Assembly: GCA_964407495.1 (NCBI GenBank)
Contig: CAYOVP010000005.1
Coordinates: forward strand, 905-64,904
Source: an uncultured Thermodesulfobacteriota bacterium
Lineage (GTDB): Bacteria; Desulfobacterota; GWC2-55-46; JADFVP01
Reading direction: 5' to 3'
DNA length: 64,000 nucleotides
The translations under genes were made by a program, and so were the position numbers. The notes beneath the pieces were generated by a model. The model saw only the letters and a program-made list of their open reading frames with translations. It was not told the origin of the DNA and ran no database searches. The number at the start of each line of letters is the position of its first letter. Position 1 is the stretch's first letter. Shown piece by piece: positions 1 to 64,000 of this stretch.

Positions 1-752
1 GGGCCGTTGGCATCGGAAAGGACATCTCCGAGGAAAAACGCCTCCAGTTCAAACTCATGCAGGCCGAAAAACTCGTGGGTATCGGCACGCTGGCAAGCGG
101 CATAGCCCATGAGATTAACAACCCCCTTGCAGGGGTACTGGGCATGGCAGAGGCCATAAGAGACGAGGAAGACCTTGCCACCATAAAGGAATACTGCGAG
201 GACATCATCCGCTACGCCAAGAACGCGGCGAGCATTGTGCGCGAACTCTCCGACTACTCGCGGGCCGCAAACGAAGAGTCTGATACCATCTTTGACCTCG
301 CGGGTGTCATGGCACGGGCCCTCAAGATGGCGAGCCACTCCATCGCCGTTAGTCCCGTGGAAATCATAAGAGACTTTGGCGACGACTGCCATATCACTGG
401 CAATGAGGGCGAAATACAGCAGGTCTTCGTAAACCTCATCCTCAACGCAGTACAGGCCATGGAGGGAGCCGGCACACTCAGGCTCTCGTGCTACCGGGAG
501 CGGGGCCGCGTAAAGGCCGTGGTCTCGGACACTGGCCCCGGTATACCACCAGAGTTCATAAACCACATATACGACCCCTTCTTTACTACAAAGCCAGTGG
601 GCATAGGCACTGGCCTCGGGCTCTACGTAACATACCGCATCGTCTCACGGCACAAGGGCACCATAGACGTGGATACAGCGCCTGAAAGAGGTACTGCCTT
701 TACCCTGAGTTTTCCAAGTCCTTCTGCAGAAGGCTTCTTGCAGGAATTATAA
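1..752 (+). CDS. Sensor histidine kinase, C-terminal portion (5' end lies outside window)
   Basis: H-box 'LASGIAHEINNPL' (HisKA) followed by HATPase_c G-boxes 'DTGPGIP' and 'GTGLGL'. The frame is open from position 3 without an upstream stop. Confidence 0.8.
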   Translation, partial: AVGIGKDISEEKRLQFKLMQAEKLVGIGTLASGIAHEINNPLAGVLGMAEAIRDEEDLATIKEYCEDIIRYAKNAASIVRELSDYSRAANEESDTIFDLAGVMARALKMASHSIAVSPVEIIRDFGDDCHITGNEGEIQQVFVNLILNAVQAMEGAGTLRLSCYRERGRVKAVVSDTGPGIPPEFINHIYDPFFTTKPVGIGTGLGLYVTYRIVSRHKGTIDVDTAPERGTAFTLSFPSPSAEGFLQEL

Positions 753-796
753 AAGAACAGGACAAGACCAGGCAGGCGCAAAGATGATAGAAAAAC

Positions 797-826
797 AGAA
801 GGCCGCCCCGCTTTGGGGGCGGCCTT
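797..826 (+). terminator. Hairpin 'gaaggccgccccgctttgggggcggccttc' downstream of the kinase gene
   Basis: GC-rich inverted repeat 45 nt after the stop at 752. The T-tract is weak, so it may be a Rho-independent terminator or only a stabilising hairpin. Confidence 0.45.
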
Positions 827-1066
827 CTGTACTCTCGACCCTTACGCACCTGCCATCAACTGCCCTACACCGGACCACGGAGAAGGGCAGGGCCCCTCAA
901 GGTTGGAAGAGGCGGCGCCAACGCTCCCCCTGCCCTAAGAGAAGCAAGAGCGGCCATTAGGACGCCCTCTACGGGCAAGAGGACGGTTCAACGCCCGAGT
1001 ACTCGGTTCTCTAATACAAGGGAGACCTCGCCCCGGACTTACCCCTAACCCATGCGCCAGGGCAGA

Positions 1067-1345
1067 CTATATGTCACCCACATCCCTTACAAAGACATAA
1101 TGAAAGGGCTTCTGAAGAAGGACCTTGGCCGTGTCGTCAACAGAGTTGGTAATAATGGAATAGGGAAGCGTTGCCACGAAGATGCCGAGCCCTGCGGCCA
1201 TCATACCCAACCCGGCGGGCCGTAGTATGGCCAGGTCGAGGAGTATGCCGACGTCCGAAGGCTCTTCGTGATGCTCCAGGGCAAATGAGGCCGTACTGCT
1301 CATGAGGACGGCTAAAAAACAGAAGGCAACCAGTATCTTCTTCAT
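1067..1345 (-). CDS. Small hypothetical protein with N-terminal signal peptide/TM segment
   Basis: 92-aa ORF 'MKKILVAFCFLAVLMSSTASFA...' with a second hydrophobic segment. No recognisable family. Confidence 0.35.
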   Translation of the reverse strand: MKKILVAFCFLAVLMSSTASFALEHHEEPSDVGILLDLAILRPAGLGMMAAGLGIFVATLPYSIITNSVDDTAKVLLQKPFHYVFVRDVGDI

Positions 1346-1663
1346 ACTCTCCTCCTCCTTCCATGAAAATGAGGCCTATAGACAAGGCCCCTGGCGGGCT
1401 CTATTTCTCAACCCCTTGACAACCCATCGTTGAAGAAGCGGGGATAGGTAAAATCCCGGACCTTCAGCACCTTGCATCTTCAAGTATATATAACTGCCGA
1501 GTGGGCCGCCCCGGTTCCGGCGGGTTGTAAATCCAGGTCAATCGGTCTATACGCAGAGCCATCTCCCCTCTTGTAAAGCCTCCCCCCCCTCGCCCCCCCG
1601 CAGGTCCGCCGTTGAATCGGCCATCCCCCTGAGTATACCCATTCTCAGAAGAAAATCACAGCC

Positions 1664-2497
1664 TTATTTTGCCCCCCACTCCATACTCCGCGCCCTTACC
1701 CGTCTGTTTACGAGGTCGCGGAAGGCCGGGTGATAGGGGCCTGCCACAATGCTCTCTCTCAGTTCCTCTGTACTCTGAAGCCCCATGCGGATTATCCTTA
1801 TGCCCGCCTTGTCGAAGAGTTCCGCCATCTCTGCGCAGAGTTCTGTCATCTCATCCATTGTCCAGGGCCTGTACTCGCCAAGTATGTACATCCTCTCAAG
1901 GGGCGTACCCTTCATGACGACTGTCGGGTATATACGGACAAAATCTGGCCCAAGGTCTATGACCGAGCGTGCCGTGCGGAGCGCCCTGACGGCGTTGTCA
2001 CCAGGTAGACCCGGCATGAGTTGAACCCCGGCGCCGAGCCCGGCCCTCTTCAGCGTAAGCATAGCACGCACCGTGTCCTCTGCGCTGTGACCTCTGTTGC
2101 ATAATCTGAGGACCTCGTCGTCCATGGACTGTGCCCCCAGTTCTACGGTTGCCACCCCTCGGTCCTTCAGAAACTCTACCTTTCGTCTGTCAAGGCAGTC
2201 CGGCCTCGTAGATACCCTGATGCCATTGATACGGCCATCGCGCAAAAAAGGGCCTACCGGCCCGAGGCAGGCCTCCTGCTCGGCCAGGTCCATGGCTGTG
2301 AAGGTACCGCCGTAAAAGGCAACCTCTCTGGTTCCGCCACCGCTCCATGTTCCAAGACAGGTCTCCACTCTCTCTCTTATCTCCTCCGGGGCAGGTATGC
2401 CAACGGCCCCTGTCACTGCCTTCTGGTCGCAGAAGACGCAGATACTGGGGCACCCCCTGAAGGGGATGAAGAATGGGATTATGAGGTGCCTGCTCAT
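1664..2497 (-). CDS. Radical SAM protein (ELP3/YhcC-like family)
   Basis: CxxxCxxC 'CPSICVFC' near the N-terminus. It is the last gene of the operon, with a 4-nt ATGA-type overlap with the rnc stop. Confidence 0.7.
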   Translation of the reverse strand: MSRHLIIPFFIPFRGCPSICVFCDQKAVTGAVGIPAPEEIRERVETCLGTWSGGGTREVAFYGGTFTAMDLAEQEACLGPVGPFLRDGRINGIRVSTRPDCLDRRKVEFLKDRGVATVELGAQSMDDEVLRLCNRGHSAEDTVRAMLTLKRAGLGAGVQLMPGLPGDNAVRALRTARSVIDLGPDFVRIYPTVVMKGTPLERMYILGEYRPWTMDEMTELCAEMAELFDKAGIRIIRMGLQSTEELRESIVAGPYHPAFRDLVNRRVRARSMEWGAK

Positions 2498-3267
2498 GGG
2501 GCCTCCTCTTCCTGCCTCCCCTTCTCAGGTTCATTCCTCCGGAGCCTTTCCATGGCCTCTCTTGCCGCGGCCTGTTCGGCCTCTTTCTTGCTTGCCCCCC
2601 TTCCCCGGCCAATGACACGGCCCTTTATGGAGACCTCCACTGTATAGGTCCTCCTGTGGGGCGGACCACTGGTATCCTCAAGCGTATATTGGGGCGGCTC
2701 TTTAAAGAGGCGCTGAGTGAGTTCCTGGAGTTCGGGCTTGAAGTCAAAGTACCCGGGCTCCTCCGCCGCCTCTTCCAGGAGGGGCCCGAAGAGGTCCTCT
2801 ACCCTTGCAAGGAGGGCATCAAAGCCTTCCTCCATGTACCTGCCTCCAAGGTATGCCTCGAAGAGCCCGGCAAGGACTCTCTCGTTCGATGCACCACCAG
2901 AAGCGGCCATGCCCCTGCCCATGAGTATATACCCGCCAAGGCCGAGGTCACGGGCAAGGCCGGCAAGAACGCGCCTGTTCACGAGACGGGCACGTATCAG
3001 GGTGAGCCCGCCTTCGGGCGTTGAGGTAAACTCCCTGAAGAGTATGTGGCTTATGGCCGCACCGAGGACGGCGTCGCCGAGAAACTCGAGCCTCTCGTTC
3101 GAAGAGAACTCCCCGGGCCCGCCTGGGGCCTCGTTCAGGAAGGAACTGTGCGTAAAGACCTCGCGAAGGAGAGCCATGTCCCTGAAGGGAGGGTCGAGAC
3201 TGGCATTGAACTTCTCGAGCCTCCTCATGTAATCTCCCATGGAGTCGACCAAGCATCTCTCTCTCAT
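2494..3267 (-). CDS. rnc: Ribonuclease III
   Basis: RNase III signature 'ERLEFLGDAVLG' and a C-terminal dsRBD ('GRGRGASKKEAEQAAAREA'). Start chosen at the ATG overlapping the upstream TGA stop (ATGA coupling). The ORF track extends to 3303 and internal ATGs at 3240/3228 are alternatives. Confidence 0.8.
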   Translation of the reverse strand: MRERCLVDSMGDYMRRLEKFNASLDPPFRDMALLREVFTHSSFLNEAPGGPGEFSSNERLEFLGDAVLGAAISHILFREFTSTPEGGLTLIRARLVNRRVLAGLARDLGLGGYILMGRGMAASGGASNERVLAGLFEAYLGGRYMEEGFDALLARVEDLFGPLLEEAAEEPGYFDFKPELQELTQRLFKEPPQYTLEDTSGPPHRRTYTVEVSIKGRVIGRGRGASKKEAEQAAAREAMERLRRNEPEKGRQEEEAP

Positions 3268-4658
3268 AACGTCCCCCCTGTCCCCTGCGCCAGTGCCTCG
3301 CAAGGTGCCTCAGGGCCGGGCCCCTTCGAGGGGCTCAACGCGACGTATAGCCCACGGGAAGTGAGAGGCCCGCCAAGGACCAAGGTGGTAATCTCGCCAG
3401 TAGGCAGATTAAGGCCCGGCCTCACGAGTACGGGTATGTAGTTACGCGTCTTGCCCCGGAGTTGACCAGGCTCGGCATAGCGCCCTGCCTCCACAATCAC
3501 CTCGGCCTCGCTCCCAACGAACCTCTCGTAAAAGGCCCTTTTCTTCTCTTCGCCAAGGGCGCGAAGCATGGCAGAGCGCTCCTTGATGACTGGCCCAGGT
3601 ACCCTTGCGGACATCTCCGAGGCAAGTGTGCCACGGCGCGGGGAGAAGGGAAAGACATGCAGGTAGGCCACTGGCAGGTCTTCGAGGAGGCGGTACGTTC
3701 TGTTGAACTCTGCCTCGCCCTCGCCGGGAAAACCTGCTATCACGTCAACGCCTATGGATATGTCCGCCACCGCCTCGGTGAGGGTGAGCACCTTCTCACG
3801 AAAGAGGTCCGCACCGTGCGTCCTTCTCATGGCCCGGAGTATGCCGTCGTCACCACTCTGCAGGGCGAGGTGCAGATGGTTGCAGATGGAGCGGCTCTCC
3901 TTGAGGATATCAACAAGTTCGTCTGTCACCTCGTCCGGGTCGAGGGAACTTATCCTGAACCTGCAGGGAAGGGCCTCTTTATCGAGGAGACGAAGGAGCG
4001 AGGGAAGGCTCTCGCGGGGTTCAAGGTCCCTGCCCCAGGCCCCCAGGTGTATGCCCGTGAGGATTATCTCCCTGAACCCCCTTGCTGCCAGGTCCCGCAC
4101 CTCGGCAAGTATCTTGTCCGGCCCCAGGGAGCGCGAGGCCCCCCTGGCCCGGGGGATTATACAGTACGAGCAGTGCCTGTCACAGCCGTCCTGGATCTTG
4201 AGATTCATGCGCGTCCTGCCCGAGGCCGAGTCCGTGCGCAGCGACCACGGAACGCCCTCTCCCGCGGGCCCCCTTACCACCACGGGCCGGCCCTTGCGCC
4301 GGCCTCTCTCGAGATACTCCATGACCTCGGCCTTGGCCCTGTTCCCGAGGATATAATCGGCCTCCTCCACTCCCTGGAGTTCCTCTGCCGAGACCTCGGC
4401 ATAACAGCCGGTGACAATGATAACGGCCTCTGGGCTCCTCCGCCGTGCCCTGCGTATGAGTTGGCGCGACTGGGCGTCCGAACTCGCCGTCACAGTGCAG
4501 GTATTTATGATGCAGACGTCGGCCGGCCCAGGGAAAGGGACCTCGCGAAGCCCCCTTGTAGAGAGAAGCCCCTCTTCCATGGCCGCGGTATCGTACTGGT
4601 TGGCCTTGCACCCAAGGGTGGTGATACAGAAAGTCCTCGCCTCACCTCTCTGGCTCAT
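3264..4658 (-). CDS. MiaB-family tRNA methylthiotransferase (MtaB/RimO-like: radical SAM plus TRAM domain)
   Basis: N-terminal MTTase domain 'TLGCKANQYD', radical SAM 'CDRHCSYC', C-terminal TRAM-like domain. 4-nt overlap with the mnmA stop. Confidence 0.8.
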   Translation of the reverse strand: MSQRGEARTFCITTLGCKANQYDTAAMEEGLLSTRGLREVPFPGPADVCIINTCTVTASSDAQSRQLIRRARRRSPEAVIIVTGCYAEVSAEELQGVEEADYILGNRAKAEVMEYLERGRRKGRPVVVRGPAGEGVPWSLRTDSASGRTRMNLKIQDGCDRHCSYCIIPRARGASRSLGPDKILAEVRDLAARGFREIILTGIHLGAWGRDLEPRESLPSLLRLLDKEALPCRFRISSLDPDEVTDELVDILKESRSICNHLHLALQSGDDGILRAMRRTHGADLFREKVLTLTEAVADISIGVDVIAGFPGEGEAEFNRTYRLLEDLPVAYLHVFPFSPRRGTLASEMSARVPGPVIKERSAMLRALGEEKKRAFYERFVGSEAEVIVEAGRYAEPGQLRGKTRNYIPVLVRPGLNLPTGEITTLVLGGPLTSRGLYVALSPSKGPGPEAPCEALAQGTGGTL

Positions 4659-5902
4659 CTCAGGGCCTCCTCTATCCAGGCCCCGCCGACCACCACGTCG
4701 TCCCTGTAGAAGACAACCGCCTGACCAGGGGTAATGGACTTCTGCGCGCTCTCGAACCTCACCCTTACCCTGCCGCCTGGTTCCGGCTCTGCGAGACAGG
4801 GAGCAGGCAGTGAGCGGTATCGTATGCGCGCGCCGAGGCCCGGCCCGAGGAGGTCGTCTGGCGCGGCCCCTCCGGTAAGTACGAGCCCCGAGGCGATGAG
4901 CCCGCGGGCGTAGAGGGCCTCTTCTGGGCCCACAACGAGGCGTCTATTCTCCCTATCCATATCGATGACGTAAAAAGGACCGCCAGAGAGGCCAAGACCC
5001 CGTCTCTGGCCTATGGTGTAGTTGAAGAGCCCTCTGTGCTCACCAAGGACATTACCGTCCAGATCCGTTATCGGGCCTGGCACGGCTTGGGACGGCATTG
5101 CTGAGGATGGGCCCGAAGAGCCCCCTGTCTCCAAAGGGGCCTCACGGGAGCGCCGAGCACCGAGGCCCGCCTCTGCAACTATGAAATCCCTGTACGAGCC
5201 GCCCTCGACAAAACATATCTCCTGGCTCTCCTTCTTGTCATGGATGGGGAGCCCCAGAGTACGGGCGATGCTACGGACCTCGTCCTTTGTCATCGTGCCC
5301 ACGGGGAATAAGGTCGAGCGCATCTGGGCCTCTGTCATGGTAAAGAGAAAGTAACTCTGGTCCTTGGACGGGTCTAGGCCGCGAAGAAGGCGGGGGCCAT
5401 CGCCGCTGTAGTCAATGCGGGCATAGTGGCCCGTGGCGAGATAGCCGGCCCCAAGGGCCCGGGCCTTTGTCATGAGGACCTCGAACTTCAGGACCTCGTT
5501 ACACTTTATGCATGGGTTCGGCGTCCTTGCGTCAAGGTAGGCCGTAGTGAAGTAATCCACCACCTCGCGCCTGAAGGTCTCCTCCATGTTGAGGACATAG
5601 TAGGGCACGCCAAGGGAGTCGGCCACGCGGCGCGCATCGCCAAGGTCTTCGAGAGAGCAACAACCACCCACCACGTCCCCAGAGGGGCCGTCTTCCGGTG
5701 AGTAGTCCCAGAGGTGCATGGAGACGCCTATGCAGTCATATCCCTGCTCCTTGAGAACGGCAAGGGCAACGGACGAGTCCACGCCGCCGCTCATGGCAAC
5801 CACCACTCTATCTCTTACGCCTGCTCCCAAACTACTGCCTGTCCTCGCTTGTCTCGGTTCTTCATCTCCTGTGCGGCTACGCAAACAGTGCGTCTTCGCC
5901 AA
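4655..5902 (-). CDS. mnmA: tRNA-specific 2-thiouridylase MnmA
   Basis: PP-loop 'AMSGGVDSSVA' and a typical MnmA C-terminal region. The N-terminal ~35 aa may be over-extended. Confidence 0.8.
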   Translation of the reverse strand: MAKTHCLRSRTGDEEPRQARTGSSLGAGVRDRVVVAMSGGVDSSVALAVLKEQGYDCIGVSMHLWDYSPEDGPSGDVVGGCCSLEDLGDARRVADSLGVPYYVLNMEETFRREVVDYFTTAYLDARTPNPCIKCNEVLKFEVLMTKARALGAGYLATGHYARIDYSGDGPRLLRGLDPSKDQSYFLFTMTEAQMRSTLFPVGTMTKDEVRSIARTLGLPIHDKKESQEICFVEGGSYRDFIVAEAGLGARRSREAPLETGGSSGPSSAMPSQAVPGPITDLDGNVLGEHRGLFNYTIGQRRGLGLSGGPFYVIDMDRENRRLVVGPEEALYARGLIASGLVLTGGAAPDDLLGPGLGARIRYRSLPAPCLAEPEPGGRVRVRFESAQKSITPGQAVVFYRDDVVVGGAWIEEALR

Positions 5903-6016
5903 GTCCTTGCCCTCATATTATATAAGAAGGCGGGGTCATTGGATAGAAATAAAAAACAGGACACAGAACCATCAGGGGTCTGTGTCCCGAATCCTGCCTG
6001 TACGCTTGTCCTGCCC

Positions 6017-6397
6017 TTACTCTTCTTCGCCCGAGTGCTTCTTCTTGTAGTCCTCTATGGCGGCGTGCAGGGCATCGGCGGCAAGGTTGGAGCAGTGCAT
6101 CTTCACTGGCGGGAGTCCGTCAAGGGCCTCAGCCACTGTATCGTTGGAGATGCTCTCTGCCTCGTCGAGTTTCTTGCCCTTTACGAGTTCCGTAACCATG
6201 GAACTCGTGGCAATGGCCGCGCCGCACCCAAAGGTCTTGAACTTGACGTCCGTTATCTTGTCACCCTCGACCTTTATGGTGAGTTTCATTATATCGCCGC
6301 AGGCCGGGTTGCCCACAGTGCCCTCGCCGCTGGGGTCTTCTATCTCACCCACATTGCGCGGGTTTGTAAAGTGGTCCATAACCTTTTCACTGTACAT
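6017..6397 (-). CDS. iscU: Fe-S cluster assembly scaffold IscU/NifU N-terminal type
   Basis: Three conserved Cys ('NPACGD', 'FGCGAAIA', 'HCSNLA') and the 'LPPVK' motif. 126 aa. Confidence 0.85.
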   Translation of the reverse strand: MYSEKVMDHFTNPRNVGEIEDPSGEGTVGNPACGDIMKLTIKVEGDKITDVKFKTFGCGAAIATSSMVTELVKGKKLDEAESISNDTVAEALDGLPPVKMHCSNLAADALHAAIEDYKKKHSGEEE

Positions 6398-6434
6398 GCC
6401 TGGTATCTCCTTAAGAAGGTTTTTCTTTGTGTTC

Positions 6435-7607
6435 CTATGACTTTGTTCCTGCGTAAAGCGGGCTCATGCTCCTCATGCGTTCGACGATGGGGGGCATGAT
6501 CTCTATTATATAGTCTATCTCTTCTTCTGTGTTGTGTCTACCGAGGCTGAACCTCACGGAGCCGTGGCTCATCTCGTGCGAGAGGCTCATGGCAAGGAGG
6601 ACATGGCTCGCCTCGAGGCTTCCGGAGGTGCAGGCCGAGCCGCTCGATGCCGCAACCCCCATCATGTCGAGGTTCAGAAGGAGGGACTCGCCCTCCACGT
6701 ACTCGAAACTGATATTGGCCGTGTTGGGGAGCCTTGCCTCCGGGTCGCCGTTCACCTTGATATCGGGTATCTTCTCCATGAGGCCCTTTTCGAGCCTGTC
6801 GCGAAGGGCCTTCATCCTTGCAACAGACTCTTCCATGTGTTCTGCCGAGAGTTCACAGGCCTTTCCGAGACCCACGAGGCCGGCAACGTTCTCCGTGCCG
6901 CCGCGGCGGTTGCGTTCCTGGTGGCCGCCATGAAGAAGGGGCACGAGACGCACGCCGCGCCTCACATACAAGGCGCCCGTACCCTTTGGCCCGTAGAGTT
7001 TGTGTCCCGAGAGGGTGAGGAGGTCCACCCCAAGGTCCTTCACGTCTATGGGTATCTTTCCCACGGCCTGCACTGCATCTGTATGGAACGTGACGCCCCT
7101 CTCCCTCGCTATCTTTGCTATCTCCTTTATGGGAAAGATGACGCCTGTCTCGTTATTGGCATACATTATCGTAATCAGGATGGTCTCCGGCCTTATGGCA
7201 GAGCGCAGTTCCTCGAGGTCGAGCCTTCCCATGGAATCGACCTTGAGGTACGTTACCTCGAACCCCTCTTTTTCCATGTACTTGCAGGTGTTCAGCACCG
7301 CCGGGTGCTCCACCACGGTTGTGATGATGTGGTTACCCTTGTTTTTTCTTGCAAAGGCCGCGCCCTTTATGGCGTGGTTGTCGCCCTCTGTGCCCGTGGA
7401 GTTGAATACTATCTCCAGGGGCGCGGCGTTGATGAGGGAGGCCACGCGCTCCCTTGCCTTTTCGAGAGCGGCCTTGGGCCCTCTTGCGGCCCAGTGTACG
7501 CTCGAGGGGTTCCCCCAGTCGTCGCGTAAAAAAGGCAGCATCTCATCGAGTACAGCCGGGTCCAGCGGGGTCGTTGCGTTATGGTCTACATATATCTTTC
7601 TCTTCAA
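6435..7607 (-). CDS. iscS: Cysteine desulfurase (group I, IscS/NifS)
   Basis: PLP lysine region 'SGHKLYGPKG' and the group I motif 'SSGSACTSGS'. 390 aa. Confidence 0.9.
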   Translation of the reverse strand: MKRKIYVDHNATTPLDPAVLDEMLPFLRDDWGNPSSVHWAARGPKAALEKARERVASLINAAPLEIVFNSTGTEGDNHAIKGAAFARKNKGNHIITTVVEHPAVLNTCKYMEKEGFEVTYLKVDSMGRLDLEELRSAIRPETILITIMYANNETGVIFPIKEIAKIARERGVTFHTDAVQAVGKIPIDVKDLGVDLLTLSGHKLYGPKGTGALYVRRGVRLVPLLHGGHQERNRRGGTENVAGLVGLGKACELSAEHMEESVARMKALRDRLEKGLMEKIPDIKVNGDPEARLPNTANISFEYVEGESLLLNLDMMGVAASSGSACTSGSLEASHVLLAMSLSHEMSHGSVRFSLGRHNTEEEIDYIIEIMPPIVERMRSMSPLYAGTKS

Positions 7608-7670
7608 GTCTGTAAAGACCTCCTTTCAGCGTCCAGTCTCTCTTTGGTAAAGGTGCCTGCCCAAGGGCCC

Positions 7671-8096
7671 TCAGCGTGGCCCTGTCTTTAGCGCTTCTGT
7701 TGTAATGTCTTCTATGCTGATGGAGTTGAGAAACTCCGATATCTTTCCTGCAAGACCCTTCCAGACCGCCTTAGTAGAGCAGTTGGCCGCCCGTTCGCAA
7801 CCCCTGGAGTCCTTGTCCAGGCAGGCAACGGGGTTGAGGGGTTCTTCCACAACGGAGATCACCTCGCCGACACTGATCTCTGATGGAGACTTGGCAAGCA
7901 CGTACCCGCCGCCAGGGCCGCGCACGCTCCGCACTATCTGCCCCCTCCGGAGTTTTACGAAGAGTTGTTCGAGGTAAGAAAGTGATATGCCCTCGTGCTC
8001 CGAGATATAACGTAGCGAGACAGGGCTACCACTGCTCTGCCTGGCGAGGCTCACCATGGCCCTCACCGCATATTGACCCTTTGTGGATAATCTCAT
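7671..8096 (-). CDS. iscR: Rrf2-family transcriptional regulator, IscR-like
   Basis: N-terminal Rrf2 HTH 'MRLSTKGQYAVRAM' and three clustered Cys ('ACLDKDSRGCERAANC') able to ligate an Fe-S cluster. First gene of the isc-like operon. Confidence 0.8.
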   Translation of the reverse strand: MRLSTKGQYAVRAMVSLARQSSGSPVSLRYISEHEGISLSYLEQLFVKLRRGQIVRSVRGPGGGYVLAKSPSEISVGEVISVVEEPLNPVACLDKDSRGCERAANCSTKAVWKGLAGKISEFLNSISIEDITTEALKTGPR

Positions 8097-8431
8097 GATA
8101 TAAAATGCCCTCGCCAGAAGGGAGCATCATCTCATCCCTCCGGCGCTTAGAGGTCCTTGTGCCGCAAGAAGGGGAAAGCATGGTTGTCATCCAGGGCCCC
8201 GACTCCCTGCCCAGGACACAAGGGACTACCTTTACCCCGATTTTTTAAATTTAGTATACCTTATTATTTTTGTCAAGTATTGTTTTTGAGAGGGTCTCCC
8301 CTTCCCTTGAGGCCTGTCTCACGAGACAGGGCCAGGAAAGGGTGATCGCGGCCTCTCTGGGAATGGGAAACAAGGGGCAGCGCAGAGGCATGCTGGGCCA
8401 GAAAGCCCTGCCGCTTCTACGCCTCGGTCTA

Positions 8432-9082
8432 TCACGAGTCTGAGCGGATCTTCTCTACCTTTTTACGAAGGCTCTTCACGAGGTCTTCGTAGGACGAACG
8501 GCGGATTATCTTGCCGAACTGTGTACGGTAATTGCTCACAAGGCTTACGCCCTCTATCACTATGTCATAGGCCACCCACCTCTCGTCCTTCTTCATCATG
8601 CGGTAGAAGATGGGTATCTCCGTACCCTTGCTGGTAACGACCTTTGTCTTTACGAGCCCCCGGGTGCCCTTCCTGTTCTGCCTCTCATCGAGATACAATA
8701 CCTTGTCGTCCTTATCTGTCTGTTGCTCTATCTTGGATATGTAGGAGTTCTCCAGAAGGTCGCTGAAGAGGTCGACAAACTCTCTTCTCTGCTCTGGCGT
8801 AATCTTTCTCCAGTGTACGCCCAGGGAGCGGCGCGTCATCTCCTCAAAATCTATGGTATCCTCCACAACTGCACGTATACGCTCGCGCCGTTCCTTCTTG
8901 TGGGCCTTGCCCTGCAGGGCAGGGTCTCTCAGCACAGCCAGGGCGCTGTCCACGGTCTGGCGGATACGCTCGGTCATCTGGCCGGCCACTGCGGCATTGG
9001 TAGTAAAGAGGATAGCCAGTAGGGAAAAAGCCACGAGAACAAAGATAGTCCTGTTTTTCAAGATCGCACCACCTTTCTTCAA
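8432..9082 (-). CDS. hpnM: MlaC/Ttg2D-family periplasmic lipid-binding protein, HpnM-like
   Basis: Signal peptide plus Ttg2D/MlaC-like domain ('YDIVIEGVSLVSNYRTQF'). Lies adjacent to hpnN at the edge of the hopanoid locus. Confidence 0.7.
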   Translation of the reverse strand: MKKGGAILKNRTIFVLVAFSLLAILFTTNAAVAGQMTERIRQTVDSALAVLRDPALQGKAHKKERRERIRAVVEDTIDFEEMTRRSLGVHWRKITPEQRREFVDLFSDLLENSYISKIEQQTDKDDKVLYLDERQNRKGTRGLVKTKVVTSKGTEIPIFYRMMKKDERWVAYDIVIEGVSLVSNYRTQFGKIIRRSSYEDLVKSLRKKVEKIRSDS

Positions 9083-9555
9083 TATTCACCTATTTCAGTT
9101 CCAGTGAGACCGCCGCCTCAGGGGCCCTCGACAAGCGCCCCTTCCAAGGCCTCCTCGGTGCCGACCCGGTTTATCCCCAGAGTCCTTTTTAACACAAAAG
9201 GCCCTTATACACAAAAACTTAATTTCCTGTACAACCCCCGCCTCCAATCCCCTTGGCCTATGGTCTCAAGGGCTGGGGCCAAGGCACAATCTCTACCGGT
9301 GCGGGCCTTGCCTCATGTCCCTTTATATAATATACTACAAGACAAGGGTCGGCGCGGCAGGTCGTAAAGTGACTCCAGTCATGATTGAAAGTCTGATTGA
9401 TTCAGCCATATCTTCGGCCCATGGAGGGGCCGCCATTTTCAAAACTACAAGTCCTTGAAAATGTGAGGGAAAGAAAAACCGCGCTCTTTCTTTTACGCCC
9501 CAGAATAATTCAGGGACGAATCAAGGAGAGGTCCCTTGATAAGGATAGGTAGAAG

Positions 9556-10215
9556 GTGAGTAGGAGACAGGGGAAGCACATAGGGTATCTCTCCGGCGCC
9601 GTGGCCTTGGGCCTCCTCGTCCTCGTCCTCAACCTGGCAGTTCCGAGAGTCACACTCGGCGCCAGGCCGACAAAGGCCGAAGGGGCAGAGGCAGAGAAGG
9701 TCATAGAGACCCTGGACAATACCCTTCTCATGGTCATGAAAGACGCCAAGAGACTTGGCTACAGGGGGCGGTACGAGATCCTGAAGCCCGTGGTAGAGGA
9801 GACCTTCGACTTCGAGAGCATCACACGCTACTCTGTAGGCAGGCTCTGGAAGACCTTTGACGAGAAGGAGAAAGAAGAACTCGTCCAAAGGTTCACCACA
9901 CTCAGCATAGCCACCTACGCGGCCCGTTTCGACGGATATGGAGGAGAGAAGTTCCGGCTCGCCTCGAGCAAGCCCTTAAGACGAGGCCGTTACCTCGTAC
10001 GGACAGAACTCGTAAAGGCAGACGGCGAGATAATACACATGGACTACGTGATGAAGAAAAAGGGCGGCAAGTGGCGCGCCGTAAATGTAGTGGTAAACGG
10101 CGTGAGCGACCTCTCCCTAAAGCGCGCTCAGTACACGTACATACTCAGAAAAAAGAACTACGAGGGCCTCATCCGTAAACTCGACAAGAAGATAGCGGCC
10201 TACGAAGAGGATTAG
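9556..10215 (+). CDS. Second MlaC/Ttg2D-family protein (HpnM paralog)
   Basis: GTG start with upstream AAGGA. Signal peptide plus 'NVVVNGVSDLSLKRAQY', cognate to the MlaC motif. Divergent from the gene at 8432. Confidence 0.65.
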   Translation: MSRRQGKHIGYLSGAVALGLLVLVLNLAVPRVTLGARPTKAEGAEAEKVIETLDNTLLMVMKDAKRLGYRGRYEILKPVVEETFDFESITRYSVGRLWKTFDEKEKEELVQRFTTLSIATYAARFDGYGGEKFRLASSKPLRRGRYLVRTELVKADGEIIHMDYVMKKKGGKWRAVNVVVNGVSDLSLKRAQYTYILRKKNYEGLIRKLDKKIAAYEED

Positions 10216-10329
10216 CCCACCGGCAGGGGCCGCCATAGAGGTCACGGTGCCTGCCCCTCCCTACCGGACCACCACCCTACCCTATCCCCCAAAACCGCCA
10301 CTCTCTCATGCAGATATTCAGTCCTTACT

Positions 10330-13005
10330 TTACTTATCGGACCCTGGCAGGAGTAGCGGCAGTACAAAGAGCGTAGAGACAACTGTAAGGACTATGCCCA
10401 CGGTAAGGAGGTGTCCCATACTCGCCATGCCCCTGTGGTGAGAGAAGGCGAGGCCGCCGAAACTTATGACAGTGGTAAGGGCGCTGTAGAAGACCGCCCT
10501 CGAGGTGCTGGACCTCAGGAGAGCGCCCGGCGCCGTGGGCGTGGTGCGCGCCCGGTGCACCACGTGTATGCCGTTATCCACGCCAATACCGAGAAAGAGC
10601 GGCAGGGCGATGATGTTGGCAAAGTTGAATGGTATGTGCAGGATGACCGTTGCCGCGCCCGTAAGGAGCCCGGCGTACACGAGGGGCAGGAGTATGAGGG
10701 CCGTGTCCCTGGCGTCGCGCAGTATGACGAGGAGTATGATGATTATGAAGACAAGGGCATAGATAAAGGCCTGGCGAAAGGCATGCACAACCGTTCGGCC
10801 CGACTCCACTATGACCACCGGAAGGCCCGTTGCGTCCGGCTCTACGGTGCGCACACCCTCCACGAACTCGGCGAGGTCGGCAGGGTCAGAGATGTTCTTC
10901 TTTGGGAAGACCTTTATGAGCCTCGACCCGGTGCGGCCCACCCAGTGCCCGACAAGGTCTGGCGGCAGGTCGCTGAAGGTCACTGGCCCGGCCTCGAGGG
11001 ACTCTCGAAGGAGAGCGAGTCGTGCCGGCAGACCGGCAAGAAGGGCCTTCTCGAACTCCGAGACAAGGGCCTCTCCCTCGCGGGGCCCGGTTTTGTCCAC
11101 CTTTTCCATGAGCGCCTCTATTGCGCTGAGGGTGGCGCCTGCGGCCTCCCTCTCCCCGGGCCTTACTGACTCAGAGGATGCGTATCTCCTGAGCGCCCTC
11201 TCAAGGTCTTTTAGGGCCTCGATACGCGAGGCCCCCTCTTTCCCTGCCCCTGCCGGAGCCGTCTCTTGGCCCCATGGTTCGAGGCCAGGGCCCATGAGCA
11301 TGGATATCTCCTCAATTATATCGAGTTTCTCGTCCTGGTCCCTGGGCACGAAATCATATATGCTCACTGCCTTGTCAACGACTGGAAGGGCCTTGAGTTT
11401 CTTTACGCTCCGGGCAACGTCCTCGCCCTTGCCCTTTACCACCATTATGGTAAGCGGCGAGGAGCCCGGCTCCTTCATTAGTTCGTTGAAGGTGGCAACA
11501 GACTCCATGGAGGCGTCGCGAAGGTTCATGGGATTACCGTCAAAACGCACCCCGCCCAGAAGGGCCACGGAGCCGGCGCCTACGAGGGTAAGGAAAAGGA
11601 GTATGGGGAAGCGCCTGGCGCGGGCCCTGTCCATGAGGCCAGGCCCCGGCGGAGTGCCCGGGGGGGTCTTCGGGTCATGGCCACGCACCCTGAGGGGCCG
11701 GAGAGAGACGAGGGCAGGGAGAAAGGTAAGGCTTACGAAGAGACTGATGAAGATACCCGTGCCTGATATGAGGCCCAGTTCAGATACGCCGGAGTAGGCT
11801 GTCGGCATGAATGAATAAAAGCCCGCGGCAGTGGTGATGGTACAGAGGACAAGAGAGGCCCCAACGTCTCCTGCGGCCATTCGCATGGCCTCGGCGTGAG
11901 GGCGCCCCTCAAAGACGAGTTCACGGTAGCGCAGGCAGAGATGGATGGCAAAGTCTATTCCAAGGCCTATGTACAGGACGGCAAAGGCCATGGAGATCAT
12001 ATTCAGGTTGCCAACGGTTGCCGTGGCAAAGGCCGCTGTGCCTATGATGCCGCAAAGGAGCGTGACCATGGAGGCCACGAGCATGGTAAGGCTCCTGAGG
12101 GCCACGAAGAGTATGATACAGACAGCGAGAAAGGCCGCTATGCTCGCAAGCCCTGCGCCTTGGCTCACGCTCTTGAATTCCTCGTTGGCGAGGGCCACGG
12201 ACCCGGTAAGGCGCACACGCACGCCGCTGGACTCTGTAAGGGAGAGTTCCTGCACCAAGGCCCGTATCCTCTGCATGGCGGCCTCGCCCTGGAAGAGTTC
12301 GGAGAAGTTGAGCCTGGGCTGGACTATGATGAACCGCCTCCTGTCCGAGGGTTTGCTCTTTTTGCCGAGCATTATGTCCTGCCAGGCGAGGCGGTAAAAA
12401 CGCCCCTCTCTCGTAGCGCGCGCCGCTTCCCCAACACCCTCGAGGACAGGCCTCAACTCGAACTCCTCGCCCACGTCGCCCTCTTCCACGGCCTTCATCG
12501 CCTCTTTGAGCATGGAGAAGAAACCACTTAGGCTCTGGTCTGCCATGAGTTTGCCGAGAAAGGGCTGGACCTGGGCAAGGTGGTCTGAGAGGTCTTCGAG
12601 TTTCTCCACGCTAAGGTACAGGAGCCCGTTACGCCTGAAGAACTCGCTCCCACCAGGGCGGTACACGCTCTTGAAGAGCGTCTTCTCCTTGCCAAGGCGC
12701 ACCTCGAGCCTCTCTGCCGCACTCTCGGCAAGCCCTGGTGTGGCGCCGTCTATGACTATGGCTATCTCGCCAAAGTACTCTGGGAACTCCTTCTTGTACT
12801 CGAGGTAGGTCTTCCTCCAGGGGAGTTTCTCGGAGATCATCTTCGAGGCATCGGTGTTGATGCCTATGTGGTGAACCGTGTAGTTGAGAAGGAAGGCCGT
12901 GAGGATGAAGAAGGCGATGACCACTGGCCAGGCATGGGAAGAGACAAAGCCCACCCATGATGAGAGCGCCCTGCCTATGAGACCTGTACTTATGCTCTGT
13001 TTCAT
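10330..13005 (-). CDS. hpnN: RND/MMPL-superfamily hopanoid transporter HpnN-like
   Basis: 891 aa with two 6-TM bundles separated by large periplasmic loops, the MMPL/SSD architecture. Position next to hpnM is typical. Confidence 0.75.
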   Translation of the reverse strand: MKQSISTGLIGRALSSWVGFVSSHAWPVVIAFFILTAFLLNYTVHHIGINTDASKMISEKLPWRKTYLEYKKEFPEYFGEIAIVIDGATPGLAESAAERLEVRLGKEKTLFKSVYRPGGSEFFRRNGLLYLSVEKLEDLSDHLAQVQPFLGKLMADQSLSGFFSMLKEAMKAVEEGDVGEEFELRPVLEGVGEAARATREGRFYRLAWQDIMLGKKSKPSDRRRFIIVQPRLNFSELFQGEAAMQRIRALVQELSLTESSGVRVRLTGSVALANEEFKSVSQGAGLASIAAFLAVCIILFVALRSLTMLVASMVTLLCGIIGTAAFATATVGNLNMISMAFAVLYIGLGIDFAIHLCLRYRELVFEGRPHAEAMRMAAGDVGASLVLCTITTAAGFYSFMPTAYSGVSELGLISGTGIFISLFVSLTFLPALVSLRPLRVRGHDPKTPPGTPPGPGLMDRARARRFPILLFLTLVGAGSVALLGGVRFDGNPMNLRDASMESVATFNELMKEPGSSPLTIMVVKGKGEDVARSVKKLKALPVVDKAVSIYDFVPRDQDEKLDIIEEISMLMGPGLEPWGQETAPAGAGKEGASRIEALKDLERALRRYASSESVRPGEREAAGATLSAIEALMEKVDKTGPREGEALVSEFEKALLAGLPARLALLRESLEAGPVTFSDLPPDLVGHWVGRTGSRLIKVFPKKNISDPADLAEFVEGVRTVEPDATGLPVVIVESGRTVVHAFRQAFIYALVFIIIILLVILRDARDTALILLPLVYAGLLTGAATVILHIPFNFANIIALPLFLGIGVDNGIHVVHRARTTPTAPGALLRSSTSRAVFYSALTTVISFGGLAFSHHRGMASMGHLLTVGIVLTVVSTLFVLPLLLPGSDK

Positions 13006-13289
13006 GGATACCCTCAGATCTCCCCCTGGGGCCTTGAGGGCCCTCGGCCAGGCCCCTTCTGCGAACAGGCCTTTGGTTCACCTCAGGCCGGGCATCTACC
13101 CTCCTGAGTTGTCTTTTATGCGGCGCTGTGATATCTTTTGCCCGACGCGCACCCAGGTTTCCCCAGAGGGGCGAAGGCCGGCGCATGGGCCCCTGAGACC
13201 AACACCGCGATGGTCATGGTACAGCATGACATATTGCAACACCGTGACCGAAAATACAAGGCCTCTGCCGGGCCGGGCCCGGATTTTAC

Positions 13290-14699
13290 ATGAAAAAGAG
13301 AGAAAAAGACAGCCCTGGCGCCCAGGTATCCACGGCGGTCATCGTGGCCGCAGGGCTTGGTACGCGCATGGAGGGGTACGAAGAAGGGGCTGATCCAAAG
13401 CCACTCCTGCCCCTCGTGGGCGTGCCCATCATTGGCCGTGTCATGGCCGGCGCGGCAAGGGCAGGCATCAGCCGCCTTGTCGTTGTAATAGGCAACAAGG
13501 CAGAGGCCATGAGAGAGCGCCTCCCAACACTCACACCGCCAGGGGCTGAACTGATACTCGTAGAGAACACCCGATACAGAGAGCCCAACGGCCTGAGCCT
13601 CCTTGCGGGCCTTGGCGCAGCACATGGCCCCTTCGCGCTCCTCATGTCCGACCATATCTTCAGCCCGGAGCGCCTGGAACTCGCCATAAAGGCCTTTGGC
13701 AGGGACGGTACGCCGAGGCTCGTTGTAGAGAAGAAAGAGGACTTCACAGGAGACATCGAAGACGCCACCCTCGTAGGCGTAGACAACGAAGGCTTCATCC
13801 GTGCCATAGGAAAGGGCCTTACAGAGTATCACGCTATTGATACGGGCATGTTCGTCCTATGCCCAGACCTCGTGCGTGAGGCCGCAGAAAAGGCCGGCCC
13901 CTCGCCCTCCATCTCGGAGATAATGGGCGTACTCGCAGGAGAAAGAAAACTCAAGGCCCTCTTCCTTGATGCCGGCTACTGGCAGGACGTGGACACTCCC
14001 GCCGACATGCAAGAGGCCGAGAAGAAACTCTACGCATCTCTCGTAAAGCCTGCCGATGGTTTCATGGCCCGGCACGTCAACAGGAAGATAAGCCTCTTTA
14101 TAAGCACCCGTATCTGGCGCTTAGGCGTAACGCCCAACATGGTCACCACCTTTACCCTTGTCCTCGGCCTCCTGGCAGGCCTTGCCTTCTCGCGCGGCCC
14201 CGGGGCTGGCTGGGGGCTCCTTGGGGCCGCGCTCTTCCAGGCACACTCCATAATCGACGGCGTGGACGGAGAACTCGCCAGGCTCCTCCTCAAGGAGAGC
14301 AACCTTGGTTTCTGGTACGATATCGGTGCAGACAACATCACGCACATGGCCGTCTTCGCGGGCATTGCCATGGGGCAGAGGGCAGGGGGCGTGCCCGGGC
14401 CATGGGTGGCACTGGGCATTTTTTCAGCCCTCGGTGTCCTCGTCAGCGTAATAGCCCTCTCGCCCCTGCTGAAACCAGAGAGAAGAGGGCAAAAAGCGGC
14501 CACCAAGAAGAAGGGCCTCAAGAAGACAGTGGAGGCCCTTACGAGCCGGGACTTCTCCTATCTCCTCTTCCCCCTTGCCGTACTGCACTGGCTCGGCGGC
14601 TTTCTCTGGATAATAACCATAGGCACATGGATATACTCGGCACTGGTGATACTACTGAGGCTCAGGGCGCGGCCAGGGGGCGAGGGGGCCGCGGCCTGA
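13290..14699 (+). CDS. Bifunctional nucleotidyltransferase / CDP-alcohol phosphatidyltransferase (IPCT/DIPPS-like: inositol-1-phosphate cytidylyltransferase / di-myo-inositol-phosphate-phosphate synthase)
   Basis: N-terminal NTP_transferase 'VIVAAGLGTRM', C-terminal multi-TM domain with the CDP-OH_P_transf motif 'DGVDGELAR..G....G...D' and 'PNMVT'. Same two-domain order as archaeal/thermophilic IPCT-DIPPS fusions. Confidence 0.7.
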   Translation: MKKREKDSPGAQVSTAVIVAAGLGTRMEGYEEGADPKPLLPLVGVPIIGRVMAGAARAGISRLVVVIGNKAEAMRERLPTLTPPGAELILVENTRYREPNGLSLLAGLGAAHGPFALLMSDHIFSPERLELAIKAFGRDGTPRLVVEKKEDFTGDIEDATLVGVDNEGFIRAIGKGLTEYHAIDTGMFVLCPDLVREAAEKAGPSPSISEIMGVLAGERKLKALFLDAGYWQDVDTPADMQEAEKKLYASLVKPADGFMARHVNRKISLFISTRIWRLGVTPNMVTTFTLVLGLLAGLAFSRGPGAGWGLLGAALFQAHSIIDGVDGELARLLLKESNLGFWYDIGADNITHMAVFAGIAMGQRAGGVPGPWVALGIFSALGVLVSVIALSPLLKPERRGQKAATKKKGLKKTVEALTSRDFSYLLFPLAVLHWLGGFLWIITIGTWIYSALVILLRLRARPGGEGAAA

Positions 14700-15682
14700 A
14701 GGCGGTCCTTGTTGGGGCCGGTCTCCTGCTTGCGGCCTGGCTCATCTGGAGACTGGGCCCGGCAGAGGTCTGGAAGACCCTCGCAGGGGGGTGGTGGCCG
14801 GGGTTTGCCGGTGTAGTGGGGGCCTATCTCCTCCAGCAGGGCCTGGGGACCTTTGCTCTCTGGCTCCTTGGCACACGGAGAAGCGGGCCTGGATGGGCCA
14901 AGACAGGGGTCATGGGCCTTGCGCGCATCCGGTACATAGGCGAGGTCCTGAACTATGCCATGCCAACGGGAGGAATAGGAGGCGAGCCCTACAAACTCCT
15001 GGCCCTTTCCAGGAAAGAAGGGGTCAACTCGTCTTTCATGGCCCTTGCGGCGGCAAAGTTCCTCCACGTTGCGGCAGTAGGGCCCTTTGCCTCTGCTGTC
15101 TTTGCCGGAGCGGCCATAGAGGGCATGGGCGGGCCCAAGTGGCACCATACCTTCACAGTCATGGCCCTGGTCATGGCAGCCATGACCGTCTTCCTCTGGC
15201 TCGTCGTCCTCTGGAGCCGGACAGGCCGCGAACTCCTTGGAGGTTACTACCGCGTAAGGCACCGGGTGCCGAGAAAACTCCGCGGCCTCAGGCGCTTTCT
15301 CCACATCGATGTTGCAGCCTCAAAGGAGATAAAGCGCGCTCCGGCACGGGCCATTGTGGCATATGCCTGTTACATTGGCATGTGGGTAGCCGCATCCACC
15401 GAGTGGATAGCCATCTCTCGTGTCATAGGGGGGGGAGGCACAGGGCTCGGCCTCATCGGCGCCGGGCTCTTCGAGTGCGCCACGATAATAGTAGCCGCCG
15501 CTCTGCCCGTACCAGCAGGCATGGGCACCCAGGAGACAGGGAAGGCGGCTGTAGCGGTCCTACTCGGCCTCCCGCCCCAGGCGGGCCTTGCCATGAGCCT
15601 CGTCAGGAGGGGACGGGAGATACTCATGGTGGTAACGGGCATAGCCCTTGCCCTCTCCACCAGGAAAAAACAGGCCCCCTAA
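14627..15682 (+). CDS. hpnL: UPF0104/MprF-TM-like membrane protein, HpnL-like
   Basis: Multi-TM protein with a 'PTGGIGGEPYK' motif like the lysyl-PG synthase TM (flippase) region. First in-frame ATG is at 14627 (73-nt overlap with the upstream gene). The ORF track begins at 14402. Confidence 0.55.
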   Translation: MDILGTGDTTEAQGAARGRGGRGLKAVLVGAGLLLAAWLIWRLGPAEVWKTLAGGWWPGFAGVVGAYLLQQGLGTFALWLLGTRRSGPGWAKTGVMGLARIRYIGEVLNYAMPTGGIGGEPYKLLALSRKEGVNSSFMALAAAKFLHVAAVGPFASAVFAGAAIEGMGGPKWHHTFTVMALVMAAMTVFLWLVVLWSRTGRELLGGYYRVRHRVPRKLRGLRRFLHIDVAASKEIKRAPARAIVAYACYIGMWVAASTEWIAISRVIGGGGTGLGLIGAGLFECATIIVAAALPVPAGMGTQETGKAAVAVLLGLPPQAGLAMSLVRRGREILMVVTGIALALSTRKKQAP

Positions 15683-15796
15683 CCAAGATGTGGCGATACC
15701 AAGGGGCGCGCCCTTCTTGACACTCTGCCCCCCTGGTGCTAACTTTAATCAAGGCCCTTACCACGCATATTCTCCAGAGACCCAATACCCGGACAG

Positions 15797-17110
15797 ATGA
15801 AGATACATATAATCCAGCCCACGCACTTTGCGGCGCCGGGCTCACGCAAACTCTTCAAGACGAGAAAACTCAACCTCGTTCCCCTCTCCATCGCCTACCT
15901 CGCGGCCCTCATGCCAGAGGGGAGCGAGGTGCGCCTTACAGACGAACGGGTGCAGGACCTCGACCTCGACGAGGGCTTCGACCTCGTGCTCATCAGCGTC
16001 TGGACCATAAACTCGCTTCGGGCCTACGAGATAGCCGACGCCTACCGCTCCCGTGGAGTACCCGTCATACTGGGCGGGCCCCACTGCTTCTTCTATGCCG
16101 AGGAGGCCGCCGCCCACGCCGATGCCGTGGGCATAGGCGAGGGCGAGGTCATACTGCCGGATATCTTCAAAGACCTCAACAAGGGTAATCTAAAAAAATT
16201 CTACCATGCCCGCAAGTTTCACGACCTAAAGGGACTGCCCCTGCCGCGCCGAGACCTCCTCGACAGACGGGCCTTTACGCGCTTTCACACCGTTGCAGTG
16301 CAGACGAGCAGAGGGTGTCCCTTTTCGTGCGAGTTCTGCGCCGAGAGGTTCTATCTCGGTTCGAGGTACCGCATGCGGCCCGTTGACGAAGTGGTGGAGG
16401 AGATAAAGGCCACGGGGTCACGCCGCATATTCTTTGCGGACAGTACGTTCTCTGGCAATCGTGGCCGTACCATGCGGCTCATGGAGGCCCTTATTCCGCT
16501 GAAATTAAGGTGGAGCGCCCTCTGGACGGCCAACCGCGTCCTTGAACGCGACTTCATGGAACTGGCCAAGAAAAGCGGGCTCCTCCACGTGAACCTCGGC
16601 ATAGAGAGCATCAAACAGACCACCCTCGACGGCATGCACAAGAAGACCTCCAAGGCCGCTACCCTCAAAGACGTAATAAGGGCGCTTCGAGATCTTGATA
16701 TCAGTTTTTCCTTCAACCTCATCTTCGGCTGGGACACTGACCATGTGGAGGACTTCCAGACAACCCTCCAGTTCCTTAAAGAGAACAAGGTTCACGTCGC
16801 CTTCTTCAACTCCTTCTGCCCTTACAAGGGTACGCCGGTGTACAAGAAGTACCTCGAAGAGGGCCGTATAATAGACCCTGAGAACCTGAATCGCTGGCCC
16901 GGCATCTCGGCCCGTGTACGGCCAAAAAACTTCACTCCCGAGGAACTGGCCCGCGGCATCAGCGAGATGTACAGGGACTTCTACTCCTGGCCCTCCATAC
17001 TCAAGCGCCTGCCCATGCCAACGTCCATGGCCTCCATTACATCCTGGGTCATGAACATCTCGCAGAGAAAGATGGCCACAGGGAAAAACACCAACTTTGC
17101 AGAGTACTGA
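15797..17110 (+). CDS. hpnJ: B12-binding radical SAM protein, HpnJ-like
   Basis: N-terminal cobalamin-binding domain ('VPLSIAYLAA', 'VILGGPH') then radical SAM 'CPFSCEFC'. Cannot exclude an HpnP/HpnR-type methylase from sequence alone. Confidence 0.65.
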   Translation: MKIHIIQPTHFAAPGSRKLFKTRKLNLVPLSIAYLAALMPEGSEVRLTDERVQDLDLDEGFDLVLISVWTINSLRAYEIADAYRSRGVPVILGGPHCFFYAEEAAAHADAVGIGEGEVILPDIFKDLNKGNLKKFYHARKFHDLKGLPLPRRDLLDRRAFTRFHTVAVQTSRGCPFSCEFCAERFYLGSRYRMRPVDEVVEEIKATGSRRIFFADSTFSGNRGRTMRLMEALIPLKLRWSALWTANRVLERDFMELAKKSGLLHVNLGIESIKQTTLDGMHKKTSKAATLKDVIRALRDLDISFSFNLIFGWDTDHVEDFQTTLQFLKENKVHVAFFNSFCPYKGTPVYKKYLEEGRIIDPENLNRWPGISARVRPKNFTPEELARGISEMYRDFYSWPSILKRLPMPTSMASITSWVMNISQRKMATGKNTNFAEY

Positions 17111-17332
17111 ACCTCTGCCGGCACCGCTCTCCGGCAGAGGCTCCTGGCACTGATCTTTCCTTGTTCCTGTTTTCTAATGAGTTGGTTGTTGCGGGCTTGC
17201 CCCGGCCCTGCCTCGCTGACCGAACCTGCCGCTAATAGGGGTGTTCCCTGACCCGCTTTCTTTCTTGAGGATGACGATACTGTGCCCTGCGCGAAAGCCT
17301 CCGCAGGGGAACGTCAGGTCTGCGCTAAAAGC

Positions 17333-17375
17333 GGTTTTCTTTGTCTTACTTTCTTTTTTCCAAAAGAAAGTAAGG
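17333..17375 (+). repeat. Intergenic palindromic repeat, copy 1 (family consensus ggttttctttg-yc-yyactttctttttyccaaaagaaagtrrg)
   Basis: 'ggttttctttgtcttactttcttttttccaaaagaaagtaagg' contains the inverted repeat actttctttt/aaaagaaagt. Near-identical copy at 58203-58245. Confidence 0.8.
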
Positions 17376-17549
17376 TGTTTTTTCTGTCATTTTTTCCCTC
17401 TTCTCTTCTCTCTCCTGCCAGAGAGGGTCTTTCTTCCGTCATTACCTTTCATCCGGCAGGTTTGCAGGGCCGCACCCTCTGTGTTAAACTTCAGGGGTAA
17501 CCTCGGAACACAGTACTGGCCCAGGGAGGGCCTTGGCAGAGATCATCAT

Positions 17550-18596
17550 ATGAGAGAGACCAAGAGAGCAAAGACGAGGCCTGGCCCCATATTCATCTTG
17601 AGGGGGCTCAAGAGGCTCTATGACTCCAAGGCCCTATACGCCCAACTCGCCGTAACAGACGACTGTAACCTCTCGTGTTCATACTGTAACGAATTCACTC
17701 CCGGGGCAAGTCCTCCCGCCCTTTCAGACCTCAAGGCCCGTGTCGACCGTCTCTCGGCACTCGGTGTCATGGTCTTCGATCTCCTCGGCGGAGAGCCCCT
17801 TCTGCACCCCGATATCCTCGAAGTCATCGGCTACATCAAGGCGCCGGGACGCAGAGCAACCATTGTAACCCTCATTACCAATGGTTTTCTCCTGAGCGAA
17901 GACATGGTTAAGGGGCTCAACGACTCTGGCCTCGACATGATGCAGATAAGCGTCGACTCCGCGCATCCCACGGCGCAGTCCGAAAAGTCTCTGAAGTCGC
18001 TCCTGCCGCGCATGAAGATGCTCGCAAGAACGGCCCGGTTCAAGGTAAAGGTCCAGTCTGTTCTAACAAAAGAGACTGCGCGCGAATACGGTGAGTTCAG
18101 GAGGCTCCTGAAGGGGCTTCCCTTTGACTTTGGTTTCTCTCTGCTCCACAGGCCTGGCGGCGGCGTGGCGATAAAGGGAGAAGAGTTCGTCCGACTCCTG
18201 CGCGATGAGAATCTCTTTGCCGGCATGAACCTCTACCGCAGGCACGCCGAGGAGGCCCTGCTGGGAGATTTCTCCAGGCCCTGGAAGTGTCTTGGGGGGA
18301 GCAAATTTCTCTATGTGAACACCCGGGGCGAGGTCCAGTACTGCAGTCAGAACAGGGAGTTCAGGCGGCCCCTCGAAGACTTCGGAAGTAATGACGTCAG
18401 GGCCAACAGGAGACACAAGTCCTGCGAGGCAGGCTGTGTGCTCGGTTGCGCCAGGCTCATCTCCCATGCCCTCGGCGAGCCGGTGCGGACCATGCAGACG
18501 AGTATCGCGCTTCTAACCGGCATAAGGCGGGCCGGGGCAGAGGCAGTACGAGACCAGGGACCACCTCACAGCGCAAGAGGGCCGCGGCCCAGTTAG
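17550..18596 (+). CDS. Radical SAM protein with C-terminal SPASM/twitch-like Cys cluster
   Basis: 'CNLSCSYC' radical SAM motif and C-terminal 'C..G......G.V..C ... CEAGCVLGC'. Start placed at an internal ATG. The ORF track N-terminus (from 17241) runs through the repeat and is not credible. Confidence 0.65.
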   Translation: MRETKRAKTRPGPIFILRGLKRLYDSKALYAQLAVTDDCNLSCSYCNEFTPGASPPALSDLKARVDRLSALGVMVFDLLGGEPLLHPDILEVIGYIKAPGRRATIVTLITNGFLLSEDMVKGLNDSGLDMMQISVDSAHPTAQSEKSLKSLLPRMKMLARTARFKVKVQSVLTKETAREYGEFRRLLKGLPFDFGFSLLHRPGGGVAIKGEEFVRLLRDENLFAGMNLYRRHAEEALLGDFSRPWKCLGGSKFLYVNTRGEVQYCSQNREFRRPLEDFGSNDVRANRRHKSCEAGCVLGCARLISHALGEPVRTMQTSIALLTGIRRAGAEAVRDQGPPHSARGPRPS

Positions 18597-18607
18597 ACGC
18601 TCGAAAA

Positions 18608-19597
18608 ATGACCACCCTTGTTACAGGCGCAACGGGTTTTGTGGGATCTGCAGTGGTGCGGGCCCTTCTCAATAGGGGCCGGGCCGTACGGGTACTTGTG
18701 CGCCCTGAGAGCAACAGGCGCAACATCGTTGGCCTCGACGTAGAGGTCGTTACCGGCGACCTTACCAAGAGGGCCTCGCTCGTCCGCGCCATGAGGGGAT
18801 GCGTGGCCTTGTACCACGTTGCCGCAGACTACCGCCTCTGGGTGCCAAGGCCCGAGGAGATGTACGAGGCCAACGAGGCCGGCACGAGGCGGATCATGGA
18901 GGCCGCGCTCGAGGCAGGCATCGAGCAGATAGTATACACAAGTAGCGTAGCGACACTCGGGCTCCGCGCCGACGGCAGGCCTGCCGACGAAGACACGCCA
19001 TCTAGCCTAAAAGACATGATCGGCCACTACAAGAGGAGCAAATTCCTTGCAGAGCAAGAGGTCAAGAAACTCATAAGAGAAGAAGGCCTCCGGGCAGTCA
19101 TCGTCAACCCCTCTACGCCCGTTGGCCCTCGCGATGTGAAGCCCACACCCACGGGACGGCTCATAGTCAATGCCCTTGCAGGCAAGATGCCTGCCTACGT
19201 AGACACGGGCCTGAATATCGTGCACGTGGACGACGTTGCCGAGGGGCATGTCCTCGCCATGGAGCGGGGAAGAATTGGCCAACGGTACATACTCGGGGGA
19301 GAGAACCTCACTCTCTCGGAGATACTCGAACGCCTTGCCACGATAGGAGGGAGAAAACCCCCGCGCATCCGCCTGCCCCACGGCCTCGTAATGCCCCTTG
19401 CCCATGTATCAGAGGCCTGGGCAAGGCTCACAGGCGCCAAGAACCCCATGCTTACGAAAGACGGGGTAAAGATGGCCAGAAAACACATGTTCTTCACGAG
19501 CAGAAAGGCCATGGAAGAACTGGACTACCGCCCAAGACCCGCCATAGAGGCGCTCCGCGATGCCGCGAGATGGTTCAGAGAGAATAACTATGCCTGA
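18608..19597 (+). CDS. hpnA: NAD-dependent epimerase/dehydratase, HpnA-like
   Basis: Rossmann 'LVTGATGFVGSAV' at the N-terminus and SDR-extended-family length. Sits inside the hpn locus. Confidence 0.75.
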   Translation: MTTLVTGATGFVGSAVVRALLNRGRAVRVLVRPESNRRNIVGLDVEVVTGDLTKRASLVRAMRGCVALYHVAADYRLWVPRPEEMYEANEAGTRRIMEAALEAGIEQIVYTSSVATLGLRADGRPADEDTPSSLKDMIGHYKRSKFLAEQEVKKLIREEGLRAVIVNPSTPVGPRDVKPTPTGRLIVNALAGKMPAYVDTGLNIVHVDDVAEGHVLAMERGRIGQRYILGGENLTLSEILERLATIGGRKPPRIRLPHGLVMPLAHVSEAWARLTGAKNPMLTKDGVKMARKHMFFTSRKAMEELDYRPRPAIEALRDAARWFRENNYA

Positions 19598-19680
19598 TGG
19601 GACTTGTTTCTGCTATAATTATGAGATATGGTCAGTAGGAGGAAAGAGCAAGGCCCTGGTTTGGCACCATGAAAGACCTT

Positions 19681-19722
19681 CCCCTTTCTTTTAGAAAAAA
19701 GAAAGGGGAGCAAAGAAAAACC
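19681..19722 (-). repeat. Intergenic palindromic repeat, copy 2 (reverse orientation)
   Basis: 'cccctttcttttagaaaaaagaaaggggagcaaagaaaaacc' carries the same arm/tail structure. Upstream of ispH. Confidence 0.7.
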
Positions 19723-19795
19723 AGTTTTTGCCTATTAATCCAGGAACGAAAAACACAGGGCAAAACCCGCGTCTCCATAGAGAGGACAACCTGGC

Positions 19796-20710
19796 ATGAA
19801 ACTTCTTCTTGCAGAACCAAGGGGCTTCTGCGCAGGCGTAGAACGCGCTGTACTTACTGTGGAGAGGGCTCTCGAGAAGTACGGGGCTCCCATATACGTA
19901 CGCCATGAGATAGTGCACAACCGCCACGTGGTGGACAGTCTAAAGAACAAGGGAGTAATCTTTGTAGACGAACTCGACGAGGTCCCGGACGGCTCGGTGG
20001 TCATATTCAGCGCCCACGGCGTGTCAAGGAAAGTCAAGGCAGAGGGTCAGAGACGCGACCTCATCGTGATAGACGCCACCTGTCCTCTTGTGACAAAGGT
20101 GCACAGGGAGGCGCGGAGAAACGCCAGTGAGGGCCGCGAGCAGATACTCATCGGCCACGCAGGCCACCCCGAGGTGGTGGGGACGATGGGGCAGGTGGAT
20201 GGCCCCATGCACCTCGTCTCCTCGCCAGAGGACGTGGAGGCACTGGAGATAAAAAACCCGGACAACGTATCATACGTGACACAGACCACGCTCAGCATGG
20301 ACGACATGGCCGACATAGTGGCGGCGCTAAAGAAACGCTTCAGGAACATCCGGGGCCCCATGCGAGAGAACATATGCTATGCGACTCAGAACCGCCAGAA
20401 CGCCGTCAAGGCAGTGATAAAAAAGGTAGACCTACTTATAGTCGTAGGGGCCAGGAACAGTTCGAATTCCAACCGCCTCCGTGAACTGGGCGCAAGGTAC
20501 GGCGTACCATCCTACCTCGTGAGTACAGCAACTGACATAAGAGAGGAATGGCTCAATGGGGCCAGGAGGGTGGCCATTACAGCAGGGGCCTCGGCGCCCG
20601 AACTCCTCGTAAAGGAAGTCATCGAGTACCTGAAGGCCAGGTCTGGCGGCCTTACAATCGAGGACATAAAGGTAACGGACGAGAACGTGAAGTTCAGCCT
20701 CCCCATATAG
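19796..20710 (+). CDS. ispH: 4-hydroxy-3-methylbut-2-enyl diphosphate reductase
   Basis: '[14 protein letters not shown]', '[10 protein letters not shown]' and conserved Cys of IspH/LytB. An ispH copy is a frequent member of hpn clusters. Confidence 0.85.
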
Positions 20711-20741
20711 CCCGATACGGCAGAAGGGATAGAGGTAAGGC

Positions 20742-21806
20742 ATGGGTGTACCGCTCATACAACAGGTCCGCATAGGGGCCTATATCATGACGAGGAGCCT
20801 CAGGAGGGAGAAGCGCTTCCCCCTCGTCCTCATGCTTGAACCCCTCTTTCAATGCAACCTCGCCTGCGCAGGTTGCGGAAAGATAGACTACCCGCCCGAG
20901 ATCCTCAAGAAGAGACTCTCTGTGGAGGAATGTGTAGATGCGGCCCTTGAGTGCGGGGCGCCGGTAGTATCCATACCAGGCGGAGAGCCCCTCATACACC
21001 CGGAGATAGGCAGGATAGTACGGGGCCTTACGGGGCTGAAGAAGTTCGTATACCTCTGTACAAACGCCCTTCTTCTGAAGCGCAAGATGGACCTCTTCGA
21101 ACCAAGCCCCTACCTCACCTTCAGCATACACCTCGACGGCCTCGAGGAACGCCACGACAGCCTCGTGTCCTGCGAAGGGGTCTTCGAGAGCGCCGTGGAG
21201 GCCATAAGACTTGCCAAGAAACGGGGCTTTCGCGTTACCACCAACACCACCATTTACGGGAACGAATCGCCTGAAGAGGCAGTACGTCTCTTCGAGTTCA
21301 TCTCCGGCCTCGGCGTAGAGGGCATGACCTTGTCACCAGCCTTTCACTACGGCAACGCAAGAGAAAAGAAAGATTTTCTCGGACGGGAGGAGGCCGTGCT
21401 CATCATGAGGAGACTTATCAGGGAGGGCGCGATCCGGGGTTGGAAGTTCAATCACAGCACTCTCTTCCTCGACTTCCTCGCAGGCAACCAGGACTACCGT
21501 TGCTCCCCCTGGGGCAATCCCACGCGCAATATCTTCGGCTGGCAGATGCCCTGTTATCTCCTCAACGAGGGATACGCATCTTCTTACAGGGAACTCATGG
21601 AGAAGACGGACTGGGAGGCCTATGGCTATGACAGGAACGCCAAGTGCGCAGACTGCATGGTACACTGCGGGTATGAGCCAACGGCTGTCATGGACACACT
21701 TCGCCACCCCCTGAAGGCCCTCGTGGCCAAGTTGGGAGGCGTGGACCGAAAGGGGGCAGAGAGGCCACGCCCCGTAAAGACCATTCCGCCCCAGGAGACA
21801 ACCTAA
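20742..21806 (+). CDS. hpnH: Adenosylhopane synthase (radical SAM) HpnH
   Basis: 'EPLFQCNLACAGCGKI' radical SAM motif and C-terminal 'CADCMVHCGYE' (DUF3463-like), as in HpnH. Confidence 0.85.
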   Translation: MGVPLIQQVRIGAYIMTRSLRREKRFPLVLMLEPLFQCNLACAGCGKIDYPPEILKKRLSVEECVDAALECGAPVVSIPGGEPLIHPEIGRIVRGLTGLKKFVYLCTNALLLKRKMDLFEPSPYLTFSIHLDGLEERHDSLVSCEGVFESAVEAIRLAKKRGFRVTTNTTIYGNESPEEAVRLFEFISGLGVEGMTLSPAFHYGNAREKKDFLGREEAVLIMRRLIREGAIRGWKFNHSTLFLDFLAGNQDYRCSPWGNPTRNIFGWQMPCYLLNEGYASSYRELMEKTDWEAYGYDRNAKCADCMVHCGYEPTAVMDTLRHPLKALVAKLGGVDRKGAERPRPVKTIPPQETT

Positions 21807-21846
21807 CCCCACCTACCCTTAGCACCCCCAGACAACCTGGTCGCCG

Positions 21847-22389
21847 CTAAAACCCTATGGCAAGAGTAAGGAGGATCTCGTCCTCTCCAGGGTTCTTGTC
21901 GTGCACATTGGCATTGGATAGGTGGCCAAGGCGGAGCCCGACCCTCATGCGTTCCAAGACCTGGTAGTCGAAGTTGAGGGCAAGGCGGAATGTAAAGACA
22001 CCGCCGAGGTTTCTGCTCGACCCCTTGTGATACCCGCCCATGGCCGCAACAGGCGTAAGAACGAAGTCTCCATACAAGAGGTCTGCGTAAAAGCCGGCAT
22101 ACCCGTAGAACGCGCCGTCTGTGTTTGCAAGGATACCTATGAGGGGACCCACGAAGTAGTACTTCTTTCCAAAACGCAGTTCCCCGTTGAGTTCGCCCGC
22201 GCCGTCTCCATCGTCCACATTGTGAAAAGAAAAGGCACCTGCCCCAATATCTGCGTAATTGTACGAATCCCCTGCAACACTGAAGTTGCCAGATGAATAG
22301 AAGGGCGTCTGCCTGCCACCGGCAAGGGCCGTAGAAGCGGCAAAGAGGAGGAAGAAAAAGAGAATGCCTCTTGTGAGAAAAATGCGCAC
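21847..22389 (-). CDS. Outer-membrane beta-barrel protein, PagL-like acyloxyacyl hydrolase family
   Basis: Signal peptide, alternating-hydrophobic beta-strands, 'HLSNA' His/Ser region and a C-terminal aromatic residue. Confidence 0.5.
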   Translation of the reverse strand: MRIFLTRGILFFFLLFAASTALAGGRQTPFYSSGNFSVAGDSYNYADIGAGAFSFHNVDDGDGAGELNGELRFGKKYYFVGPLIGILANTDGAFYGYAGFYADLLYGDFVLTPVAAMGGYHKGSSRNLGGVFTFRLALNFDYQVLERMRVGLRLGHLSNANVHDKNPGEDEILLTLAIGF

Positions 22390-22652
22390 CTATTTCTCCT
22401 TTGTAGTAAAGACAAGGAAGGCAGAAAAAAACCGCTTAGTAAAAAAAGGAAAATACTTAAGGGAATCGCGTTACAGCGGCCCTGATCCGTAAAAGAGGCC
22501 GTTTCTCAGGGCCCAAGGCAAGGTGCAGCAAAAAAATCGCTTCTGGAAAGACGGTGAGACTATAACACTTGATGAGCGAGATGTAAAGCAGTGGACTGAG
22601 GACTCGAAAGGATTTGAGGCAAGAAAGCCTGGCCAGCAGACCCCTCTTACCC

Positions 22653-23438
22653 TCACTGGCCCTGCGCTCCACTGCCAGGGACGAGTGCAGAAAAAAAACC
22701 CTCGTCCACGAGGGCGCGCCAGGCGCGGCCCAGGGAAGATGTTGCCGAGTCAAAGGACTTCTTGAGATGCACCATCTCCTTCAGAAGGGAGGGCCGCTTC
22801 AGACATCTGCCAAGAAGTCTGCCTGTCATCAGACCACCCTCATCGTCCAGGCAGTCGTAAAGGTCTTCAGATATGCCTTGCTCTGCCGTGTCGCAGACAG
22901 CGCGCATCACAAGAAAGGGCACGCCCTCTCTTGCCGCCAGAGCGGCCACGGCCCCGCTCTCCATGTCAACGGCAAGGGCCCCGCTCTCCCGGAAGAGCCT
23001 GGCCTTGGCCCCTGCAGTGAGTACGGCCCCCGTGGTGCTCACCAGAGGGCCACGCGTAAAAACCACCCCCGCCCTCTTCAGCGCACCTGCCGCAAGGTCG
23101 AGTAAGTCCTTCCGGGCGGCATGGAAACCGCCCCCCCCTTCAAGTATGACCCCTCCGGCGAGAACCACGTCCCCTGAACCGAGTCCTGGTGAGAGGGCAC
23201 CGGAGACGCCAAGACTGAGGAGCAACTCCGCCCCCTCATCAAGGGCCAAGGCCGTTGCCACGGTGGCCCGCTCCATGCCCACGCCAGAGAGCACTGCTAT
23301 GAGTTCACTTACACCAAGGCTCGTCCTCGCCACGGTTGGCCCGCCCTTGCTGGTGCCGCCGCCTGAGGCCTCCCACCTTACGCGGCCAAGCACTGCACGT
23401 GCCTCGGCCCTGAGCGCCAATACGAGACCAACCCTCAC
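22653..23438 (-). CDS. hpnG: PNP/MTA-nucleosidase-family hopanoid-associated phosphorylase HpnG-like
   Basis: PNP_UDP fold motifs ('GVGMERA', 'AVDMESGA'). Directly downstream of shc with a 4-nt overlap. Confidence 0.7.
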   Translation of the reverse strand: MRVGLVLALRAEARAVLGRVRWEASGGGTSKGGPTVARTSLGVSELIAVLSGVGMERATVATALALDEGAELLLSLGVSGALSPGLGSGDVVLAGGVILEGGGGFHAARKDLLDLAAGALKRAGVVFTRGPLVSTTGAVLTAGAKARLFRESGALAVDMESGAVAALAAREGVPFLVMRAVCDTAEQGISEDLYDCLDDEGGLMTGRLLGRCLKRPSLLKEMVHLKKSFDSATSSLGRAWRALVDEGFFSALVPGSGAQGQ

Positions 23439-25507
23439 AGCCCGAGTCTCTTGATGACCGGAATGGTCCAGTCTGGTGGGCGCTCGAGAGATACCTCGTC
23501 CTGGCGGGTCTTTCCTGCATCCTTGAGCCGCCTGTACATGCCAAGGGCCCAGAGAGGAAAGTACAGCCTGTAGCCATGGTACTTGAGATAGAAGACGCGG
23601 GGAAAGCCAGTGCCTGTATAGAATCTCTCATCCCAGGTTCCATCTGGCTTCTGGGTCTGAAGGAGATACTCGATACCCCGCCTCACGGCCTCATCGTCAT
23701 GACCCGCAACGGCCATAAGCCCCATGACGGCCCATGCGGTCTGGGATGGAGTACTCGGGCCCATGCCTGCAAGGCGCGCGTCGTCATAACTCCGGCAGGT
23801 CTCGCCCCACCCGCCGTCGTCGTTCTGGCGCGAGCGAAGCCACGCCGCGGCCTTCTGTATGTAGGGCTGTCCCATCTCCTCACCTGCCCGCTTAAGGCCA
23901 GCCAAGACGGACCACGTGCCGTATATGTAATTTACGCCCCATCTTCCGAACCATGCGCCGCACTCTTCCTGCTCGGCCCGGAGAAACTCGATGGCACGGG
24001 CTACAGGCGGAAAATCGCGCCTGTAGCCCAGCATGGCGAGGACCTCTACACACCGGCCCGTAACGTCAGAGGTGCTGGGGTCGAGGAGCGCACCGTGGTC
24101 GGCAAAGGGGATATCATTCAGGTAGGTGTAGTTGTTGTCGATATCAAATGCGCCCCAGCCGCCGTCCGAACTCTGCATGCCTATTATCCAGTTTACGGCC
24201 CTTGCTATGGGTTCCCTGTATTCTTTCTTCTCCATGGCGCCTGCACGTAGAAGAGACATCACCACCATGGCCGTGTCGTCAGTGTCGGGATAGAAGTCAT
24301 TCTCGTACTGAAAGGCCCAGCCACCAGGCTCCAGATCAGGGGCATTCACAGACCAGTCGCCCCTTACGAATATCTGGTGCTCGAGGAGCCACTTCACGGC
24401 CTTCCCGGCCCTCTCCTCCAAGCCCTCTCCGCCTGCCTCGGCCATGGCCGAGAGAGATAGACAGGTGTCCCAGACCGGAGAGAAACAGGGCTGGCAGAAC
24501 CCCTCGTCGCCGTGCTCCACGAGAAGGTCGTCGAGGGCCTTCATGCCATGGACCATATCAGGGTGGTCCTTGCTGTACCCCAGTACGCTCAGGGCGATGA
24601 GGCAGTTCACCATTGGAGGGAATATGGCCCCTATGCCGCCCTCGCCTCGCATGCGCTCCAAGATGAAACGCTCGGCAAGTGCGGTGGCCCGGTCCTGCCA
24701 GAGTCTCGATATGATGGGATCGAGTCTCTTTATGATACGGTCCACGAGTATGAAGAAGTTCTTGCGCGGCCTGCCGGTGACAAACTTGTCTATGTGGCCG
24801 ATCTTGTCCGGAGGTGATACGAAGAGTTCATAGAGACACTCCTCGGGTCTGAGCGTACAGACCGTCCGGCGGGAGCAGAAGACGAGGAGCGTGACTATCA
24901 CGGTGCGCGACCAGTATGAGACCTTGTCGATATGAAAGGGAAACCAGCGCGGCAGGAGCATTATCTGCACGGGTATGGCGGGTACGGTGCGCCAGGGTAT
25001 CTGACCGTAAAGGGCAAGGAGTATGCGCGTAAAGACATTGACTCGTGCGGCCCCGCCCAGGCTGAGTATGAGTTGCCTTGCGCGGACCATGTGGGGTTCG
25101 TCCGGCGAGTCGCCAGAGAGTTTCAAGGCAAAGTAGGCCTTCACAGTGGCGCTTATGTCCGAGAACCCGCCCTCATAGAGCGGCCAGCCTCCATCGGCAA
25201 GTTGCCCCCGCCGTATGTAGCGCGTGAGGCGTTCCTTCAGGGCCGGATCCATCTCGCGTTCGAGGAAACGCTGGAGTATTATGTACTCGGCGGGGATGGT
25301 GACGTCGGCCTCGAGGTCGAATACCCAGTTTCCAGCCTCCGCCTGCAACCCGCCAAGGGCCCTGAAGGCCCTCTCTGCAGACTCTTCGAGCCCAGGGTAG
25401 GCCCCCAGCCGGTCCTCGACGCGCCGAGCCGCCGGGCCGGCTACCCTGAGCCTCCCTCTCGACCTCTTCATCATGCCAAAGACCTTCTTCTCCTTCATCT
25501 CGCTCAT
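23435..25507 (-). CDS. shc: Squalene-hopene cyclase
   Basis: Catalytic 'DTDDTAMV' (DxDD) motif and multiple QW motifs ('GGWG'). Start placed at an internal ATG with a plausible RBS. The ORF track extends to 25684. Confidence 0.9.
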   Translation of the reverse strand: MSEMKEKKVFGMMKRSRGRLRVAGPAARRVEDRLGAYPGLEESAERAFRALGGLQAEAGNWVFDLEADVTIPAEYIILQRFLEREMDPALKERLTRYIRRGQLADGGWPLYEGGFSDISATVKAYFALKLSGDSPDEPHMVRARQLILSLGGAARVNVFTRILLALYGQIPWRTVPAIPVQIMLLPRWFPFHIDKVSYWSRTVIVTLLVFCSRRTVCTLRPEECLYELFVSPPDKIGHIDKFVTGRPRKNFFILVDRIIKRLDPIISRLWQDRATALAERFILERMRGEGGIGAIFPPMVNCLIALSVLGYSKDHPDMVHGMKALDDLLVEHGDEGFCQPCFSPVWDTCLSLSAMAEAGGEGLEERAGKAVKWLLEHQIFVRGDWSVNAPDLEPGGWAFQYENDFYPDTDDTAMVVMSLLRAGAMEKKEYREPIARAVNWIIGMQSSDGGWGAFDIDNNYTYLNDIPFADHGALLDPSTSDVTGRCVEVLAMLGYRRDFPPVARAIEFLRAEQEECGAWFGRWGVNYIYGTWSVLAGLKRAGEEMGQPYIQKAAAWLRSRQNDDGGWGETCRSYDDARLAGMGPSTPSQTAWAVMGLMAVAGHDDEAVRRGIEYLLQTQKPDGTWDERFYTGTGFPRVFYLKYHGYRLYFPLWALGMYRRLKDAGKTRQDEVSLERPPDWTIPVIKRLGL

Positions 25508-25888
25508 GCCTATCTCTCTACGACGCTCCTCAGATATGATGATGCTCTGAAAGAAAATAAAGGGTTGATTACAGTACTCGATTCTACTAAGGATTAATTG
25601 TACCCATGTTTCTGTCCATTGCAAGCGAAAATAGGGCGAGACATGCCTGCCGCGCCCCAGTACGTAAGGCCGCTTCAGGGTCATGGGGACTCAAGGGTTT
25701 TTTCTTGACTCTTGTTTTTTTTATACCTAAAATGCACAGATACATCCATGCCCGTTGCTATTGGCCCGCCGTACCGTGGGGCTACGCAATCGGAAGCGAG
25801 ACAGCGGGTTGCAAGGCCTGTATGTCAAACCATCTAACAGAACCTTTATTCATCTTGTCTTGAGAAGATGCAAGGAGGGCCACCCCCC

Positions 25889-27040
25889 ATGTCCAGCATA
25901 AAGGTAGCCATAGTGGGAGCGGGCAACTGCGCCAGTTCCTTTATCCAGGGGATTCACTACTACAGGACAAAGACCCCTGAGGAGGCAGTAGGCCTCATGC
26001 ACTGGGAGATAGGCGGGTTCAGGCCCGGTGACATAGACGTAGTTGCGGCCTTTGACATAGACGGGCGCAAGGTAGGCCGTGACATTTCAGAGGCCATCTT
26101 CAGCCCGCCCAACTGCACCCTTGTCTTTCAGGACGATATCCCACCTACAGGCGTTCGCGTAAAGATGGGCCGCGTGCTCGACGGCTTTCCTCCTCACATG
26201 GAGAACTTCAACGAAGAGCGGCGCTTTGTTCTCGCCAGCGAGGCAGAGCCCACAAAAGAAGAAGTAGTGGCCACGCTCCGTGAATCCGGGGCCGAGATAC
26301 TCCTCAACTATCTCCCCGTTGGCTCGGAAAAGGCGACCCGCTTCTATGCCGAGTGCGCCCTCGATGCAGGTCTTGCCATGGTGAACAACATACCGGTCTT
26401 CATAGCCAGTGACGAGACCTGGGCCGCGAGGTTCAGGGAAAGGGGCCTGCCCATTATCGGCGACGACATAAAGGCCCAGCTCGGTGCCACCATCACGCAC
26501 AGGACACTTACGGACCTCTTCAGGAAACGGGGCGTACGCCTCGAACGTACCTACCAACTCAACACAGGGGGCAATACCGACTTTCTGAACATGCTCCAGA
26601 GGACACGCCTCCTCTCCAAGAAGATATCAAAGACCGAGGCCGTCCAGTCCGTGGCAGGGGAGCGTCTCGACGAGGAGAATATACACGTTGGTCCAAGCGA
26701 TTACGTACCCTGGCAGAACGACAACAAGATCTGCTTCATACGCATGGAGGGCAGACTATTCGGCGATGTGCCCATGAACCTCGAACTGCGACTCTCGGTG
26801 GAAGACTCGCCAAACTCGGCAGGAGTGGCAATAGACGCTGTGCGTTGCTGTAAACTGGCCATCGAGCGCGGTCAATCGGGCGTACTCTGCCCGCCATCGG
26901 CATACCTCATGAAACACCCTCCGGTGCAGTTCAATGACGATGATGCGTACAAGATGATAGAGGACTTCATCAGCGGAGACCATGAAAAGAACGAAGAACC
27001 GGCCATAATGGAGAACCACAAGAAGGCAGGTTGCCTCTAA
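25889..27040 (+). CDS. ino1: myo-Inositol-1-phosphate synthase
   Basis: Near-colinear with actinobacterial/archaeal MIPS: '[12 protein letters not shown]', 'YLPVGSE', '[15 protein letters not shown]', '[12 protein letters not shown]', 'DSPNSAG', 'AYLMKHPP'. ATG at 25889 has an AAGGAGG RBS. Confidence 0.9.
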
Positions 27041-27091
27041 AAAAAACGACCGGCCCTGCGCTGAGGGCCTGCGAATAAGAGAGAGACAGAG

Positions 27092-27130
27092 AAGGGGGAG
27101 GCCATGAACATGGCCTCCCCCTTCTTCTGG
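27092..27130 (+). terminator. Rho-independent terminator after ino1
   Basis: 'gggggaggccatgaacatggcctccccc' hairpin followed by 'ttcttctgg'. Confidence 0.55.
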
Positions 27131-27182
27131 CAGAGTTCTCATAAAGACTCGAGGCGCTTATATCAGGACCATGGCCTTGGGA

Positions 27183-27839
27183 CTAACCTTTCTTGTGGTG
27201 ATGCTTCGGCGCATAGGGTTTTCTGCCCTTGAGTTTCTTCTTGAGGCCCTTTACGAGGTCTTCGTATGACGAGTTCTGTATTATCTGGTTGAACTGCGTG
27301 CGGTAGTTGCTCACAAGGCTCACGCCCTCGATGACGATATCATAGGCCACCCACCCCTTGCCCTTCTTCATCATCCTGTAGTCTATGGGCACCTCGGTAT
27401 CCTTCCTCGTCACTACCAGGGTCTTGACCACGCCTCGGGTTCCCTTCTTGTTAATCTTCTCTCCCTTGAAGTAGACCTTGGCGTCATAGTTGGCCTCTAT
27501 CTTGTCCATGTACGAGTCCTCGAGGAGTTCGCTGAAGAGGGCCGTGAACTCGCCTCTCTCTGCATCCGTGCGTTTTCGCCAGTGTATCCCAAGAGACCTC
27601 TTCGTCATCTCCTCGAAGTCTATGGCATCCTCGATGGCGGCGCGGACCTTGGCCCTGCGCTCTGCGGTATGTTCCTTGCCCATGAGGGCCGGGTCGTTGA
27701 GCACCACAAAGGCCCTATCTATAGCGGATCTGACCGTGGCGGTCATGGCAGTTGTCTCGGTAGAGGCGCTGAGGCGCGCCATTGCCAGTACAAGGACGAG
27801 CGCTACAGCCAGTGTGCAGAGCCTGGAGATCTTCTTCAT
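27183..27839 (-). CDS. mlaC: Phospholipid-binding protein MlaC
   Basis: Signal peptide plus Ttg2D domain. Close paralog of the 8432-9082 protein ('YDIVIEGVSLVSNYRTQF' identical). ATG with a GGAGGT RBS. Confidence 0.75.
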   Translation of the reverse strand: MKKISRLCTLAVALVLVLAMARLSASTETTAMTATVRSAIDRAFVVLNDPALMGKEHTAERRAKVRAAIEDAIDFEEMTKRSLGIHWRKRTDAERGEFTALFSELLEDSYMDKIEANYDAKVYFKGEKINKKGTRGVVKTLVVTRKDTEVPIDYRMMKKGKGWVAYDIVIEGVSLVSNYRTQFNQIIQNSSYEDLVKGLKKKLKGRKPYAPKHHHKKG

Positions 27840-27872
27840 GGCAACCACCTCCAGTTTTAGAGATGCAGGGCC

Positions 27873-28952
27873 CTACTTCTTTATCTCACTCACGCGGTGT
27901 TGCTGATAGGCGTTCCGGATGAAGATGTAAGGGTCGAGGGCGTCACGCTTGATGCCCTCGTAAAGGCCTATGTTGAGGGAGGCCTCGTTGACCTTCTGGT
28001 AGGCGTTTATGCCTACAACGATCTCACGGTCATTGGGCAGGATGTACGCCGTAGGGCTCGCGAAGATATCGGCCACCATGCCGATGGTGTCCCTGATGTT
28101 GGAGGGCCCGAAGACCGGCAGGTTCAGGTACAGCCCCGGGCCGAATCCGTAGAAACCAAGAGTCTGGCCGAAGTCCTCTTCATGCATCTCCATGTTCCAC
28201 CACTTCTTGGCAGGGTCCATGAAACCGGCCACCCCTAAGGTGGTGTTTATGACAAAGCGCGCGACCTCTTCAGCGGCGTTCTTGAACTTGAATTGAAGTA
28301 CGTTGTTGGCAAAACGCACGGGCGTGTACGCATTGGCGAAGAACCTCCTAACAGCCACACGGCCCGGCTCCGGGACTACGTGGCTGTATCCAAGGGCAAC
28401 GGGGCGGAGGAACCAGAAGTACAGTTTGTCATTTATCTTGAAGATCAGCCTGTTGAACCCTTCGAGGGGGTCTGCTACAGGCGCCGCTTCCTCGCCGTTC
28501 AGCCCCGCAAGGTCTTCTTCCTCCTCATCAAGAAACTCGTCATCCGAGATAGATTCATCCGTTCCTGTGCTGAGACCTCCCTTTTCCCCCTCTTCGGCTA
28601 CCGACCCCTCTTGAGCAGTCCTGGTGGCACGCCTCTGCTCAAGGCCTCCTGCCCCGCCCTGGGGGGCACCTGTAGTGTATAGCACTGAGGACTTGACTGG
28701 CGTTCTCTCGCTCGCGGTATAGCCCTCTTCGAGAAAACTGTAATCCATGGGCTTAACGTCGCGGGGTGGTCTCTTCTTGGCCCTCGGCACGTACCCCTGG
28801 CCGAGCCCTCCGTTGGTTACGTATATGACCCGTGAGCCCCCTGTAGCCGCGGTATCGGAATCGGCCCTGGCAGGCACAAGGCCGTAAAGCAGGAGGGCCA
28901 GCACAAAGACCGGGACCATCATTCCCTTCTTGTATGTCCATGTAAGGCGCAT
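27873..28952 (-). CDS. mlaA: Lipoprotein MlaA/VacJ
   Basis: MlaA signature 'DPLEGFNR' and central conserved region. Has an acidic low-complexity insert. Confidence 0.8.
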   Translation of the reverse strand: MRLTWTYKKGMMVPVFVLALLLYGLVPARADSDTAATGGSRVIYVTNGGLGQGYVPRAKKRPPRDVKPMDYSFLEEGYTASERTPVKSSVLYTTGAPQGGAGGLEQRRATRTAQEGSVAEEGEKGGLSTGTDESISDDEFLDEEEEDLAGLNGEEAAPVADPLEGFNRLIFKINDKLYFWFLRPVALGYSHVVPEPGRVAVRRFFANAYTPVRFANNVLQFKFKNAAEEVARFVINTTLGVAGFMDPAKKWWNMEMHEEDFGQTLGFYGFGPGLYLNLPVFGPSNIRDTIGMVADIFASPTAYILPNDREIVVGINAYQKVNEASLNIGLYEGIKRDALDPYIFIRNAYQQHRVSEIKK

Positions 28953-28989
28953 GATATGTCTCCCTCGTTAAGGTACGCGGCGGAGCGGG

Positions 28990-29430
28990 TTACTTTGTGC
29001 TGAAGATGTACTTGCTGATAAGTTCCTCCAGGCTCACCGAGGACTCGGTGTCGTTTATGGTATCGCCGTCCTCGAGGTACTCCTCAGAGCCGCCTGGCAC
29101 TATCTTTATGACCTTCTCGCCTATGAGGCCGTTGGTACGCACTGCGGCTATGGAGTCCTCTGGAATCTTCACGTCTTTTCTAATCTTGAGTTCCACGCTG
29201 GAGAGATAGTCCTTCAGGGTAATACGCCCCACAGAACCTATGCTCACCCCTGCTATCTCTATCCTCGCCCCCGACCTCAGCCCTGCCGTAGAGTCGAAGT
29301 CAGCGTGTAGCACATAGTTATTCTTGTCAAGAAGCCCGATATTGCCAAAACTCACGGCAATGTAGGCCATGGCGATGATACCCACGACCACGAAGGCTCC
29401 GACTATGACCTCTATACTGTGCTGTCTCAT
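28990..29430 (-). CDS. mlaD: MCE-domain protein MlaD
   Basis: N-terminal TM segment followed by an MCE domain. 146 aa. Confidence 0.75.
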   Translation of the reverse strand: MRQHSIEVIVGAFVVVGIIAMAYIAVSFGNIGLLDKNNYVLHADFDSTAGLRSGARIEIAGVSIGSVGRITLKDYLSSVELKIRKDVKIPEDSIAAVRTNGLIGEKVIKIVPGGSEEYLEDGDTINDTESSVSLEELISKYIFSTK

Positions 29431-29491
29431 TACTTCCCCCTCTTGTTCGATAGGGTACCTGCCCGGTCACCGGACAGGGCGTGTTAAAGGT

Positions 29492-30238
29492 TCAGTACAA
29501 CTGTATGGGCCCCTCGGGGCTACCTGCGAGAAACTGCCTTACAACGGGGTTATCAGACTCCGCCATCTCGTCTGGCGTGCCGCAGGCGATTATCTCTCCC
29601 TCGTGGAGCATGGCCACCTTGTCGGAAATCTTCATGACCTCGCCTATGTTGTGGCTGATGACAATATCCGTACACTGGACCTCTGCCGTGCAGGTGGTCA
29701 TGAGTTGATGTATGTTGTTCTCCACTATGGGGTCGAGGCCAGTGGTGGGTTCGTCGAAGAACATGTACTCAGGCCTCATGGCAAGGGCCCTCGCTATGCC
29801 CACCCTCTTTGCCATGCCTCCGCTTATCTCATCAGGGTACTTGTGCTCCATGCCGGCCATACCGATGAGCCTTATCATCTCCCTTGCCCTCTCAACTATC
29901 TCTTCTTCGCTCATGGTGGAGAGTTCTCTCATCTGAAAGGCGATGTTGTCGAGCACAGTCATGGAGTCGAAGAGCGCGGCGAACTGGAAGACCATGCCGA
30001 ACTTTCTCTTCACCCGCTTGAGTTCTCTTCTGCTCATCTTGGTGATATCCTCACCGTCCACGATGATACTGCCGCTGTCCGGGCGGATGACCCCTATGAG
30101 ATGCTTCAGGAGTACGCTCTTTCCTCCACCGCTGCGGCCAATGATGGTGGTGGTCTCGCCCTTTTTTATGGTGAGGTTCACTCCACGGAGCACCTCTTGT
30201 CCGTTGAATGATTTTCTGAGATCTATTACCTCTATCAT
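29492..30238 (-). CDS. mlaF: ABC transporter ATP-binding protein MlaF
   Basis: Walker A 'GRSGGGKS', ABC signature 'ISGGMAKRV', Walker B 'FFDEP'. Confidence 0.85.
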   Translation of the reverse strand: MIEVIDLRKSFNGQEVLRGVNLTIKKGETTTIIGRSGGGKSVLLKHLIGVIRPDSGSIIVDGEDITKMSRRELKRVKRKFGMVFQFAALFDSMTVLDNIAFQMRELSTMSEEEIVERAREMIRLIGMAGMEHKYPDEISGGMAKRVGIARALAMRPEYMFFDEPTTGLDPIVENNIHQLMTTCTAEVQCTDIVISHNIGEVMKISDKVAMLHEGEIIACGTPDEMAESDNPVVRQFLAGSPEGPIQLY

Positions 30239-30266
30239 GACAACCTCGCGCGCCCCTGCCTGCCCA

Positions 30267-31034
30267 TCAGAGCAGGAGAGAGGTAAGGAAGTAATCGAGC
30301 ACAAAGATGAGTACCGAGGCCATTACCACGGCCTCGGTAGTGGCGTTACTCACGCCCTTTGCACCGTGTTCGCAGTGATAACCCTTGTAGCAACAGACCC
30401 ACGAGAGTATGAAACCAAAGACCAGGGCCTTTATGAGTCCACCGTACACGTCCTGGAATACGAGCGCCGATGTGGCCGAGTCCATGTAACTGCCGTGACT
30501 TATGCCCAGGAGCCCAACGCCAACGGCATAGCCGCTGAAGATACCCACCACGTCGAATATGCTCACGAGGAGCGGAAGGACCAGGATACCCGCCAGGATC
30601 TTGGGTGTAACAAGATACTTGAGCGGGTCGATGGTCATTACGTCCAGGGCGAGTATCTGCTCGGTAATCCTCATGATGCCTATCTCTGCGGTCATTGCCG
30701 AGCCCGCCCTCGCCCCCACCATGAGGGCCCCGAGCACAGGGCCCAGTTCTCTCACCAGGCCCATGGATACCGTGGACCCCAGGAGAGCCTCGGAACCAAA
30801 ACCTCGAAGTGCGTAATAACCCTGGAGCGCGAGGACCATGCCCGAGAAGGCGCCTACGAGAATGATGACAAAGAGAGACTTTACGCCGATGAAGTGCATC
30901 TCCTGCACCACGCGTCCTATTCTCAGGGGACGCTGGAAGATGGTAATGAGAAACTGGACGAAGAAGAGCACCATCCTCCCCATCTCCCTGAGGATATAAA
31001 GGGTGACCTGCCCAATGAGAGATAGTGCTTTCAA
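30267..31034 (-). CDS. mlaE: ABC transporter permease MlaE
   Basis: 255-aa multi-TM protein of the MlaE/YrbE family ('ELGPVL', 'VGARAGSAMTAEIG'). Confidence 0.85.
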   Translation of the reverse strand: MKALSLIGQVTLYILREMGRMVLFFVQFLITIFQRPLRIGRVVQEMHFIGVKSLFVIILVGAFSGMVLALQGYYALRGFGSEALLGSTVSMGLVRELGPVLGALMVGARAGSAMTAEIGIMRITEQILALDVMTIDPLKYLVTPKILAGILVLPLLVSIFDVVGIFSGYAVGVGLLGISHGSYMDSATSALVFQDVYGGLIKALVFGFILSWVCCYKGYHCEHGAKGVSNATTEAVVMASVLIFVLDYFLTSLLL

Positions 31035-31227
31035 GGTAACTGCTCCGTCTGTGATCGTGTTCTTCTAAGGGGCCGCGTCTCCACGCAGAGACCGCGGCTC
31101 CCGTTCCACAGGCATCTACCGTGCCACTGAATATATCATAACCCTTTACAAAGGTGAACAATGTAATAGGGCTTACAGGGCGTTGTCTCGAGGGTGTAAT
31201 CGAGGGTATAATTAATGGGGGGCTCGC

Positions 31228-31779
31228 TCAGTGAGAGGCCTTCTCGCCCTGCACCTTGGCACCACTATCAGGGGCCTTGCCCTGGGCACCGGCCTTTTCC
31301 ATCTCAGGGCCTGCCATCTGCCTGAATACGTCGGCGAATATCTTGACCCTGTGACGGCCAAGGTAGCAGTGGACGTAGAACTTCCTGTCGGCACCGGACT
31401 TGAGCAGATACCCTGCAAGACGGCGGGCCTGTTCAATATTCGACTCGTCCGAGAGATTCATGAAGTCCATGGGATAATTGAGGAACTCCATGCCATACTT
31501 CTCTGCCATGGCCTTTTCCTTCTCCACGAAGCCTCCCTCCACCTTTGAGTCAGGGTCCATGAGGCTAACGAGTACATCTATGTCCATGCGGTCTCGGAGC
31601 CTCTGCCACTCGGTCTTGGCCGGGTATGGCCCTATGATGACGTTCTCGGCCAGGGGTCTCACCTCGCCACGAATGAACTTGAGGGGGTAACTCTCGGGCC
31701 TGAAGGCGCTGTAGAGTCCGAAGCCGAAGAGTACTACGAAGAACAGCACAAGTAACTGGACCTTCTTTTCTGTACGCAT
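31228..31779 (-). CDS. Membrane-anchored CX5R (tyrosine/dual-specificity-type) phosphatase-like protein
   Basis: N-terminal TM helix and the 'VHCYLGRHR' P-loop (C-x5-R). Last gene of the EPS-type operon. Confidence 0.5.
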   Translation of the reverse strand: MRTEKKVQLLVLFFVVLFGFGLYSAFRPESYPLKFIRGEVRPLAENVIIGPYPAKTEWQRLRDRMDIDVLVSLMDPDSKVEGGFVEKEKAMAEKYGMEFLNYPMDFMNLSDESNIEQARRLAGYLLKSGADRKFYVHCYLGRHRVKIFADVFRQMAGPEMEKAGAQGKAPDSGAKVQGEKASH

Positions 31780-31888
31780 GATATCACCCGGACTGTCTCG
31801 ATGTTTCGTTCCAGTGGTCTCCTGACCACTGGTTATCCTGCCTCACAAGACCCGGCCCGTCCCGCTTCAAAGGCAGGCCAGGTGCGTC

Positions 31889-33610
31889 CTAAAACAGGTA
31901 GTCAAGCCCTGCCCTGTATTCCTCGTACTTGAAGCCTGCCGCGCTTGCAAGTGCGCTCCTGGCATACTTTGCCCCGCCCCTGATGACAAACCTCTCGGTA
32001 ATATGGCCCTTGACCTGGAGCGAGAGTTTAACCGTTGACTCGGTAGTGGAGTTGAAGGACTGCAGGCCCCCTGCCGCAAGGGCGTCGTACTCGATGCGAC
32101 CGCCGTAGAGCCCTCCCCTGGCCCTGCCGTAGAAGGTATGGGCAACAAAGTTCGAGGGGTCGAAGTAGCCGCTGTTGAGGTCCTGGTCAAAGTCGCGGTA
32201 ATCGAGACGGTACCCAAGGGTGAGAAGTACGCCCCGTACTTCATGGCTCTTCGAGAGGTCCAGGAAAAAGTCCTTTCTCCTGTTGCCGTCCGAGTAGTCT
32301 CCATACCTTACGCCCGTTGTAAAGTCAAGAGAGATGGCCTTTCCAGAGACATAGGCGAAGAACTCGTCTATTCTGATGTCATTTCGTATGAGTTGTGCCG
32401 TGTCCAGGAGCACGTAACGGCTGACCCCAGCGCCTGCCCTGAACCCGCCGGCCATCTCCCGGCGCAAGGATATGCCTCCCGTGACCTCGGACGTGGGATT
32501 AAGGGGGGTGTCGAGGCTGAGGAGGGAAGAGCGTAGCGCGACCGTGTTCTTCTCCAGAAACCTGTAACTCAGACGAAGGCCCAGCGACCTTGCGCGCGAC
32601 CGGTCGGTATGCCGCGAGGCCTCGAACTGCGAGAAGACAAGGTTGAGTTTCAGTTCTCTTCTTGGTGAGTAGTAGAGCCCGGCGCTGTATATCTCGAGAT
32701 GATTACTGTCCGAGTCATCGGATACGACGAAGTCGAGGCTAAGGAGGGGGCCTGTCGCGAGGTGTATCTTGTGTCTCATCTCTGCGGCCTCGGCGTTGCC
32801 GGGGTCATCGGCAAGGACGAGGCCGAGTTCACGCCTTGCGCCCTCTCTATCGCCCATCCACCAGAGTGTGCGCCCGAGGCCGAGCCTGGCCTCACTGTCA
32901 GAGGGGTCTTCCGAGAGAATGGCCCTGTACGTGGCAAGGGCTGTCCTGTAATCGCCCTTCCAGGCAAGGGTGCGCGCAAGGCCGAGCATGGCCTCCCTGT
33001 CCTTGGGATGGGTCTTGAGGGCCTTTCCATACTCCACTACGGCCTCGTCGTACTCTCCCTTCCACGAGAGTGTGCGTGCAAGGCCGAGCCGGGCCGAGAC
33101 CATCTCGGGATAATCTTTCAAAAGGCCCTCATATATCTCTATGGCCTGGTCATAGTCATGGGCCCAGGCCAGGAATCCAGCCTCTGTTACCTGGAGACGG
33201 GCCCGTTCAGGCCCCCTTTCCATGTCTTTTACATTCTCCCCGATGAGGGCCGCGGCCTCACGGTAGCGACCCTCTTCCTTGAGCGCGGCTACGCGCTCCG
33301 TCAATCCCTCTACAGGTACGGAAGGGGGCTCTCCTGTGCTCACCGGGCCGGAGCCGGCCTTGGCGGGAGAAGGCCCCTGTTCAAAAGGAACCTCCCCTGC
33401 GCCGCTATCGAGGGTATCAGTGCCTGCATCTATGACGGTGCTATCGGCCAGGGCGAGCATAGCGGCTGTTCTCGAGGCCCTCGAGGCCATTGCCATAGAG
33501 GGGCTCAAGGCCTGGCCCACGAGTATCAGCGCCCAGAGAAGGAGCGCAACACCTCCCCTTACCACGGCACACCGCAGGTCAGACTCACCCCTTGTTCCAC
33601 TCATAACCAT
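31889..33610 (-). CDS. TPR-repeat / C-terminal beta-barrel outer-membrane export protein (PgaA/BcsC-like)
   Basis: Signal peptide, at least 5 TPR units ('ARLGLARTLSWKGEYDEAV' etc.), C-terminal beta-strand-rich domain ending '...GLDYLF'. Confidence 0.6.
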   Translation of the reverse strand: MVMSGTRGESDLRCAVVRGGVALLLWALILVGQALSPSMAMASRASRTAAMLALADSTVIDAGTDTLDSGAGEVPFEQGPSPAKAGSGPVSTGEPPSVPVEGLTERVAALKEEGRYREAAALIGENVKDMERGPERARLQVTEAGFLAWAHDYDQAIEIYEGLLKDYPEMVSARLGLARTLSWKGEYDEAVVEYGKALKTHPKDREAMLGLARTLAWKGDYRTALATYRAILSEDPSDSEARLGLGRTLWWMGDREGARRELGLVLADDPGNAEAAEMRHKIHLATGPLLSLDFVVSDDSDSNHLEIYSAGLYYSPRRELKLNLVFSQFEASRHTDRSRARSLGLRLSYRFLEKNTVALRSSLLSLDTPLNPTSEVTGGISLRREMAGGFRAGAGVSRYVLLDTAQLIRNDIRIDEFFAYVSGKAISLDFTTGVRYGDYSDGNRRKDFFLDLSKSHEVRGVLLTLGYRLDYRDFDQDLNSGYFDPSNFVAHTFYGRARGGLYGGRIEYDALAAGGLQSFNSTTESTVKLSLQVKGHITERFVIRGGAKYARSALASAAGFKYEEYRAGLDYLF

Positions 33611-34997
33611 GTTTCTCCACCCTCTCCCACCTTCTGCGTCCAAACAAACTCATTACGAGCGCCTCTGTCCGCCAGAGGCTGTTCATCTGCCTGTAGCCGA
33701 AATTCTCAAGAATACCGTATATTATAAGCGTGATGAAGTCGCTCTTTCGCGGATACCTCATGTAGGTCATCTCCTCAAGGAGTATGGCGCCGGTTGAGAG
33801 AAGGACGCCGATGAGGATGGCCATGGTAAGAAAGAGGACGAAGAACCTGCCGTCAATAATACCAAGGGCAAAGCAGATTGTCACCACTACATAGCCGAAA
33901 ATTTCCACGAGCGGGCCGAGCATCTCCACGAGCAACTGGTATGGAAGGGAAAAGAGGCCAACGAGCGAGTACCTGGGGTTGAAGAGCATGCCCCTGTGGC
34001 AGAAGATGGATTGCACGAGCCCCATGTGCCAGCGCCGCCTCTGGCGGGCGAGCATCTTGAAGGTCTGCGGCGCCTCGGTCCAGCAGACAGGGTCTGGGAC
34101 AAAGAGTATCTTGTACTTTCGGCCCTTGTCCACGAAGCGCTCGTGAAGGGTGAGAATGAGGTCCATGTCCTCTGTGACCGTTCTCGTCGTGTAGCCGCCC
34201 ACCTCGAGCAGCGCCCTCTTGTTCACCACCGAGAAGGTGCCCGAGATGATGAGAAGCGAGTTGATGGCACTCCAGCCGGCCCTGCCAAAGAGAAAACTCC
34301 TCATGTACTCCACTATCTGAAAGCGTGAGAGGCTGTCTTCGGGCAGATTGAGTTCTTCTATCCTTCCGCCCCTCACCTTGCAACCGTTCAGTATCTTTAC
34401 TATGCCGCCAGTTGCGATAACGGACTTGGGGTCTTCTATGATGGCGCGCATGAGGCGCTGTATGGCCTTTTCCTCAAGGATGGAATCTGCATCCACGGAA
34501 CAGACATATGGCGACCTCGATACATTTACGCCAACGTTCAGGGAGTCGGCCTTACCGCCGTGCTCCTTGGCCACTATTGTCAGGTTGGGTATGGAAGGGT
34601 TTATGTAAAAGGCCTTGACGTCCGAAGTATCGAGTATCTTGCGGTACACGAGGTCAACGGGTTCGAGGTCAAAGGCCTTTATAAGGGCGCTGAGCGTTCC
34701 GTCCTCAGAGCCGTCGTCCACCACTACGACCTCATAATCAGGGTAGTCCTGGCGAAGCATAGCCTTTACGGTCTCGACGATATTGTCTTCCTCGTTGTAG
34801 GTGGCTATGATCATGGTGACGGGCAGGAGGAGCGATGGGTGCAGGTCGGCCTGGTAGCGGCCGTATCTAAGGCGCCTCATGTGCCTTATGATGACTATGG
34901 TTGCAATTACGAGGAGAAAGGCATAAATGAGGTTGGCCAGGCCGTAATAGGCGATTACCGCGTAATTGAACCACGTTACTATGGTGTAGGCATTCAC
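33585..34997 (-). CDS. Processive family-2 glycosyltransferase (PgaC/IcaA/NodC-like polysaccharide synthase)
   Basis: 'VVVVDDGSEDGT', 'DAD', 'QRRRW' (QxxRW) motifs with N- and C-terminal TM segments. Confidence 0.75.
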   Translation of the reverse strand: MNAYTIVTWFNYAVIAYYGLANLIYAFLLVIATIVIIRHMRRLRYGRYQADLHPSLLLPVTMIIATYNEEDNIVETVKAMLRQDYPDYEVVVVDDGSEDGTLSALIKAFDLEPVDLVYRKILDTSDVKAFYINPSIPNLTIVAKEHGGKADSLNVGVNVSRSPYVCSVDADSILEEKAIQRLMRAIIEDPKSVIATGGIVKILNGCKVRGGRIEELNLPEDSLSRFQIVEYMRSFLFGRAGWSAINSLLIISGTFSVVNKRALLEVGGYTTRTVTEDMDLILTLHERFVDKGRKYKILFVPDPVCWTEAPQTFKMLARQRRRWHMGLVQSIFCHRGMLFNPRYSLVGLFSLPYQLLVEMLGPLVEIFGYVVVTICFALGIIDGRFFVLFLTMAILIGVLLSTGAILLEEMTYMRYPRKSDFITLIIYGILENFGYRQMNSLWRTEALVMSLFGRRRWERVEKHGYEWNKG

Positions 34998-35042
34998 CGA
35001 ACATACCTCCGGTATGGGTATTTTGTCTTGCGTATCATGGAA

Positions 35043-36368
35043 TCAGGGATATCCGAGGGCCGCTCTTGCCGCCCTTCTGACCTCAGGGTCAGCGTCTGTA
35101 TCTGCCACGTTCTTTACTGCGCGTTCGAGGCGCTCCTCTCTGAAGCGGCCCAGTATGGAGACAATGACCTTCTTTGCCGCGGGAGAAGACTTTCCAAGTG
35201 CGTTTATGAGCGGTGAGAAGGCGCCGTTCCTGGCTATGGCATAGAGCGTCTCCTCGGCAAGGCCTCTCACATCCTCCCTGCCATCGTCCAGGCTCTCTAC
35301 TATGCGCCAGACAAGGCCCGAGCGCTGGAGTTCCTCCACCACCTGCTCCCTTGCGTAAGCGTCGTTCTTCTTCAATAGTACATCACGGAGGGCCTCAAGA
35401 GAGTGTTCCTTCATCATGCCGAGAGACTCGGCGGCGGCACGTCTTACCTGCCAGTTCGTGTCGAGGAGGCGCTCCTTCAACCTCCCTATGGCCTGGGGAG
35501 CGTATATGAGCCCCAGTGCGCGGGAGCACTGGAGGCGGACGAGCCAGAAGGGGTCCTCTGTTAGTATCATGAGATCTGGTATGGCCGAACGTCCCCGCTT
35601 CTGTCCCAGGGCCCTTGCGGCCTTTGCCCTTACGTCTGGCTCGCGGTCAAAGAGAGCGAGGGTGAGTTCGTCCACCACAGCAGGGTCATCGATATTGCCG
35701 AGTATCTCCACGGTCACTGCCCTTACGCGCCAGTTGCTACTCTTTAGGCCGCGCCTGATGACCCTTATAGCCGGCCGTCCGTAGGAGATGAGGGCAGACT
35801 TCACGATCCTTACGGAGACTTCCTCCAAGGGGCCGAGGCAATCGAGGAGACAACGCATGATGGCCTCTAAGCCCTTATCATCACCAAGGAGCCCGAGGGC
35901 GTAGATCGCCATATTGCGCACATCCCTCGCCTCGTCATCAAGGGCCTCTATGAGCGCCGGCACCGCCTTTCTGCATCTTATTATCCCGAGCCTCTCGGCG
36001 GCCTGGGCCCTTTTCCAGACCTTTGCGTTTCTAAGTAAATCAAGGTAATGATCGACATAGCCGAGTTGTTCGAAGATGACGTAGATACGCGGATAATGGC
36101 GGGGCTCGACAAAACTCATCTGGTCCAGGAGGGCCTCTTCAACGACAATCCAGTCGAGCGAGCCCTTTCGGGACCTTATACGTTCTATGGATAGGGTTCC
36201 TGGAAACTGAACCATGGATGTGACAACAGGGTAAAGGAGTGCGCGTTTCCTGTCGAGACGGAGAAAACGCCTGCGTCTGTAGAAACGCCTCAGAAAGGCA
36301 TAGACTATGATGAGAACAATGGAGGCGAGGATGGAGAGTATCAGGATAATAAGGGCGTGGCGGGTCAC
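35043..36368 (-). CDS. HEAT/PBS-lyase-repeat protein with N-terminal TM anchor
   Basis: Repeated 'D.D..VR..A..ALG' HEAT-like units throughout. First gene of the EPS-type operon. Confidence 0.6.
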   Translation of the reverse strand: MTRHALIILILSILASIVLIIVYAFLRRFYRRRRFLRLDRKRALLYPVVTSMVQFPGTLSIERIRSRKGSLDWIVVEEALLDQMSFVEPRHYPRIYVIFEQLGYVDHYLDLLRNAKVWKRAQAAERLGIIRCRKAVPALIEALDDEARDVRNMAIYALGLLGDDKGLEAIMRCLLDCLGPLEEVSVRIVKSALISYGRPAIRVIRRGLKSSNWRVRAVTVEILGNIDDPAVVDELTLALFDREPDVRAKAARALGQKRGRSAIPDLMILTEDPFWLVRLQCSRALGLIYAPQAIGRLKERLLDTNWQVRRAAAESLGMMKEHSLEALRDVLLKKNDAYAREQVVEELQRSGLVWRIVESLDDGREDVRGLAEETLYAIARNGAFSPLINALGKSSPAAKKVIVSILGRFREERLERAVKNVADTDADPEVRRAARAALGYP

Positions 36369-36684
36369 GGTAGGAACTCTTTAAGAGGTTGACGGGTCAC
36401 TCTCCTGTCATGATGACAGGGGTGATGGAGGATGGAAGGGTGATGACCCTTGAGGTTTGATTGCGGCAGGAGAAGGCACCACGTTTAGCCGCATTGCAAT
36501 TTTACTACACCTTCAACTCTGAAGTCAAGTGTTTTTTAAAGGATCTCTGAATGTCCGGTCACTGGATCGTACCTGGACGGGAAGGAAAAAAGCGCTTTTC
36601 TTTCTCTCTCATTTTCCATGACTTAGAGCCCTGAAAATGGCGGCCCATCCATGTACCGAAGAAGGGCCAGAACTAATATCGGAC

Positions 36685-36723
36685 TTTCCTTAAAAAGGTC
36701 TCCCCTGCCGGCAAGAAGCCGGC
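36685..36723 (-). terminator. Rho-independent terminator after the Spy-like gene
   Basis: On the minus strand, 'cccctgccggcttcttgccggcagggg' followed by 'agaccttttt'. Confidence 0.55.
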
Positions 36724-36755
36724 AGGGGAGGCAGGTAAGACAACAAGGCCGCTGG

Positions 36756-37268
36756 TCAGTCTCTCTCCCTCTCACCACGCCAGTGTTCGGCCCCAGAGAT
36801 TATCTCCAGATCAAAGGACCGGCGCTGGTCAGGGTTCAGGATATTTCTCATCTTCACGATATGGGAGTACCGTTTTGTCAGTATCTTCTCCCTTATGGCG
36901 CTTATCTCCCTTATCTTTCTCTTTATGGCTCCCATATCGGGCTTCTTAGTGGTTACGAGGTTGCGTAGTTCGGCCTTTCTGAAGGCGAGTTCTGCCCTCA
37001 GGGGCATCATGTCTCTCTTCAGCGAGAGATGGAGGGCCTCTATCTTCTCACGCTGTGTCCTGTCCAGCGAATTCTTCCAGTTGTAATGGCCTCTCATCTG
37101 ACCAAATGCGCCGCCATGGGCCCTGGTCATGGCAGAACTGTGAAGCATTACGTTCTTGTGAGACTCGGCCAGGTTCTTTCCCTCCTTCTTCTCACCCGCA
37201 AAGGTCGGCCCCGCGAGGACAAAGACCACGAGCGCCACTGCCATGGTGCTTGTTCTTATCAATCTCAT
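36756..37268 (-). CDS. Periplasmic Spy/CpxP/ZraP-family (LTxxQ-motif) stress protein
   Basis: Signal peptide and two 'L(N/D)xxQ(R/r)' motif regions ('LDRTQREKI', 'LNPDQRRSF'). Confidence 0.55.
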   Translation of the reverse strand: MRLIRTSTMAVALVVFVLAGPTFAGEKKEGKNLAESHKNVMLHSSAMTRAHGGAFGQMRGHYNWKNSLDRTQREKIEALHLSLKRDMMPLRAELAFRKAELRNLVTTKKPDMGAIKRKIREISAIREKILTKRYSHIVKMRNILNPDQRRSFDLEIISGAEHWRGERERD

Positions 37269-37440
37269 GCCACTTCTCCCCTGTCTTCTCGGTTGCTGTT
37301 GATAAAAAACCCATTCACTGCCACTGTTATTATACAAATACGGCCTGAAATGGCAATGTTTTATGCCCTATTCCATCAAAAAAAGGCCAGACGCCCCCTT
37401 GAGGGCGTCTGGCCCGGCCCATCTTCTCCAGGCTCTTGGC

Positions 37441-38454
37441 CTACCTTCTTACGGCAACCCTCGAGCCCCCTGCAAGCCTGTAAACTGCATGCCTGTTCTC
37501 GTGGACGCGCTCGGTGCGCGTATACCCAAGGGCCTGGACCCTGCCATCACATACCCTGAAGTCACGAACCACCTTTACCACGGTCTTTTCCCCCTCTCCC
37601 CTGCGCTCGAGCCTTACAGAATCACACCTGCCGGTTTCATCCCTCCCCTTGTAGGTCCCGTAGTATCTCTTGCCGCCAACGTTCTTTACAAACCCGGTCT
37701 TGAGCGCCGCTATCTCGCGGGCCGTATCCTCGAGCGTGGTCTTATACCCCGACCACCGGCCCTCGAGCTCAGTGAGCCTCCTGGCCTCGTGCCTGCTGTT
37801 TCTCACATAGTCCACGCCCTCAAGGGCTACTCCTGGGGCAAATTCTACGACGGCCTTGCCGTCATTGACGAAGTTGTAGTTCTTCATTACCTGGAACCTG
37901 CCCTCTCCCCTGGCGTCACAGGCGAGAAACCAGACCCCCTCGGTTCCGCTCAGAAGTAGGTACCTGAAGGCCTCGAGCGCGCTTACCTCGGTAAGGCGGC
38001 TGAATCTCCCGTACTTGCGGGGGATTACGTACAGGAGACGCGCGCCGCGGTGAAGACAGGCAAGTGTTGCGGCCTCGAAGACATCGAGGGCGGAATACCC
38101 CGTAGATGATGGCATGAGCGGGTCCCTCGTGAGTTGCACGGCGCCCTGGTCAAGAAAAGAGAGCGGCCCTGCACCCGGGTCCACCCCTATCATGGGCTCC
38201 TCGGCATGCTCCACCATGAAGCCATGGAGGCTGTCCTCGCCGCCGCCCTCATAGGTGCCAAGTACCCTGTAACCGTCACTTGCCGCAAACCCGCCGTGCC
38301 CGATGACAAAACTATGCCTCCTGTCCACGCTATAGACGGCCTCCACGCCCGGCATCTTGGCAAGGGTTGGTCTCTCTGCCATGGCAGAAGCCGGCAAAAG
38401 ACCGAGCCAAGCGGAAAAAAGGAGTATCAGACTGAGCATCAGGGTATTGATCAT
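37441..38454 (-). CDS. Secreted hypothetical protein
   Basis: Signal peptide 'MINTLMLSLILLFSAWLGLLPASAMA' with a GGAGGA RBS. No family recognised. Confidence 0.4.
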   Translation of the reverse strand: MINTLMLSLILLFSAWLGLLPASAMAERPTLAKMPGVEAVYSVDRRHSFVIGHGGFAASDGYRVLGTYEGGGEDSLHGFMVEHAEEPMIGVDPGAGPLSFLDQGAVQLTRDPLMPSSTGYSALDVFEAATLACLHRGARLLYVIPRKYGRFSRLTEVSALEAFRYLLLSGTEGVWFLACDARGEGRFQVMKNYNFVNDGKAVVEFAPGVALEGVDYVRNSRHEARRLTELEGRWSGYKTTLEDTAREIAALKTGFVKNVGGKRYYGTYKGRDETGRCDSVRLERRGEGEKTVVKVVRDFRVCDGRVQALGYTRTERVHENRHAVYRLAGGSRVAVRR

Positions 38455-38801
38455 CACGAGCCTCCTCCAAGTAGAATCGCCGGCAGGGCCTGCCGGCCTC
38501 GACACATGGATGTTGCACAGTCTGTGCCAAGGGGGCCTTATTGGCCAACCCCTTGTAAAAAAAGAACAAAATATTGCAGGGGCCTTGCTCTCCCAAAGCA
38601 TGTGTGGGCGCTTTTGGTATGCCCCGAAAGAGGAATGGGGCCGCTTGCGCCGCAAAAAAACACCCCTGCCCGCTCCTTGTGCTCCTCTACGGCATGAAGT
38701 GTGCGTTTTTGACCATGGGCGGTATCGGCACGCAGGGTGCCCGCCCCCCCTATCAGCCGATTCCTGTTGACCACGCGTCCCCAGGGGATATAATGTAAGG
38801 A

Positions 38802-39164
38802 GTGCACATGGAGGTAAACCGCTACCAGGGGGTTAGAGGCATGGAGGAGCGCAGGGAAAAGGAGCGAATAAGCACCAGAAGGAACGTGCGCTATGGCACG
38901 ACAGACCCACCAGGGCACATCTCCTTTATCACAGACCTATCAGCCAGGGGGCTCTGCATACACTCCAGCAAGGTCTTTGCCCCTGGCACCAGGCTCTTTC
39001 TCCAGATAGAGAGCGCGAAGGGGCCCCTTCGCGCCGAGGGAGTGGTCGTCTGGGCGAGAAAGAGCCCTCCTCACCTCGTGCGCCACGTCCTGAGCGGCAT
39101 GGGCGTACGCTTCACGAGTATAGACAAGGATGCTCTCGAGGCCCTGGGGTGCCTGGGGCCATGA
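38802..39164 (+). CDS. PilZ-domain protein (putative c-di-GMP receptor)
   Basis: 'RREKERISTRR' (RxxxR) and 'DLSARGLCI' (D/NxSxxG) motifs. Confidence 0.6.
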   Translation: MHMEVNRYQGVRGMEERREKERISTRRNVRYGTTDPPGHISFITDLSARGLCIHSSKVFAPGTRLFLQIESAKGPLRAEGVVVWARKSPPHLVRHVLSGMGVRFTSIDKDALEALGCLGP

Positions 39165-39396
39165 AGACTCGGCCCAGGGGAAGGTGAAGAGACGGATTTT
39201 TTCCTGCCTCCCGAGGGCCTGTCTCCCGCCAAGTCAGATCTCCCCTATTTCAGGCGCCCGCCTCGGTCGCCCTTTCAGGGACTTCCCTTTGGCCGCCAGA
39301 GACGCAGGAGGCCTGCGGTGACGAGCGTCCTTCTTTCCAAAGCATCACTACTGTGCTATTATTGAACAATACGCTTTCACCTGAAACGTCCTTGCC

Positions 39397-40875
39397 ATGA
39401 TAAAGAAGACCTCGCGGCTGAGGGTGCCAAACGACCCCGGCTACATAAAGGCCATTACCGCCTACTGTCGAGAACTCTCCCGCAGAATGGGCTTTACGCC
39501 CAAGGAGACAAGGCAGATAAACCGCGCGCTATCGAGCGCTGTCTTCAGCGTCATGACCGAGGCCTACAACCCCTATGAGGACGAATCCTTTGATATCTCC
39601 TTCGAACTGCACGAAGACGGCCTCCAGATAAACATCGATGACATGGGGCTTCCTTTCTCCTTTTCCATGAGCAGGGGGAAGGGGCACGGCGGAGGGCTCA
39701 AGTCCATAGAAAAGAACGTAGACCGCCTGGTCTTTGTAAACAGGGGAAAGAAGGGCAAGGAACTCCAACTCTTCAAGTACCTGAAGGGCCGCCACGTAGA
39801 GGACATCTTCAGCCCAGAGGAACTCCAGCCCTTTGGGTTCTGCGAGTTACCGGCGCGAGACGAGGACCTCGATATCCGCCCCATGCGGCCCGAAGAGGCC
39901 ACCGAGGTCTCGCGGTGCATATACAGGACATACCGTTACACATACCTGAAGGAAGACCTGTACTTTCCAGAACGTATAGAGGCCATGAACCGCGATGGAA
40001 AGATGGTCTCCATTGTAGCGGTCAACAACAAGGGAGAGGTAATAGGCCACTTTGCCATCATGCCCAGGCCCAACGGCAAGGTGGCCGAGATAGGCGTTGC
40101 AGTGGTGGTGCCGCGGTACAGGGGAAGGGGGGTGATGAAAAAGATGCTACTGCGCCTTGTGCAGGAGGCAAAAGACCGCTCGCTCTACGCCCTTTACGGG
40201 AACGCCCTCACCATACACGCCCTGAGTCAGCGCGCCAACCTAAAGTTCGGCTTTCACGAGACAGCCCTCCAACTCGGCTGGATACCACCTGGCTCCACGA
40301 AGATAATAAAGGAGCGGGGGTTAAAGGGTGCCGGTAATATCCTGACCTTTTTCAAGTACTTGAGGGAGACCGACCCCTACCCTGTCTTCATACCGCCGCG
40401 CTACTCCAAGATACTGGAGCGTATCTACACCGGCCTGGGCCTCATGCGCATACTCGAAGACCCCCTGCCCATCACAGCCGCGGTCCTTACAGAGGAATCA
40501 GAGATAAGGCTGAAACTCAAGCCCCTTCACAGGACAGCCATTATAGAGGTCCGCAGGTATGGAAAGGATTTTTACGAGCGCCTCAAGACCAAGACCGAAG
40601 AACTCTGGAAGAAGAACTTCAATGCCCTCTACATGGACCTCGAATTAAAAGACCCCTTTACGCCCGAGGCCGTCTTGATGGCAGGAGACCTCGGCTTTTT
40701 CTTCTCGGGCCTCTTGCCGGACTTCTCTGACGGGGATATCCTCAGGCTCCAGCATTACACGACAACGGTCTGTTACGACGAAATCCATACCTCATCGGCC
40801 TTTGGTGCGGAACTCACGGAGTACATAGGCGCTGAGGACAGGAGGTTTCACCTGCGTGGGGGTGCGGCGGGCTGA
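39397..40875 (+). CDS. Three-domain protein: RsbW/SpoIIAB-like anti-sigma-factor kinase domain, GNAT acetyltransferase domain, unknown C-terminal domain
   Basis: N-terminus resembles HATPase-type anti-sigma kinases ('LRVPNDPGYIKAITAYCRE...EDGLQINIDDMGLPF'). Centre has GNAT motif A 'VVPRYRGRGVMKKMLLRL'. Confidence 0.55.
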   Translation: MIKKTSRLRVPNDPGYIKAITAYCRELSRRMGFTPKETRQINRALSSAVFSVMTEAYNPYEDESFDISFELHEDGLQINIDDMGLPFSFSMSRGKGHGGGLKSIEKNVDRLVFVNRGKKGKELQLFKYLKGRHVEDIFSPEELQPFGFCELPARDEDLDIRPMRPEEATEVSRCIYRTYRYTYLKEDLYFPERIEAMNRDGKMVSIVAVNNKGEVIGHFAIMPRPNGKVAEIGVAVVVPRYRGRGVMKKMLLRLVQEAKDRSLYALYGNALTIHALSQRANLKFGFHETALQLGWIPPGSTKIIKERGLKGAGNILTFFKYLRETDPYPVFIPPRYSKILERIYTGLGLMRILEDPLPITAAVLTEESEIRLKLKPLHRTAIIEVRRYGKDFYERLKTKTEELWKKNFNALYMDLELKDPFTPEAVLMAGDLGFFFSGLLPDFSDGDILRLQHYTTTVCYDEIHTSSAFGAELTEYIGAEDRRFHLRGGAAG

Positions 40876-40950
40876 GAGGCGCGCAATAAAGGCCCGGTCT
40901 AGGACAACCTTGCGGTCAAGGTCTCTGATACTCTGGCTGCGCCCACCACA

Positions 40951-42015
40951 CTACCCGGCCTCTCCCTTGACAAGGGACAGACCAAGGAGGAGCCGTCTCA
41001 TGGCGCCAATAGGGTTGTCTATGATGCCCACGAGCCTGGAACTCTCGTAAAGTTCCCGCAGGGGAAGCCTCGAACGGTGCGCAAAGTATATCTTCCTCCT
41101 GGTGACGCTACTGTCGCGCATCTGCCCCTCACAGAGTCCACCGCCAAACCTTGCCTTGAAAAAGGACAGTCCCTTGAAGGAGTATACCCCGGCGCCCCTC
41201 TCATAGAGAAAACGGAAGATATGTTTCATCAGAAGGGAGTGCCTGTAAGACGAGTCCTCGACCTCGCAGAAGGGCGATAGCCCAAGGGAGAGGACCTCAA
41301 TGCCATCACTTCGAAAGGTCTCTATGGCGCGGCTCATGATGAGGGCGAGCGTTCCTCTGTGAGCGCCATGCCTGGTTCGGAGCGCGCTTGCGAGATACCC
41401 GTAGACCCGGCCGTCCCTGTACATTGGGTCAAAGAAGATGAAACCAACGGCCCGGCCCCTCTCCATGGCAACGAACTTCCTTACGTCAGGCTCCCTTTCA
41501 TACACGGCCCTTCGGACGAGAAACCAGAACTCCCGGTCTCTCACCGTCTTTGTAGACAGCCACTCGTCCGATATCTTCCTGAGTTCTGTCTCCATATCCG
41601 GCCTTCCGTCATACTCGCAGACATGGAGCCCGGCTTCCGCGGCCCTCCTTATCATCCTCCTCATGGACTCCTTGTACCTGCCCCGGTACGTGAATCCGCG
41701 AAGGCAGAGTTCTGTCTCCACGCCCATCTCGTTCATGTAGAACCCGAGTTTCGCAAGGCGCCCCGCGGCCTCTGGCGTCACATGAAGAAAGGCTACGCGG
41801 GGAAACCTCTCGATGAAGGCCCCCACAAGCGCCGGATAATCATCGAGAGAGCAGATGGGGTTGGACAGGGCAAAGGCCATGCCAGAGGAGGCCCTTGCAT
41901 AGGGGATGTAGCCGGTGCCAGGGATCATGAAGTACTCCAACCCATCCTGAAGCGAAGAGTAGGCAGGGCTGTGGGAGCCGTGCTTGATGAGATATTCCCG
42001 GAGTCTGGACTTCAT
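40951..42015 (-). CDS. Hypothetical protein (weak resemblance to GNAT-fold acyl/aminoacyl-transferase domains such as the MprF C-terminal/DUF2156 type)
   Basis: 354-aa ORF with consistent codon usage. Family assignment is only an impression. Confidence 0.4.
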   Translation of the reverse strand: MKSRLREYLIKHGSHSPAYSSLQDGLEYFMIPGTGYIPYARASSGMAFALSNPICSLDDYPALVGAFIERFPRVAFLHVTPEAAGRLAKLGFYMNEMGVETELCLRGFTYRGRYKESMRRMIRRAAEAGLHVCEYDGRPDMETELRKISDEWLSTKTVRDREFWFLVRRAVYEREPDVRKFVAMERGRAVGFIFFDPMYRDGRVYGYLASALRTRHGAHRGTLALIMSRAIETFRSDGIEVLSLGLSPFCEVEDSSYRHSLLMKHIFRFLYERGAGVYSFKGLSFFKARFGGGLCEGQMRDSSVTRRKIYFAHRSRLPLRELYESSRLVGIIDNPIGAMRRLLLGLSLVKGEAG

Positions 42016-42988
42016 CTTCCCTTCCCTCTTGCTTGGTTGAGAGGCATTTTTACATTAAACCACCCATTGGCGGTCTTTTCAAGGGCCTGACGCCGGCCCT
42101 TCGCCCGTACTGCCTGTACGAGGGCCGCAACGGCCCCGGCAGGGTACTGCCTGGGAAATGTATAGAGGCTCCTGTTACCTCGAAGGAAGCCCTCGAAGAA
42201 GCCTCTTCTCATGAAAAAGGGGTATTAGGGCATGGGTAAGGAGATACCTATCATCTGGGGGAACCCCTGAACAATTCATCCCTGCATTATTCAGATATGG
42301 AAAAAAGCGCGGTTTTTTTCCTTCCCACATATCTTCAAGGTCTTGCAGTTCACAAGATTGCGGCGCCTTCGAACGCCGCCGGAGGGTCTGCATCAATCTG
42401 GTCTTCGTGACAAAAGGCCTCTAATGCAAGGGGCTTGGTGTGCGCCAGATCAGGGACCGAGGCCTGCGTGACAAGAGGGCAAGAGACCATTGGGAGGCGT
42501 TCAGATGTAGTTCCCCGGGTAATGATGCGCAGGGGTAGGGGTAGAGATAGAGATAGAGATGGTTGTTGGATCGTTGTCCTCGAGAATGGGTGGGATGTGT
42601 CAGGGATGTGTTCTTGAAGCCGTCTGGCTACTCAAGGGTAATAGAGGCAGAAAGACCGCGCGGCCCGTGGACCGGCCCAGGAAAGTGAACAGGAGGAGAG
42701 ACCGTGGTCTGCGCCCCAGGGTCCATTGCGAAGCGCCCAGAAGGGCCTCCTCGAAGAGGCCCCAAGGCGCCCCGCCCTCCAAGAGACGTACGCCCCGGGC
42801 CTCGCAGGGCCGCCATCAGCCCCCTTTACTTCAAAGGCCCATTCATGGCCCCCCATTCATGGCCCCCATACATCGCCCCCTCCCCCCTCATAGCCCCTTC
42901 AAAACCACCTGTCAGCCCCCCCCGCTCCCTATTGTCTCGCATCGTCTCCTCCAGGGCCCCCTCAGCCCTCCGCCCACATAGGGCCCCA

Positions 42989-43723
42989 TCAGAATCTTCT
43001 CGAAATCCGTGCCCTGCCAAGGGGCCTTGGCCCGCCGTCGAACCAGCCGCTCTCGCGGGCGCTGAAGTGTTCGTCGCGGCCTATGATGATGTGGTCCTGT
43101 ACCACGAGGTCCACGGCGCGGGCGGCGCGGTGGAGCATACCCGTGAGTTGCCGGTCAACTGCAGAGGGAGCAGGGTCGCCACTGGGGTGATTATGGACGA
43201 ATATCATTGAGTGGGCGTTATTGCGAAAGGCCCTCTCAATGACCTTCCTGGGGTATACCACGGTCTGGTTTATCGTGCCCTCGTGGAGGGTCTCGATGGC
43301 AAGGAGTTCGTTACGGGAGTTGAGGAATAGTGCGATGAACTTCTCCACCCTCTCGCCTGAGAGCGAGAGGTTCAGATAGTCAAGGACGTCCTTTTTCGAG
43401 CGTATGACGTCCTTGCCCATTATTCTTTCCCGTAGATAGAGGGCCGCCATCTCTTTCATGAACTTGATGAGTACAACGGCGTTCTCGCTGAGGCCTTCTA
43501 TGGAGCGGAGTTCATCTGCCGGGGCATCGAAGACACCGCGAAGCCCCTTGAAGGCCTTGAGCAGGCGTCTTGCCACAGGCCTTACGTTGCTCCTTGGCAT
43601 AGCGAAGGATAGGACGAACTCTATGATCTCGTGTTTCTGAAAACCATGGAGCGAGGTCTTCATGAACCTTGCCATGAGTTTCTTTCTGTATTCTTTTGCC
43701 GCAGAAGCCCTTCCCGTCATCAA
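42989..43723 (-). CDS. radC: RadC-family JAB/MPN-domain protein
   Basis: 'HNHPSGDPAPSAVD' JAMM-like motif and an N-terminal HhH-like region. Confidence 0.8.
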   Translation of the reverse strand: MMTGRASAAKEYRKKLMARFMKTSLHGFQKHEIIEFVLSFAMPRSNVRPVARRLLKAFKGLRGVFDAPADELRSIEGLSENAVVLIKFMKEMAALYLRERIMGKDVIRSKKDVLDYLNLSLSGERVEKFIALFLNSRNELLAIETLHEGTINQTVVYPRKVIERAFRNNAHSMIFVHNHPSGDPAPSAVDRQLTGMLHRAARAVDLVVQDHIIIGRDEHFSARESGWFDGGPRPLGRARISRRF

Positions 43724-43866
43724 GAGACTCCTTTCATGCTACATCGCCTCCCCCAGCCTCACTGCCCGCGGCATGAGATGGCCCGGCATCTCATGAGACG
43801 GCCAGTATCGAGAGCGCAAATATCCTCCTCATATCCACCATGATACAGGAAGCAAAGGATTTTGTC

Positions 43867-43886
43867 TCCTGTACCAGAGTACAGTT
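43867..43886 (+). promoter_or_regulatory. lux-box-like palindrome upstream of luxI
   Basis: 'tCCTGTAccagagTACAGtt' has the same CTGTA-N6-TACAG core and spacing as the canonical lux box. It lies ~90 bp upstream of the luxI start in an AT-rich stretch. Confidence 0.55.
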
Positions 43887-43977
43887 GAAAATCTTTAATT
43901 CTATAACTTTTCGTTTATATTTTAAACTGTCATGGAAGTCAGTTACGCAACGAAGCGATTCCTGTTAAAAAAGCGCC

Positions 43978-44640
43978 ATGGAACTCATGGTGCAGGAAGA
44001 CAACTTCATCATCAAGACACTCAGCGCACACGAAGAACTTGAAGCAGGCTACAGGCTGAGGCACGAGGTCTTCAGCGAGGAACTGAAGTGGGTGCCAGTC
44101 TCGCCAGACGGCATGGAGGTAGACCGCTATGACAGCGGGCCAGTGAGTTATATCGGGGTATTTGACGAGTGGGGGACCCTCCAGGGCTACGCGCGCCTCA
44201 TTACCTCTCCCAACACCTTCATGATCGACAGGGAGTTCGCCTGTCTCCTGGAGGATGGCATGTGCGTGGAGAAGAGCCCGGACATGGCGGAGATAACGAG
44301 GCTCTGTGTGAGGAAACGTGGGAGAAAGGGAGACCTGGTCATGAGGGTCTCCAACTTCCTTTACAAGGGCATATACCTCTGGAGTACGAAAATGGATATA
44401 AGACACCTCGTAATGGTGGTGGACAACAGGTACTACCGTCTTCTACGCTTTACAGGTTTCCCTGTAAGGACGGTGGGCGACTTCATAGAGATGCCCGACA
44501 GCGTGCGGGCCGCGGTGATAAGGCTTGATTGGAGGGAATTCGATAGGATTGCAGTGGAGAAGAAGCCCGAGTTCTTCCACTGGATATCTACACAACCAGA
44601 CCCCGTTCCATCGCCAGTGCTATTGCGTGGGCTTTATTGA
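43978..44640 (+). CDS. luxI: Acyl-homoserine-lactone synthase, LuxI family
   Basis: 'LRHEVFSEELKWVPVSPDGMEVDRYD' aligns with the LuxI-family signature (R..F...LGW....GME.D.FD). Confidence 0.8.
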   Translation: MELMVQEDNFIIKTLSAHEELEAGYRLRHEVFSEELKWVPVSPDGMEVDRYDSGPVSYIGVFDEWGTLQGYARLITSPNTFMIDREFACLLEDGMCVEKSPDMAEITRLCVRKRGRKGDLVMRVSNFLYKGIYLWSTKMDIRHLVMVVDNRYYRLLRFTGFPVRTVGDFIEMPDSVRAAVIRLDWREFDRIAVEKKPEFFHWISTQPDPVPSPVLLRGLY

Positions 44641-45331
44641 CGGCATTGAGTTTGTGCTCTATGTTCTGAACGTGAAACTTCACGGTCCTCTCGCTGATAT
44701 TCAGTATCATGGATATCTCCCAGTTCGTCTTTCCCTCCTTTACCCATGCAAGGACCTCCCTCTCGCGGGCCGAGAGGTCCATTGTACTCCTTTTCTCAAG
44801 CATGCAGACCCTCTCCAGCGCCATGTGAACATGGGGTACGAGGGCGTTGAGAATTTCCTTGTGATGGTCACGGAAGGAATCATCAGGGCCTGAGAAGGAA
44901 AAGACGCTCATGAGCCCTGTTTTCTGCTCGGTCAACCCGGCGGCAACGCCATAGCGCAGGCCGAAGTCGCCGGCAAGGCGCATGAAGGAGATGGCCTCGT
45001 CCAGGTCTTTTCCGGTTATGGCCTCGTTCCACATGAAACTCGACTCTGCTACGACATTGTGAGATACAATGGGGTCGACACTGTAAAGTTGCCTCTGCGC
45101 GTAGATCCTCATCCACTGCGCAGGGTAATCGAGGTTGTATATCTTCTTTACACCAGTAAGTTTTCCAGAGTTTACGATACCAAGGCCGCAGACCCCATGG
45201 TCTGCCTCAACGAGTTCCTTGATCCTCGCAAGCAACCTCGTAAGGTCGGCATCGTTCCTGCACGCAAGGGACGAGTGTATTATGTCGAGGATCTGGGTTA
45301 GTTCTCTTCGTGAGAAATCCTTGTAAGCCAT
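44588..45331 (-). CDS. luxR: LuxR-family transcriptional regulator (autoinducer-binding plus HTH)
   Basis: C-terminal LuxR HTH 'REREVLAWVKEGKTNWEISMILNISERTVKFHV' and an N-terminal autoinducer-binding domain. Convergent with luxI and overlaps it by 53 nt. Confidence 0.8.
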   Translation of the reverse strand: MAYKDFSRRELTQILDIIHSSLACRNDADLTRLLARIKELVEADHGVCGLGIVNSGKLTGVKKIYNLDYPAQWMRIYAQRQLYSVDPIVSHNVVAESSFMWNEAITGKDLDEAISFMRLAGDFGLRYGVAAGLTEQKTGLMSVFSFSGPDDSFRDHHKEILNALVPHVHMALERVCMLEKRSTMDLSAREREVLAWVKEGKTNWEISMILNISERTVKFHVQNIEHKLNAVNKAHAIALAMERGLVV

Positions 45332-45367
45332 AGGGAGCCTCTCCTGGTTGTTGAGGTACGGGTCTTC

Positions 45368-45964
45368 CTACTGAACCACCCTCCTTCTCGATATAGTGGC
45401 CGGTTGCAGAGGTATCTCGGGCCGCCTATCGCCGGTAATAGCCATGTTCAGGTGTAGTGTGAGGGCGCCGAGAAGTTCCTTGTGCCGCTCGGTGAAGACA
45501 TCTTCTGAGGAGGCGAAGCAAAAGAGGCTGAACATGCCCGTGCCCGGCAGGTAAACGCTCGATGATAGGCCGTATCTGAGCCCATAGGCCGCGGCCCACT
45601 CGGTGACGGCCAGGGAGCGCTCATCATTGGTTTTCTGTCTTATCTCGGACCAGAACGCAGGGGCAGAGAACTGCATGTGGTGACGCATGACAGGGTCGTA
45701 ACGATAGAGGCCTTCCCTGAAGTAGAGGTTAAGCCACTCGCTTGGGTAACCGGAATCTAAGATGGTCTCAATATCCATCTTCCCGTTCTCATAGACCCGT
45801 CCCGTGCCGCAGACGGCAAACTCCGCACCGAGCAGGTCCCGTACTCTCGTAAGGAGAGCCGCTGCCGCGTCCTCTGAGGCACAACGGCTGAGGTCATCGA
45901 TGAGTTCGATGACGCTTATGAGGTCACGCTTTGGCAAGACGCTGGAAATGTTCATGAGAAGCAC
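45368..45964 (-). CDS. LuxR paralog with autoinducer-binding domain only (no HTH)
   Basis: Homologous to the N-terminal domain of the adjacent LuxR. It ends just where the HTH would begin ('...ISRRRVVQ*'). Confidence 0.6.
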   Translation of the reverse strand: MLLMNISSVLPKRDLISVIELIDDLSRCASEDAAAALLTRVRDLLGAEFAVCGTGRVYENGKMDIETILDSGYPSEWLNLYFREGLYRYDPVMRHHMQFSAPAFWSEIRQKTNDERSLAVTEWAAAYGLRYGLSSSVYLPGTGMFSLFCFASSEDVFTERHKELLGALTLHLNMAITGDRRPEIPLQPATISRRRVVQ

Positions 45965-45976
45965 CTCTTCAAGCGA

Positions 45977-46648
45977 TTATAGTGGCCACAAAGAACGGAA
46001 GAGACGTCGTATTCTACCCTTTTTCTCTGGTTTTGTAAAGTGGGGGTGTGTCTTCCTGAACTCTGCCATCTCGTCGCGCCTCATCTCCCTACGCTGGTCA
46101 ACGTTCTTCACTGAGTGGCACTTGAAACAGTTTCGTATGGGAAAGGCCACCCTGTCATGGCACCTGGCGCAGTACCTGCCCTTCCAGATGGCGAGCATGG
46201 AGATGCCGCTTGCACCCGCCTTTTTCCTGAATATCTTGGGATGGCAGGGTGCACAGCCGAGCCACTGGTTGTGGACGGAGTGGGGGAAGATGACATCGGG
46301 CATGAACTTGAGTTTGGCCTTGATGAGTACGTCGTCGTTGAAGGCGGGTGGCGGCGGGGCCGGGCTTCCAGGAAAGGCGTCTCTCGGCTTTATGAGCCCC
46401 TCTTTCAGCGCCTTTGCCCAATCGACGAAACCATACTTGTCCTTTGGGAGGTACTCGAGGGGCTTGACCTGGGGCGTTGGGTCCATGATGCCCCACTTGT
46501 TAAGTTTTACGGTAGTGCCTTTTCGCTCTTCGTAGTGCATGGACGGCCTGTCCACCGGCGCAGGCATGAGAGGCAACTCTTCAGCCACCGCGCCAGCGGC
46601 GGCAAGGAAGGTAAGGCTGATGAGGATATTGAGTATAAAGCGTCTCAT
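45977..46648 (-). CDS. Tri-heme c-type cytochrome (secreted)
   Basis: Signal peptide 'MRRFILNILISLTFLAAAGAVA' and three CxxCH motifs ('CAPCH', 'CARCH', 'CFKCH'). Start placed at an internal ATG and may be off by a base. Confidence 0.6.
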   Translation of the reverse strand: MRRFILNILISLTFLAAAGAVAEELPLMPAPVDRPSMHYEERKGTTVKLNKWGIMDPTPQVKPLEYLPKDKYGFVDWAKALKEGLIKPRDAFPGSPAPPPPAFNDDVLIKAKLKFMPDVIFPHSVHNQWLGCAPCHPKIFRKKAGASGISMLAIWKGRYCARCHDRVAFPIRNCFKCHSVKNVDQRREMRRDEMAEFRKTHPHFTKPEKKGRIRRLFRSLWPL

Positions 46649-46962
46649 GGTCCTTACGTCTGTACATGGTGGTACCGTGCCACTGCGCCGGGGCATACAC
46701 AGGGGTATGGGTCTTTGGCAGAGGTGTAGCAGGTGGTAGCGCCAATCTCCCCCCCACCAAGGCACCTGGGCCATCCTCCATCCAGCGCCAGGGGTCTAGC
46801 CCCCCGGCCTGCACCCCATTACCCGACCCCTTCGAGAGGAAGGCGCGCTGGAGCGGCAGAAAGGCCCATGCCGCGGGCCTGGACACAGAGCCCTCACCAG
46901 GCCGAGTTCCAGATGTCATGACCACCGGATAAAATGGAGAACAAAGCCGTATTATAACGCCT

Positions 46963-48630
46963 TCAGATCTCTATGACAAGGGGAAGTATGACGGGTCTTC
47001 TCTCGATTGTGCGGTTGAAGAACCTTCTAAGTGCCCTCTTTATCTCTTCCTCCACCTCCAACTGCTCGGTCTTGGCCTCTGCGTTGAGTTCTTCCATTGT
47101 CTTGATGACTACCTCGCGGGCCCCCTCGAGGAGTCCGGGGGTCTCGTCCTTGAAGGCAAATCCGCGCGTGATGATATCAGGCCCGAAGATGACGGCACCA
47201 GTGGTCTCGTTTATGGAGAGGAGCGCGATGACCATGCCGTCGCGCGCAAGGTGACGCCTGTCCTTGAGGACCATGTCGCTTGTCTCGCCAAGCCCCTTTC
47301 CGTCCACGAGGACGCGGCCCGAGGTAACGGTGCCAGCCTTGAAGGCGCGGTCCCGGGCAATCTCTATGACATCGCCGTCCTCGGCAACTATGATGTTCTT
47401 TTCAGGAAGGCCCACGGTACGCGCCAGGCGGGCATGCAGAACGAGGTGTCGGTACTCGCCGTGTATGGGCACGAAGAAGCGCGGCCTCGTCATATTGAGC
47501 ATTATCTTCAGTTCTTCCTGGCTCGCGTGGCCCGAGACGTGAATCTCCGAGACCTTCTCGTATATGACCGTGGCGCCCCGGCGGTAGAGGTGGTTCATCA
47601 TTGTGGTAATGGCCTTCTCGTTGCCTGGTATGAGTTTTGACGAGAGTATTACTGTATCACCCTCTTCCACCTTTATCTTCTTGTGGTTGTCCATGGCCAT
47701 ACGCGTAAGCGCGCTCATGGGTTCGCCCTGGCTCCCTGTAGTGAGGAGAAGTACCTTGTTGCGCTCGAGGTCCTTGAGCCTCTTCATGTCCACGATTAGC
47801 CCCTCCGGGGCCTTGAGGTAGCCCAGGCGCATGGCTATATCCACGTTTGTGACCATGCTCCGTCCGTTGAGTATGACCTTTCGCCCGCAACGCACGCAGG
47901 CATCGAAGACCTGCTGCATCCTGTGTATGTGCGAGGCAAAGGTGGCCAGTATCACCCTGCCCGTGGCCGAGGCGAGTATTGCCTCTATGTTGGATCCGAT
48001 CTCCTTTTCCGAGAGGGTATAGCCCGCCTTTTCAACGTTGGTAGAGTCGGAAAAGAGCGCCAGCACCCCGCGCTCGCCATACTCGGAGAAGCGGGCATAG
48101 TCTATGACCTCGCCGTCCACCGGGGTCTGGTCGAGTTTGAAGTCGCCCGTGTGTATGACTACGCCAATGGGCGTGGTGATGGCAAGGGAGCAGCCGTCTA
48201 CAATGGAATGGCTCACGCGGAGAAACTCCACTCTGAAGGGCCCTACGGAGACCGTGTCCCGCGGCCTCACCATCTCGAAGACAACGTCGTCGAGCATGCC
48301 ATGCTCTGCGAGTTTGGCCTCGATGAGCCCGAGCGTAAGGGCCGTGGCGTATACAGGGGCGTTTACTTCCCTCAACACAAAGGGCAGGGCCCCTGTGTGG
48401 TCCTCGTGTCCGTGAGTAATGAAAAACCCCTTCACACGGTCTTTGTTCTCGATGAGGTAGGTGACGTCCGGGATCACGAAGTCTATGCCCAGCATGTAGT
48501 CCTCAGGGAACATTAGACCGCAGTCCACGACGATGATGGTATCTTCATACTCGTAGGCCATCATGTTGAGGCCGATCTCACCGAGCCCGCCAAGGGGCAC
48601 TACCCTGAGCCTTGTCCGACTCTCTTCCAT
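46963..48630 (-). CDS. rnj: Ribonuclease J
   Basis: Metallo-beta-lactamase 'HGHEDHTGALPF', beta-CASP and RNase J C-terminal domain. 555 aa. Confidence 0.9.
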   Translation of the reverse strand: MEESRTRLRVVPLGGLGEIGLNMMAYEYEDTIIVVDCGLMFPEDYMLGIDFVIPDVTYLIENKDRVKGFFITHGHEDHTGALPFVLREVNAPVYATALTLGLIEAKLAEHGMLDDVVFEMVRPRDTVSVGPFRVEFLRVSHSIVDGCSLAITTPIGVVIHTGDFKLDQTPVDGEVIDYARFSEYGERGVLALFSDSTNVEKAGYTLSEKEIGSNIEAILASATGRVILATFASHIHRMQQVFDACVRCGRKVILNGRSMVTNVDIAMRLGYLKAPEGLIVDMKRLKDLERNKVLLLTTGSQGEPMSALTRMAMDNHKKIKVEEGDTVILSSKLIPGNEKAITTMMNHLYRRGATVIYEKVSEIHVSGHASQEELKIMLNMTRPRFFVPIHGEYRHLVLHARLARTVGLPEKNIIVAEDGDVIEIARDRAFKAGTVTSGRVLVDGKGLGETSDMVLKDRRHLARDGMVIALLSINETTGAVIFGPDIITRGFAFKDETPGLLEGAREVVIKTMEELNAEAKTEQLEVEEEIKRALRRFFNRTIERRPVILPLVIEI

Positions 48631-48641
48631 TTGTTCTTCCT

Positions 48642-49379
48642 TTATCCTGTTTTCATTGCCTCTTCGGCCTCATGCGGCCCGTCCTCCTGGCCGAGCATGG
48701 CGAGTATGGCCCGGCGCGTCATATCCATGAGTTCCTCGTCTGTCCTTCCCCTCGTTGAGAAGGGCCTTCCTATGGAGATGGAGGCCTCTGACGGCGCTAT
48801 CATGAGCGAGCCCTTTTTCATGATGTCCTTTGTACCGGTGACGGCTATGGGTACTATCTCGACGCCGCTCTTTCTGGCCAGTATGAAGGCCCCTTTCTTG
48901 AATGGCAGGAGGCGGCCCGTGGTGCTCCTCGTGCCCTCGGGAAATACGACCACAGAGGTGCCGTTCTTTATCTTCTCTGCCGCCTGGAGAAGGTCCCTGA
49001 AGGCCTTCTTCCTGTTCTCCCGCTCAACGGCGATGTACCCTGCAAGGGTCATGGACCAACCAACTACAGGTATCCTGAAGAGGCTCTTTTTCGAGACCCA
49101 ACGGAACTGGAGCGGGAGGTACCCCTGGAGTACGGGGATATCAAAGGCGCCCTGGTGGTTGGATAGAAAAATCCTCGGCCTGCTGCCGGCGAGGTTTTCC
49201 ACACCCTTGACGCGCACCTTTACTCCCCCCAGTGCGAGGATTATCCTGCACCAGAGTGCGCCTATGGAGTGCACGTAACGGCCGCTCCTGTCTATGATGA
49301 GGGATAGGAGTATGACGAGGAAGAGAAGGGCTGTAACTGGAAGCCCTGCTGTCCAGACGAGGAATGTCCTTAAATACAT
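48642..49379 (-). CDS. plsC: 1-acyl-sn-glycerol-3-phosphate acyltransferase
   Basis: Acyltransferase motifs 'NHQGAFD' and 'FPEGTRS'. Confidence 0.8.
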   Translation of the reverse strand: MYLRTFLVWTAGLPVTALLFLVILLSLIIDRSGRYVHSIGALWCRIILALGGVKVRVKGVENLAGSRPRIFLSNHQGAFDIPVLQGYLPLQFRWVSKKSLFRIPVVGWSMTLAGYIAVERENRKKAFRDLLQAAEKIKNGTSVVVFPEGTRSTTGRLLPFKKGAFILARKSGVEIVPIAVTGTKDIMKKGSLMIAPSEASISIGRPFSTRGRTDEELMDMTRRAILAMLGQEDGPHEAEEAMKTG

Positions 49380-49511
49380 GATAAAATTCTACTTTTTTAG
49401 GGGATATAAGTCAATTCCTACTTTTACGCTCAAAGTGTCTTCTTGACATTGCATACCATGCTGGTAAATTAGAAGTACGCACAAAAAAAGAAAGCAGGGC
49501 AAAGAAAACCT

Positions 49512-49553
49512 CCCACTGTCTTTTGGGAAAAAGAAAGTGGGGCAAAGAAAACC
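49512..49553 (-). repeat. Intergenic palindromic repeat, copy 3 (reverse), with an adjacent partial copy at 49486-49510
   Basis: 'cactgtcttttgggaaaaagaaagtggggcaaagaaaacc', preceded by the partial 'aagaaagcagggcaaagaaaacc'. Confidence 0.7.
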
Positions 49554-49576
49554 AATATTTCAATAAGGAGCCTCAG

Positions 49577-49981
49577 ATGGCGGGAGTAAACAAGGTTATT
49601 CTCATTGGCAACCTTGGCGCAGACCCTGAGATAAGGTATACGCCAGGTGGGACGGCTGTAGCCAACTTCAGCCTTGCCACCACCGAGACCTACACGAACA
49701 AGGAAGGCGAGCGGGTGACAAAGACGGAGTGGCACAGGATAGTTGCCTTCAGGCGCCTTGCCGAGATCTGCGGGGAGTATCTCTCCAAGGGCAGGCAGGT
49801 CTACATTGAGGGCAAGATCCAGACCAGAAGTTGGGAAGATCGCGACGGGGTAAAGAAGTACACTACAGAGATAGTAGCCGACAACATGCAGATGCTCGGC
49901 ACGAGGGCCAGCCAGGGCGGCGGAGGCGAGCCTCCTGCGGGCGGCGCGCCGGGTTCAGACCTCGACGACGTGCCTTTTTAA
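49577..49981 (+). CDS. ssb: Single-stranded DNA-binding protein
   Basis: OB-fold '[21 protein letters not shown]', Gly-rich tail and C-terminal 'DDVPF'. AAGGAG RBS. Confidence 0.9.
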
Positions 49982-49994
49982 GAGGCGGTTTTTT

Positions 49995-50015
49995 CCAGCG
50001 GCCCCTGGCCGCTGG
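49995..50015 (+). terminator. Terminator hairpin after ssb
   Basis: 'ccagcggcccctggccgctgg' preceded by 'gcggtttttt' and followed by 'cattggtttt'. Confidence 0.5.
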
Positions 50016-50019
50016 CATT

Positions 50020-50064
50020 GGTTTTATTTGCCCCACTTTCTTTTTCCCAAAAGAAAGTGGAAGG
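50020..50064 (+). repeat. Intergenic palindromic repeat, copy 4
   Basis: 'ggttttatttgccccactttctttttcccaaaagaaagtggaagg'. Confidence 0.75.
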
Positions 50065-50114
50065 TTTTCGGTATGCGGCCTATGGCCGCTTCTTTCGCTT
50101 TTGTGTCTTTGGTC

Positions 50115-51131
50115 ATGAAGGATTCTCTCAGAAAGGCCGAGGTCATTGCCCCGGCGGGCAATCTCCGTTCATTGAAGGCTGCCATAGAGGCGGGTGCAGA
50201 TGCGGTGTATCTTGGTTTTCGAGATGCCACGAATGCGCGCAACTTCGAGGGTCTGAACTTTACGGATAAAGACCTTGCCGAGGGTATTGAAGTGGTGCGC
50301 ATGGCTGGGAGGAAGTTCTTTGTTGCCATAAACACCTTTCCTCAACTCGGAGATTTCACCACCTGGTACGGTGCAGTGGACAGGGCCGTGGAGATGGGTG
50401 CCGATGCCGTCATAATTGCCAACCTGGGCATACTCAGGTACGCGAGGGAAAGGTATCCGGACATCAATATTCACCTCAGCACTCAGGCCAGTGCCTCCAA
50501 TTACGAGAGTATAAATTTCTATGCCGAGCACTTTGGCATCCGGCGCGTCGTACTTCCGCGCGTGCTCACCATAGACGAAATAAAGGATATTGTGGCCCAT
50601 ACGGATGTGGAGGTAGAGGTATTTGCCCTTGGCGGGCTCTGCATAAACATCGAGGGAAGGTGTTATCTCTCGTCCTACGTGACAGGTGCCTCTACGAACA
50701 CAGAGGGCGCATGCTCGCCCTCGAGGTTCGTAAAGTTCAGGAGCGGGGACGGGGGCTCCATGACCATCTCGCTGAACGACGTACTCCTGAACCGCCTCGG
50801 CCACGGTGAGTCCTCTCCCTATCCCACCTGTTGCAAGGGTCGCTACCTCATGCCCAATGGGAGTCCTGTTTATGCCTTCGAGGAGCCTGAATCTCTCAAT
50901 ATACTGGAGATACTGCCGGGCCTCGTCGAGGCCGGGGTGAGTGCCTTCAAGATAGAGGGCCGTCAGAGGACGGGTGCCTATGTTGCGGCCATGACGGGCG
51001 TGATGCGTGAGGCCCTTGATTCCTATTATTCCTCGCCCGGAAGTTACAGCGTAAGGCCCGAGTGGCGTAATAAGACCCTCTCGTCCTTTGAGGGCTCGAA
51101 GGAGACAATTGGTTCGTACTTGGTGAAGTAG
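50115..51131 (+). CDS. Peptidase U32 family protein (YhbU/YegQ/TrhP-like)
   Basis: 'EVIAPAGNL', 'AGADAVYLG' and Cys-rich 'GLCINIEGRCYLSSY' typical of U32. Start chosen to match family N-termini. ATG at 50073 is an alternative. Confidence 0.7.
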   Translation: MKDSLRKAEVIAPAGNLRSLKAAIEAGADAVYLGFRDATNARNFEGLNFTDKDLAEGIEVVRMAGRKFFVAINTFPQLGDFTTWYGAVDRAVEMGADAVIIANLGILRYARERYPDINIHLSTQASASNYESINFYAEHFGIRRVVLPRVLTIDEIKDIVAHTDVEVEVFALGGLCINIEGRCYLSSYVTGASTNTEGACSPSRFVKFRSGDGGSMTISLNDVLLNRLGHGESSPYPTCCKGRYLMPNGSPVYAFEEPESLNILEILPGLVEAGVSAFKIEGRQRTGAYVAAMTGVMREALDSYYSSPGSYSVRPEWRNKTLSSFEGSKETIGSYLVK

Positions 51132-51335
51132 GGGGTCTTGTTCGAGCGCCTCTGCCTGCCCCCAGTAGACGTCAGGGCAGATGGTATGCCGTCACCCCGT
51201 CAAAGGGTCTCTCTCACCCATCTTCCGAAGCCTTGTACTGCCTTGGCAGTATGATGGTCATCTCCGTCTATTTAAATCCGTCATTGGCACGCGTCCTGGC
51301 CAGTTACTATCCGGGCATTTTACCTGCCCGCTGAT

Positions 51336-51364
51336 TTGACAACGGCCAGGCACGCTCCTACAAT
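51336..51364 (+). promoter_or_regulatory. Sigma70-type promoter for the FmdB-like gene
   Basis: TTGACA, 17-nt spacer, TACAAT, then an AAGGAGG RBS upstream of the ATG at 51407. Confidence 0.55.
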
Positions 51365-51406
51365 AGAGTTAGAGATCATAGCCATAAATGAAGGAGGTCT
51401 TTTTTT

Positions 51407-51676
51407 ATGCCCATATACGAGTACAGGTGTCCTGACTGCGAGAAGGTCTTCGAGGTCATACAGAAGTTCAAGGACGATGCAATAACCAAGTGCCGCTACT
51501 GTTCAGGCACGAACGTGGAGAAACTCATCTCGCGCTCCAGTTTTGTGCTCAAGGGCAGCGGGTGGTACAAGACTGATTATGCCCGCAAGACATCCTCTAC
51601 GCCGCAGACCTCGTCCACCTCGGACTCCGCGCCCCCGTCGTGCGCTGGTTGTCCTTCGGCCAAGAAGGCGCAATGA
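51407..51676 (+). CDS. FmdB-family zinc-ribbon protein
   Basis: 'MPIYEYRCPDCEKVFE' plus a second CxxC pair ('KCRYCSG'). 89 aa. Confidence 0.7.
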   Translation: MPIYEYRCPDCEKVFEVIQKFKDDAITKCRYCSGTNVEKLISRSSFVLKGSGWYKTDYARKTSSTPQTSSTSDSAPPSCAGCPSAKKAQ

Positions 51677-51726
51677 ACCTCTGCGAGTTTGCCATTCCTA
51701 CTCCTTCGAGCCAGAGGCGGACCTGA

Positions 51727-52527
51727 ATGGAAATCCGTAAGGTTGCAATAGAGGCGGCCCTCGAGGCCGGCGCCCTCCTCAAGGGCCGTCTTGGTCATGC
51801 CGGCAGGGTTGACTTCAAGGGCGAGGTGGACATTGTCACGGAGATGGACCGAAGGTCCGAGGGACTCATCGTGGAGAGGATCAGGCGCGAGTTCCCGGGC
51901 CACGGCATCATTGCCGAGGAGAGTGACGAGCGCAAGGCAGCGAGCGGATACCGATGGATAATCGACCCCCTTGACGGCACCACCAACTACTCGCACGGCT
52001 TTCCCGTCTTCTGCGTCTCCATTGGTTTCGAGGCAGAGGGCGAGGTTATCCTCGGTGTTGTGTACAACCCCATGCTCGACGAACTCTTTGTGGCCGAGAA
52101 GGGGCGCGGTGCTCTCTTGAACAACGCACCGATCTCAGTATCGAGGACGGCCTCCCTCGGACGCAGCCTCCTTGCCACGGGTTTTCCCTATGATCTTCGC
52201 ACTGCCAGTGCAAACAACTTCGACCTCTTCAGGAACTTCTCTCTCCGGGCCCAGGCCATAAGGCGTGCCGGCTCGGCGGCTCTCGATCTCTGCTATGTGG
52301 CCTCTGGCCGCTTCGACGGGTTCTGGGAGATGAAACTCTCGGCCTGGGACACTGCCGCAGGCACGCTCATGGTGACCGAGGCCGGGGGTCGTGTCACGGA
52401 TTTTGACGGAGGCCTGTACTCCAACTTCAAGCCCCGGTGTCTGGCCTCGAACGGTCTCATCCACGAAGAGATGATGGAGGTCCTTGGTACTGGGCGCTGG
52501 TGCTCTGTTCGCAAAGGGGACGGCTGA
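51727..52527 (+). CDS. suhB: Inositol monophosphatase family protein (SuhB/IMPase)
   Basis: 'WIIDPLDGTTNY' and 'WDTAAG' motifs. Confidence 0.85.
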   Translation: MEIRKVAIEAALEAGALLKGRLGHAGRVDFKGEVDIVTEMDRRSEGLIVERIRREFPGHGIIAEESDERKAASGYRWIIDPLDGTTNYSHGFPVFCVSIGFEAEGEVILGVVYNPMLDELFVAEKGRGALLNNAPISVSRTASLGRSLLATGFPYDLRTASANNFDLFRNFSLRAQAIRRAGSAALDLCYVASGRFDGFWEMKLSAWDTAAGTLMVTEAGGRVTDFDGGLYSNFKPRCLASNGLIHEEMMEVLGTGRWCSVRKGDG

Positions 52528-52588
52528 GTACCACGGACCCCGAGGCAGTAAAGGACGCGGTGTTTGCGTGGATACGGGGATATAACAA

Positions 52589-52692
52589 CAATTGCATATA
52601 TGACGAATTGTTTTCTGAACAATCTCCATAAAAGGTACATTCCGCGACCTTTTTCGCGAGAAGGCGCAACGTTCGTTTGCATATATAACGAA
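52589..52692 (+). promoter_or_regulatory. AT-rich island with two copies of a 15-mer, each inside a short palindrome
   Basis: 'CAATTgcatatatgacgAATTG' (52589-52610) and 'TTCGTTtgcatatatAACGAA' (52672-52692). The 15-mer core is tgcatatat[g/a]acgaa. Upstream of the holin-like gene. Confidence 0.3.
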
Positions 52693-52825
52693 ATAGTAAT
52701 AATAAAAGGTACTTACGTCCAGGTTCTTACCCCTAAACGGTAAGGAGTTGCCTCAAATGACCATGTTTTACTTCTCAAGGCGAATCCGCGTCTTCAGGGA
52801 TTCATACCCAGAAAAGGACGGACTA

Positions 52826-53164
52826 ATGAAAAACCTCGTACTCCGCCTTGCCATACTCGCAGTAGGCATAGCCCTTGCCGTGTACATCGTGCCTGGCATG
52901 GAATCCGTCGGATACGGCCCTGTCATAGAGGCGGCCATTGTCCTCGGCGTCCTTAACCTCGTCATAAAGCCCGTCCTCTTCATCCTCACCCTGCCCATCA
53001 ATATCCTGAGCCTCGGGCTCTTCACCTTCATACTCAACGGCATACTCCTGCTCATCGTGGGCGCGCTCGTGCCTGGCCTCGATGTGCAGGGCCTTGGAGT
53101 GGCCATACTCGGCTCCATAGTCATAAGCCTCTTCAGCATGGTGGCGGGCTGGCTCGTAAAGTAA
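52826..53164 (+). CDS. Small 4-TM membrane protein, phage-holin-4-like family
   Basis: 112 aa with four hydrophobic helices. AGGACGG RBS. Confidence 0.5.
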   Translation: MKNLVLRLAILAVGIALAVYIVPGMESVGYGPVIEAAIVLGVLNLVIKPVLFILTLPINILSLGLFTFILNGILLLIVGALVPGLDVQGLGVAILGSIVISLFSMVAGWLVK

Positions 53165-53223
53165 GAGGCAGGAGAAAGAAAGGGAAAGGAAAGAAGCAGC
53201 ACTCGAATGCATATTGAGATATT

Positions 53224-53264
53224 GCGCTTTCTTTTGGGAAAAAGAAAGTGCCCAAAGAAAAACC
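53224..53264 (-). repeat. Intergenic palindromic repeat, copy 5 (reverse)
   Basis: 'gcgctttcttttgggaaaaagaaagtgcccaaagaaaaacc'. Confidence 0.75.
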
Positions 53265-53358
53265 GGTTCCATCGGCCCTTCGGGCCGGTGGAGGGTTCGC
53301 AGGCGTTGATAACCGCGAGCCTGTAAGACTATCATTCAATCAAGAAAAGGAGGGTTCC

Positions 53359-53877
53359 ATGGGGGCGTCTGGTCCGGGGCCGGAGAGAACAAAAATACTG
53401 AATTCAGAACTTGCCGATTCGGCCATAGGTGGCGACACGAAGAGAGTGGAGGAACTTCTCGCCGAGGGCGCTGACGTAGACGCTAAAAACGATTACGGAC
53501 TTACGCCCCTTATATTCGCCTCCATACAGGGCCATCCCGATGTTGTGGCGGTTCTCCTCGAGAGAGGCGCCGAAGTTAACGTCAACTCCCCGGAAGGGAT
53601 CACCCCTCTCATAGCCGCCTCAGCGGGCGGCCACCTGAGCGTAGTCAGGCAACTTCTCGACAAGGGCGCTGACGTGAACGCAAGAGCTCAGGGGGGCGTG
53701 ACGGCGCTTATCTTCGCCTCTGGCGGAGGGCACTCCAAGGTGGTGGAGGCGCTCCTTGAAAAAGGCGCCGACGTGAACGCCGAGACAAAGACAGGCGAGA
53801 CTGCCCTGGTCTTCGCATCAAGAGGGGTACACTCCGGAACAGTGGCGCTCCTCAAGAAACACGGGGCCTCTGAATAG
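53359..53877 (+). CDS. Ankyrin-repeat protein
   Basis: Four to five ANK units ('G.TPLI.AS..GH..VV..LL..GADVN'). AAGGAGGG RBS. Confidence 0.75.
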   Translation: MGASGPGPERTKILNSELADSAIGGDTKRVEELLAEGADVDAKNDYGLTPLIFASIQGHPDVVAVLLERGAEVNVNSPEGITPLIAASAGGHLSVVRQLLDKGADVNARAQGGVTALIFASGGGHSKVVEALLEKGADVNAETKTGETALVFASRGVHSGTVALLKKHGASE

Positions 53878-53940
53878 GCTGGCCTGCGGTAGTCAAAGGG
53901 CCTTGCCCCGCTCTGTACCCGGTGTGGAACGAGACCCGGC

Positions 53941-54318
53941 TCAGCCGCTGTAATGGGCGTATACGCGGGCTATCTTGCCGCGCTCATCGAGATACATGAA
54001 CTCGCCTGCCCGCACGTTGTTCTGGTTGGTATAAAAGAGCACGATGCTCCTCAGTCCGCACATTACATCCTGCAGTCGAAACTCGAGGTCCGGGTAGGCC
54101 TCGAGCCCCTTCTGAAAGTACTCCCTCAGGGCCTCCATGCCCCTCACCTCCCCGTTACCGAGAAGCCTCTCTGCTATGGGCGAAATAAGGACCACTGACT
54201 CGGAGTAATGAGATAAGATTTTTTCGATATCATGTGCGTTCCAGGCCTCGGTCCAGTCTTTCGCAAACTTCAGGGCGTCATCTCTTGAGAGCACCTCTCT
54301 AAGTCCTCCTTCTGGCAT
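53941..54318 (-). CDS. NTF2/SnoaL-like small protein
   Basis: Alpha+beta cone-like pattern with 'WNAHDIEKILSHYSESVVL'. The ORF track start (54408) is a TTG and the first ATG is used here. Confidence 0.4.
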   Translation of the reverse strand: MPEGGLREVLSRDDALKFAKDWTEAWNAHDIEKILSHYSESVVLISPIAERLLGNGEVRGMEALREYFQKGLEAYPDLEFRLQDVMCGLRSIVLFYTNQNNVRAGEFMYLDERGKIARVYAHYSG

Positions 54319-54460
54319 TGAATAGAGAAAAGCCTCTCTTAAGCGTTGCTCCGCAAGGCCCCGTGGCCTTGCGTTGGCCTGCCCCAGATTGGCGCCAGGG
54401 CCTGGCAAACGCCACCGATCATGTCCCCACCCGTAGACTGCTCGCCCTCGCCCTCCCCCC

Positions 54461-55828
54461 TCAGGCGCTCTCTATGAATATGAGGTTCGGGTCTTCGAGG
54501 TACTCCTTTACACGCTTGAGAAAGGTCGAGGCCTCTACTCCGTCCACCACCCTGTGGTCAAAGGTGAGCGAGAGGGGGAGTATCATGCGCGGCACCACCT
54601 TGCCTTCAAATATCCATGGCCGCTCGGTAATACGGCCCGTGCCGAGTATGGCTATGTCCGGGTAGTTGATTATGGGGGTGGCGTATCTCCCGCCAAAGGC
54701 GCCGTAGTTGGTTATGGTGAAGGTAGAGCCCTTGAGTTCACCAAGGGTTATCTTTCGCTCGCGGGCCCTTTTGCTCAGTTCCTGGAGTTCCTCTGCTATC
54801 TCCAGTATGGTCTTCTTCTCCACATCGCGCAAGACCGCCACCATGAGCCCATCGGGCGTATCCACTGCAACGCCAACATTGAAATATTTCTTGATGATTA
54901 TCTCTCCGCGCTCCTCGTCCACAGAGCCGTTGAGGAGCGGATGGCTCTCTATGGCATGGCGCACGGCCTTCATGAAAAAGGGAAGAAAGGTAAGGTTGAT
55001 GCCCTTTTTGGCGGCAGCCTCTTTCTCGTGGTTACGGAGGTTCCAGAGGTCTGTCACGTCGGCGTCGTCCATGCCCGTTACAGAGGCCGTGTTCCTCTGC
55101 GAGGCCATGAGGTTACGCGAGATGCTCTTTCTTATGCCGCGAAATGGGATGCGCTCCACAGGGCCCCAGGGGTCGCGGTCTTCGCCCGCGGGCGGCGGTG
55201 CGGGTGGTGCGTGGTGCGGCGCCGGTGGCGGTGGAGGCGCATGGTGAGGCAGGGGTGGAACCGGCCTTGCCCCCTGCGGTGGAACGGCGGCTTTCCCAGG
55301 GGCAGGCGCCCCTCCGGCGGCCAGCACATCGGCCTCGGTGATGATGCCGCCCGGGCCCGTGCCCGTAATCTTGGAGATATCAATACCCCTCTCCCGTGCC
55401 AGGGCCCGCGCCTTTGGCGCGGCGAGGACACCTATTGAGGGGGGCAACTTACCGACAACAGATGCAGCCTCTTCTTCCTCTTCATCCTCATGGGCGGGCG
55501 CGGCCTTCGGGGCCGGCGCAGTCGGCGCTTCAACTCTCGACTCCGGTCTGGCGGCCGCCTCCTCTGCCACGGCGCCCTCGGCCTCTTCACCGCCCGTCTC
55601 TATGGTAAGAAGGACCTCGCCAACGAGAACGGTATCGCCCTCTGCCTTGTTGAGTTTCAGAACCTTACCCTTCTTTGGCGAGGGGACCTCTACAATGGCC
55701 TTGTCCGTCTCCACCTCGAGGATCACCTGGTGCTCCTCCACAAGGTCGCCCTCACGAACATGCCACTTTACGACCTCGCCCTCCTTTATGCCCTCGCCAA
55801 GGTCAGGTAACTTGAAATCAAAAGGCAT
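54461..55828 (-). CDS. Dihydrolipoamide acyltransferase (E2) of a 2-oxoacid dehydrogenase complex
   Basis: Lipoyl domain 'ETDKAIVEVPSP', Pro/Ala-rich linkers, E3-binding domain, catalytic 'DHRVVDG'. AAGGAGG RBS. Confidence 0.9.
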   Translation of the reverse strand: MPFDFKLPDLGEGIKEGEVVKWHVREGDLVEEHQVILEVETDKAIVEVPSPKKGKVLKLNKAEGDTVLVGEVLLTIETGGEEAEGAVAEEAAARPESRVEAPTAPAPKAAPAHEDEEEEEAASVVGKLPPSIGVLAAPKARALARERGIDISKITGTGPGGIITEADVLAAGGAPAPGKAAVPPQGARPVPPLPHHAPPPPPAPHHAPPAPPPAGEDRDPWGPVERIPFRGIRKSISRNLMASQRNTASVTGMDDADVTDLWNLRNHEKEAAAKKGINLTFLPFFMKAVRHAIESHPLLNGSVDEERGEIIIKKYFNVGVAVDTPDGLMVAVLRDVEKKTILEIAEELQELSKRARERKITLGELKGSTFTITNYGAFGGRYATPIINYPDIAILGTGRITERPWIFEGKVVPRMILPLSLTFDHRVVDGVEASTFLKRVKEYLEDPNLIFIESA

Positions 55829-55873
55829 GAGAGACCTCCTTATTTGAAAGAAAGAAGAAAAAAACAAAAGATT

Positions 55874-55916
55874 TCCTTACTTTCTTTTGGAAAAAAGAAA
55901 GTAAGACAAAGAAAAC
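55874..55916 (-). repeat. Intergenic palindromic repeat, copy 6 (reverse)
   Basis: 'ccttactttcttttggaaaaaagaaagtaagacaaagaaaacc'. Confidence 0.75.
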
Positions 55917-55938
55917 CAATAATTAGAAGTTGATCTTT

Positions 55939-55963
55939 TCCAAGCCGCGCGAAGCGCGGCTTG
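55939..55963. other. Perfect 10-bp-stem hairpin between two convergent repeat copies
   Basis: 'ccaagccgcg cgaag cgcggcttgg' between E1beta and E2. Confidence 0.6.
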
Positions 55964-55967
55964 GCAT

Positions 55968-56006
55968 CAGTTTTCTTTGCCAGGCTTTCTTTTTCAAAAG
56001 AAAGCC
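55968..56006 (+). repeat. Intergenic palindromic repeat, copy 7
   Basis: 'agttttctttgccaggctttctttttcaaaagaaagccg'. Confidence 0.65.
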
Positions 56007-56028
56007 GAAATTATCCTATTAATTTCTC

Positions 56029-56994
56029 TCAGTACTTCATTACCTCTTCGAGGGCACTGCGTATTCTCTCTACCCCTGGCATGTACTCGTCCTCGAGTCT
56101 TGCCATGGGCATTACGGCCTCAGGTCCGGCCACCCTAACAACAGGGGCCTTCAGAGAGAAGATCGCCTCCTCGGAGACAAGGGCCGATATCTCGGCGCCG
56201 AGGCCGCAGTTCTTGGTGGCCTCGTGCACTATTACGAGGCGGCCTGTCTTGCGGACCGATTCAAGGATGGTCTCCTCGTCAAAGGGTTTCAGGGTCATGA
56301 GGTCTATTATCTCGGCGTCAAGGCCCTCTGCCGCGGCCATGGCCCTGTGCAGCATTGCGCCCCAGGCGACAACCGTCACTTCAGCCCCTTCCTGTAGAAC
56401 CGCGGCCTTCCCAAGGGGCACGGTGTACTCCTCTTCTGGCACGGGCGTCCTTATGGCGCGGTAGATGCTCGCAGGCTCCATGAAGAGCACGGGATCGTCG
56501 TCACGGATGGCCGAGATGAGAAGGCCCTTGGCATTGTATGGCGTGGATGGGACCACCACCTTGAGGCCGGGCATATGGCAATACACGGCCTCTGAGGACT
56601 CGCTGTGGAGTTCCGGGGCCTTTATGCCGATGCCGTAGGGTGTACGTATGACAAGGGGGCAGGTAAAGCGTCCGCGCGAGCGCGAGCGTATGCGTGTTGC
56701 ATGTGAGAAGATCTGCTCGAAGGCCCCGTAGGTAAAGCCCATGAACTGGATCTCTGCAACAGGCCTGAGGCCGTAGACAGCCATGCCAATGGCCGTACCA
56801 ACGATTGCGAGTTCGGCCAGCGGCGTATCCATGACGCGCTCTGGCCCGAATTTTTCAAGAAGGCCTTCTGTTGCGCGAAAGACCCCGCCGTCTACGCCCA
56901 CGTCCTCACCAAGGACCACGACGTTGGTGTTGCGCTCCATCTCCTCTGCAAGGGCCCGGTTCACGGCCTGTACTATGGTCAGTCCCTTTCCCAT
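56029..56994 (-). CDS. 2-oxoacid dehydrogenase E1 component beta subunit
   Basis: Transketolase-like pyrimidine-binding and C-terminal domains. 321 aa. Overlaps E1alpha by 16 nt. Confidence 0.9.
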   Translation of the reverse strand: MGKGLTIVQAVNRALAEEMERNTNVVVLGEDVGVDGGVFRATEGLLEKFGPERVMDTPLAELAIVGTAIGMAVYGLRPVAEIQFMGFTYGAFEQIFSHATRIRSRSRGRFTCPLVIRTPYGIGIKAPELHSESSEAVYCHMPGLKVVVPSTPYNAKGLLISAIRDDDPVLFMEPASIYRAIRTPVPEEEYTVPLGKAAVLQEGAEVTVVAWGAMLHRAMAAAEGLDAEIIDLMTLKPFDEETILESVRKTGRLVIVHEATKNCGLGAEISALVSEEAIFSLKAPVVRVAGPEAVMPMARLEDEYMPGVERIRSALEEVMKY

Positions 56995-58049
56995 CCCAGG
57001 GCCTTCAGTTCCTTTCTCTGTCTCCTGCTGAGTTCACTCGATGTATATCTGATGATCTCCGCCGGCTCTGGCGCTCCAAAGGCCTCGGCCTCTTCTACGG
57101 CAGACTTTATCTCGGCCTCCACCCCGGCCTTGATCTCCTTCTCAATCTCTTCTGTGAGGATGCCCCTCTGGCGGAGGAACTTCGTGTATCTCTTCAGGGG
57201 CTCCCGTGCCTCCCACTTCTTTACCTCTTCCTCTGTCCTGTAACGCGACGAGTCGTCGGCTGTGGTGTGGTCGTCGAGGCGGTAGGTATAGCACTCTATG
57301 AGAGTGGCGCCCATGCCTGCGCGGGCGCGCTCCACTGCCTCTGCTGTTGTCTTGTACACGGCAAGGACGTCGTTTCCGTCTACCTGTATACCAGGGATGC
57401 CGTAGCCCGCGGCCCTCTGCGCTATGGTCTCTGCGGCTGTCTGGCGAGAGCGCGGCAGGGAGATTGCCCACTGGTTGTTCTGGCAGATGAAGACCACCGG
57501 GGCCTTGAAGACACCGGCAAAGTTGAGGCCCTCGTGAAAGTCGCCCCTCGATGAGCCGCCGTCGCCAAAATAGGTGACTGCAACGCTTCTCTCACCCTTT
57601 ATCTTCATGGCCATTGCAGTGCCAACGGCATGGGTTATCTGGCTCCCCACGGGAACGCTCATGGGAAAGATGTTCTGCCCAGGGGGGGCCTTCATTCCCC
57701 GCTCGTCGCCCATCCAGTAACGGTACATGAGCCAGGCCGGGTATCCTCGCGTAAGGAAGACACCTGTCTCTCGAAAGGATGGGAAGATCCAATCTTCCTC
57801 TGAGAGGGCCAGGGCCGAGCCTGTCTCGCTGGCCTCCTGGCCAAGTATAGAGGCATAGGTGCCTATGCGTCCCTCTCGCTGTAGGTCCAGGGCCATGTGG
57901 TTGAAGGCCCGTGAAAAGACCATGGCCCTGTACGCGCGAAGGAGGTCCTCGTCGGAGAGGGGCGGGAGAAGGGCCTCGTCGAGAGCCCCTGTCTCGTCTA
58001 ATACCTGGAGATAATCCACCCCAAAGGTCTTTAATGTTTTTTCAGGCAT
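56979..58049 (-). CDS. 2-oxoacid dehydrogenase E1 component alpha subunit (TPP-dependent)
   Basis: TPP-binding motif 'YFGDGGSSRGDFHEGLNFAGV' and phosphorylation-loop-like 'YRLDDHTTADD'. Confidence 0.85.
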   Translation of the reverse strand: MPEKTLKTFGVDYLQVLDETGALDEALLPPLSDEDLLRAYRAMVFSRAFNHMALDLQREGRIGTYASILGQEASETGSALALSEEDWIFPSFRETGVFLTRGYPAWLMYRYWMGDERGMKAPPGQNIFPMSVPVGSQITHAVGTAMAMKIKGERSVAVTYFGDGGSSRGDFHEGLNFAGVFKAPVVFICQNNQWAISLPRSRQTAAETIAQRAAGYGIPGIQVDGNDVLAVYKTTAEAVERARAGMGATLIECYTYRLDDHTTADDSSRYRTEEEVKKWEAREPLKRYTKFLRQRGILTEEIEKEIKAGVEAEIKSAVEEAEAFGAPEPAEIIRYTSSELSRRQRKELKALGWERD

Positions 58050-58202
58050 GTGGAGAGTTTAGCATTGCTTTGCAAGGGCGTCAAGCAGGGCCGGAAGCAC
58101 ATCCTTCTATTTTTTCTTTGACTTGCTCTCGGCTTCCGAGGCAGGGAGTCACTTGCTGGGGAAGGGCCTGCCAGGGGCGTACTTGGACTGCAAAGAGAAT
58201 CA

Positions 58203-58245
58203 GGTTTTCTTTGTCTTACTCTCTTTTTTCCAAAAGAAAGTAAGG
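58203..58245 (+). repeat. Intergenic palindromic repeat, copy 8
   Basis: 'ggttttctttgtcttactctcttttttccaaaagaaagtaagg', upstream of mfd. Confidence 0.8.
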
Positions 58246-58371
58246 TCTTTCAATGTGTTGGAAGGTTTCTCCGGGGCCCCCTTTTTTCACCTACTTTTTT
58301 CTCTTCTTTCTCTCTTTTTCACCTGATTTTGTGTTAGAATATATGGTTTCAACAACTCATCGAGATGGTTT

Positions 58372-61300
58372 ATGAAAAGAGAAGTTCTGAATAGGAGGGT
58401 ATGTTCCCTGGATGAGGCCCTGGAGGCCTCTTCGGCCATTGGCCCTGGGGAGAGACTCGTTGTAGGGGGTCTTCACGGCTCATCGGGTGCCTATGCGGTA
58501 GCCTCCTTCTTCAGGCGCTACGGCCGTGCCGTGCTCGTCGTGGCCGCTGATGAGAGGGCGGCTACGGCCATGGAGGAAGACCTTCTTTTTTTTCTCGGAA
58601 GTGACCATGTCTTTCTCTTTCCCTCTACCGAGGTCCTCCCCCTCTCGCTCAAGGCGCCGCATCCCGCCATTCTGGCAAAGAGAATGGAACTTAACCAGAA
58701 GATCCTGGAGGGCCGCCCCTTTATCACCATTACCTCTGCGCGAAACCTCATGCAGAGGATACCCCCGCTCCCAGCCCTTGAGAAGGGGATCACGAGGCTT
58801 GCACGTGGTGAGGAACATCCGCGTGACAACCTCGTACTGACCCTCGTGGAGCACGGGTTTACACGTGTGCCGATGGTGGAGGGCCCGGGCGAGATAAGCG
58901 TGAGGGGGGCCATAGTGGATATCTTTCCTCCTGGCCACGGCCTGCCTCTGAGGGTCGAGTTCTTCGGCGATACTGTAGAGTCGATACGCACCTTCAGCAC
59001 TGATACTCAGAGATCTGTGGAGCGCCTCGACGAGGCCATTATCCTGCCCGCAGGAGAGGCAGACCGTACAGAGGCGGCGCGGGCAAGGGCAAGGCGCAGA
59101 CTCATGGAGAGGGCCGCAGAACTGGGTCTCGACCCAAGTGCCTGGGAAGGTCTCTTCAGGGCCCTGAAGCAGGCCTCGCCGGAAAACGATGCCTATGGTC
59201 TCTACCCCCTGTTTCACGAGAGCCTCGAGCCCATCACAGAGCGTCTGCCAGAGGACACGGTGGTCTTTGTTCGGGAGAGGGCCAGCGTGGCTGAGGCACT
59301 GGAGGTATTCGAGGAAGAGGTACAGGAATGCGAGGCAAGGCTACGAGAGCGGGGAGAATTTTTTCTGCCTCCAGATGATCTCTACACCAGCGCAAGTGAG
59401 GCAGTCGAGATACTCGACAACTTTGCGGGCGTGGACCTAGAGGGCCTCGCTAACCCTGCCCCCCATGCCATCGAGGTGGCGACAAGAACGCAACTGGACC
59501 TCAGTGCCGAGATAAGACACGCAAAGACCGGCAGAGAACTACCCCTCCGGCCCCTTGCCTCTGCCATAGAAGAATGGCTCGGCAGGGGCGCGGCTGTCTG
59601 CATCTCAGCCCACAACAGGGCCCAGGCCGAGCGCACATCCGAACTCCTCGCTGGATATGAAATAGGTACGAGGCTCATAAAGGGGTCCGACTTTCTCGAT
59701 ATGAAGGCAGGCAGGGCCTACATTGCCGAGGGCTCGTTGTCTGCAGGCTTTCTCATGGAGGCCCCCTGCATAGCCATTGTCTCGGAAGAGGAGATCTTCG
59801 GCGCACGTGTAAAAAAGCGTCCGCCTCCCCGAAGACGTCCGGGTGAGACCTTGAGATCCCTCACTGACATGAAGGAGGGAGATATCGTGGTCCATACGCT
59901 CCACGGCGTGGGCATTTATCATGGCATCAAGAGACGCGCTGTAGAGGGTGTGGCCCGCGACTTCATCCTCATAGAGTATGAGGGCGGAGACAAACTCTAT
60001 CTTCCCGTGGAGAGGATGGACCTTCTGGTCAGGTATCATGGTTTCGAGGGCCGAGAGCGCCCTGCCCTCGACAGGCTCGGGGGATCGAGGTGGAAGAAGA
60101 CAAAGGGCAGGATAAAAAAATCCATAGAGGAGATGGCAGGCGAACTCCTGCGTCTCTATGCCGCGCGCCGCGCGGCCCCTGGGTTCGCCTTTTCTCCCCC
60201 AGACGCCATGTTCCACGAGTTCGAGGCTGCCTTCGAGTTCGAGGAGACTCCGGACCAGGCACAGGCCATAGAGGAGTGCATAAGAGACATGACCTCTGCG
60301 TCGCCCATGGACAGGCTCGTCTGTGGTGACGTGGGATACGGCAAGACAGAGGTGGCAATGAGGGCGGCCTTCAAGGCAGTGCTCGACAACAAACAGGTGG
60401 CAGTGCTCGTCCCAACAACAGTCCTTGCCCAGCAACACTACCTTACCTTTTCGAGGCGTTTCGGGCCATACCCTGTGAACATCGAGGTCCTGAGCCGGTT
60501 CAGGACCAGGAAGGAACAGGCCGGCACCCTCAAGCGTCTTGCAACCGGGGAGGTAGACATAATAATAGGGACCCACAGGCTCACGCAGGGGGATATAATC
60601 TTCAGGGACCTCGGTCTCGTCATCATAGACGAAGAACACAGATTCGGCGTACGCCAGAAGGAGCGTCTCAAGAAACTTCGCAGTACTGTTGATGTACTCG
60701 CCCTTACGGCCACCCCCATACCCCGTACGCTCCACATGTCGCTGGCGAGCATACGCGACCTCTCCATCATAAACACGGCCCCCGAGGACAGGTGCTCGGT
60801 ACGTACAGAGGTTCTTCGCTTTGACGAGGGCGTTATAAAAGACGCCATTGAGCGTGAGATGGACCGTGGGGGGCAGGTCTTCTTCGTACACAACAGGGTC
60901 CAGTCCATGGCGCCCCTCGAGGATATGCTCCGGCGGCTCCTGCCGCGTGCCAGGCTGGCCGTGGCCCATGGCCAGATGCGCGAGGCTGAACTCGAAAAAA
61001 AGATGCTCGACTTCGTGGCAGGCAAGGCAGACATACTCCTCTGCACAAATATAATCGAGTCTGGCCTCGATATCCCCAGGGCCAATACCATAATCATCAA
61101 CCGGGCCGAGTCCTTCGGCCTTGCCGAACTGTATCAACTTCGCGGGCGTGTTGGCCGGTCCAGCCACCGTGCATATGCCTACTTCATGATAGGCGAGAGC
61201 GCAAACCTCGGCCCAGAGGCGCGTAAACGCCTCGACGTCATCCGCGAACTCTCTGAGCCAGGCTCAGGGTTCAAGGTGGCGGCCTATGACCTCGAGATAC

Positions 61301-61917
61301 GCGGCGCAGGCGAACTCCTCGGCACCAACCAGTCGGGCAGGATCGCGGCAGTGGGGTTTGAGATGTACGCGCGCATACTGGAGGAAACAGTGCGCGAGAT
61401 GAAGGGCGAGCCCCTGGTGGAAGAAGAGCGGCCAGAGGTGAAACTCCGCGTCTCCGAGTTCATACCAGAGGACTACGTGCCCGACGCAGGGCAGAGGCTC
61501 GGACTCTACAAGCGCTTTGCCTGCATTGGCGGCGAGGCCGAACTCCGGGCCCTCGCAGAAGAGGTCCGCGACAGGTACGGGCCCCTGCCAGAGGTGGTGG
61601 AGAACATAGTGGAGACAGCGTCTCTCAGGCTTCTTCTAAAGCGCCTCGGCGCACGGGAACTCACCGAGAAGGCAGGGCGCATACACCTGAGTTTCAAGTT
61701 CAACGAGGCGGCCACGCAGAGCAGGAGAGAGGAAATACCAGTTGTCGACGAGGCCGTGGTCAGAAAGGCCCTCGAACTCGTGGCAGCCGACCCAGTGAAG
61801 TTTCGTATCACGGGAGACGGAAGGTTCTCTGTGCGTCTTGAGAGCAGGGACAAGAGCGTGGAGACGGCCCGATATGTATTGAAAGAACTTCTCGGCGAGT
61901 GTTATAGTGAGGTTTGA
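58372..61917 (+). CDS. mfd: Transcription-repair coupling factor
   Basis: 1181 aa. UvrB-like N-terminal region, RNAP-interacting domain, SF2 helicase motifs ('GDVGYGKTEVA', 'LVIIDEEHRFGV', 'TATPIPRTL') and a TRG motif region. Confidence 0.9.
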   Translation: MKREVLNRRVCSLDEALEASSAIGPGERLVVGGLHGSSGAYAVASFFRRYGRAVLVVAADERAATAMEEDLLFFLGSDHVFLFPSTEVLPLSLKAPHPAILAKRMELNQKILEGRPFITITSARNLMQRIPPLPALEKGITRLARGEEHPRDNLVLTLVEHGFTRVPMVEGPGEISVRGAIVDIFPPGHGLPLRVEFFGDTVESIRTFSTDTQRSVERLDEAIILPAGEADRTEAARARARRRLMERAAELGLDPSAWEGLFRALKQASPENDAYGLYPLFHESLEPITERLPEDTVVFVRERASVAEALEVFEEEVQECEARLRERGEFFLPPDDLYTSASEAVEILDNFAGVDLEGLANPAPHAIEVATRTQLDLSAEIRHAKTGRELPLRPLASAIEEWLGRGAAVCISAHNRAQAERTSELLAGYEIGTRLIKGSDFLDMKAGRAYIAEGSLSAGFLMEAPCIAIVSEEEIFGARVKKRPPPRRRPGETLRSLTDMKEGDIVVHTLHGVGIYHGIKRRAVEGVARDFILIEYEGGDKLYLPVERMDLLVRYHGFEGRERPALDRLGGSRWKKTKGRIKKSIEEMAGELLRLYAARRAAPGFAFSPPDAMFHEFEAAFEFEETPDQAQAIEECIRDMTSASPMDRLVCGDVGYGKTEVAMRAAFKAVLDNKQVAVLVPTTVLAQQHYLTFSRRFGPYPVNIEVLSRFRTRKEQAGTLKRLATGEVDIIIGTHRLTQGDIIFRDLGLVIIDEEHRFGVRQKERLKKLRSTVDVLALTATPIPRTLHMSLASIRDLSIINTAPEDRCSVRTEVLRFDEGVIKDAIEREMDRGGQVFFVHNRVQSMAPLEDMLRRLLPRARLAVAHGQMREAELEKKMLDFVAGKADILLCTNIIESGLDIPRANTIIINRAESFGLAELYQLRGRVGRSSHRAYAYFMIGESANLGPEARKRLDVIRELSEPGSGFKVAAYDLEIRGAGELLGTNQSGRIAAVGFEMYARILEETVREMKGEPLVEEERPEVKLRVSEFIPEDYVPDAGQRLGLYKRFACIGGEAELRALAEEVRDRYGPLPEVVENIVETASLRLLLKRLGARELTEKAGRIHLSFKFNEAATQSRREEIPVVDEAVVRKALELVAADPVKFRITGDGRFSVRLESRDKSVETARYVLKELLGECYSEV

Positions 61918-61933
61918 GATAGGACAGGCGGAT

Positions 61934-62848
61934 ATGAAGAAGTATGCATCTCTCCTACTCCTCGTCATTGGCCTGTGTTTCTTCCTGCCCGGCTGTGGCG
62001 GCAGAGACAAGAAGCCCCCTGACGAAGAGGTCATAATCAGCGTCGGCGGCAGGCCCATAACCCTTGCCCTGCTGAACGAGAGGGTAAAGCGCTATCTTGA
62101 CGGAGCGGCAGAGACCAGGGCCGTTCGCAAAGACGTTGCCGCTGAGTTGATAGAAGAAGAACTCATCCTCGGCGAGGCCGCCCGCCTTGGTCTCTCAATC
62201 CCTGCCGAGGAACTACGAAAAGAAGAGGCACGGCTCAGAGAGGAGACAGGGCCCGAGGGTTTCTACGACTCCATACGCTCGGCCTACGGGTCTATAGACA
62301 AGTGGAGAGAAGGACTCCGAAGACGACTCCTCATAGAGAAGACCATTGAGAAGGCCCTGGGGGCCAAGATAAGAGTTTCGAAGAAAGAGGCCCTTGATTA
62401 TTACTCCAGACACAAGAAGGACTATCTCCGAGCCGAGAAGGCGCACGCCCGTATGATAGTCCTGGCCACAGAAGAGGAGGCGCAGAAGGTGCGCTCAGGG
62501 CTCACAAGAAAGAACTTCGCCGAGACTGCGCGCAAGGTCTCCCTGAGTCCGGAGGCCAAGGACGGAGGAGACCTTGGCACATTCGCGCGCGGAGAGATGC
62601 CCGAAGAGTTCGAGAAGGCCGTCTTCGCCCTGAAGCCAGGCGAGATAAGCCAGATCGTCAAGACAGAGTACGGCTACCACATCTTTCTTCTCGAGTCCCG
62701 CATCCCGGCAAAGCGGCTCTCCTTCAAGGAGGCCGCCCCGGAAATATACGCCAAACTCCGGCGTATGAAGAGGGAGGCCCGTTTCGAGAGGTGGATGGAG
62801 GTACTGAAGAAAAAAACCGTAATAGACGTGAGAGAGGAGTTCCTGTGA
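61934..62848 (+). CDS. PpiC-type peptidyl-prolyl isomerase, lipoprotein, SurA N-domain-like
   Basis: Lipobox 'FLPGC' and a parvulin domain ('ARMIVLATEEEA...GGDLGTFARGEM...GYHIFLLESR'). Confidence 0.7.
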   Translation: MKKYASLLLLVIGLCFFLPGCGGRDKKPPDEEVIISVGGRPITLALLNERVKRYLDGAAETRAVRKDVAAELIEEELILGEAARLGLSIPAEELRKEEARLREETGPEGFYDSIRSAYGSIDKWREGLRRRLLIEKTIEKALGAKIRVSKKEALDYYSRHKKDYLRAEKAHARMIVLATEEEAQKVRSGLTRKNFAETARKVSLSPEAKDGGDLGTFARGEMPEEFEKAVFALKPGEISQIVKTEYGYHIFLLESRIPAKRLSFKEAAPEIYAKLRRMKREARFERWMEVLKKKTVIDVREEFL

Positions 62849-62874
62849 GAATAGCGAAGAGAAAGGAAGGGCCC

Positions 62875-63825
62875 ATGAGGGCAAGGGCGGCGGCCCTGCC
62901 GCTTGTCATCCTCGCCCTTATGACTCTCATTGGCGCGGGCGTGGCAGGAGCAAAGGTCCTGGACAGGATTGTTGCCGTAATCAACGACGAGGTGATAACG
63001 CTCTCTGAACTCAACGCCGCTGTGGCCCTTGCAAAGAGTTCTTTTGAGGATAACCCTGGTGAGAAAAAGGGCATGACTGTCTCGCGGGAAAAAATTCTCA
63101 ACAACCTGGTAAAGGAAAAACTCATCAAACAGGCCGCAGACGAGATGGGCATCGAGGTGAGCGAGGAGGAGATAGACAACGCCGTAAGGGAGATAAAAGA
63201 CCAGAACGGTTTTACTCAGAAGGAACTCCTCCTTGCCCTTGCCGGGAACGGCCTGACCCTTGACGAGTACAGGGCAAGACTCAAGGAGCAGATAAGGTCA
63301 GTAAAGTTCATGGACATGAAGTTCCGCTCGCGCATAGACATAAAGCCCGATGAGGTGGACAATTACTACAGGCAACACCTCGAGGAGTTCTATGGACCCC
63401 CCTCCTACAAGATAAGCATCATATTCATAGATGGCGAGGACAAGACAAGGATGAAAAAACGGGTGAACAAGGTCCTGAGGGGCCTGAAGAGGAAAAAACC
63501 CTTCGCAGAACTCGCCAGGCTCTACTCTGACGACGAGAGTTCCGCATCGGGCGGCGACCTCGGCTATGTCAAGGCAGGTGAACTGGACGAAGATCTTGAA
63601 CGCGCCATACTCAAACTCAACGTCGGCCAGGTGAGCCAGCCCATAAAAAAACCTGAAGGCACATACTTCGTAAAGTTCGTGGAATACAGGGCCGGTGAAC
63701 CCGCTCCGCTGAAAGACGTCCGGGGCAGGATATACCAGAAACTCTTTGACAGGACATACAACGAGATGGTCGAGTCCTGGTTCGAGGAAGAAAAACGCAT
63801 AGCCAACATAGACCTGAGGCTCTGA
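62875..63825 (+). CDS. surA: SurA-like periplasmic chaperone / PPIase
   Basis: Signal peptide, SurA N-terminal domain ('LDRIVAVINDEVITLSEL'), parvulin domain ('GGDLGYVKAGELDEDLERA'). Followed by pdxA as in the classical surA-pdxA synteny. Confidence 0.75.
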   Translation: MRARAAALPLVILALMTLIGAGVAGAKVLDRIVAVINDEVITLSELNAAVALAKSSFEDNPGEKKGMTVSREKILNNLVKEKLIKQAADEMGIEVSEEEIDNAVREIKDQNGFTQKELLLALAGNGLTLDEYRARLKEQIRSVKFMDMKFRSRIDIKPDEVDNYYRQHLEEFYGPPSYKISIIFIDGEDKTRMKKRVNKVLRGLKRKKPFAELARLYSDDESSASGGDLGYVKAGELDEDLERAILKLNVGQVSQPIKKPEGTYFVKFVEYRAGEPAPLKDVRGRIYQKLFDRTYNEMVESWFEEEKRIANIDLRL

Positions 63826-63837
63826 CCATGGCGAAAA

Positions 63838-64000
63838 AGCCAAAAATAGCCGTCACCATGGGCGACCCTGCGGGCGTTGGGCCCGAGATAGTCCTGAAGG
63901 CCGTTGCCGACGAGGATGTCCGGAAGGTGGCCGACCCCGTTGTCTATGGCTCGGTCGAGGCCCTTGAGATGGTGGCCGGGAGGCTCGGCCTCGATCTGCC
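63838..64000 (+). CDS. pdxA: 4-hydroxythreonine-4-phosphate dehydrogenase, N-terminal part (3' end outside window)
   Basis: 'KIAVTMGDPAGVGPEIVLKA' is the PdxA N-terminal signature. Confidence 0.8.

Follow-up and report, generated by a model that had tools for sequence, protein, structure and literature searches.

In archaea, CDP-inositol is both made and used by IPCT/DIPPS. Comparable genes are described for the proposed inositol-lipid clusters of the Bacteroidetes, in which MIPS is found together with an NTP transferase, a CDP-alcohol transferase and an LPG-synthase-like gene (PMC9246714). Among the hopanoid genes, hpnA, hpnB and hpnL are confined to genomes carrying hpnH and their function is unknown (PMC12583986), and neighbours of shc often include a CDP-alcohol phosphatidyltransferase gene, a pattern that the source leaves without comment (Table S8 of preprint 10.1101/2025.07.29.667474). 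Here we describe a Thermodesulfobacteriota locus in which inositol and hopanoid genes are found side by side, located in a 64 kb stretch of DNA that we refer to as the window (Table 1).

Gene content of the locus

A preliminary description had presented this as a non-canonical hopanoid locus with an additional radical SAM gene outside the standard hpn set (rSAMx), and this was borne out by our analysis. The labels given to hpnM, hpnN, hpnA, hpnH, ispH and shc were supported by profile searches in which each scored above the model cut-off, and inspection of the SHC sequence found the DTDD motif and six QW-like motifs. HpnG was retained as the best match for the nucleoside phosphorylase, but at a score under the cut-off, and the gene at 8432–9082 is MlaC-like and likewise scores under the HpnM cut-off. 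Two names had to be given up: the flippase-like protein is only a distant relative of HpnL (56.7 bits against a cut-off of 195.65), and the B12-binding radical SAM enzyme (B12-rSAM) is not HpnJ. For the latter, HpnJ was rejected at 91.5 bits against 577.6, with TIGR04072 (113 bits) and BchE (97 bits) scoring as well and likewise far under their cut-offs; the HpnP and HpnR models also failed. The absence of hpnC, hpnD and hpnE was confirmed: a search of the called genes and of ORFs from 200 aa upwards over the whole 64 kb (from 150 aa within 1–6.5 kb) turned up neither these nor hpnI/J/K/O/P/R, and HpnI, HpnK and HpnB are not present at the locus. Two genes had not been included in the preliminary description, those for the IPCT/DIPPS-like fusion and for MIPS.

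Table 1. Features of the locus, with positions in the window and supporting profile scores.
Feature	Position	Strand	Evidence
MlaC-family periplasmic lipid-binding protein, HpnM-like paralogue	8432-9082	-	Pfam MlaC 173 bits; HpnM model 100 bits, cut-off 160
HpnM	9556-10215	+	TIGR03481 222.4 bits, cut-off 160.1
HpnN, RND/MMPL hopanoid transporter	10330-13005	-	TIGR03480 1015 bits, cut-off 752
IPCT/DIPPS-like fusion: inositol-1-phosphate cytidylyltransferase + CDP-alcohol phosphotransferase	13290-14699	+	4MND alignment, Pfam NTP_transf_3 + CDP-OH_P_transf
LPG_synthase_TM flippase-like membrane protein, distant HpnL relative	14627-15682	+	PF03706 69 bits
B12-binding radical SAM enzyme, unnamed subfamily	15797-17110	+	PF02310 + PF04055
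Intergenic region, 439 nt, separating two transcription units	17111-17549		
rSAMx, extra radical SAM enzyme of unnamed family, twitch-like C-terminal Cys domain	17550-18596	+	
HpnA, SDR, 'hopanoid-associated sugar epimerase'	18608-19597	+	TIGR03466 518.7 bits, cut-off 367.65
IspH	19796-20710	+	NF002188 475 bits, cut-off 420
HpnH, adenosyl-hopene transferase	20742-21806	+	TIGR03470 509 bits, cut-off 225; DUF3463 present
PagL-family outer-membrane lipid A 3-O-deacylase-like protein	21847-22389	-	PF09411 43.4 bits, cut-off 23
HpnG-like nucleoside phosphorylase	22653-23438	-	TIGR03468 best match, 146 bits, cut-off 187; PNP_UDP_1 domain
Squalene-hopene cyclase (SHC)	23435-25507	-	TIGR01507 787 bits, cut-off 431
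myo-Inositol-1-phosphate synthase (MIPS/INO1)	25868-27040	+	PF01658 123 bits; TIGR03450 446 bits, cut-off 638

The starts of SHC (690 aa) and the flippase-like gene follow the database gene calls, and the latter overlaps the 3' end of the fusion gene; for rSAMx, the ATG at 17550 agrees with the N-termini of homologues better than the database call at 17481. The intergenic region contains a hairpin (approximately 17113–17145) and a REP-like palindrome with a T-run (17342–17377), with no Rfam match in this interval. Downstream of it, rSAMx precedes hpnA–ispH–hpnH, with the hpnA start 12 nt past the rSAMx stop codon. The entire arrangement is repeated in five Thermodesulfobacteriota MAG contigs at 43–90% protein identity (two of these end inside the cluster), the position of MIPS being conserved in related MAGs, and it is therefore not a chance juxtaposition.

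The PagL-like barrel reported between hpnH and hpnG was upheld: the protein passes the Pfam model, carries a signal peptide and has Phe as its C-terminal residue. Conserved positions include H156-x-S158 and, at +14, an acidic residue, and the AF2 model is an eight-stranded barrel whose best natural PDB match is PagL (2ERV). The gene is linked to the hopanoid locus in this Thermodesulfobacteriota lineage only, and more distant homologues occur in ArnT, GT2 and Wzy LPS contexts. It probably encodes a separate, lineage-specific outer-membrane lipid A deacylase that is predicted to be active.

CDP-inositol genes and the rSAMx family

Homology assigns to the locus a full predicted route to CDP-inositol, composed of MIPS and the IPCT-type cytidylyltransferase half of the fusion. 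The fusion aligns with A. fulgidus IPCT/DIPPS (4MND) over residues 13–361 (E 9e-39) and scores 216 bits with NF041135, under the cut-off of 580. From residue 323 onward it has an intact DGxxAR..G...D...D core (DGVDGELAR-x8-G-x3-D-x3-D), and by the same homology its C-terminal half is a predicted CDP-alcohol phosphotransferase of the inositol-phosphate-handling branch. Counterparts of MIPS in Zetaproteobacterial clusters are 69–72% identical; as this protein is some 70% identical between the two phyla and SHC only about 50%, the two associations could look more independent than they are if vent bacteria have exchanged inositol genes by horizontal transfer.

rSAMx is 348 aa long, with a CNLSCSYC motif (C39/C43/C46) and five C-terminal cysteines (C247, C265, C292, C296 and C300), and all eight cysteines are invariant across 29 homologues. 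The SPASM/twitch-like cluster described earlier holds as twitch-like; Pfam SPASM found no match in the C-terminus at E ≤ 0.01. More than 1000 homologues were found, the best 120 at 53–100% identity, forming two clusters at 50% identity. rSAMx passes no NCBIfam model, and its top profile matches, to MoaA and further SPASM/twitch enzymes, are confined to the radical SAM core. It does not qualify as a housekeeping MoaA or PqqE because it falls far under both cut-offs (71 against 284 and 43 against 381 bits), and, judged by its sequence, it is a member of an unnamed and tightly conserved family that is neither. A full-length alignment with HpnH gives 24% identity and a common cysteine layout; HpnH does not appear in the 25 highest-ranking family matches of rSAMx. 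The many invariant polar and charged residues, together with the lack of predicted TM segments, indicate a hydrophilic substrate. The best PDB matches of the rSAMx model are twitch-type enzymes whose substrates are nucleotides, sugars or cyclitols (BlsE, AbmM, viperin–CTP, MoaA, DesII and BtrN), along with the RiPP maturases SkfB and SuiB, with a modest fold likeness (TM 0.4–0.6) for a model of mean pLDDT 74. Rosetta-stone evidence comes from sister families fused to GT2 glycosyltransferases, a VTT/DedA membrane domain or a methyltransferase, and one such GT2 fusion adjoins a B12-rSAM and a SPASM radical SAM gene.

The B12-rSAM of the locus has AprD4 as its best PDB match and belongs to a family that includes Thermodesulfatator. 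A counterpart 42–44% identical adjoins rSAMx in the Zetaproteobacteria, and orthologues of approximately 53–62% identity occur outside hopanoid loci, one of them among the glycerolipid genes GpsA, acyl-CoA ligase, CDP-OH and LPG_TM.

We surveyed the genes within 10 kb of rSAMx at 81 loci. Beyond the Elusimicrobia, rSAMx mostly adjoins an inositol-phosphate-type CDP-alcohol phosphotransferase (CDP-OH), an HpnL or HpnL-like protein, or both. The Thermodesulfobacteriota loci have B12-rSAM in 5/5 and CDP-OH and LPG_TM each in 4/5, and the Zetaproteobacteria have HpnL in 13/13 and HpnA in 11/13, in the order SHC–HpnG–HpnN–HpnA–HpnL–rSAMx with B12-rSAM, CDP-OH, INO1 (MIPS) and IPCT nearby. HpnL was genuine in the three Zetaproteobacterial cases checked (331–341 bits, cut-off 196). 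This sharing of a gene set in a different order by the two phyla suggests selection for clustering. rSAMx–CDP-OH–HpnL-like is found in seven of eight Binatia-type loci, where genes mostly start 4 nt past the rSAMx stop or overlap it, and six of eight Entotheonella loci have CDP-OH plus an MMPL transporter. No such partners lie within 10 kb of rSAMx at one Thermoanaerobaculia locus or at 47 loci from Elusimicrobia and unclassified MAGs. In every lineage tested, the best models for the CDP-OH proteins are DIPPS, archaetidylinositol-phosphate synthase and PIP synthase (one has an additional weak pssA match). In the Binatia-type and Entotheonella loci, hopanoid genes are absent from the surrounding 10 kb, the nucleotidyltransferase domain of the CDP-OH proteins is degenerate and MIPS is not adjacent, so that neither a tie of the cassette to hopanoids nor a CDP-inositol donor is demonstrable everywhere. 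As rSAMx also occurs without adjacent hopanoid genes in these lineages and the Elusimicrobia, hopanoid specificity is not demonstrable for it.

A proposed head-group cassette and its alternatives

The partners of rSAMx and the encoded CDP-inositol route favour polar head-group chemistry, and do not point to the hopanoid ring or side-chain carbon chemistry suggested in the preliminary description. The interpretation given there is partly supported, in that the locus is non-canonical and rSAMx is neither a standard hpn gene nor a MoaA/PqqE maturase. We propose, with about an even chance of being right, that a hopanoid side-chain and export cluster has absorbed a cassette which makes and transfers an inositol-phosphate head group, with rSAMx tailoring that head group. 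MIPS would provide inositol-1-phosphate, the N-terminal half of the fusion would convert this to CDP-inositol, and the C-terminal half would move the phospho-inositol unit onto a membrane lipid alcohol. The HpnL-like protein might then carry the product over the inner membrane, with HpnN and HpnM taking it outward. As the putative signature enzyme of the cassette, rSAMx may use a 5'-deoxyadenosyl radical and an auxiliary twitch-type Fe–S cluster to tailor CDP-inositol or the transferred inositol phosphate by oxidation, epimerisation, dehydration or rearrangement, and the B12-rSAM could act as a second tailoring enzyme, for instance in C-methylation or rearrangement. The acceptor we favour is a C35 hopanoid polyol (BHT-type), and a glycerolipid is nearly as likely. 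With the hopanoid acceptor, the cassette would do with CDP-inositol what the HpnI/K/J(/L) or HpnB/L modules do with glycosyltransferases. The locus suggests that inositol phosphate decorates membrane lipids, possibly the hopanoids themselves, in a way not described before; no inositol-containing hopanoid was reported in the literature we searched.

A possible though doubtful alternative is that the cassette builds an inositol phospholipid of PI or PIP type, perhaps radical-tailored, with a glycerolipid or ceramide backbone and is sited among hopanoid genes through co-regulation or co-export to the outer membrane. This would fit the resemblance of the CDP-OH neighbours to PIP and archaetidylinositol-phosphate synthases, the triad found beside LptF/G, Omp85, OEP or MMPL genes without nearby hopanoid genes in Binatia-type and Entotheonella loci, the B12-rSAM orthologue among glycerolipid genes, and the comparable Bacteroidetes cluster proposed for inositol lipids (PMC9246714). 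However, in the Zetaproteobacteria there is translational coupling between rSAMx and a true HpnL gene in an SHC–HpnG–HpnN–HpnA operon, rSAMx immediately precedes hpnA–ispH–hpnH in the window, and hpnL and hpnA are restricted to hpnH-positive genomes (PMC12583986). We consider it unlikely that, in line with the ring or side-chain chemistry of the preliminary description, rSAMx and the B12-rSAM modify the hopanoid skeleton or its C5 side chain directly. Such modification might be methylation, an HpnJ-like rearrangement, additional functionalisation or another adenosylation, and the inositol genes would then be unrelated neighbours. The hydrophilic character of rSAMx, its distance from HpnH in the family ranking, the failure of the B12-rSAM with the hopanoid models, and the persistence of CDP-OH and HpnL-like genes as the most consistent rSAMx partners even where hopanoid genes are not close by all speak against it, despite the end-to-end alignment with HpnH and the adjacency of rSAMx to hpnA in this lineage and, in the Zetaproteobacteria, to hpnL with hpnA one gene further on. 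This reading would also accommodate the several BHP tailoring steps that have no assigned enzymes (PMC12583986), the SHC/hopanoid clusters reported for rSAMx-bearing Elusimicrobia, Entotheonella and Desulfobacterota, and the Zetaproteobacteria, for which HpnCDE are reported in the literature and SHC is present in the retrieved loci.

It is very improbable that MIPS and the fusion make soluble di-myo-inositol phosphate (DIP) as a thermo- or osmoprotectant, with the radical SAM and flippase-like genes unrelated. The fusion has the architecture of the characterised DIP enzyme, an inositol monophosphatase-family gene lies at 51727–52527, and weak hints come from MAG names of the nearest relatives that suggest deep-sea dive or vent sampling and from the Thermodesulfatator member of the B12-rSAM family. 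Against this stand the low NF041135 score and the conservation of the cassette in the Zetaproteobacteria, Binatia and Entotheonella, lineages for which we know of no report of DIP accumulation, and a soluble product would not account for the tight linkage, across phyla, with rSAMx and a flippase-like membrane protein. That rSAMx is a housekeeping maturase (of the MoaA, PqqE or peptide-modifying kind) placed here by coincidence is effectively refuted: the profile matches behind this idea extend over the radical SAM core only, both family scores are low, the CDP-OH/HpnL synteny is kept across four lineages, and no molybdopterin, PQQ or precursor-peptide genes are found near rSAMx.

Comparison with known systems

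rSAMx shares with HpnH and the twitch/SPASM enzymes (BlsE, DesII, BtrN, viperin, MoaA and AbmM) the partial TIM-barrel core with CxxxCxxC and a C-terminal Cys-flanked beta-hairpin followed by a Cys-bearing helix, and differs from the latter in passing no family model, Pfam SPASM included. It has five conserved auxiliary cysteines, whereas MoaA has three (CX2CX13C) and BtrN four. The PagL-like protein resembles P. aeruginosa PagL (2ERV) in passing PF09411, in its signal peptide and eight-stranded outer-membrane barrel, and in having H-x-S followed, 14 positions from the His, by an acidic residue, which matches the H126/S128/E140 spacing of PagL. It is, however, only about 13–14% identical in structural alignment, and the acidic residue is Asp in its clade.

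Like the HpnI (GT2)/HpnK/HpnJ and HpnA/HpnB/HpnL modules, the locus places a polar-group transferase, a PF03706 flippase-like protein, an SDR (HpnA) and a B12-type radical SAM enzyme among hopanoid genes, and hpnL–hpnA adjacency is canonical in Acetobacter (hpnL-hpnA-hpnB-hpnC-D-E-shc). In contrast to these modules, a CDP-alcohol phosphotransferase supplied by MIPS and IPCT takes the place of a glycosyltransferase, HpnI, HpnK and HpnB are missing, the B12-rSAM does not pass as HpnJ and a twitch-type radical SAM enzyme is added. The predicted product would hold a phosphodiester, which to our knowledge is not known in hopanoids. With IPCT/DIPPS (4MND) the fusion shares the two-domain architecture, approximately 350 aligned residues, the intact CDP-alcohol phosphotransferase motif and the linkage to MIPS, but it is only about 30% identical, lies below the NCBIfam equivalog cut-off and belongs to a lipid locus that also encodes a flippase-like protein and radical SAM enzymes. 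The putative CDP-inositol, Kennedy-like cluster of Bacteroides and Prevotella (Heaver et al. 2022, PMC9246714) likewise brings MIPS together with an NTP transferase and a CDP-alcohol phosphatidyltransferase, has an LPG-synthase-like gene close by, and has an inositol-phosphate lipid as the proposed product of a pathway that is itself unconfirmed. Our locus differs in having no HAD hydrolase and two extra radical SAM enzymes, and in its setting, which is sphingolipid there and hopanoid here.

Gene content of the hopanoid locus

Profile searches with NCBIfam/TIGRFAM and Pfam models, read against curated cut-offs, gave the gene map listed in the table, and the nearest relatives of the window are uncultured Thermodesulfobacteriota MAGs. 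The preliminary description had proposed a hopanoid locus with hpnM, hpnN, hpnL, hpnJ, hpnA, hpnH, hpnG, ispH and shc, and this set was retained in part: HpnM, HpnN, HpnA, HpnH, IspH and the squalene-hopene cyclase (SHC), in which a DTDD (DxDD-type) motif is present, all scored above their NCBIfam/TIGRFAM cut-offs, but the HpnJ and HpnL labels failed, and both the HpnG-like phosphorylase and the MlaC-like protein (with the HpnM model) fell under theirs. No hpnC, hpnD, hpnE, hpnI, hpnJ, hpnK, hpnO, hpnP or hpnR was found among the called genes and the ORFs of at least 200 aa over the 64 kb (at least 150 aa for 1–6.5 kb), in agreement with the earlier statement that the squalene synthesis genes hpnCDE are absent from the window.

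Features of the hopanoid locus and its flanks, with the profile scores on which each assignment is based
Feature	Position	Strand	Evidence (score vs cut-off)
nifS, iscR	6435-8096	-	profile search
MlaC-like	8432-9082	-	HpnM model 100 vs 160
HpnM	9556-10215	+	222 vs 160
HpnN	10330-13005	-	1015 vs 752
NTP-transferase/CDP-alcohol phosphotransferase fusion	13290-14699	+	NF041135 216 vs 580
PF03706 flippase-like membrane protein	14627-15682	+	HpnL model (TIGR03476) 56.7 vs 195.65 bits
B12-binding radical SAM (B12-rSAM)	15797-17110	+	HpnJ model (TIGR03471) 91.5 vs 577.6 bits
439-nt gap	17111-17549	.	intergenic
Extra radical SAM (rSAMx)	17550-18596	+	no NCBIfam model passed
HpnA	18608-19597	+	519 vs 368
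IspH	19796-20710	+	475 vs 420
HpnH	20742-21806	+	509 vs 225
PagL-family protein	21847-22389	-	PF09411 43.4 vs 23 bits
HpnG-like phosphorylase	22653-23438	-	146 vs 187
SHC	23435-25507	-	787 vs 431
myo-Inositol-1-phosphate synthase (MIPS)	25868-27040	+	PF01658 123 vs 27 bits

The protein that had been labelled HpnL passes PF03706 (69 bits) though it is under the HpnL cut-off. The HpnJ-like label likewise does not hold for B12-rSAM, which is similarly distant from HpnJ, BchE (96.7 bits) and TIGR04072 (113 bits), scores 61 bits against HpnR (cut-off 650) and has no match to DUF4070, while HpnP is absent among the 25 best NCBIfam matches listed for this protein; the Zetaproteobacterial counterpart gives a weak DUF4070 match of 20.7 bits, under the cut-off of 22. 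We do not call B12-rSAM hopanoid-specific because the contexts of its orthologues in other taxa are not hopanoid loci. One orthologue, 62% identical, is found near CDP-alcohol phosphotransferase (CDP-OH), LPG_synthase_TM, GpsA, acyl-CoA ligase, SCP2 and GDSL lipase genes (fetched locus L084, 1-2484 and 10001-13939), and, judging by this context, the B12-rSAM subfamily may serve membrane lipids in general.

Two genes which change the interpretation of the locus had been overlooked, and these encode the fusion protein and MIPS. A bifunctional inositol-1-phosphate cytidylyltransferase/DIPP synthase (IPCT/DIPPS) is recognised by a GxGTR cytidylyltransferase fused to a CDP-alcohol phosphotransferase with the core D(x)2DG(x)2AR...G(x)3D(x)3D, together with the equivalog cut-off of NF041135. 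Residues 13–361 of the fusion align with the Archaeoglobus fulgidus IPCT/DIPP synthase (4MND, E 9e-39), and it retains the GxGTR nucleotidyltransferase motif as well as the phosphotransferase core DGxxAR..G...D...D (DGVDGELAR-x8-G-x3-D-x3-D); as its score is under the equivalog cut-off, we have not filed it as a di-myo-inositol phosphate (DIP) synthase. MIPS has the PF01658 catalytic domain and is under the cut-off for the mycothiol-type equivalog TIGR03450 (446 vs 638). Judged from these sequences, the locus encodes a putative route from glucose-6-phosphate through inositol-1-phosphate and CDP-inositol to the transfer of phospho-inositol onto an alcohol, in which the enzyme identities up to CDP-inositol are based on homology and all later steps are those we infer.

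We note that an inositol monophosphatase-family gene is also found at 51727-52527 (+; Pfam Inositol_P, 240 bits), and its product could dephosphorylate an inositol-phosphate intermediate or be an ordinary SuhB. Directly after MIPS there is a canonical mlaE-mlaF-mlaD-mlaA-mlaC operon (27183-31034, -), so that the nearby MlaC and MlaA (27183-28952) are probably housekeeping Mla proteins, and we dropped them as dedicated HpnM/HpnS-type hopanoid shuttles.

An Rfam scan of 8–29 kb (E≤1) gave only chance eukaryotic or archaeal matches, and the 439-nt gap preceding rSAMx showed neither a riboswitch nor any other known RNA. The window also contains seven copies (with up to two mismatches; none expected by chance) of the 22-nt palindrome CTTTCTTTTTTCCAAAAGAAAG, at 17349-17370, 19684-19705, 49516-49537, 50036-50057, 53227-53248, 55880-55901 and 58219-58240. 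The two copies in the locus are intergenic and followed by T-runs, and the palindrome has the appearance of a REP-like element or of a terminator shared by several genes. Elsewhere, TPR, GT2, HEAT-repeat and PilZ genes at 31889-39768 resemble a c-di-GMP-controlled exopolysaccharide synthase cluster, and a GNAT/HATPase_c_2 protein (39397-40875, +) adjoins an LPG_synthase_C-domain protein (40951-42015, -), a pair which may be aminoacyl-lipid-related and unconnected to the PF03706 gene of the hopanoid locus. Finally, an acyl-homoserine-lactone-type quorum-sensing set is located at 43978-45955, consisting of an Autoind_synth gene (43978-44640, +), a LuxR-type Autoind_bind/GerE gene (44588-45331, -) and a second Autoind_bind gene (~45368-45955, -); to our knowledge, such a system would not be expected in the Thermodesulfobacteriota.

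The rSAMx protein and its relatives

The extra radical SAM protein, rSAMx, belongs to the radical SAM superfamily (PF04055, 54.3 bits, cut-off 29.5), has no predicted TM segment and has many invariant polar or charged residues; its start at 17550 is backed by the N-termini of homologues. It carries a CNLSCSYC sequence (C39/C43/C46) with the CxxxCxxC motif and five C-terminal cysteines (C247, C265, C292, C296 and C300), and none of the eight varies among 29 aligned homologues. An AlphaFold model (pLDDT 74) has a partial TIM barrel followed by a predicted β-hairpin (253–263) between C247 and C265, and then a helix (290–308) bearing C292, C296 and C300, and this C-terminal layout is, as modelled, twitch-like. 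The invariant cysteines and the predicted layout make the SPASM/twitch-like cysteine cluster described earlier a candidate assignment, but Pfam SPASM (PF13186) has no match to rSAMx at E≤0.01.

The preliminary description had considered that the gene might prove to be a common MoaA or PqqE maturase, and we have rejected both assignments, as the scores are far below the cut-offs (71.2 vs 284 and 43.4 vs 381, respectively) and the matches span the N-terminal core only. A profile search of PDB sequences matched the generic radical SAM core and nothing more. More than 1000 homologues were found, the best 120 of which share 53–100% identity with rSAMx, and the family comprises two clusters at 50% identity in a library of 1.84 billion proteins; on these sequences the family is tightly conserved. 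The best structural matches of the model are BlsE, SkfB, AbmM, SuiB, viperin with CTP, MoaA, DesII and BtrN. SkfB and SuiB are RiPP maturases and the others act on nucleotides, nucleotide-sugars or cyclitols, though with TM-scores of only 0.4–0.6 this structural likeness is a lead and not proof.

We also considered whether rSAMx might be a paralogue of HpnH, as the two align end-to-end with 24% identity and a matching cysteine layout (C38/42/45 plus C254, C271, C302, C305 and C309 in HpnH). This account was not adopted because HpnH is not among the best family matches of rSAMx, and the C-terminal domains of the two may share a distant common ancestry. The closest sister families (E 1e-43 to 1e-68 against the rSAMx family profile) have the same motifs and include proteins in which the radical SAM part is joined to a GT2 glycosyltransferase, a VTT/DedA membrane domain or a methyltransferase (fetched proteins P0298, P0320, P0413, P0312 and P0303), and one GT2–radical SAM fusion adjoins a 990-aa B12-rSAM and a SPASM radical SAM protein (locus L093, 1853-9785). 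Thus a transferase of a polar group, a membrane flippase-like module, this radical SAM clade and a B12-rSAM recur together in varied guises, apparently as one uncharacterised family of systems that tailor head groups.

Genomic context of rSAMx and the PagL-like gene

We compared the window with 80 loci from species-representative genomes using tblastn, de novo clustering and HMMs (±10 kb around each homologue). The window arrangement was repeated at 43–90% identity in five Thermodesulfobacteriota MAG contigs, two of which are cut inside the cluster. In 13 Zetaproteobacterial loci the operon order is SHC-HpnG-HpnN-HpnA-HpnL-rSAMx, with HpnL adjoining rSAMx in all 13 and HpnA in 11, and in the three loci tested (L016, L027 and L083) the adjacent flippase-like protein is a bona fide HpnL (331–341 bits, cut-off 196). 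These clusters then carry a B12-rSAM (42–44% identical to that of the window), a CDP-alcohol phosphotransferase, MIPS (69–72%) and a separate IPCT. Hopanoid genes adjoin rSAMx in two lineages (18/81 loci, ±10 kb around each); the phylum-level overlap of rSAMx with SHC-bearing phyla is taken from the literature alone.

Seven of the eight Binatia-type loci have rSAMx with CDP-OH and an HpnL-like protein (117–137 bits), the genes mostly starting 4 nt past the rSAMx stop or overlapping it, and no hopanoid gene was found within 10 kb. The eight Entotheonella-type loci include six with CDP-OH, divergent to rSAMx in the loci read gene by gene, as well as an MMPL transporter and an outer-membrane efflux protein. 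The Binatia-type triad is found near LptF/LptG-like permeases or an Omp85-family barrel, and the neighbours in both groups (loci L034, 6839-9888; L037, 8562-9860; L002, 7169-8623) hint that the product is destined for the outer membrane. None of these partners, nor any other conserved partner, was near rSAMx in 47 Elusimicrobia and unclassified MAG loci, where de novo clustering of neighbours gave nothing functionally coherent (DUF255-like, HEAT-repeat, hydrolase and cytochrome oxidase genes), and rSAMx was also without a partner in the one Thermoanaerobaculia locus. The CDP-OH proteins next to rSAMx have, in each lineage tested, their best matches in three families that handle inositol phosphate, DIPPS, archaetidylinositol-phosphate synthase and PIP synthase (with an additional weak pssA match for that of locus L010), and the Binatia/Entotheonella representatives inspected have an N-terminal nucleotidyltransferase-like domain without the catalytic motif.

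The PagL-like β-barrel which had been noticed between hpnH and hpnG is, like rSAMx, a real gene. In addition to the PF09411 match, its product has a signal peptide, a C-terminal Phe, an invariant H156-x-S158 and a D/E at 170, 14 positions past the His, as in a His-Ser-acid catalytic triad. The AlphaFold model (pLDDT 76) is an eight-stranded barrel with PagL as the best natural PDB match (2ERV, E 2.8e-4), and a PDB sequence search with the protein found nothing. Close homologues (at least 61% identity) occur only in this Thermodesulfobacteriota lineage, between hpnH and hpnG where the context is readable, and the gene is absent from the Zetaproteobacterial clusters. More distant homologues (38–41%) have ArnT-like, GT2 and Wzy genes around them, as is typical where lipid A/LPS is modified. 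The simplest reading of the gene is that a lipid A 3-O-deacylase, presumably still catalytically competent, was inserted into the locus. Hopanoids interact with lipid A in outer membranes, and a functional tie is plausible, with support limited to this one lineage.

A proposed inositol-phosphate head-group cassette and its possible acceptor

The locus deserves more attention than a pair of odd genes would, though for other reasons than those first proposed. The best-supported interpretation is a cassette for an inositol-phosphate head group, with rSAMx as its signature enzyme, which in this lineage and with another gene order in the Zetaproteobacteria is integrated in an operon for the hopanoid side chain and its export. 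Analogy with structural relatives, together with its hydrophilic character, leads us to propose that rSAMx would use radical chemistry to tailor either CDP-inositol or the inositol phosphate after transfer, with B12-rSAM adding a further step; the CDP-OH domain would move the phospho-cyclitol onto a lipid alcohol, the HpnL or HpnL-like protein would flip the product, and export would fall to HpnN/HpnM.

A C35 hopanoid is favoured as the acceptor by the coupling, within operons, to true HpnL, HpnA and HpnH; the restriction of hpnA, hpnB and hpnL to hpnH-positive genomes (PMC12583986) also counts here. An ordinary glycerolipid is nearly as likely, since the cassette is found away from hopanoid genes in other phyla, its transferases resemble PIP synthases, and no inositol-hopanoid was reported in the literature we searched. 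Soluble DIP, the product of the archaeal enzyme, is less likely, as this would leave the conserved membrane and radical SAM partners unexplained, as well as the conservation of the cassette in lineages for which we know of no report of DIP accumulation. Taking the hopanoid as acceptor leads to a tentative and rather improbable proposal, a new composite hopanoid class in which a BHT-type polyol is phosphodiester-linked to inositol or a radical-SAM-tailored cyclitol (a ‘hopanoid phospholipid’), made by a CDP-inositol-dependent transferase, flipped by an HpnL-type protein and exported by HpnN/HpnM, with rSAMx and B12-rSAM as new tailoring enzymes.

In bacteria, hopanoids count among the major lipids of the membrane, and in geology they serve as key biomarkers. 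No function has yet been assigned to hpnA, hpnB or hpnL, and many decorations of the side chain still lack a known enzyme (PMC12583986). The only hopanoid enzymes in a 2026 review of lipid-modifying radical SAM proteins are HpnH, HpnJ, HpnP and HpnR (PMC13459092), and a 2025–26 preprint on hopanoid microsynteny offers hpnL, hpnM, hpnS and hpnT as candidates (10.1101/2025.07.29.667474). Table S8 of the preprint counts ‘CDP-alcohol phosphatidyltransferase’ 1409 times within 20 ORFs of shc, one of the most frequent families there, without discussing it, and has only two occurrences of the NTP-transferase fusion. Heaver et al. (2022) have proposed an unconfirmed CDP-inositol route to Bacteroidetes inositol lipids, with an LPG-synthase-like gene nearby (PMC9246714). 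None of these three mentions the rSAMx family or its link to HpnL, and no description of this system was found in the literature searched on inositol-hopanoids, CDP-inositol with radical SAM, HpnL function or aminopentanetetrol head groups.

The locus ties an unnamed radical SAM family to HpnL and, in two phyla, connects hopanoid genes with what is predicted to be a full CDP-inositol pathway. It points to a possible phospho-cyclitol hopanoid which could be targeted by mass in lipid surveys, to candidate substrates for the orphan radical SAM and B12-radical SAM families, to HpnL-type proteins as head-group flippases, and to a bacterial use of the IPCT/DIPPS architecture outside compatible-solute synthesis. 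A ‘hopanoid phospholipid’, if real, would offer a first way into what HpnL and HpnA do; were the acceptor an ordinary glycerolipid, this would still be a widespread radical-tailored inositol-lipid cassette in uncultured bacteria. Compared with known systems, the cassette is a variant of composite-hopanoid head-group modules and of bacterial inositol-lipid cassettes, with an orphan radical SAM family as its defining element.

Follow-up and report, generated by a model that had tools for sequence, protein, structure and literature searches.

Bifunctional IPCT/DIPPS enzymes are described from hyperthermophiles (A. fulgidus AF0263, PDB 4MND; model NF041135), where they are encoded directly after MIPS. 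M. tuberculosis PgsA1 (6H53) and R. salmoninarum PIPS (5D91), which make inositol phospholipid, are six-helix class I CDP-alcohol phosphotransferases whose CDP donor bears the lipid and whose acceptor, inositol-1-phosphate, is bound through R155 and R195; R155 of the M. tuberculosis PIP synthase binds the acceptor phosphate (PMC4634129). The six-helix architecture goes with soluble acceptors, and lipid-acceptor enzymes usually have 3-4 helices more, as do eukaryotic CPT1 and CEPT1 for their lipid acceptor (Clarke et al., PMC4634129); the latter two (8ERO, 8GYW) pair a soluble CDP-alcohol donor with a lipid whose hydroxyl is the acceptor. A putative inositol-lipid cluster of Bacteroides vulgatus/Prevotella contains MIPS, an NTP transferase, a CDP-alcohol transferase and a HAD hydrolase (Heaver et al. 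2022, PMC9246714), with PI and inositol sphingolipids as proposed products in hosts without hopanoids. In the (hpn) loci for hopanoids, which are sterol-like lipids, HpnI/HpnK/HpnJ (cyclitol ether) and HpnO (aminotriol) form head-group modules after HpnH and HpnG, and their chemistry is glycosyl transfer, deacetylation plus ring contraction, or transamination, with a phosphodiester in none.

The window, that is, the whole 64,000-nucleotide stretch of DNA analysed here, carries at 13290..14699 (+ strand) a fusion gene for an IPCT-like domain and a CDP-alcohol phosphotransferase of the class termed 'NxxH' below. The product resembles the hyperthermophile IPCT/DIPPS in domain order and fold, sharing a conserved cytidylyltransferase domain, an intact CDP-binding signature and six transmembrane helices, but is about 27-35% identical to it, has an extra basic loop (residues 395-420), and its gene lies in a hopanoid locus, where LPG_synthase_TM is the partner, instead of directly after MIPS. 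Compared with PIPS, it lacks an R155 equivalent and has its own IPCT domain, implying inositol as the donor-side group. The chemical logic proposed here is that of CPT1/CEPT1, although the sequence match to these is weak (22 bits) and any added membrane module would come from the separate (in relatives, fused) LPG_synthase_TM protein. The Bacteroides cluster, compared by gene content, is like the window in its nearby LPG-synthase-like gene and in the proposed CDP-inositol donor and lipid acceptor, but differs in having separate proteins and a HAD hydrolase. A head-group module in an hpn locus is likewise what the window would share with the HpnI/HpnK/HpnJ and HpnO systems; hpnI, hpnK, hpnJ and hpnO themselves were not found in the window, and for HpnI, HpnK and HpnO, whose absence had been predicted, profile searches detected none among the scanned window ORFs.

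Two halves of the fusion protein

Profile searches (PF and NCBIfam) of the 469-aa product assigned residues 16-247 to NTP_transf_3/NTP_transferase and 281-406 to CDP-OH_P_transf, within a cytidylyltransferase-like N-terminal domain of ~15-247 and a six-helix C-terminal domain of ~256-460. Its top NCBIfam match was the bifunctional IPCT/DIPPS model NF041135 with 216 bits, far under the equivalog cutoff of 580, and its closest solved structure was A. fulgidus IPCT-DIPPS 4MND (E 9e-39). The AlphaFold model (pLDDT 86.7) had six helices in the transferase half and gave a target-normalised TM-score of 0.78 against 4MND. These results bore out the original prediction of a bifunctional NTP-transferase/CDP-alcohol transferase with an IPCT/DIPPS-like domain order.

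The N-terminal half aligned along its full length with the IPCT part of NF041135 (130 bits), with other nucleotidyltransferase models reaching 53 bits at most. It had 33 strongly conserved positions in common with the canonical clade and a single conservative switch, and its fold gave TM-scores of 0.84-0.89 against the A. fulgidus and T. maritima IPCTs. The cytidylyltransferase half is thus conserved as in true IPCTs, and this full-length conservation with structurally characterised IPCTs is why we expect the N-terminal domain to make CDP-inositol.

The C-terminal domain scored 72 bits with DIPPS, 45 with archaetidylinositol-phosphate synthase, 41 with PIP synthase and 20 with PGP synthase profiles, and is thus closer to DIPPS than to the other three, in line with the original prediction. 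The CDP-AP signature, D323-x2-D-G-x2-A-R...G340-x3-D344-x3-D348, was complete. However, the DIPPS profile matched the CDP-binding TM1-3 only, whereas a canonical member is matched across the whole domain, and the acceptor-side half, TM4-6, had no match to DIPPS, AIPS or PIPS profiles. Three motifs, D4-R-x-x-D, S-Y and R-D-x-R, are kept in AfDIPPS, AF2299, MtPIPS and 110 canonical loci; at the same places the window's clade carries D4-N-x-x-H, P-L and R-D-F-S/T. In the window's enzyme, the catalytic motif D323...D348 is followed by N349 and H352 (14256..14345, + strand), which align with R and D of DIPPS, AF2299 and PIPS, and R420-D-F-S423-Y (14547..14561, + strand) occupies the site of the canonical R-D-x-R, whose second Arg, absent here, aligns with MtPIPS R155. 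In this between-clade alignment TM4-6 is less certain than TM1-3, and the key positions are anchored beside the invariant D348 and R420-D421. As the three lost motifs surround the inositol-phosphate acceptor site common to DIPPS, AF2299 and PIP synthase, we infer that the acceptor of the window's transferase probably differs from the inositol-1-phosphate of DIPP synthases.

Gene neighbourhood in the window and in related loci

The fusion gene had been predicted to lie between hpnN and hpnL/hpnJ. The positions and the name HpnN were confirmed, and the other two names were not. HpnN, an RND-type hopanoid transporter (10330..13005, - strand; TIGR03480, 1015 bits, cutoff 752), is encoded divergently from the fusion gene, and beyond it lie an HpnM-like MlaC-family periplasmic lipid carrier (8432..9082, - strand; PF05494, 173 bits), a gene that relatives keep upstream of hpnN, and a second MlaC-like protein (9556..10215, + strand; PF05494, 144 bits), also kept in relatives. 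On the other side follows an LPG_synthase_TM (MprF-flippase-like) membrane protein (PF03706, 69 bits) on the + strand, which ends at 15682 and starts at 14627 or 14816. Its HpnL label applies at the superfamily level only (TIGR03476, 57 bits, cutoff 196), and its predicted co-orientation with the fusion gene was confirmed. From the ATG at 14627 it would overlap the fusion gene by 73 nt, as had been proposed; this start is plausible because a JGI gene call for the identical contig uses it and because no other ATG/GTG/TTG precedes the first predicted helix. In a 70%-identical ortholog, the start lies 27 nt past the fusion-gene stop.

Two radical SAM genes come next on the + strand. Profile searches assigned the product of 15797..17110 to B12-binding radical SAM proteins of an unnamed family; the HpnJ label again fits at the superfamily level only (TIGR03471, 92 bits, cutoff 578), and the protein is neither HpnP nor HpnR. 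Its best PDB match was AprD4 6FD2 (52 bits), and such a gene adjoins NxxH-class transferases in three related loci (L090, L096, L171). The second (17481..18596, start uncertain) gave weak MoaA-, PqqE- or Tes-like matches, and its homolog adjoins the fusion gene in L012, L022 and L101. Further along the + strand are HpnA, a hopanoid-associated NAD-dependent epimerase/dehydratase-like protein (18608..19597; TIGR03466, 519 bits, cutoff 368), IspH of isoprenoid precursor synthesis (19796..20710; profile search) and HpnH, the adenosylhopane synthase of C35 side-chain extension (20742..21806; TIGR03470, 509 bits, cutoff 225). The - strand carries a PagL-family outer-membrane beta-barrel protein (21847..22389; PF09411, 43 bits), found in hopanoid locus L103 too, an HpnG-like nucleoside phosphorylase (22653..23438; PF01048, 89 bits) and the squalene-hopene cyclase gene shc (23435..25684; TIGR01507, 787 bits, cutoff 431).

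Directly beside shc, as predicted, is ino1 for a myo-inositol-1-phosphate synthase of the short archaeal/bacterial type (25868/25889..27040, + strand; PF01658 Inos-1-P_synth, 123 bits; called as 383 aa), divergent from shc with 183-204 bp between the starts. It is followed by a complete Mla-like lipid transport set of MlaC, MlaA, MlaD, MlaF and MlaE (27183..31034, - strand; profile search), in which MlaF lies at 29492-30238 and MlaE at 30267-31034, both on the - strand. Two related loci, L094 and L095, have both ino1 adjoining shc and an equivalent Mla-like set. The window also encodes a PgaC-like GT2 (33585-34997) and an IMPase-family protein (51727-52527).

We then sorted 175 related loci, from MAG or metagenome contigs and phylogenetically non-independent, by motif class. 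Among 110 loci of the canonical RxxD class, none had hopanoid genes near or LPG_synthase_TM adjoining, and 26 had MIPS immediately adjacent; in the window's own NxxH class, by contrast, hopanoid genes were near in 17 of 31 loci and LPG_synthase_TM adjoined in 17 of 31. Hopanoid genes were also near in 4 of the 7 GxxT loci. The NxxH loci show several gene arrangements in at least two phyla, and the hopanoid-linked loci at least four distinct ones: the Thermodesulfobacteriota type of the window, a Desulfobacteraceae type, a Planctomycetota type with a long MIPS non-orthologous to the window's, and a Methylomirabilales-like type with SHC, MIPS and the fusion gene all on one strand. Because the arrangement recurs in relatives, the fusion gene and the hopanoid genes are not together by chance. 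The expectation that relatives would keep the fusion gene inside hopanoid loci was thus borne out, and the reading as a DIP solute pathway interleaved with hpn genes by coincidence was weakened, both by these counts and by the TM1-3-only DIPPS match with its three lost motifs.

On the other hand, three clade members (L006, L007, L092) carry LPG_synthase_TM with hopanoid genes absent within 10 kb, as do triple fusions with LPG_synthase_TM found among more distant relatives of the fusion protein (P0089-P0099); therefore, the clade's general acceptor need not be a hopanoid. Split versions adjoin HpnN-like RND, MlaC and OEP genes, with SHC absent from the fragment.

Candidate acceptors

Comparative genomics favours, as the best reading, that phospho-inositol would be transferred from CDP-inositol onto a membrane lipid over synthesis of a DIP solute. 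A membrane lipid with an inositol-phosphate head group, raised originally as a possibility, is thus the favoured reading, and a bacteriohopanepolyol acceptor, the second part of that possibility, is a suggestion of the neighbourhood.

The lipid could instead be a phosphoglycerolipid, with CDP-inositol and diacylglycerol or an ether-lipid analogue giving phosphatidylinositol by a Kennedy-like reaction; hopanoids would then be neighbours and not substrates, the LPG_synthase_TM protein would flip the lipid, and the hopanoids' own HpnN/Mla-like machinery would export it. Such a route was proposed for the Bacteroidetes cluster (Heaver et al. 2022, PMC9246714), and it suits the clade members and triple fusions lacking hopanoid genes as well as the SHC-less split versions. 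Nevertheless, we consider it possible but rather unlikely, as conserved glycerolipid synthesis genes are absent from these loci, in several lineages shc, hpnH or hpnA, and not transporters alone, share an operon-like run with the gene, and the Bacteroidetes pathway is still putative.

An ordinary IPCT/DIPPS making di-myo-inositol-phosphate-phosphate, near hpn genes through a common heat or osmotic stress response, would explain the architecture, the top profile and structural matches, the six C-terminal helices and the IMPase-family gene. A thermoprotective solute is not absurd, because the proteome looks moderately thermophilic (the amino-acid composition gives a rough optimal growth temperature estimate of ~61 C). 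This explanation is nevertheless improbable given the score far under the equivalog cutoff, the unmatched acceptor-side half and the loss of three motifs common to all inositol-phosphate-accepting relatives. Furthermore, in canonical-class loci MIPS is the gene immediately upstream and hopanoid or LPG_synthase_TM genes never lie close by, and fusion and translational coupling to a flippase-like membrane protein serve no purpose for a solute.

Loss of the phosphate-binding arginine might also simply reflect a soluble acceptor that bears no phosphate; free myo-inositol, for example, would yield DIP in one step, and glycerol would yield glycero-phospho-inositol. Any unphosphorylated acceptor is compatible with the missing R-x-x-R and D4-R, the IMPase-family gene could provide free inositol, and the modelled six-helix architecture suits a soluble acceptor and would speak against a lipid one. 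We regard this option as very improbable, since it leaves the repeated hopanoid neighbourhood and the LPG_synthase_TM adjacency and fusion unexplained.

Finally, it is highly improbable that the lipid sits on the donor side as in CDP-diacylglycerol-dependent enzymes, with ribosylhopane phosphate from HpnG-catalysed phosphorolysis activated by the nucleotidyltransferase domain to CDP-ribosylhopane and coupled to inositol or another alcohol: sugar-1-phosphates are substrates of the NTP_transferase superfamily and the expected phosphorylated product of HpnG, a nucleoside-phosphorylase homolog, has never been observed (review PMC13459092), but the N-domain retains practically every position that true IPCTs conserve, and the recruitment of two non-orthologous MIPS types beside the gene points to inositol-1-phosphate as the activated substrate.

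Proposed pathway

We therefore return to a lipid from the hopanoid machinery and tentatively propose, with confidence a little short of even, that the locus encodes a pathway adding an inositol-phosphate head group to a membrane lipid that this machinery makes or exports. Ino1, judged by family membership, would convert glucose-6-phosphate to inositol-1-phosphate, from which the N-terminal domain of the fusion protein would form CDP-inositol with CTP. The C-terminal six-helix CDP-alcohol phosphotransferase would then transfer phospho-inositol to an alcohol other than inositol-1-phosphate. The leading candidate for this acceptor, from gene neighbourhood alone, is a C35 bacteriohopanepolyol, the product of SHC, HpnH, HpnG and HpnA, and modification of one of its side-chain hydroxyls would yield an anionic inositol-phospho-hopanoid. 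The LPG_synthase_TM partner may either flip the product into the outer leaflet or provide the site for the lipid acceptor. Transport onward to the outer membrane may be the task of HpnN and the MlaC/MlaA-like proteins, and both radical SAM enzymes may have a tailoring role. The searchable literature yielded no inositol-phosphate hopanoid-type lipid; if the proposal is true, this would be an inositol-phosphate membrane lipid not described before.

Gene content of the hopanoid locus

The genes around the fusion gene (13290-14699, +; Pfam domains at residues 16-247 and 281-406) were mapped by Pfam and NCBIfam scans of the large ORFs in the window, which belongs to a 127-kb Thermodesulfobacteriota MAG contig. 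The JGI contig Ga0117756_1000027 encodes an identical fusion protein in the same gene order. The original prediction had placed the fusion gene and ino1 inside a hopanoid locus, and this observation stands, in substance and in coordinates, because HpnN (10330-13005, -; 1015 bits, curated cutoff 752), HpnA (18608-19597, +; 519 bits, cutoff 368), HpnH (20742-21806, +; 509 bits, cutoff 225) and SHC (23435-25684, -; 787 bits, cutoff 431) all pass their curated cutoffs. Ino1 (25889-27040, +) matched the Inos-1-P_synth catalytic domain PF01658 with 123 bits and was 70-85% identical to many proteins named inositol-3-phosphate synthase by their sources; against the mycothiol-specific equivalog TIGR03450 it scored 446 bits, under the cutoff of 638. 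The same scans identified two MlaC-like genes (8432-9082, -; 9556-10215, +), a B12-binding radical SAM gene (15797-17110, +), a second radical SAM gene (17481-18596, +), IspH (19796-20710, +), a PagL-family gene (21847-22389, -), an HpnG-like phosphorylase (22653-23438, -) and a run of MlaC, MlaA, MlaD, MlaF and MlaE (27183-31034, -).

The two genes downstream of the fusion gene had been named HpnL and HpnJ, and both identities were rejected on NCBIfam cutoffs, the proteins belonging to the right superfamilies and not to those families. For HpnL, 56.7 bits were obtained on TIGR03476 (curated cutoff 195.65), and only the broader Pfam family LPG_synthase_TM was matched, with 69 bits (14627/14816-15682, +); for HpnJ, 91.5 bits were obtained on TIGR03471 (cutoff 577.6). 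TIGR04072 was the best NCBIfam match of the B12 radical SAM protein (113 bits, cutoff 360). The predicted 73-nt overlap of the LPG_synthase_TM gene with the fusion gene is plausible: the ATG at 14627 is used in one JGI gene call and is the sole ATG, GTG or TTG upstream of the domain's first helix. In related loci, the LPG_synthase_TM ortholog overlaps the fusion gene by 76 nt (L089) or starts 27 nt past its stop (L003).

No protein of the operon is more conserved than the B12 radical SAM protein, which is 83-84% identical where the fusion protein is 67-70% identical. It falls in no named family, in the PDB it matched the diol dehydratase AprD4 best, and PDB and family searches identified the chemistry of neither radical SAM protein. 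Its homologs also lie directly downstream of transferases of the window's class in other arrangements (L090, 11395-12708; L096, 3969-5177; L171, 3105-4565).

Several further features of the window were recorded. PagL-family outer-membrane beta-barrel genes occur in hopanoid loci of two unrelated lineages (21847-22389, -, in the window; 5771-6430 in L103) and may serve in hopanoid outer-membrane machinery instead of acting as lipid A deacylases. A GT2 gene at 33585-34997 was considered as HpnI and rejected as PgaC-like. At 40951-42015 (-), a stand-alone protein distinct from that of the LPG_synthase_TM gene at 14627-15682 matched MprF in its C-terminal synthase region only (84 bits, profile positions 542-811 of 841). 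At 43978-45964, this Thermodesulfobacteriota MAG also has a LuxI-type autoinducer synthase with two LuxR-type receptor genes next to it. An inositol monophosphatase family gene (51727-52527, +; PF00459, 240 bits), some 25 kb away from the locus, could dephosphorylate an inositol-phosphate product or be a housekeeping SuhB. An inverted repeat with perfect 9-bp arms and a 4-nt spacer, CTTTCTTTT-N4-AAAAGAAAG, is present in 7 copies with at most one mismatch (17349-17370, 19684-19705, 49516-49537, 50036-50057, 53227-53248, 55880-55901 and 58219-58240), compared with 0.02 expected from shuffles. The copies are mostly intergenic, two being at an ORF start and two within the hopanoid operon region, and a REP-like element, a terminator hairpin and an operator are all candidate identities for the repeat. 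The earlier remark on a thermophile-like character is reasonable because a growth optimum of roughly 61 C was estimated from the amino-acid composition of 17 proteins, but this estimate is not decisive.

Domains and acceptor site of the fusion protein

The fusion protein joins an N-terminal nucleotidyltransferase and a C-terminal CDP-alcohol phosphotransferase in a single chain, the same overall architecture as that of bifunctional IPCT/DIPPS (EC 2.7.7.74 / 2.7.8.34). Its closest solved relative is the A. fulgidus IPCT-DIPPS 4MND (E 9e-39), and its AlphaFold model (pLDDT 86.7, pTM 0.84) matched 4MND over the full length with a target-normalised TM-score of 0.78. The best NCBIfam match was the IPCT/DIPPS model NF041135, at 216 bits against an equivalog cutoff of 580 for a model built on Thermococcales. 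When the halves were scanned separately, the N-domain scored 130 bits over the IPCT part (profile positions 2-217), the next nucleotidyltransferase model reaching 53 bits, and it superposed on the IPCT structures 2XME and 4JD0 from A. fulgidus and T. maritima with TM-scores of 0.84-0.89. The C-domain scored 72 bits over positions 226-347 only, that is, the CDP-binding helices TM1-3, and no match to its TM4-6 half was found in the profile scan. The canonical homolog of L042, a locus with adjacent MIPS, covered positions 226-417 with 144 bits and matched archaetidylinositol-phosphate synthase over its full length with 105 bits. The PF01066 class I signature D-x2-D-G-x2-A-R...G-x3-D-x3-D is present on TM2 and TM3, and its residues D323, D326, G327, A330, R331, G340, D344 and D348 are invariant in the window's clade. 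The model has six membrane helices and one loop helix and lacks the extra C-terminal helices of the CPT/CEPT type.

A distance tree and alignment were built from 202 homologs taken from the protein search and 93 loci. Every sequence at least 48% identical to the window protein fell in one clade, and the members of the canonical clade have MIPS immediately upstream. In the N-domain, the two clades have 33 strongly conserved positions in common, with one conservative switch; in the C-domain, five positions are conserved within each clade yet differ between them, and an Arg invariant in the canonical clade is missing from the window's clade. Acceptor-site residues were then mapped from Clarke et al. 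2015 (PMC4634129) and PDB alignments, the motif alignment including fragments of AfDIPPS, AF2299 and the M. tuberculosis PIP synthase (MtPIPS) from PDB matches. Three motifs are common to AfDIPPS, AF2299, MtPIPS and the canonical clade: D4-R-x-x-D, directly after the catalytic fourth Asp (D4), S/A-Y in TM4 and R-D/P-x-R in TM5. The window's clade instead has D348-N349-x-x-H352, P392-L and R420-D-F-S/T423 (S423 in the window protein) and an inserted basic loop at residues ~395-420, the TM4-6 alignment between clades being harder than that of TM1-3. The second Arg of R-x-x-R aligns with MtPIPS R155; this residue, whose R. salmoninarum counterpart is R153, coordinates the phosphate group of the acceptor inositol phosphate and is needed for activity (Clarke et al., PMC4634129).

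The window protein therefore lacks the acceptor-side motifs that are present in 110 canonical loci, and, because of this and its partial profile coverage, canonical DIPPS membership was rejected. As read from the alignments, the CDP-binding and catalytic residues are kept and the acceptor-holding side is changed, so that the sequence speaks directly against an ordinary DIPP synthase; such a change would not by itself name the new acceptor.

Within the canonical group, the transferase domains of L042 and other MIPS-adjacent bacterial loci were much nearer to AF2299, with 145 bits, than to the A. fulgidus DIPPS that has been characterised, with 78 bits. The deposited name of AF2299 states no substrate, and Clarke et al. 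describe it only as not processing lipids (PMC4634129); the fact that its close relatives adjoin MIPS hints at a role involving inositol phosphate.

Genomic arrangements and membrane partner

The 175 fetched loci were sorted by the residues directly after D4 and searched with the window's proteins and the LPG_synthase_TM profile. None of the 110 loci of the canonical RxxD class was near hopanoid genes or adjoined an LPG_synthase_TM gene, and 26 had MIPS immediately adjacent. Among the 31 loci of the NxxH class, to which the window belongs, 17 were near hopanoid genes, 17 adjoined LPG_synthase_TM and none had MIPS immediately adjacent, many of the remaining loci being contigs shorter than 3 kb; for the seven GxxT loci the corresponding numbers were 4, 1 and 3. 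All these counts overstate independence because the loci are MAG- or metagenome-derived and mutually related, and a metagenome scan brought no more than seven new members to the window's clade, several of them on short contigs.

The hopanoid-linked loci do not share a single inherited arrangement. The window type (i) occurs in Thermodesulfobacteriota MAGs at 63-77% identity, and two further MAGs keep both the divergent pair of ino1 and shc and the complete Mla set. In the Desulfobacteraceae type (ii), HpnG, MlaC, OEP, HpnN, radical SAM, HpnH, DUF116 and HpnA lie on one strand with the fusion gene divergent; no LPG_synthase_TM gene was found in these loci, and in L090 and L096 the fusion gene and the following B12 radical SAM gene overlap. 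Type (iii), from Planctomycetota, has HpnA/HpnH/SHC followed by MlaC, HpnN, MlaA, LPG_synthase_TM, the fusion gene, a conserved lipoprotein-like protein and a long, eukaryote-type MIPS non-orthologous to the window's Ino1, after which mevalonate-pathway genes come in L067. Type (iv), Methylomirabilales-like, places OEP, MlaC, HpnN, MlaC, PagL-like, SHC, MIPS and the fusion gene on a single strand. In the split type (v), from peat metagenomes, a stand-alone NTP transferase, an ATP-grasp-like gene, LPG_synthase_TM, OEP, HpnN and MlaC precede an NxxH transferase whose N-domain is degenerate. Two unrelated MIPS types have thus been recruited next to the same transferase clade, which argues that inositol-1-phosphate is the substrate activated.

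Two further observations were made on these loci. The lipoprotein-like protein of type (iii), always between the fusion gene and MIPS (L093, 10526-11329; L067, 11284-12303; L012, 2460-3370; L102), has a signal peptide with lipobox, a Pro/Ala-rich linker and a ~160-aa C-terminal domain without a Pfam match. In two hopanoid-linked loci (L099, 8220-14202; L024, 785-7824), a second module beside the fusion gene comprises an HAD hydrolase, a class-III aminotransferase, an ATP-grasp-like protein and a second CDP-alcohol transferase, with a stand-alone NTP transferase also in L099, which suggests a further, different phospho-alcohol head group.

The link to LPG_synthase_TM, a family that includes the MprF flippase domain, extends to ten homologs (P0089-P0099) in which NTP transferase, CDP-alcohol transferase and LPG_synthase_TM form a single chain, and to L006, L007 and L092, where the LPG_synthase_TM gene lies immediately upstream of the fusion gene, with an overlap of 1-4 nt. 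An LPG-synthase-like gene also stands beside both types of Bacteroidetes inositol-lipid cluster, of which the alternative type contains MIPS, an NTP transferase, a CDP-alcohol transferase and an HAD hydrolase (Heaver et al. 2022, PMC9246714). By gene content, MIPS, NTP transferase, CDP-alcohol transferase and LPG_synthase_TM are all present in the window; no HAD gene was found in the window's locus, while related L099 and L024 have one. Such a membrane partner is readily understood with a lipid product, whereas the making of a cytoplasmic solute offers it no evident function. Eukaryotic CDP-alcohol transferases with lipid acceptors have 3-4 additional helices (Clarke et al., PMC4634129), and the six helices of the fusion protein, taken alone, count against a lipid acceptor; LPG_synthase_TM may supply the extra membrane module that these eukaryotic enzymes have in cis.

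Proposed reaction and its implications

In the pathway we propose from computational evidence, Ino1 would form inositol-1-phosphate, the N-domain would convert it to CDP-inositol, and the C-domain would move phospho-inositol onto a hydroxyl not belonging to inositol-1-phosphate. The acceptor is probably a membrane lipid, and among membrane lipids a C35 bacteriohopanepolyol (BHP) is the first candidate, since several independent arrangements place the gene among shc, hpnH, hpnG and hpnA. The chief rival acceptor is a glycerolipid, from which a Kennedy-like route would yield PI; the hopanoid genes would then lie nearby because export machinery is shared. This alternative is favoured by clade members in which LPG_synthase_TM is present and hopanoid genes are missing within 10 kb. 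Solute readings are possible and fit the gene context poorly. Returning to the hopanoid acceptor, we tentatively propose, at somewhat less than even odds, that the NxxH enzyme makes the first known phosphodiester-linked hopanoid, an inositol-phospho-BHP from CDP-inositol and bacteriohopanetetrol. This 'hopanoid phospholipid' would be flipped by the MprF-like membrane protein, and HpnN together with Mla-like proteins would export it; it would be widespread among anaerobic Thermodesulfobacteriota, Planctomycetota and Methylomirabilota and would have escaped standard BHP work-ups.

Hopanoids, from which geohopane biomarkers derive, are among the major membrane lipids of bacteria. To our knowledge, their polar derivatives all carry sugar, cyclitol-ether, amino or acyl groups, and none is phosphate-linked. 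A full-text literature search, in which geochemistry journals were thinly covered, found no inositol- or phosphate-linked hopanoid, which is not proof of absence, and no paper tying hopanoids to inositol, CDP-inositol or CDP-alcohol transferases. A hopanoid microsynteny preprint (10.1101/2025.07.29.667474) proposes MlaC-like and MlaA-like neighbours (HpnM, HpnS) as hopanoid transport factors, calls the function of HpnL unknown and nowhere mentions inositol. Its supplementary file 8 (Table S8), covering families in 20 ORFs around shc, lists the CDP-alcohol phosphatidyltransferase IPR000462 as family 6 (frequency 1409) and its fusion with the MobA-like NTP transferase IPR025877 as family 338 (2 cases), on both of which the text is silent; we give this table little weight because its copy appears partly scrambled.

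If the hopanoid acceptor is right, a new lipid class is also predicted. A conserved hopanoid-linked CDP-inositol transferase would, if true, mean a new anionic lipid class in poorly studied anaerobes, provide a concrete mass to seek in environmental lipidomes, and suggest a role for the LPG_synthase_TM (HpnL-like) proteins of hopanoid loci. Metagenome studies routinely label all such genes as DIP thermoprotection or piezoprotection genes, so the residues after D4 would matter as a simple signature separating solute-making DIPP synthases from likely lipid-modifying relatives.

Follow-up and report, generated by a model that had tools for sequence, protein, structure and literature searches.

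A dispersed A/T-rich intergenic repeat with a predicted intrastrand triplex fold in an uncultured Thermodesulfobacteriota bacterium

The window analysed here, a stretch of 64,000 nucleotides from an uncultured Thermodesulfobacteriota bacterium, carries eight full copies and one partial copy (49486-49510) of a short repeat, all found where an earlier note had placed them (Table 1). Both orientations occur, as it had claimed, with four full copies on + and four on -. Every copy lies outside genes by the JGI gene calls, again in agreement with the note, and one alternative ankyrin gene start call (53248) overlaps copy 53224-53264. JGI calls were used for the window, and key ORF cases outside these calls were checked by Pfam; crude ORF-based gene calls were wrong in some GC-rich loci (e.g. 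window 19684). The copies said to precede the rSAM gene, ispH, ssb, the U32 gene and mfd do lie upstream of them, by 106, 74, 24 (copy 49512-49553, to the ssb start), 9-51 and 127 nt (copy 58203-58245), respectively. Copy 55968-56006 is 23 nt past the E1-beta stop codon, and a GC hairpin (55940-55964) sits between it and copy 55874-55916. Another GC hairpin (49995-50015) comes before copy 50020-50064, and the partial copy stands in tandem with full copy 49512-49553.

Searched with a generic pattern of head, pyrimidine arm and purine arm (8-mers, ≤1 mismatch), the window yielded exactly 8 full sites over both strands, compared with 0.05 ± 0.22 in 40 dinucleotide shuffles, and a strict hairpin pattern gave 3 matches against 0.00 in 100 shuffles. 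The copies cease to be similar at the borders of the 43-nt unit and hence do not belong to larger duplicated segments. The family is also present elsewhere, on the rest of the contig and in relatives, with two more copies on the same contig just past the window end (L124 16490-16526, -, and 16659-16691, +). A suspected degenerate copy at ~9465-9500 does have a purine arm followed by a head, but it has no pyrimidine arm and is a remnant at best.

Table 1. Copies of the repeat in the window and parts of the exemplar copy; + denotes the head GGTTTTCTTTG on the left.
Position	Strand	Feature
9465-9500	-	Remnant: purine arm AAAAGAAAG, AGCGC, head GGTTTTTCTTTC; no pyrimidine arm, no hairpin
17333-17375	+	Full copy, exemplar; 106 nt before rSAM gene
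17333-34		Copy 17333-17375: GG, pairs with loop CC
17335-43		Copy 17333-17375: head / third strand TTTTCTTTG
17344-48		Copy 17333-17375: outer stem 5' half TCTTA
17349-57		Copy 17333-17375: pyrimidine arm CTTTCTTTT
17358-61		Copy 17333-17375: loop TTCC
17362-70		Copy 17333-17375: purine arm AAAAGAAAG
17371-75		Copy 17333-17375: outer stem 3' half TAAGG
19681-19722	-	Full copy; outer stem CTCCC/GGGG; between hpnA and ispH, reverse complement to both
49486-49510	-	Partial copy: head, linker and pyrimidine arm, without purine arm; pure mirror repeat
49512-49553	-	Full copy; purine arm AAAAGACAG, 1 mismatch; divergent plsC/ssb intergenic region
50020-50064	+	Full copy; head TTTTATTTG, 1 mismatch; between ssb and ubiU-like U32 gene
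53224-53264	-	Full copy; outer stem GGGCA/(C)GC; between holin-like and ankyrin genes, reverse complement to both
55874-55916	-	Full copy; forward, 46 nt before E2 (pdhC-like) start; left of inverted pair
55968-56006	+	Full copy; 2-nt loop; reverse complement to operon; right of inverted pair
58203-58245	+	Full copy; pyrimidine arm CTCTCTTTT, 1 mismatch; divergent pdhA/mfd intergenic region

The unit had been read as a palindrome. Its hairpin is real, with 12-14 bp and -10 to -19 kcal/mol in nearest-neighbour folding, which models the hairpin only, but the unit also has a mirror T-rich head before the hairpin. This ggttttctttg head, described before as common to all copies, is present but is not accessory, as it repeats the 5' arm in mirror form. 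Within the window, the 5' arm CTTTCTTTT read backwards gives exactly the head TTTTCTTT, its mirror image, which therefore lies parallel to the purine arm AAAAGAAAG, each T facing an A and each C a G. Judged from sequence, this relation follows the pyrimidine-motif triplex rule, and the unit is by prediction an intrastrand triplex motif, made up of a Hoogsteen strand, a pyrimidine strand and a purine strand. The T-rich strand reads Hoogsteen strand TTTTCTTT, then G, the Watson-Crick pyrimidine arm CTTTCTTTT, the loop and the purine arm AAAAGAAAG, by rule a class IV motif (triads T.A-T and C+.G-C). Read on the complementary strand, the order is pyrimidine arm, purine arm and mirror purine tail, by rule a class II motif (triads A.A-T and G.G-C).

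Exact mirror heads also accompany hairpins of other genomes whose pyrimidine arms have another sequence, matching over 20/21 nt in L014, which carries a 20-nt mirror, and 14/15 in L115, with further examples in L074, L029, L070, L022, L071, L034 and L112. An exact mirror head was found in 12 of 36 such hairpins, where shuffles expect 1.35 and a direct-repeat head was seen in 3. In viral contigs, CTTTCTTTT hairpins have the head TTTTCTTT 22 times and TTTCTTTT twice, and CTTTTCTTT hairpins have TTTCTTTT 10 times and TTTTCTTT four times; T4CT3 versus T3CT4 heads track A4GA3 versus A3GA4 arms, and the base following the head is G in 28/33. This preference for mirror over direct-repeat heads argues against Watson-Crick pairing of the head with the purine arm in an attenuator-like switch, a pairing which is impossible in the long examples L014 and L115. 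A third hairpin family of like composition in the viral contigs, CTTCTTTTT, had a mirror head in 0/105, so pyrimidine/purine hairpins do not generally carry triplex heads. The A4GA3 core is not uniquely common, as other hairpins of the same composition are equally common in viral contigs.

The "variable 2-6 nt segment" of the earlier note does vary, but it is the 5' half of a compensating outer stem of 4-5 bp which extends the hairpin. Across 29 copies of this lineage the inner 9 bp are invariant, and both sides of the outer stem have changed in 39 cells against 18.9 ± 4.1, a value reached in 0/500 shuffles. Outer-stem cells with Watson-Crick pairs number 224 versus 106 ± 7. Mismatches in this stem are balanced, with 6 G.T (G.U in RNA) versus 10 A.C, so the selected strand and molecule (RNA or DNA) cannot be assigned from them.

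Pairing also links the hairpin loop to the bases 5' of the head, with a mean best run of 2.81 versus 2.12 ± 0.09 and pairing of at least 4 bp in 17/63; downstream control positions gave nothing. The GG:CC pair between 5' flank and loop is formed in 95% of cells, and the loop-to-flank pairs include 11 G.U pairs in the forward sense, which are A.C mismatches in the other sense. A single G is the sole link from the third strand to the stem base, which is plausible for A-form RNA and hard for B-DNA. With the loop-to-flank pairing formed, neither strand has nucleotides to spare for closing a complete pseudoknot, and steric reasoning suggests that not all pairs of a fully formed pseudoknot can exist together on either strand.

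Relative to transcription, 4 forward and 4 reverse-complement copies and 2 divergent sites were counted here, and 15 versus 19 (forward versus reverse complement) across phyla. The hairpin side lies ≤30 nt from a gene 3' end in 23/57 cases and the head side in 4/46. The hairpin often adjoins a stop codon, and Pfam confirmed 9/10 of those ORFs. Immediately 5' of the head, a strong GC hairpin was found at 21/122 copies versus 5/122 in the control; it adjoins the head with a gap of 0-3 nt in several phyla, and in this lineage the GC hairpin and the T run are 5-10 nt apart. A scan scored 49995-50015, 55940-64 and the 55874 hairpin itself as terminator-like. Copies also follow tRNA genes. The stem of the element is A/U-rich, with a T run after it in some copies of this lineage only, and in the reverse-complement sense the hairpin is followed by an A-rich tail. 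The end of a known RNA, TwoAYGGAY (Rfam), falls exactly at the head in Psychromonas, so that transcripts in the forward sense extend to the head in this genus. The neighbouring genes are unrelated, which argues against a riboswitch with a shared downstream gene family.

Copies have been gained and lost between related species. Copy 17333-17375 has an orthologous near-identical copy in the relative L127, within flanking intergenic DNA that is unalignable, and site 19681-19722 is empty in four relatives (L127-L130). L127 has a tandem triplet of copies, and none were found in L128 and L130. Comparison of filled with empty orthologous sites gives no exact insertion boundaries, as divergence prevents alignment of the intergenic DNA. 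Other samples hold a 100% identical strain; strain-level presence or absence is uninformative because of this identity. The architecture of the module recurs in many phyla, in bacteria, archaea and viral contigs, and cultivated carriers include Acidovorax soli, Gemmiger formicilis and Psychromonas. Inverted pairs are seen at 55874/55968 and at L124 16490/16659, with unrelated and variable spacers.

Bacterial intrastrand triplex repeats have been known since 2000, without an assigned function. Potential intrastrand triplex (PIT) elements reportedly go back to Hoyne/Maher 2000, and to our knowledge only the G/C-rich E. coli family of such repeats has been studied. The PIT class, which equals BoxC/TM_ECO, and its definitions are already published (Holder 2015, PMC4666352). 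An ITxF/PIT element is defined by three blocks that follow one another on the same strand; its stems measure 6-15 nt, with ≤1 mismatch, and its loops 1-6 nt (PMC4666352). Here the blocks are 8-9 nt, the loop between the arms is 2-4 nt (2-6 elsewhere) and the spacer from head to pyrimidine arm is G plus 4-5 nt. The third block follows the class IV rule of parallel T.A-T / C.G-C, which for the opposite strand amounts to the class II rule of antiparallel A.A-T / G.G-C, and the motif is commoner than in scrambled sequence, given 8 sites versus 0.05 ± 0.22. By these sequence features the element belongs to the PIT/BoxC/TM_ECO structural class as an A/T-rich relative. The BoxC / TM_ECO consensus is CCCTCNCCC-N3-6-GGGNGAGGG-N3-GGGNGAGGG (PMC4666352); with a core of CTTTCTTTT/AAAAGAAAG here, the class is shared but the sequence family is not. 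A/T-rich motifs were treated as nearer to chance in that work (PMC4666352), and neither it (Holder 2015, PMC4666352) nor Rfam describes the A/T-rich family with its two extra pairings. Rfam searches at gathering and permissive thresholds, covering the window and the motif in 17 foreign loci, gave no family at the motif, with chance-level matches only at E ≤10.

We lean towards the view that this is a dispersed non-coding A/T-rich "intrastrand triplex" repeat, constrained by its structure and semi-selfish, which may provide a hairpin barrier at gene boundaries. In a single-stranded region, either a transcript or DNA opened by transcription or replication, the third strand would lock the A/U-only stem, and the locked element would be an unusually stable stem-loop at gene boundaries. 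Such a stem-loop would block decay or read-through beside stop codons and terminator hairpins, and the element would persist and spread as a semi-selfish repeat. A hairpin at gene boundaries, supplied by a structure-constrained dispersed repeat, is our best guess for its role, and we infer that this may act as a barrier to decay or read-through. The roles proposed in the earlier note (terminator, mRNA stabiliser or protein-binding site) are conceivable. Rather unlikely, in our judgement, is a cis-acting RNA in the forward sense, in which the U-rich head would lie in the major groove of the long stem with U.A-U and C+.G-C triples, clamped 5' by the loop pairing and 3' by running into the outer stem. 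An H-type pseudoknot containing an extended triple helix would result, and would either tune expression or stabilise 5' UTRs or 3' ends. RNA forms pyrimidine-motif triplexes, not purine-motif ones (PMC4666352), the single-G connector and loop-to-flank pairing have the geometry of pseudoknot loop 1, the G.U pairs of the loop-to-flank pairing are in the forward sense, several copies of this lineage point towards a downstream gene's start, and forward transcripts reach the head in Psychromonas. However, approximately half of the copies are transcribed in the opposite sense, and the commonest placement is as the reverse complement directly past a stop codon. The outer stem has no G.U excess, no nucleotides are available to cross the short helix when the loop is fully paired, and there is no Rfam family match.

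An ordinary REP/MITE mobile repeat, whose head and arms would be transposase sites (e.g. for a RAYT-like Y1 enzyme) with incidental triplex potential, would fit the many dispersed intergenic copies, the inverted pairs, the tandem array of L127 and the gain and loss between species, and the invariant 9-bp core and conserved G suggest sequence-specific recognition. We consider it unlikely, since the mirror rule holds with unrelated arm sequences in many phyla, which the site of a single enzyme cannot account for, and since compensatory change keeps the outer stem. No Y1 transposase is present among the called genes of the regions examined, and no terminal inverted repeats around cargo or target duplication are visible. 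The REP-like label given previously holds as far as a dispersed intergenic hairpin repeat is concerned; the unit needs a non-palindromic mirror head and has no known partner transposase. MITE membership falls away, as identity stops at the 43-nt unit, there is no flanking duplication and the spacers of inverted pairs are unrelated. Part of a transcription terminator, with the head as the U-tract of the upstream GC hairpin and/or termination by the A/U hairpin plus T run, is a quite improbable role for the element. An intrinsic terminator has a GC-rich stem-loop with a U-tract directly behind it. The enrichment of GC hairpins 5' of the head, the terminator shape of GC hairpin plus head in some phyla, the scan results and the copies after tRNA genes and stop codons would agree with it. 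Against this, GC hairpin and T run are separated in this lineage, the commonest post-stop placement reads as hairpin then A-rich tail without a U-tract, several hairpin-plus-head units oppose both neighbouring genes (55968, L049), and the mirror rule is left unexplained. In E. coli, PIT/BoxC elements, the one experimentally studied relative, had no promoter or terminator activity (PMC4666352). We disfavour as very improbable an operator array, in which a regulator binds, as duplex, three AAAGAAA boxes, one of which lies on the strand opposite to the other two. Three copies of a 7-mer at fixed spacing near promoters would suit such a site, but the neighbouring genes are unrelated, the same architecture occurs with other sequences in bacteria, archaea and viral contigs, and the compensatory outer stem and loop-to-flank pairing play no part in duplex-DNA binding.

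It is conceivable, though doubtful, that T4CT3-G / CT3CT4 / A4GA3 and its sister T3CT4 / CT4CT3 / A3GA4 represent a natural triple helix of bacteria, archaea and large-virus contigs, its third strand fixed at one end by the covarying outer stem and at the other by the loop-to-flank pairing, with the forward RNA a U.A-U/C+.G-C pseudoknot protecting or marking transcript ends. If so, it would be a widespread bacterial counterpart of eukaryotic and viral stabilisers of the ENE/MALAT1 type, and the long-puzzling PIT/BoxC class would gain a function. The A/T-rich family offers testable constraints, namely the co-changing mirror strand, the compensatory outer stem, the pairing of loop and 5' flank, and the placement at stop codons and terminator hairpins. 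The label "REP-like palindrome" may mask a different structural logic.

Among known systems, the PIT/BoxC/TM_ECO elements of E. coli and other Proteobacteria resemble this family in having a run of three ~9-nt blocks within a single strand (a pyrimidine arm, a purine arm and a mirror block) with short loops, and in lying between genes in tens of copies per genome without strand bias. Inverted ("palindromic") pairs are likewise common to both, as are copy numbers that differ between close relatives and the lack of a known function. BoxC is G/C-rich and discussed as a class II purine motif, whereas the family here is A/T-rich (T4CT3 / CT3CT4 / A4GA3). What would be the second "loop" of BoxC is taken up in this family by the 5' half of the covarying outer stem, and the hairpin loop is paired to the 5' flank. 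A triplex is formed in vitro by the isolated strand of E. coli TM_ECO, but it was not seen in double-stranded DNA or by footprinting in vivo (PMC4666352). As in H-DNA, the head mirrors the pyrimidine arm across a short spacer, which is exactly the arrangement of the partial copy 49486-49510. However, H-DNA needs only a homopurine/homopyrimidine mirror repeat in duplex DNA, whereas here the purine arm, as an inverted repeat on the same strand, gives the Watson-Crick partner, so the fold is possible from a single strand.

REP/BIME elements of enterobacteria and pseudomonads are likewise short, intergenic and hairpin-forming, occur in both orientations, form pairs or mosaics with other hairpins and often lie right after stop codons and within operons. 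An imperfect palindrome alone defines a REP, together with an associated RAYT (Y1 transposase) gene that copies flank; a mirror third strand is no part of this definition, and no RAYT was seen here. RNA pseudoknots with U.A-U triplexes in the major groove (telomerase RNA, the SAM-II and preQ1-II riboswitches, and ENE elements) also have a U-rich strand 5' of the stem, which can lie parallel to the stem purine strand and be anchored by a second short helix. These pseudoknots are functional RNAs that occur in single copy and bind a ligand or a tail, whereas the element described here is a multi-copy repeat in both transcriptional orientations, known from DNA sequence.

The window contains eight complete copies of a repeat unit of 39-45 nt and a ninth, partial one, as the earlier note had read them, and all are intergenic according to the JGI gene calls (see Table). 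The consensus of the window copies is GG-TTTTCTTTG-NNNNN-CTTTCTTTT-(2-4 nt)-AAAAGAAAG-N'N'N'N'N', that is, a head, the 5′ half of an outer stem, a pyrimidine arm, a loop, a purine arm and the 3′ half of the outer stem. A strict hairpin pattern matches three sites in the window and none in 100 shuffles, and permitting one mismatch per arm recovers all eight copies and no other site. The same eight sites, and no others, come out of a generic three-block search (head, pyrimidine arm and purine arm as 8-mers with one mismatch allowed), where dinucleotide shuffles yield 0.05 ± 0.22. Copy-to-copy similarity stops at the unit borders, therefore the copies are not fragments of larger duplicated segments, the origin that the earlier note had set against a repeat family. 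A degenerate copy suspected near 9465 has a purine arm followed by a head and lacks the pyrimidine arm, and is a remnant. The repeat is real, and more structured than first described.

Table. Copies of the repeat and associated features; window coordinates unless a locus is named (L023, Psychromonas sp. SA13A; L124, continuation past the window end; L127, a syntenic relative)
Feature	Coordinates	Strand	Remark
Copy	17333-17375		forward (head first) relative to local transcription
Copy	19681-19722		reverse complement relative to local transcription
Partial copy	49486-49510		divergent intergenic region
Copy	49512-49553		divergent intergenic region
Copy	50020-50064		forward
Copy	53224-53264		reverse complement
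Copy	55874-55916		forward
Copy	55968-56006		reverse complement
Copy	58203-58245		divergent intergenic region
Copy just past window end			forward
Another copy past window end			reverse complement
Remnant	9465-9500		
GC hairpin 5′ of head	49995-50015		called terminator-like by consensus scan
GC hairpin 5′ of head	55940-55964		called terminator-like by consensus scan
GC hairpin 5′ of head	~53272-53290		
GC hairpin 5′ of head	L124 16533-16550		
GC hairpin 5′ of head	L124 16630-16655		
C/T tract	17390-17416	+	
C/T tract	58294-58320	+	
C/T tract	55846-55864	-	
C/T tract	53170-53196	-	
C/T tract	19693-19710		inside a copy
Sigma-70-like promoter match	49443-49470	+	good match
Sigma-70-like promoter match	49414-49386	-	good match
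Sigma-70-like promoter match	58084-58056	-	good match
Hopanoid cluster	~10330-31000		
Ankyrin-repeat protein gene	53248-53877		
Called gene	L127 7208-7663		151 aa
TwoAYGGAY RNA (RF01731)	L023 6101-6262	-	58-62 bits for the two
TwoAYGGAY RNA (RF01731)	L023 7775-7936	-	

The head was correctly described as shared by the copies, with its relation to the 5′ arm overlooked. Read backwards, the 5′ arm CTTTCTTTT gives the head TTTTCTTT, which makes the head a mirror image of the arm and not a reverse complement or a direct repeat. The head is thus parallel to the purine arm AAAAGAAAG, each T facing A and each C facing G, as the pyrimidine-motif rule for triple helices requires; on the opposite strand this relation corresponds to the purine-motif rule (antiparallel, with A over A-T and G over G-C). 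Since all window copies share one sequence, the window alone amounts to a single instance. A hairpin-only scan of one genome per species gave at least 119 loci, and those listed belong to Bacillota, Bacteroidota, Nitrospirota, Proteobacteria, Thermodesulfobacteriota, candidate phyla and archaea. Carriers in cultivation include Acidovorax soli S00198, Gemmiger formicilis ATCC 27749 and Psychromonas sp. SA13A. Among the matches listed, a head TTTCTTTG (at most one mismatch) lies 3-5 nt 5′ of the hairpin in about two thirds. The pyrimidine arm CTTTCTTTCTCTCTCTTTTTT is found with the mirror head TTTTTTCTCTCTCTTTCTTTG (L014), the arm CTTTTTCTTCTTTTC with the mirror head CTTTTCTTCTTTTTG (L115), and the same relation holds for other pyrimidine arms (L074, L029, L070, L022, L071, L034, L112). 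An exact mirror head accompanies 12 of 36 non-canonical hairpins among the matches listed, with 1.35 expected from shuffled heads, and a direct-repeat head accompanies 3. Watson-Crick pairing of the head with the purine arm was rejected, as it fails for the long examples and would prefer direct repeats over mirrors.

Viral contigs provided an independent 2 x 2 test of arm type against head type. The arm CTTTCTTTT occurs with the head TTTTCTTT 22 times and with TTTCTTTT twice, and the arm CTTTTCTTT occurs with these heads 4 and 10 times, respectively; G directly follows the head in 28/33. A third hairpin family of equal composition, CTTCTTTTT, has the mirror head at 0/105 viral loci and is thus a separate repeat family, which argues that the head belongs to this module specifically and does not simply follow from T-richness. 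This separate hairpin (CTTCTTTTT-N2-6-AAAAAGAAG) is multi-copy, with up to five per contig (L314, L342, L370, L374, L376 and others). The IMG/VR bin GVMAG-M-3300023184-110, labelled giant-virus (24-30% GC), holds at least 14 copies of the canonical module (L131, L132, L134, L137, L139, L140, L146, L147, L149, L150), which have the outer stem CTC/AG and include tandem 44-nt units.

The segment between head and hairpin, described as 2-6 variable nucleotides, does vary, and is the 5′ half of a predicted, covarying outer stem. When 29 copies of this lineage are aligned, no change is seen in the inner 9 bp, and the four outer pairs alternate between C-G, U-A, G-C and A-U. Outer-stem cells changed on both sides number 39 against 18.9 ± 4.1, a value reached in 0/500 shuffles, and slid controls give half the signal. 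Over a set of 85 copies, 224 Watson-Crick pairs are counted at the first three outer-stem positions, where permuting the partners leaves 106 ± 7. The bases directly 5′ of the head are complementary to the hairpin loop (mean best complementary run 2.81 against 2.12 ± 0.09; at least 4 bp in 17/63 copies), for example CTTGAA/TTCAAG and GGCTGC/GCAGCC in related Bacteroidota, and two control regions downstream gave no loop-complementarity signal. In this lineage the pairing is between GG and loop CC and is formed in 95% of cells; read in the forward sense (head first), it includes 11 G.U pairs. Nearest-neighbour folding, a check proposed earlier, gives a hairpin of 12-14 bp (-10 to -19 kcal/mol) with the head left unpaired. 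At the level of sequence, the unit is shown to be constrained to keep the hairpin, the mirror third strand, the outer stem and the loop-to-flank pairing, and only a folded single strand would employ all four.

Other samples hold a 100% identical strain and are uninformative on variation. Turnover was followed in four syntenic relatives whose IspH is 75-87% identical (L127-L130). The 17333 copy occupies the same site in L127, nearly identical including its outer stem, where the flanking intergenic DNA is no longer alignable; at least one copy is, on this comparison, much more strongly conserved than the DNA around it. None of the four relatives has a copy at the 19681 site, where their intergenic gap is 20-98 nt and that of the window is 198 nt. 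L127 carries three copies in tandem, repeating every 122 nt, at a place where the window has none; L129 has copies at other sites, and no copies were found within 13-21 kb in L128 and L130. The family is thus gained and lost. A called gene in L127, with no Pfam hit, coincides with the three tandem 122-nt units, one copy each, and is probably a false call.

The window is a portion of a 127-kb JGI metagenome contig, and the nearest named IspH relatives (74-75% identity) carry the label Thermodesulfobacteriota. Its genes include a hopanoid and Mla cluster, ssb, a ubiU-like U32 gene, pdhABC-like genes and mfd. The hopanoid cluster, whose synteny is kept in the four relatives, comprises MMPL/HpnN-like, B12-rSAM, rSAM, hpnA, ispH, hpnH-like and squalene-hopene cyclase genes, interleaved with Mla lipid-transport genes, PagL and an inositol-phosphate synthase and CDP-alcohol transferase pair. 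The ankyrin gene starts at 53248 or 53359 in two samples, the earlier start overlapping a repeat copy. Given the predicted promoters, the 49486/49512 copies would fall within the ssb 5′ UTR in reverse-complement sense. Predicted -10 boxes end only ~7 nt upstream of the start codons of plsC and pdhA, pointing to transcripts with very short leaders or none.

Copies occur in both orientations, as the earlier note had it, and their orientation relative to genes in the window (JGI calls) is mixed, including divergent sites. According to crude ORF calls for all head-bearing copies, a gene 3′ end lies no more than 30 nt from the hairpin side in 23/57 and a gene 5′ end in 6/42, and a 3′ end is that close to the head side in only 4/46; Pfam confirmed 9/10 of the ORFs abutting the hairpin side. 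The base of the stem is often touched by a stop codon, and some copies lie directly 3′ of tRNA genes. When a copy follows a stop codon, the hairpin comes first on the mRNA strand, ahead of the purine tail. Strong GC hairpins that end no more than a few nt from the head occur at 21/122 copies, compared with 5/122 in a downstream control. The gap is 0-3 nt in several phyla, the canonical terminator shape, and 5-10 nt in this lineage, where these hairpins all differ in sequence. Some such units oppose both neighbouring genes (55968; L124 16490-16526, minus strand; L049) and so are not obviously gene terminators. Inverted pairs enclose a GC hairpin at 55874/55968 and L124 16490/16659, and L070 has an equivalent arrangement between two tRNA genes. 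In Psychromonas, the Rfam TwoAYGGAY RNA ends exactly at the head; one of the two RNAs in L023 directly precedes a full triplex module, and the other has the pyrimidine arm replaced by unrelated sequence. Four pure C/T tracts of 18-27 nt, mutually dissimilar, sit 10-50 nt downstream (forward sense) of 4/8 copies, out of 12 such tracts in the window, with a fifth inside the copy at 19681-19722; the tracts might serve as additional donors of a third strand or as U-rich elements of 5′ UTRs.

The molecule that folds may be the forward-sense RNA. The pyrimidine motif is the only one forming in RNA, the single-G connector suits a strand that spans the deep groove of an A-form helix, and G.U is tolerated in the loop-to-flank pair. 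However, orientations are mixed, after-stop placement presents the reverse complement, and the outer stem has no excess of G.U (6 against 10). It may instead be DNA, of which both strands could fold (class IV and class II), although the outer stem leaves a linker too short for B-form geometry and the E. coli precedent gave no triplex in vivo (PMC4666352). In either molecule, once the region is single-stranded, the third strand would lock a stem of A-U/A-T pairs plus two G-C pairs, and the locked stem would be a stable structure at gene boundaries. Our working view is of a structure-constrained, semi-selfish dispersed repeat. REPs in E. coli act as a barrier to decay or read-through, and by analogy a robust stem-loop beside stop codons and terminator hairpins might do the same, a role in which we have low confidence.

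Holder et al. (2015; PMC4666352) follow Hoyne and Maher (2000) in dividing intrastrand triplex motifs into four classes, report them as abundant in prokaryotes and regard A/T-rich ones as nearer to chance. The E. coli repeat BoxC/PIT/TM_ECO is G/C-rich (CCCTCNCCC-N3-6-GGGNGAGGG-N3-GGGNGAGGG), always intergenic, unbiased in orientation and at times in inverted pairs; it forms a triplex in vitro as an isolated strand, with none observed in duplex DNA or in vivo, lacks promoter or terminator activity, and is associated with local genome variability. The present A/T-rich sequence is not in that paper, and the sections consulted describe neither an outer stem nor loop-to-flank pairing. An Rfam search returned no matching family, and the prokaryotic entries in a 2026 review of RNA triple helices are only riboswitches and one group II intron. 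The T-rich strand of the window element falls under the formal intrastrand triplex definition as class IV, and the opposite strand as class II. It is best filed as an A/T-rich variant of the intrastrand-triplex (PIT/BoxC) class with extra constraints and a wide distribution; it lies outside the BoxC sequence family, though in the same formal class, and shares with both REP and BoxC the gain and loss of copies.
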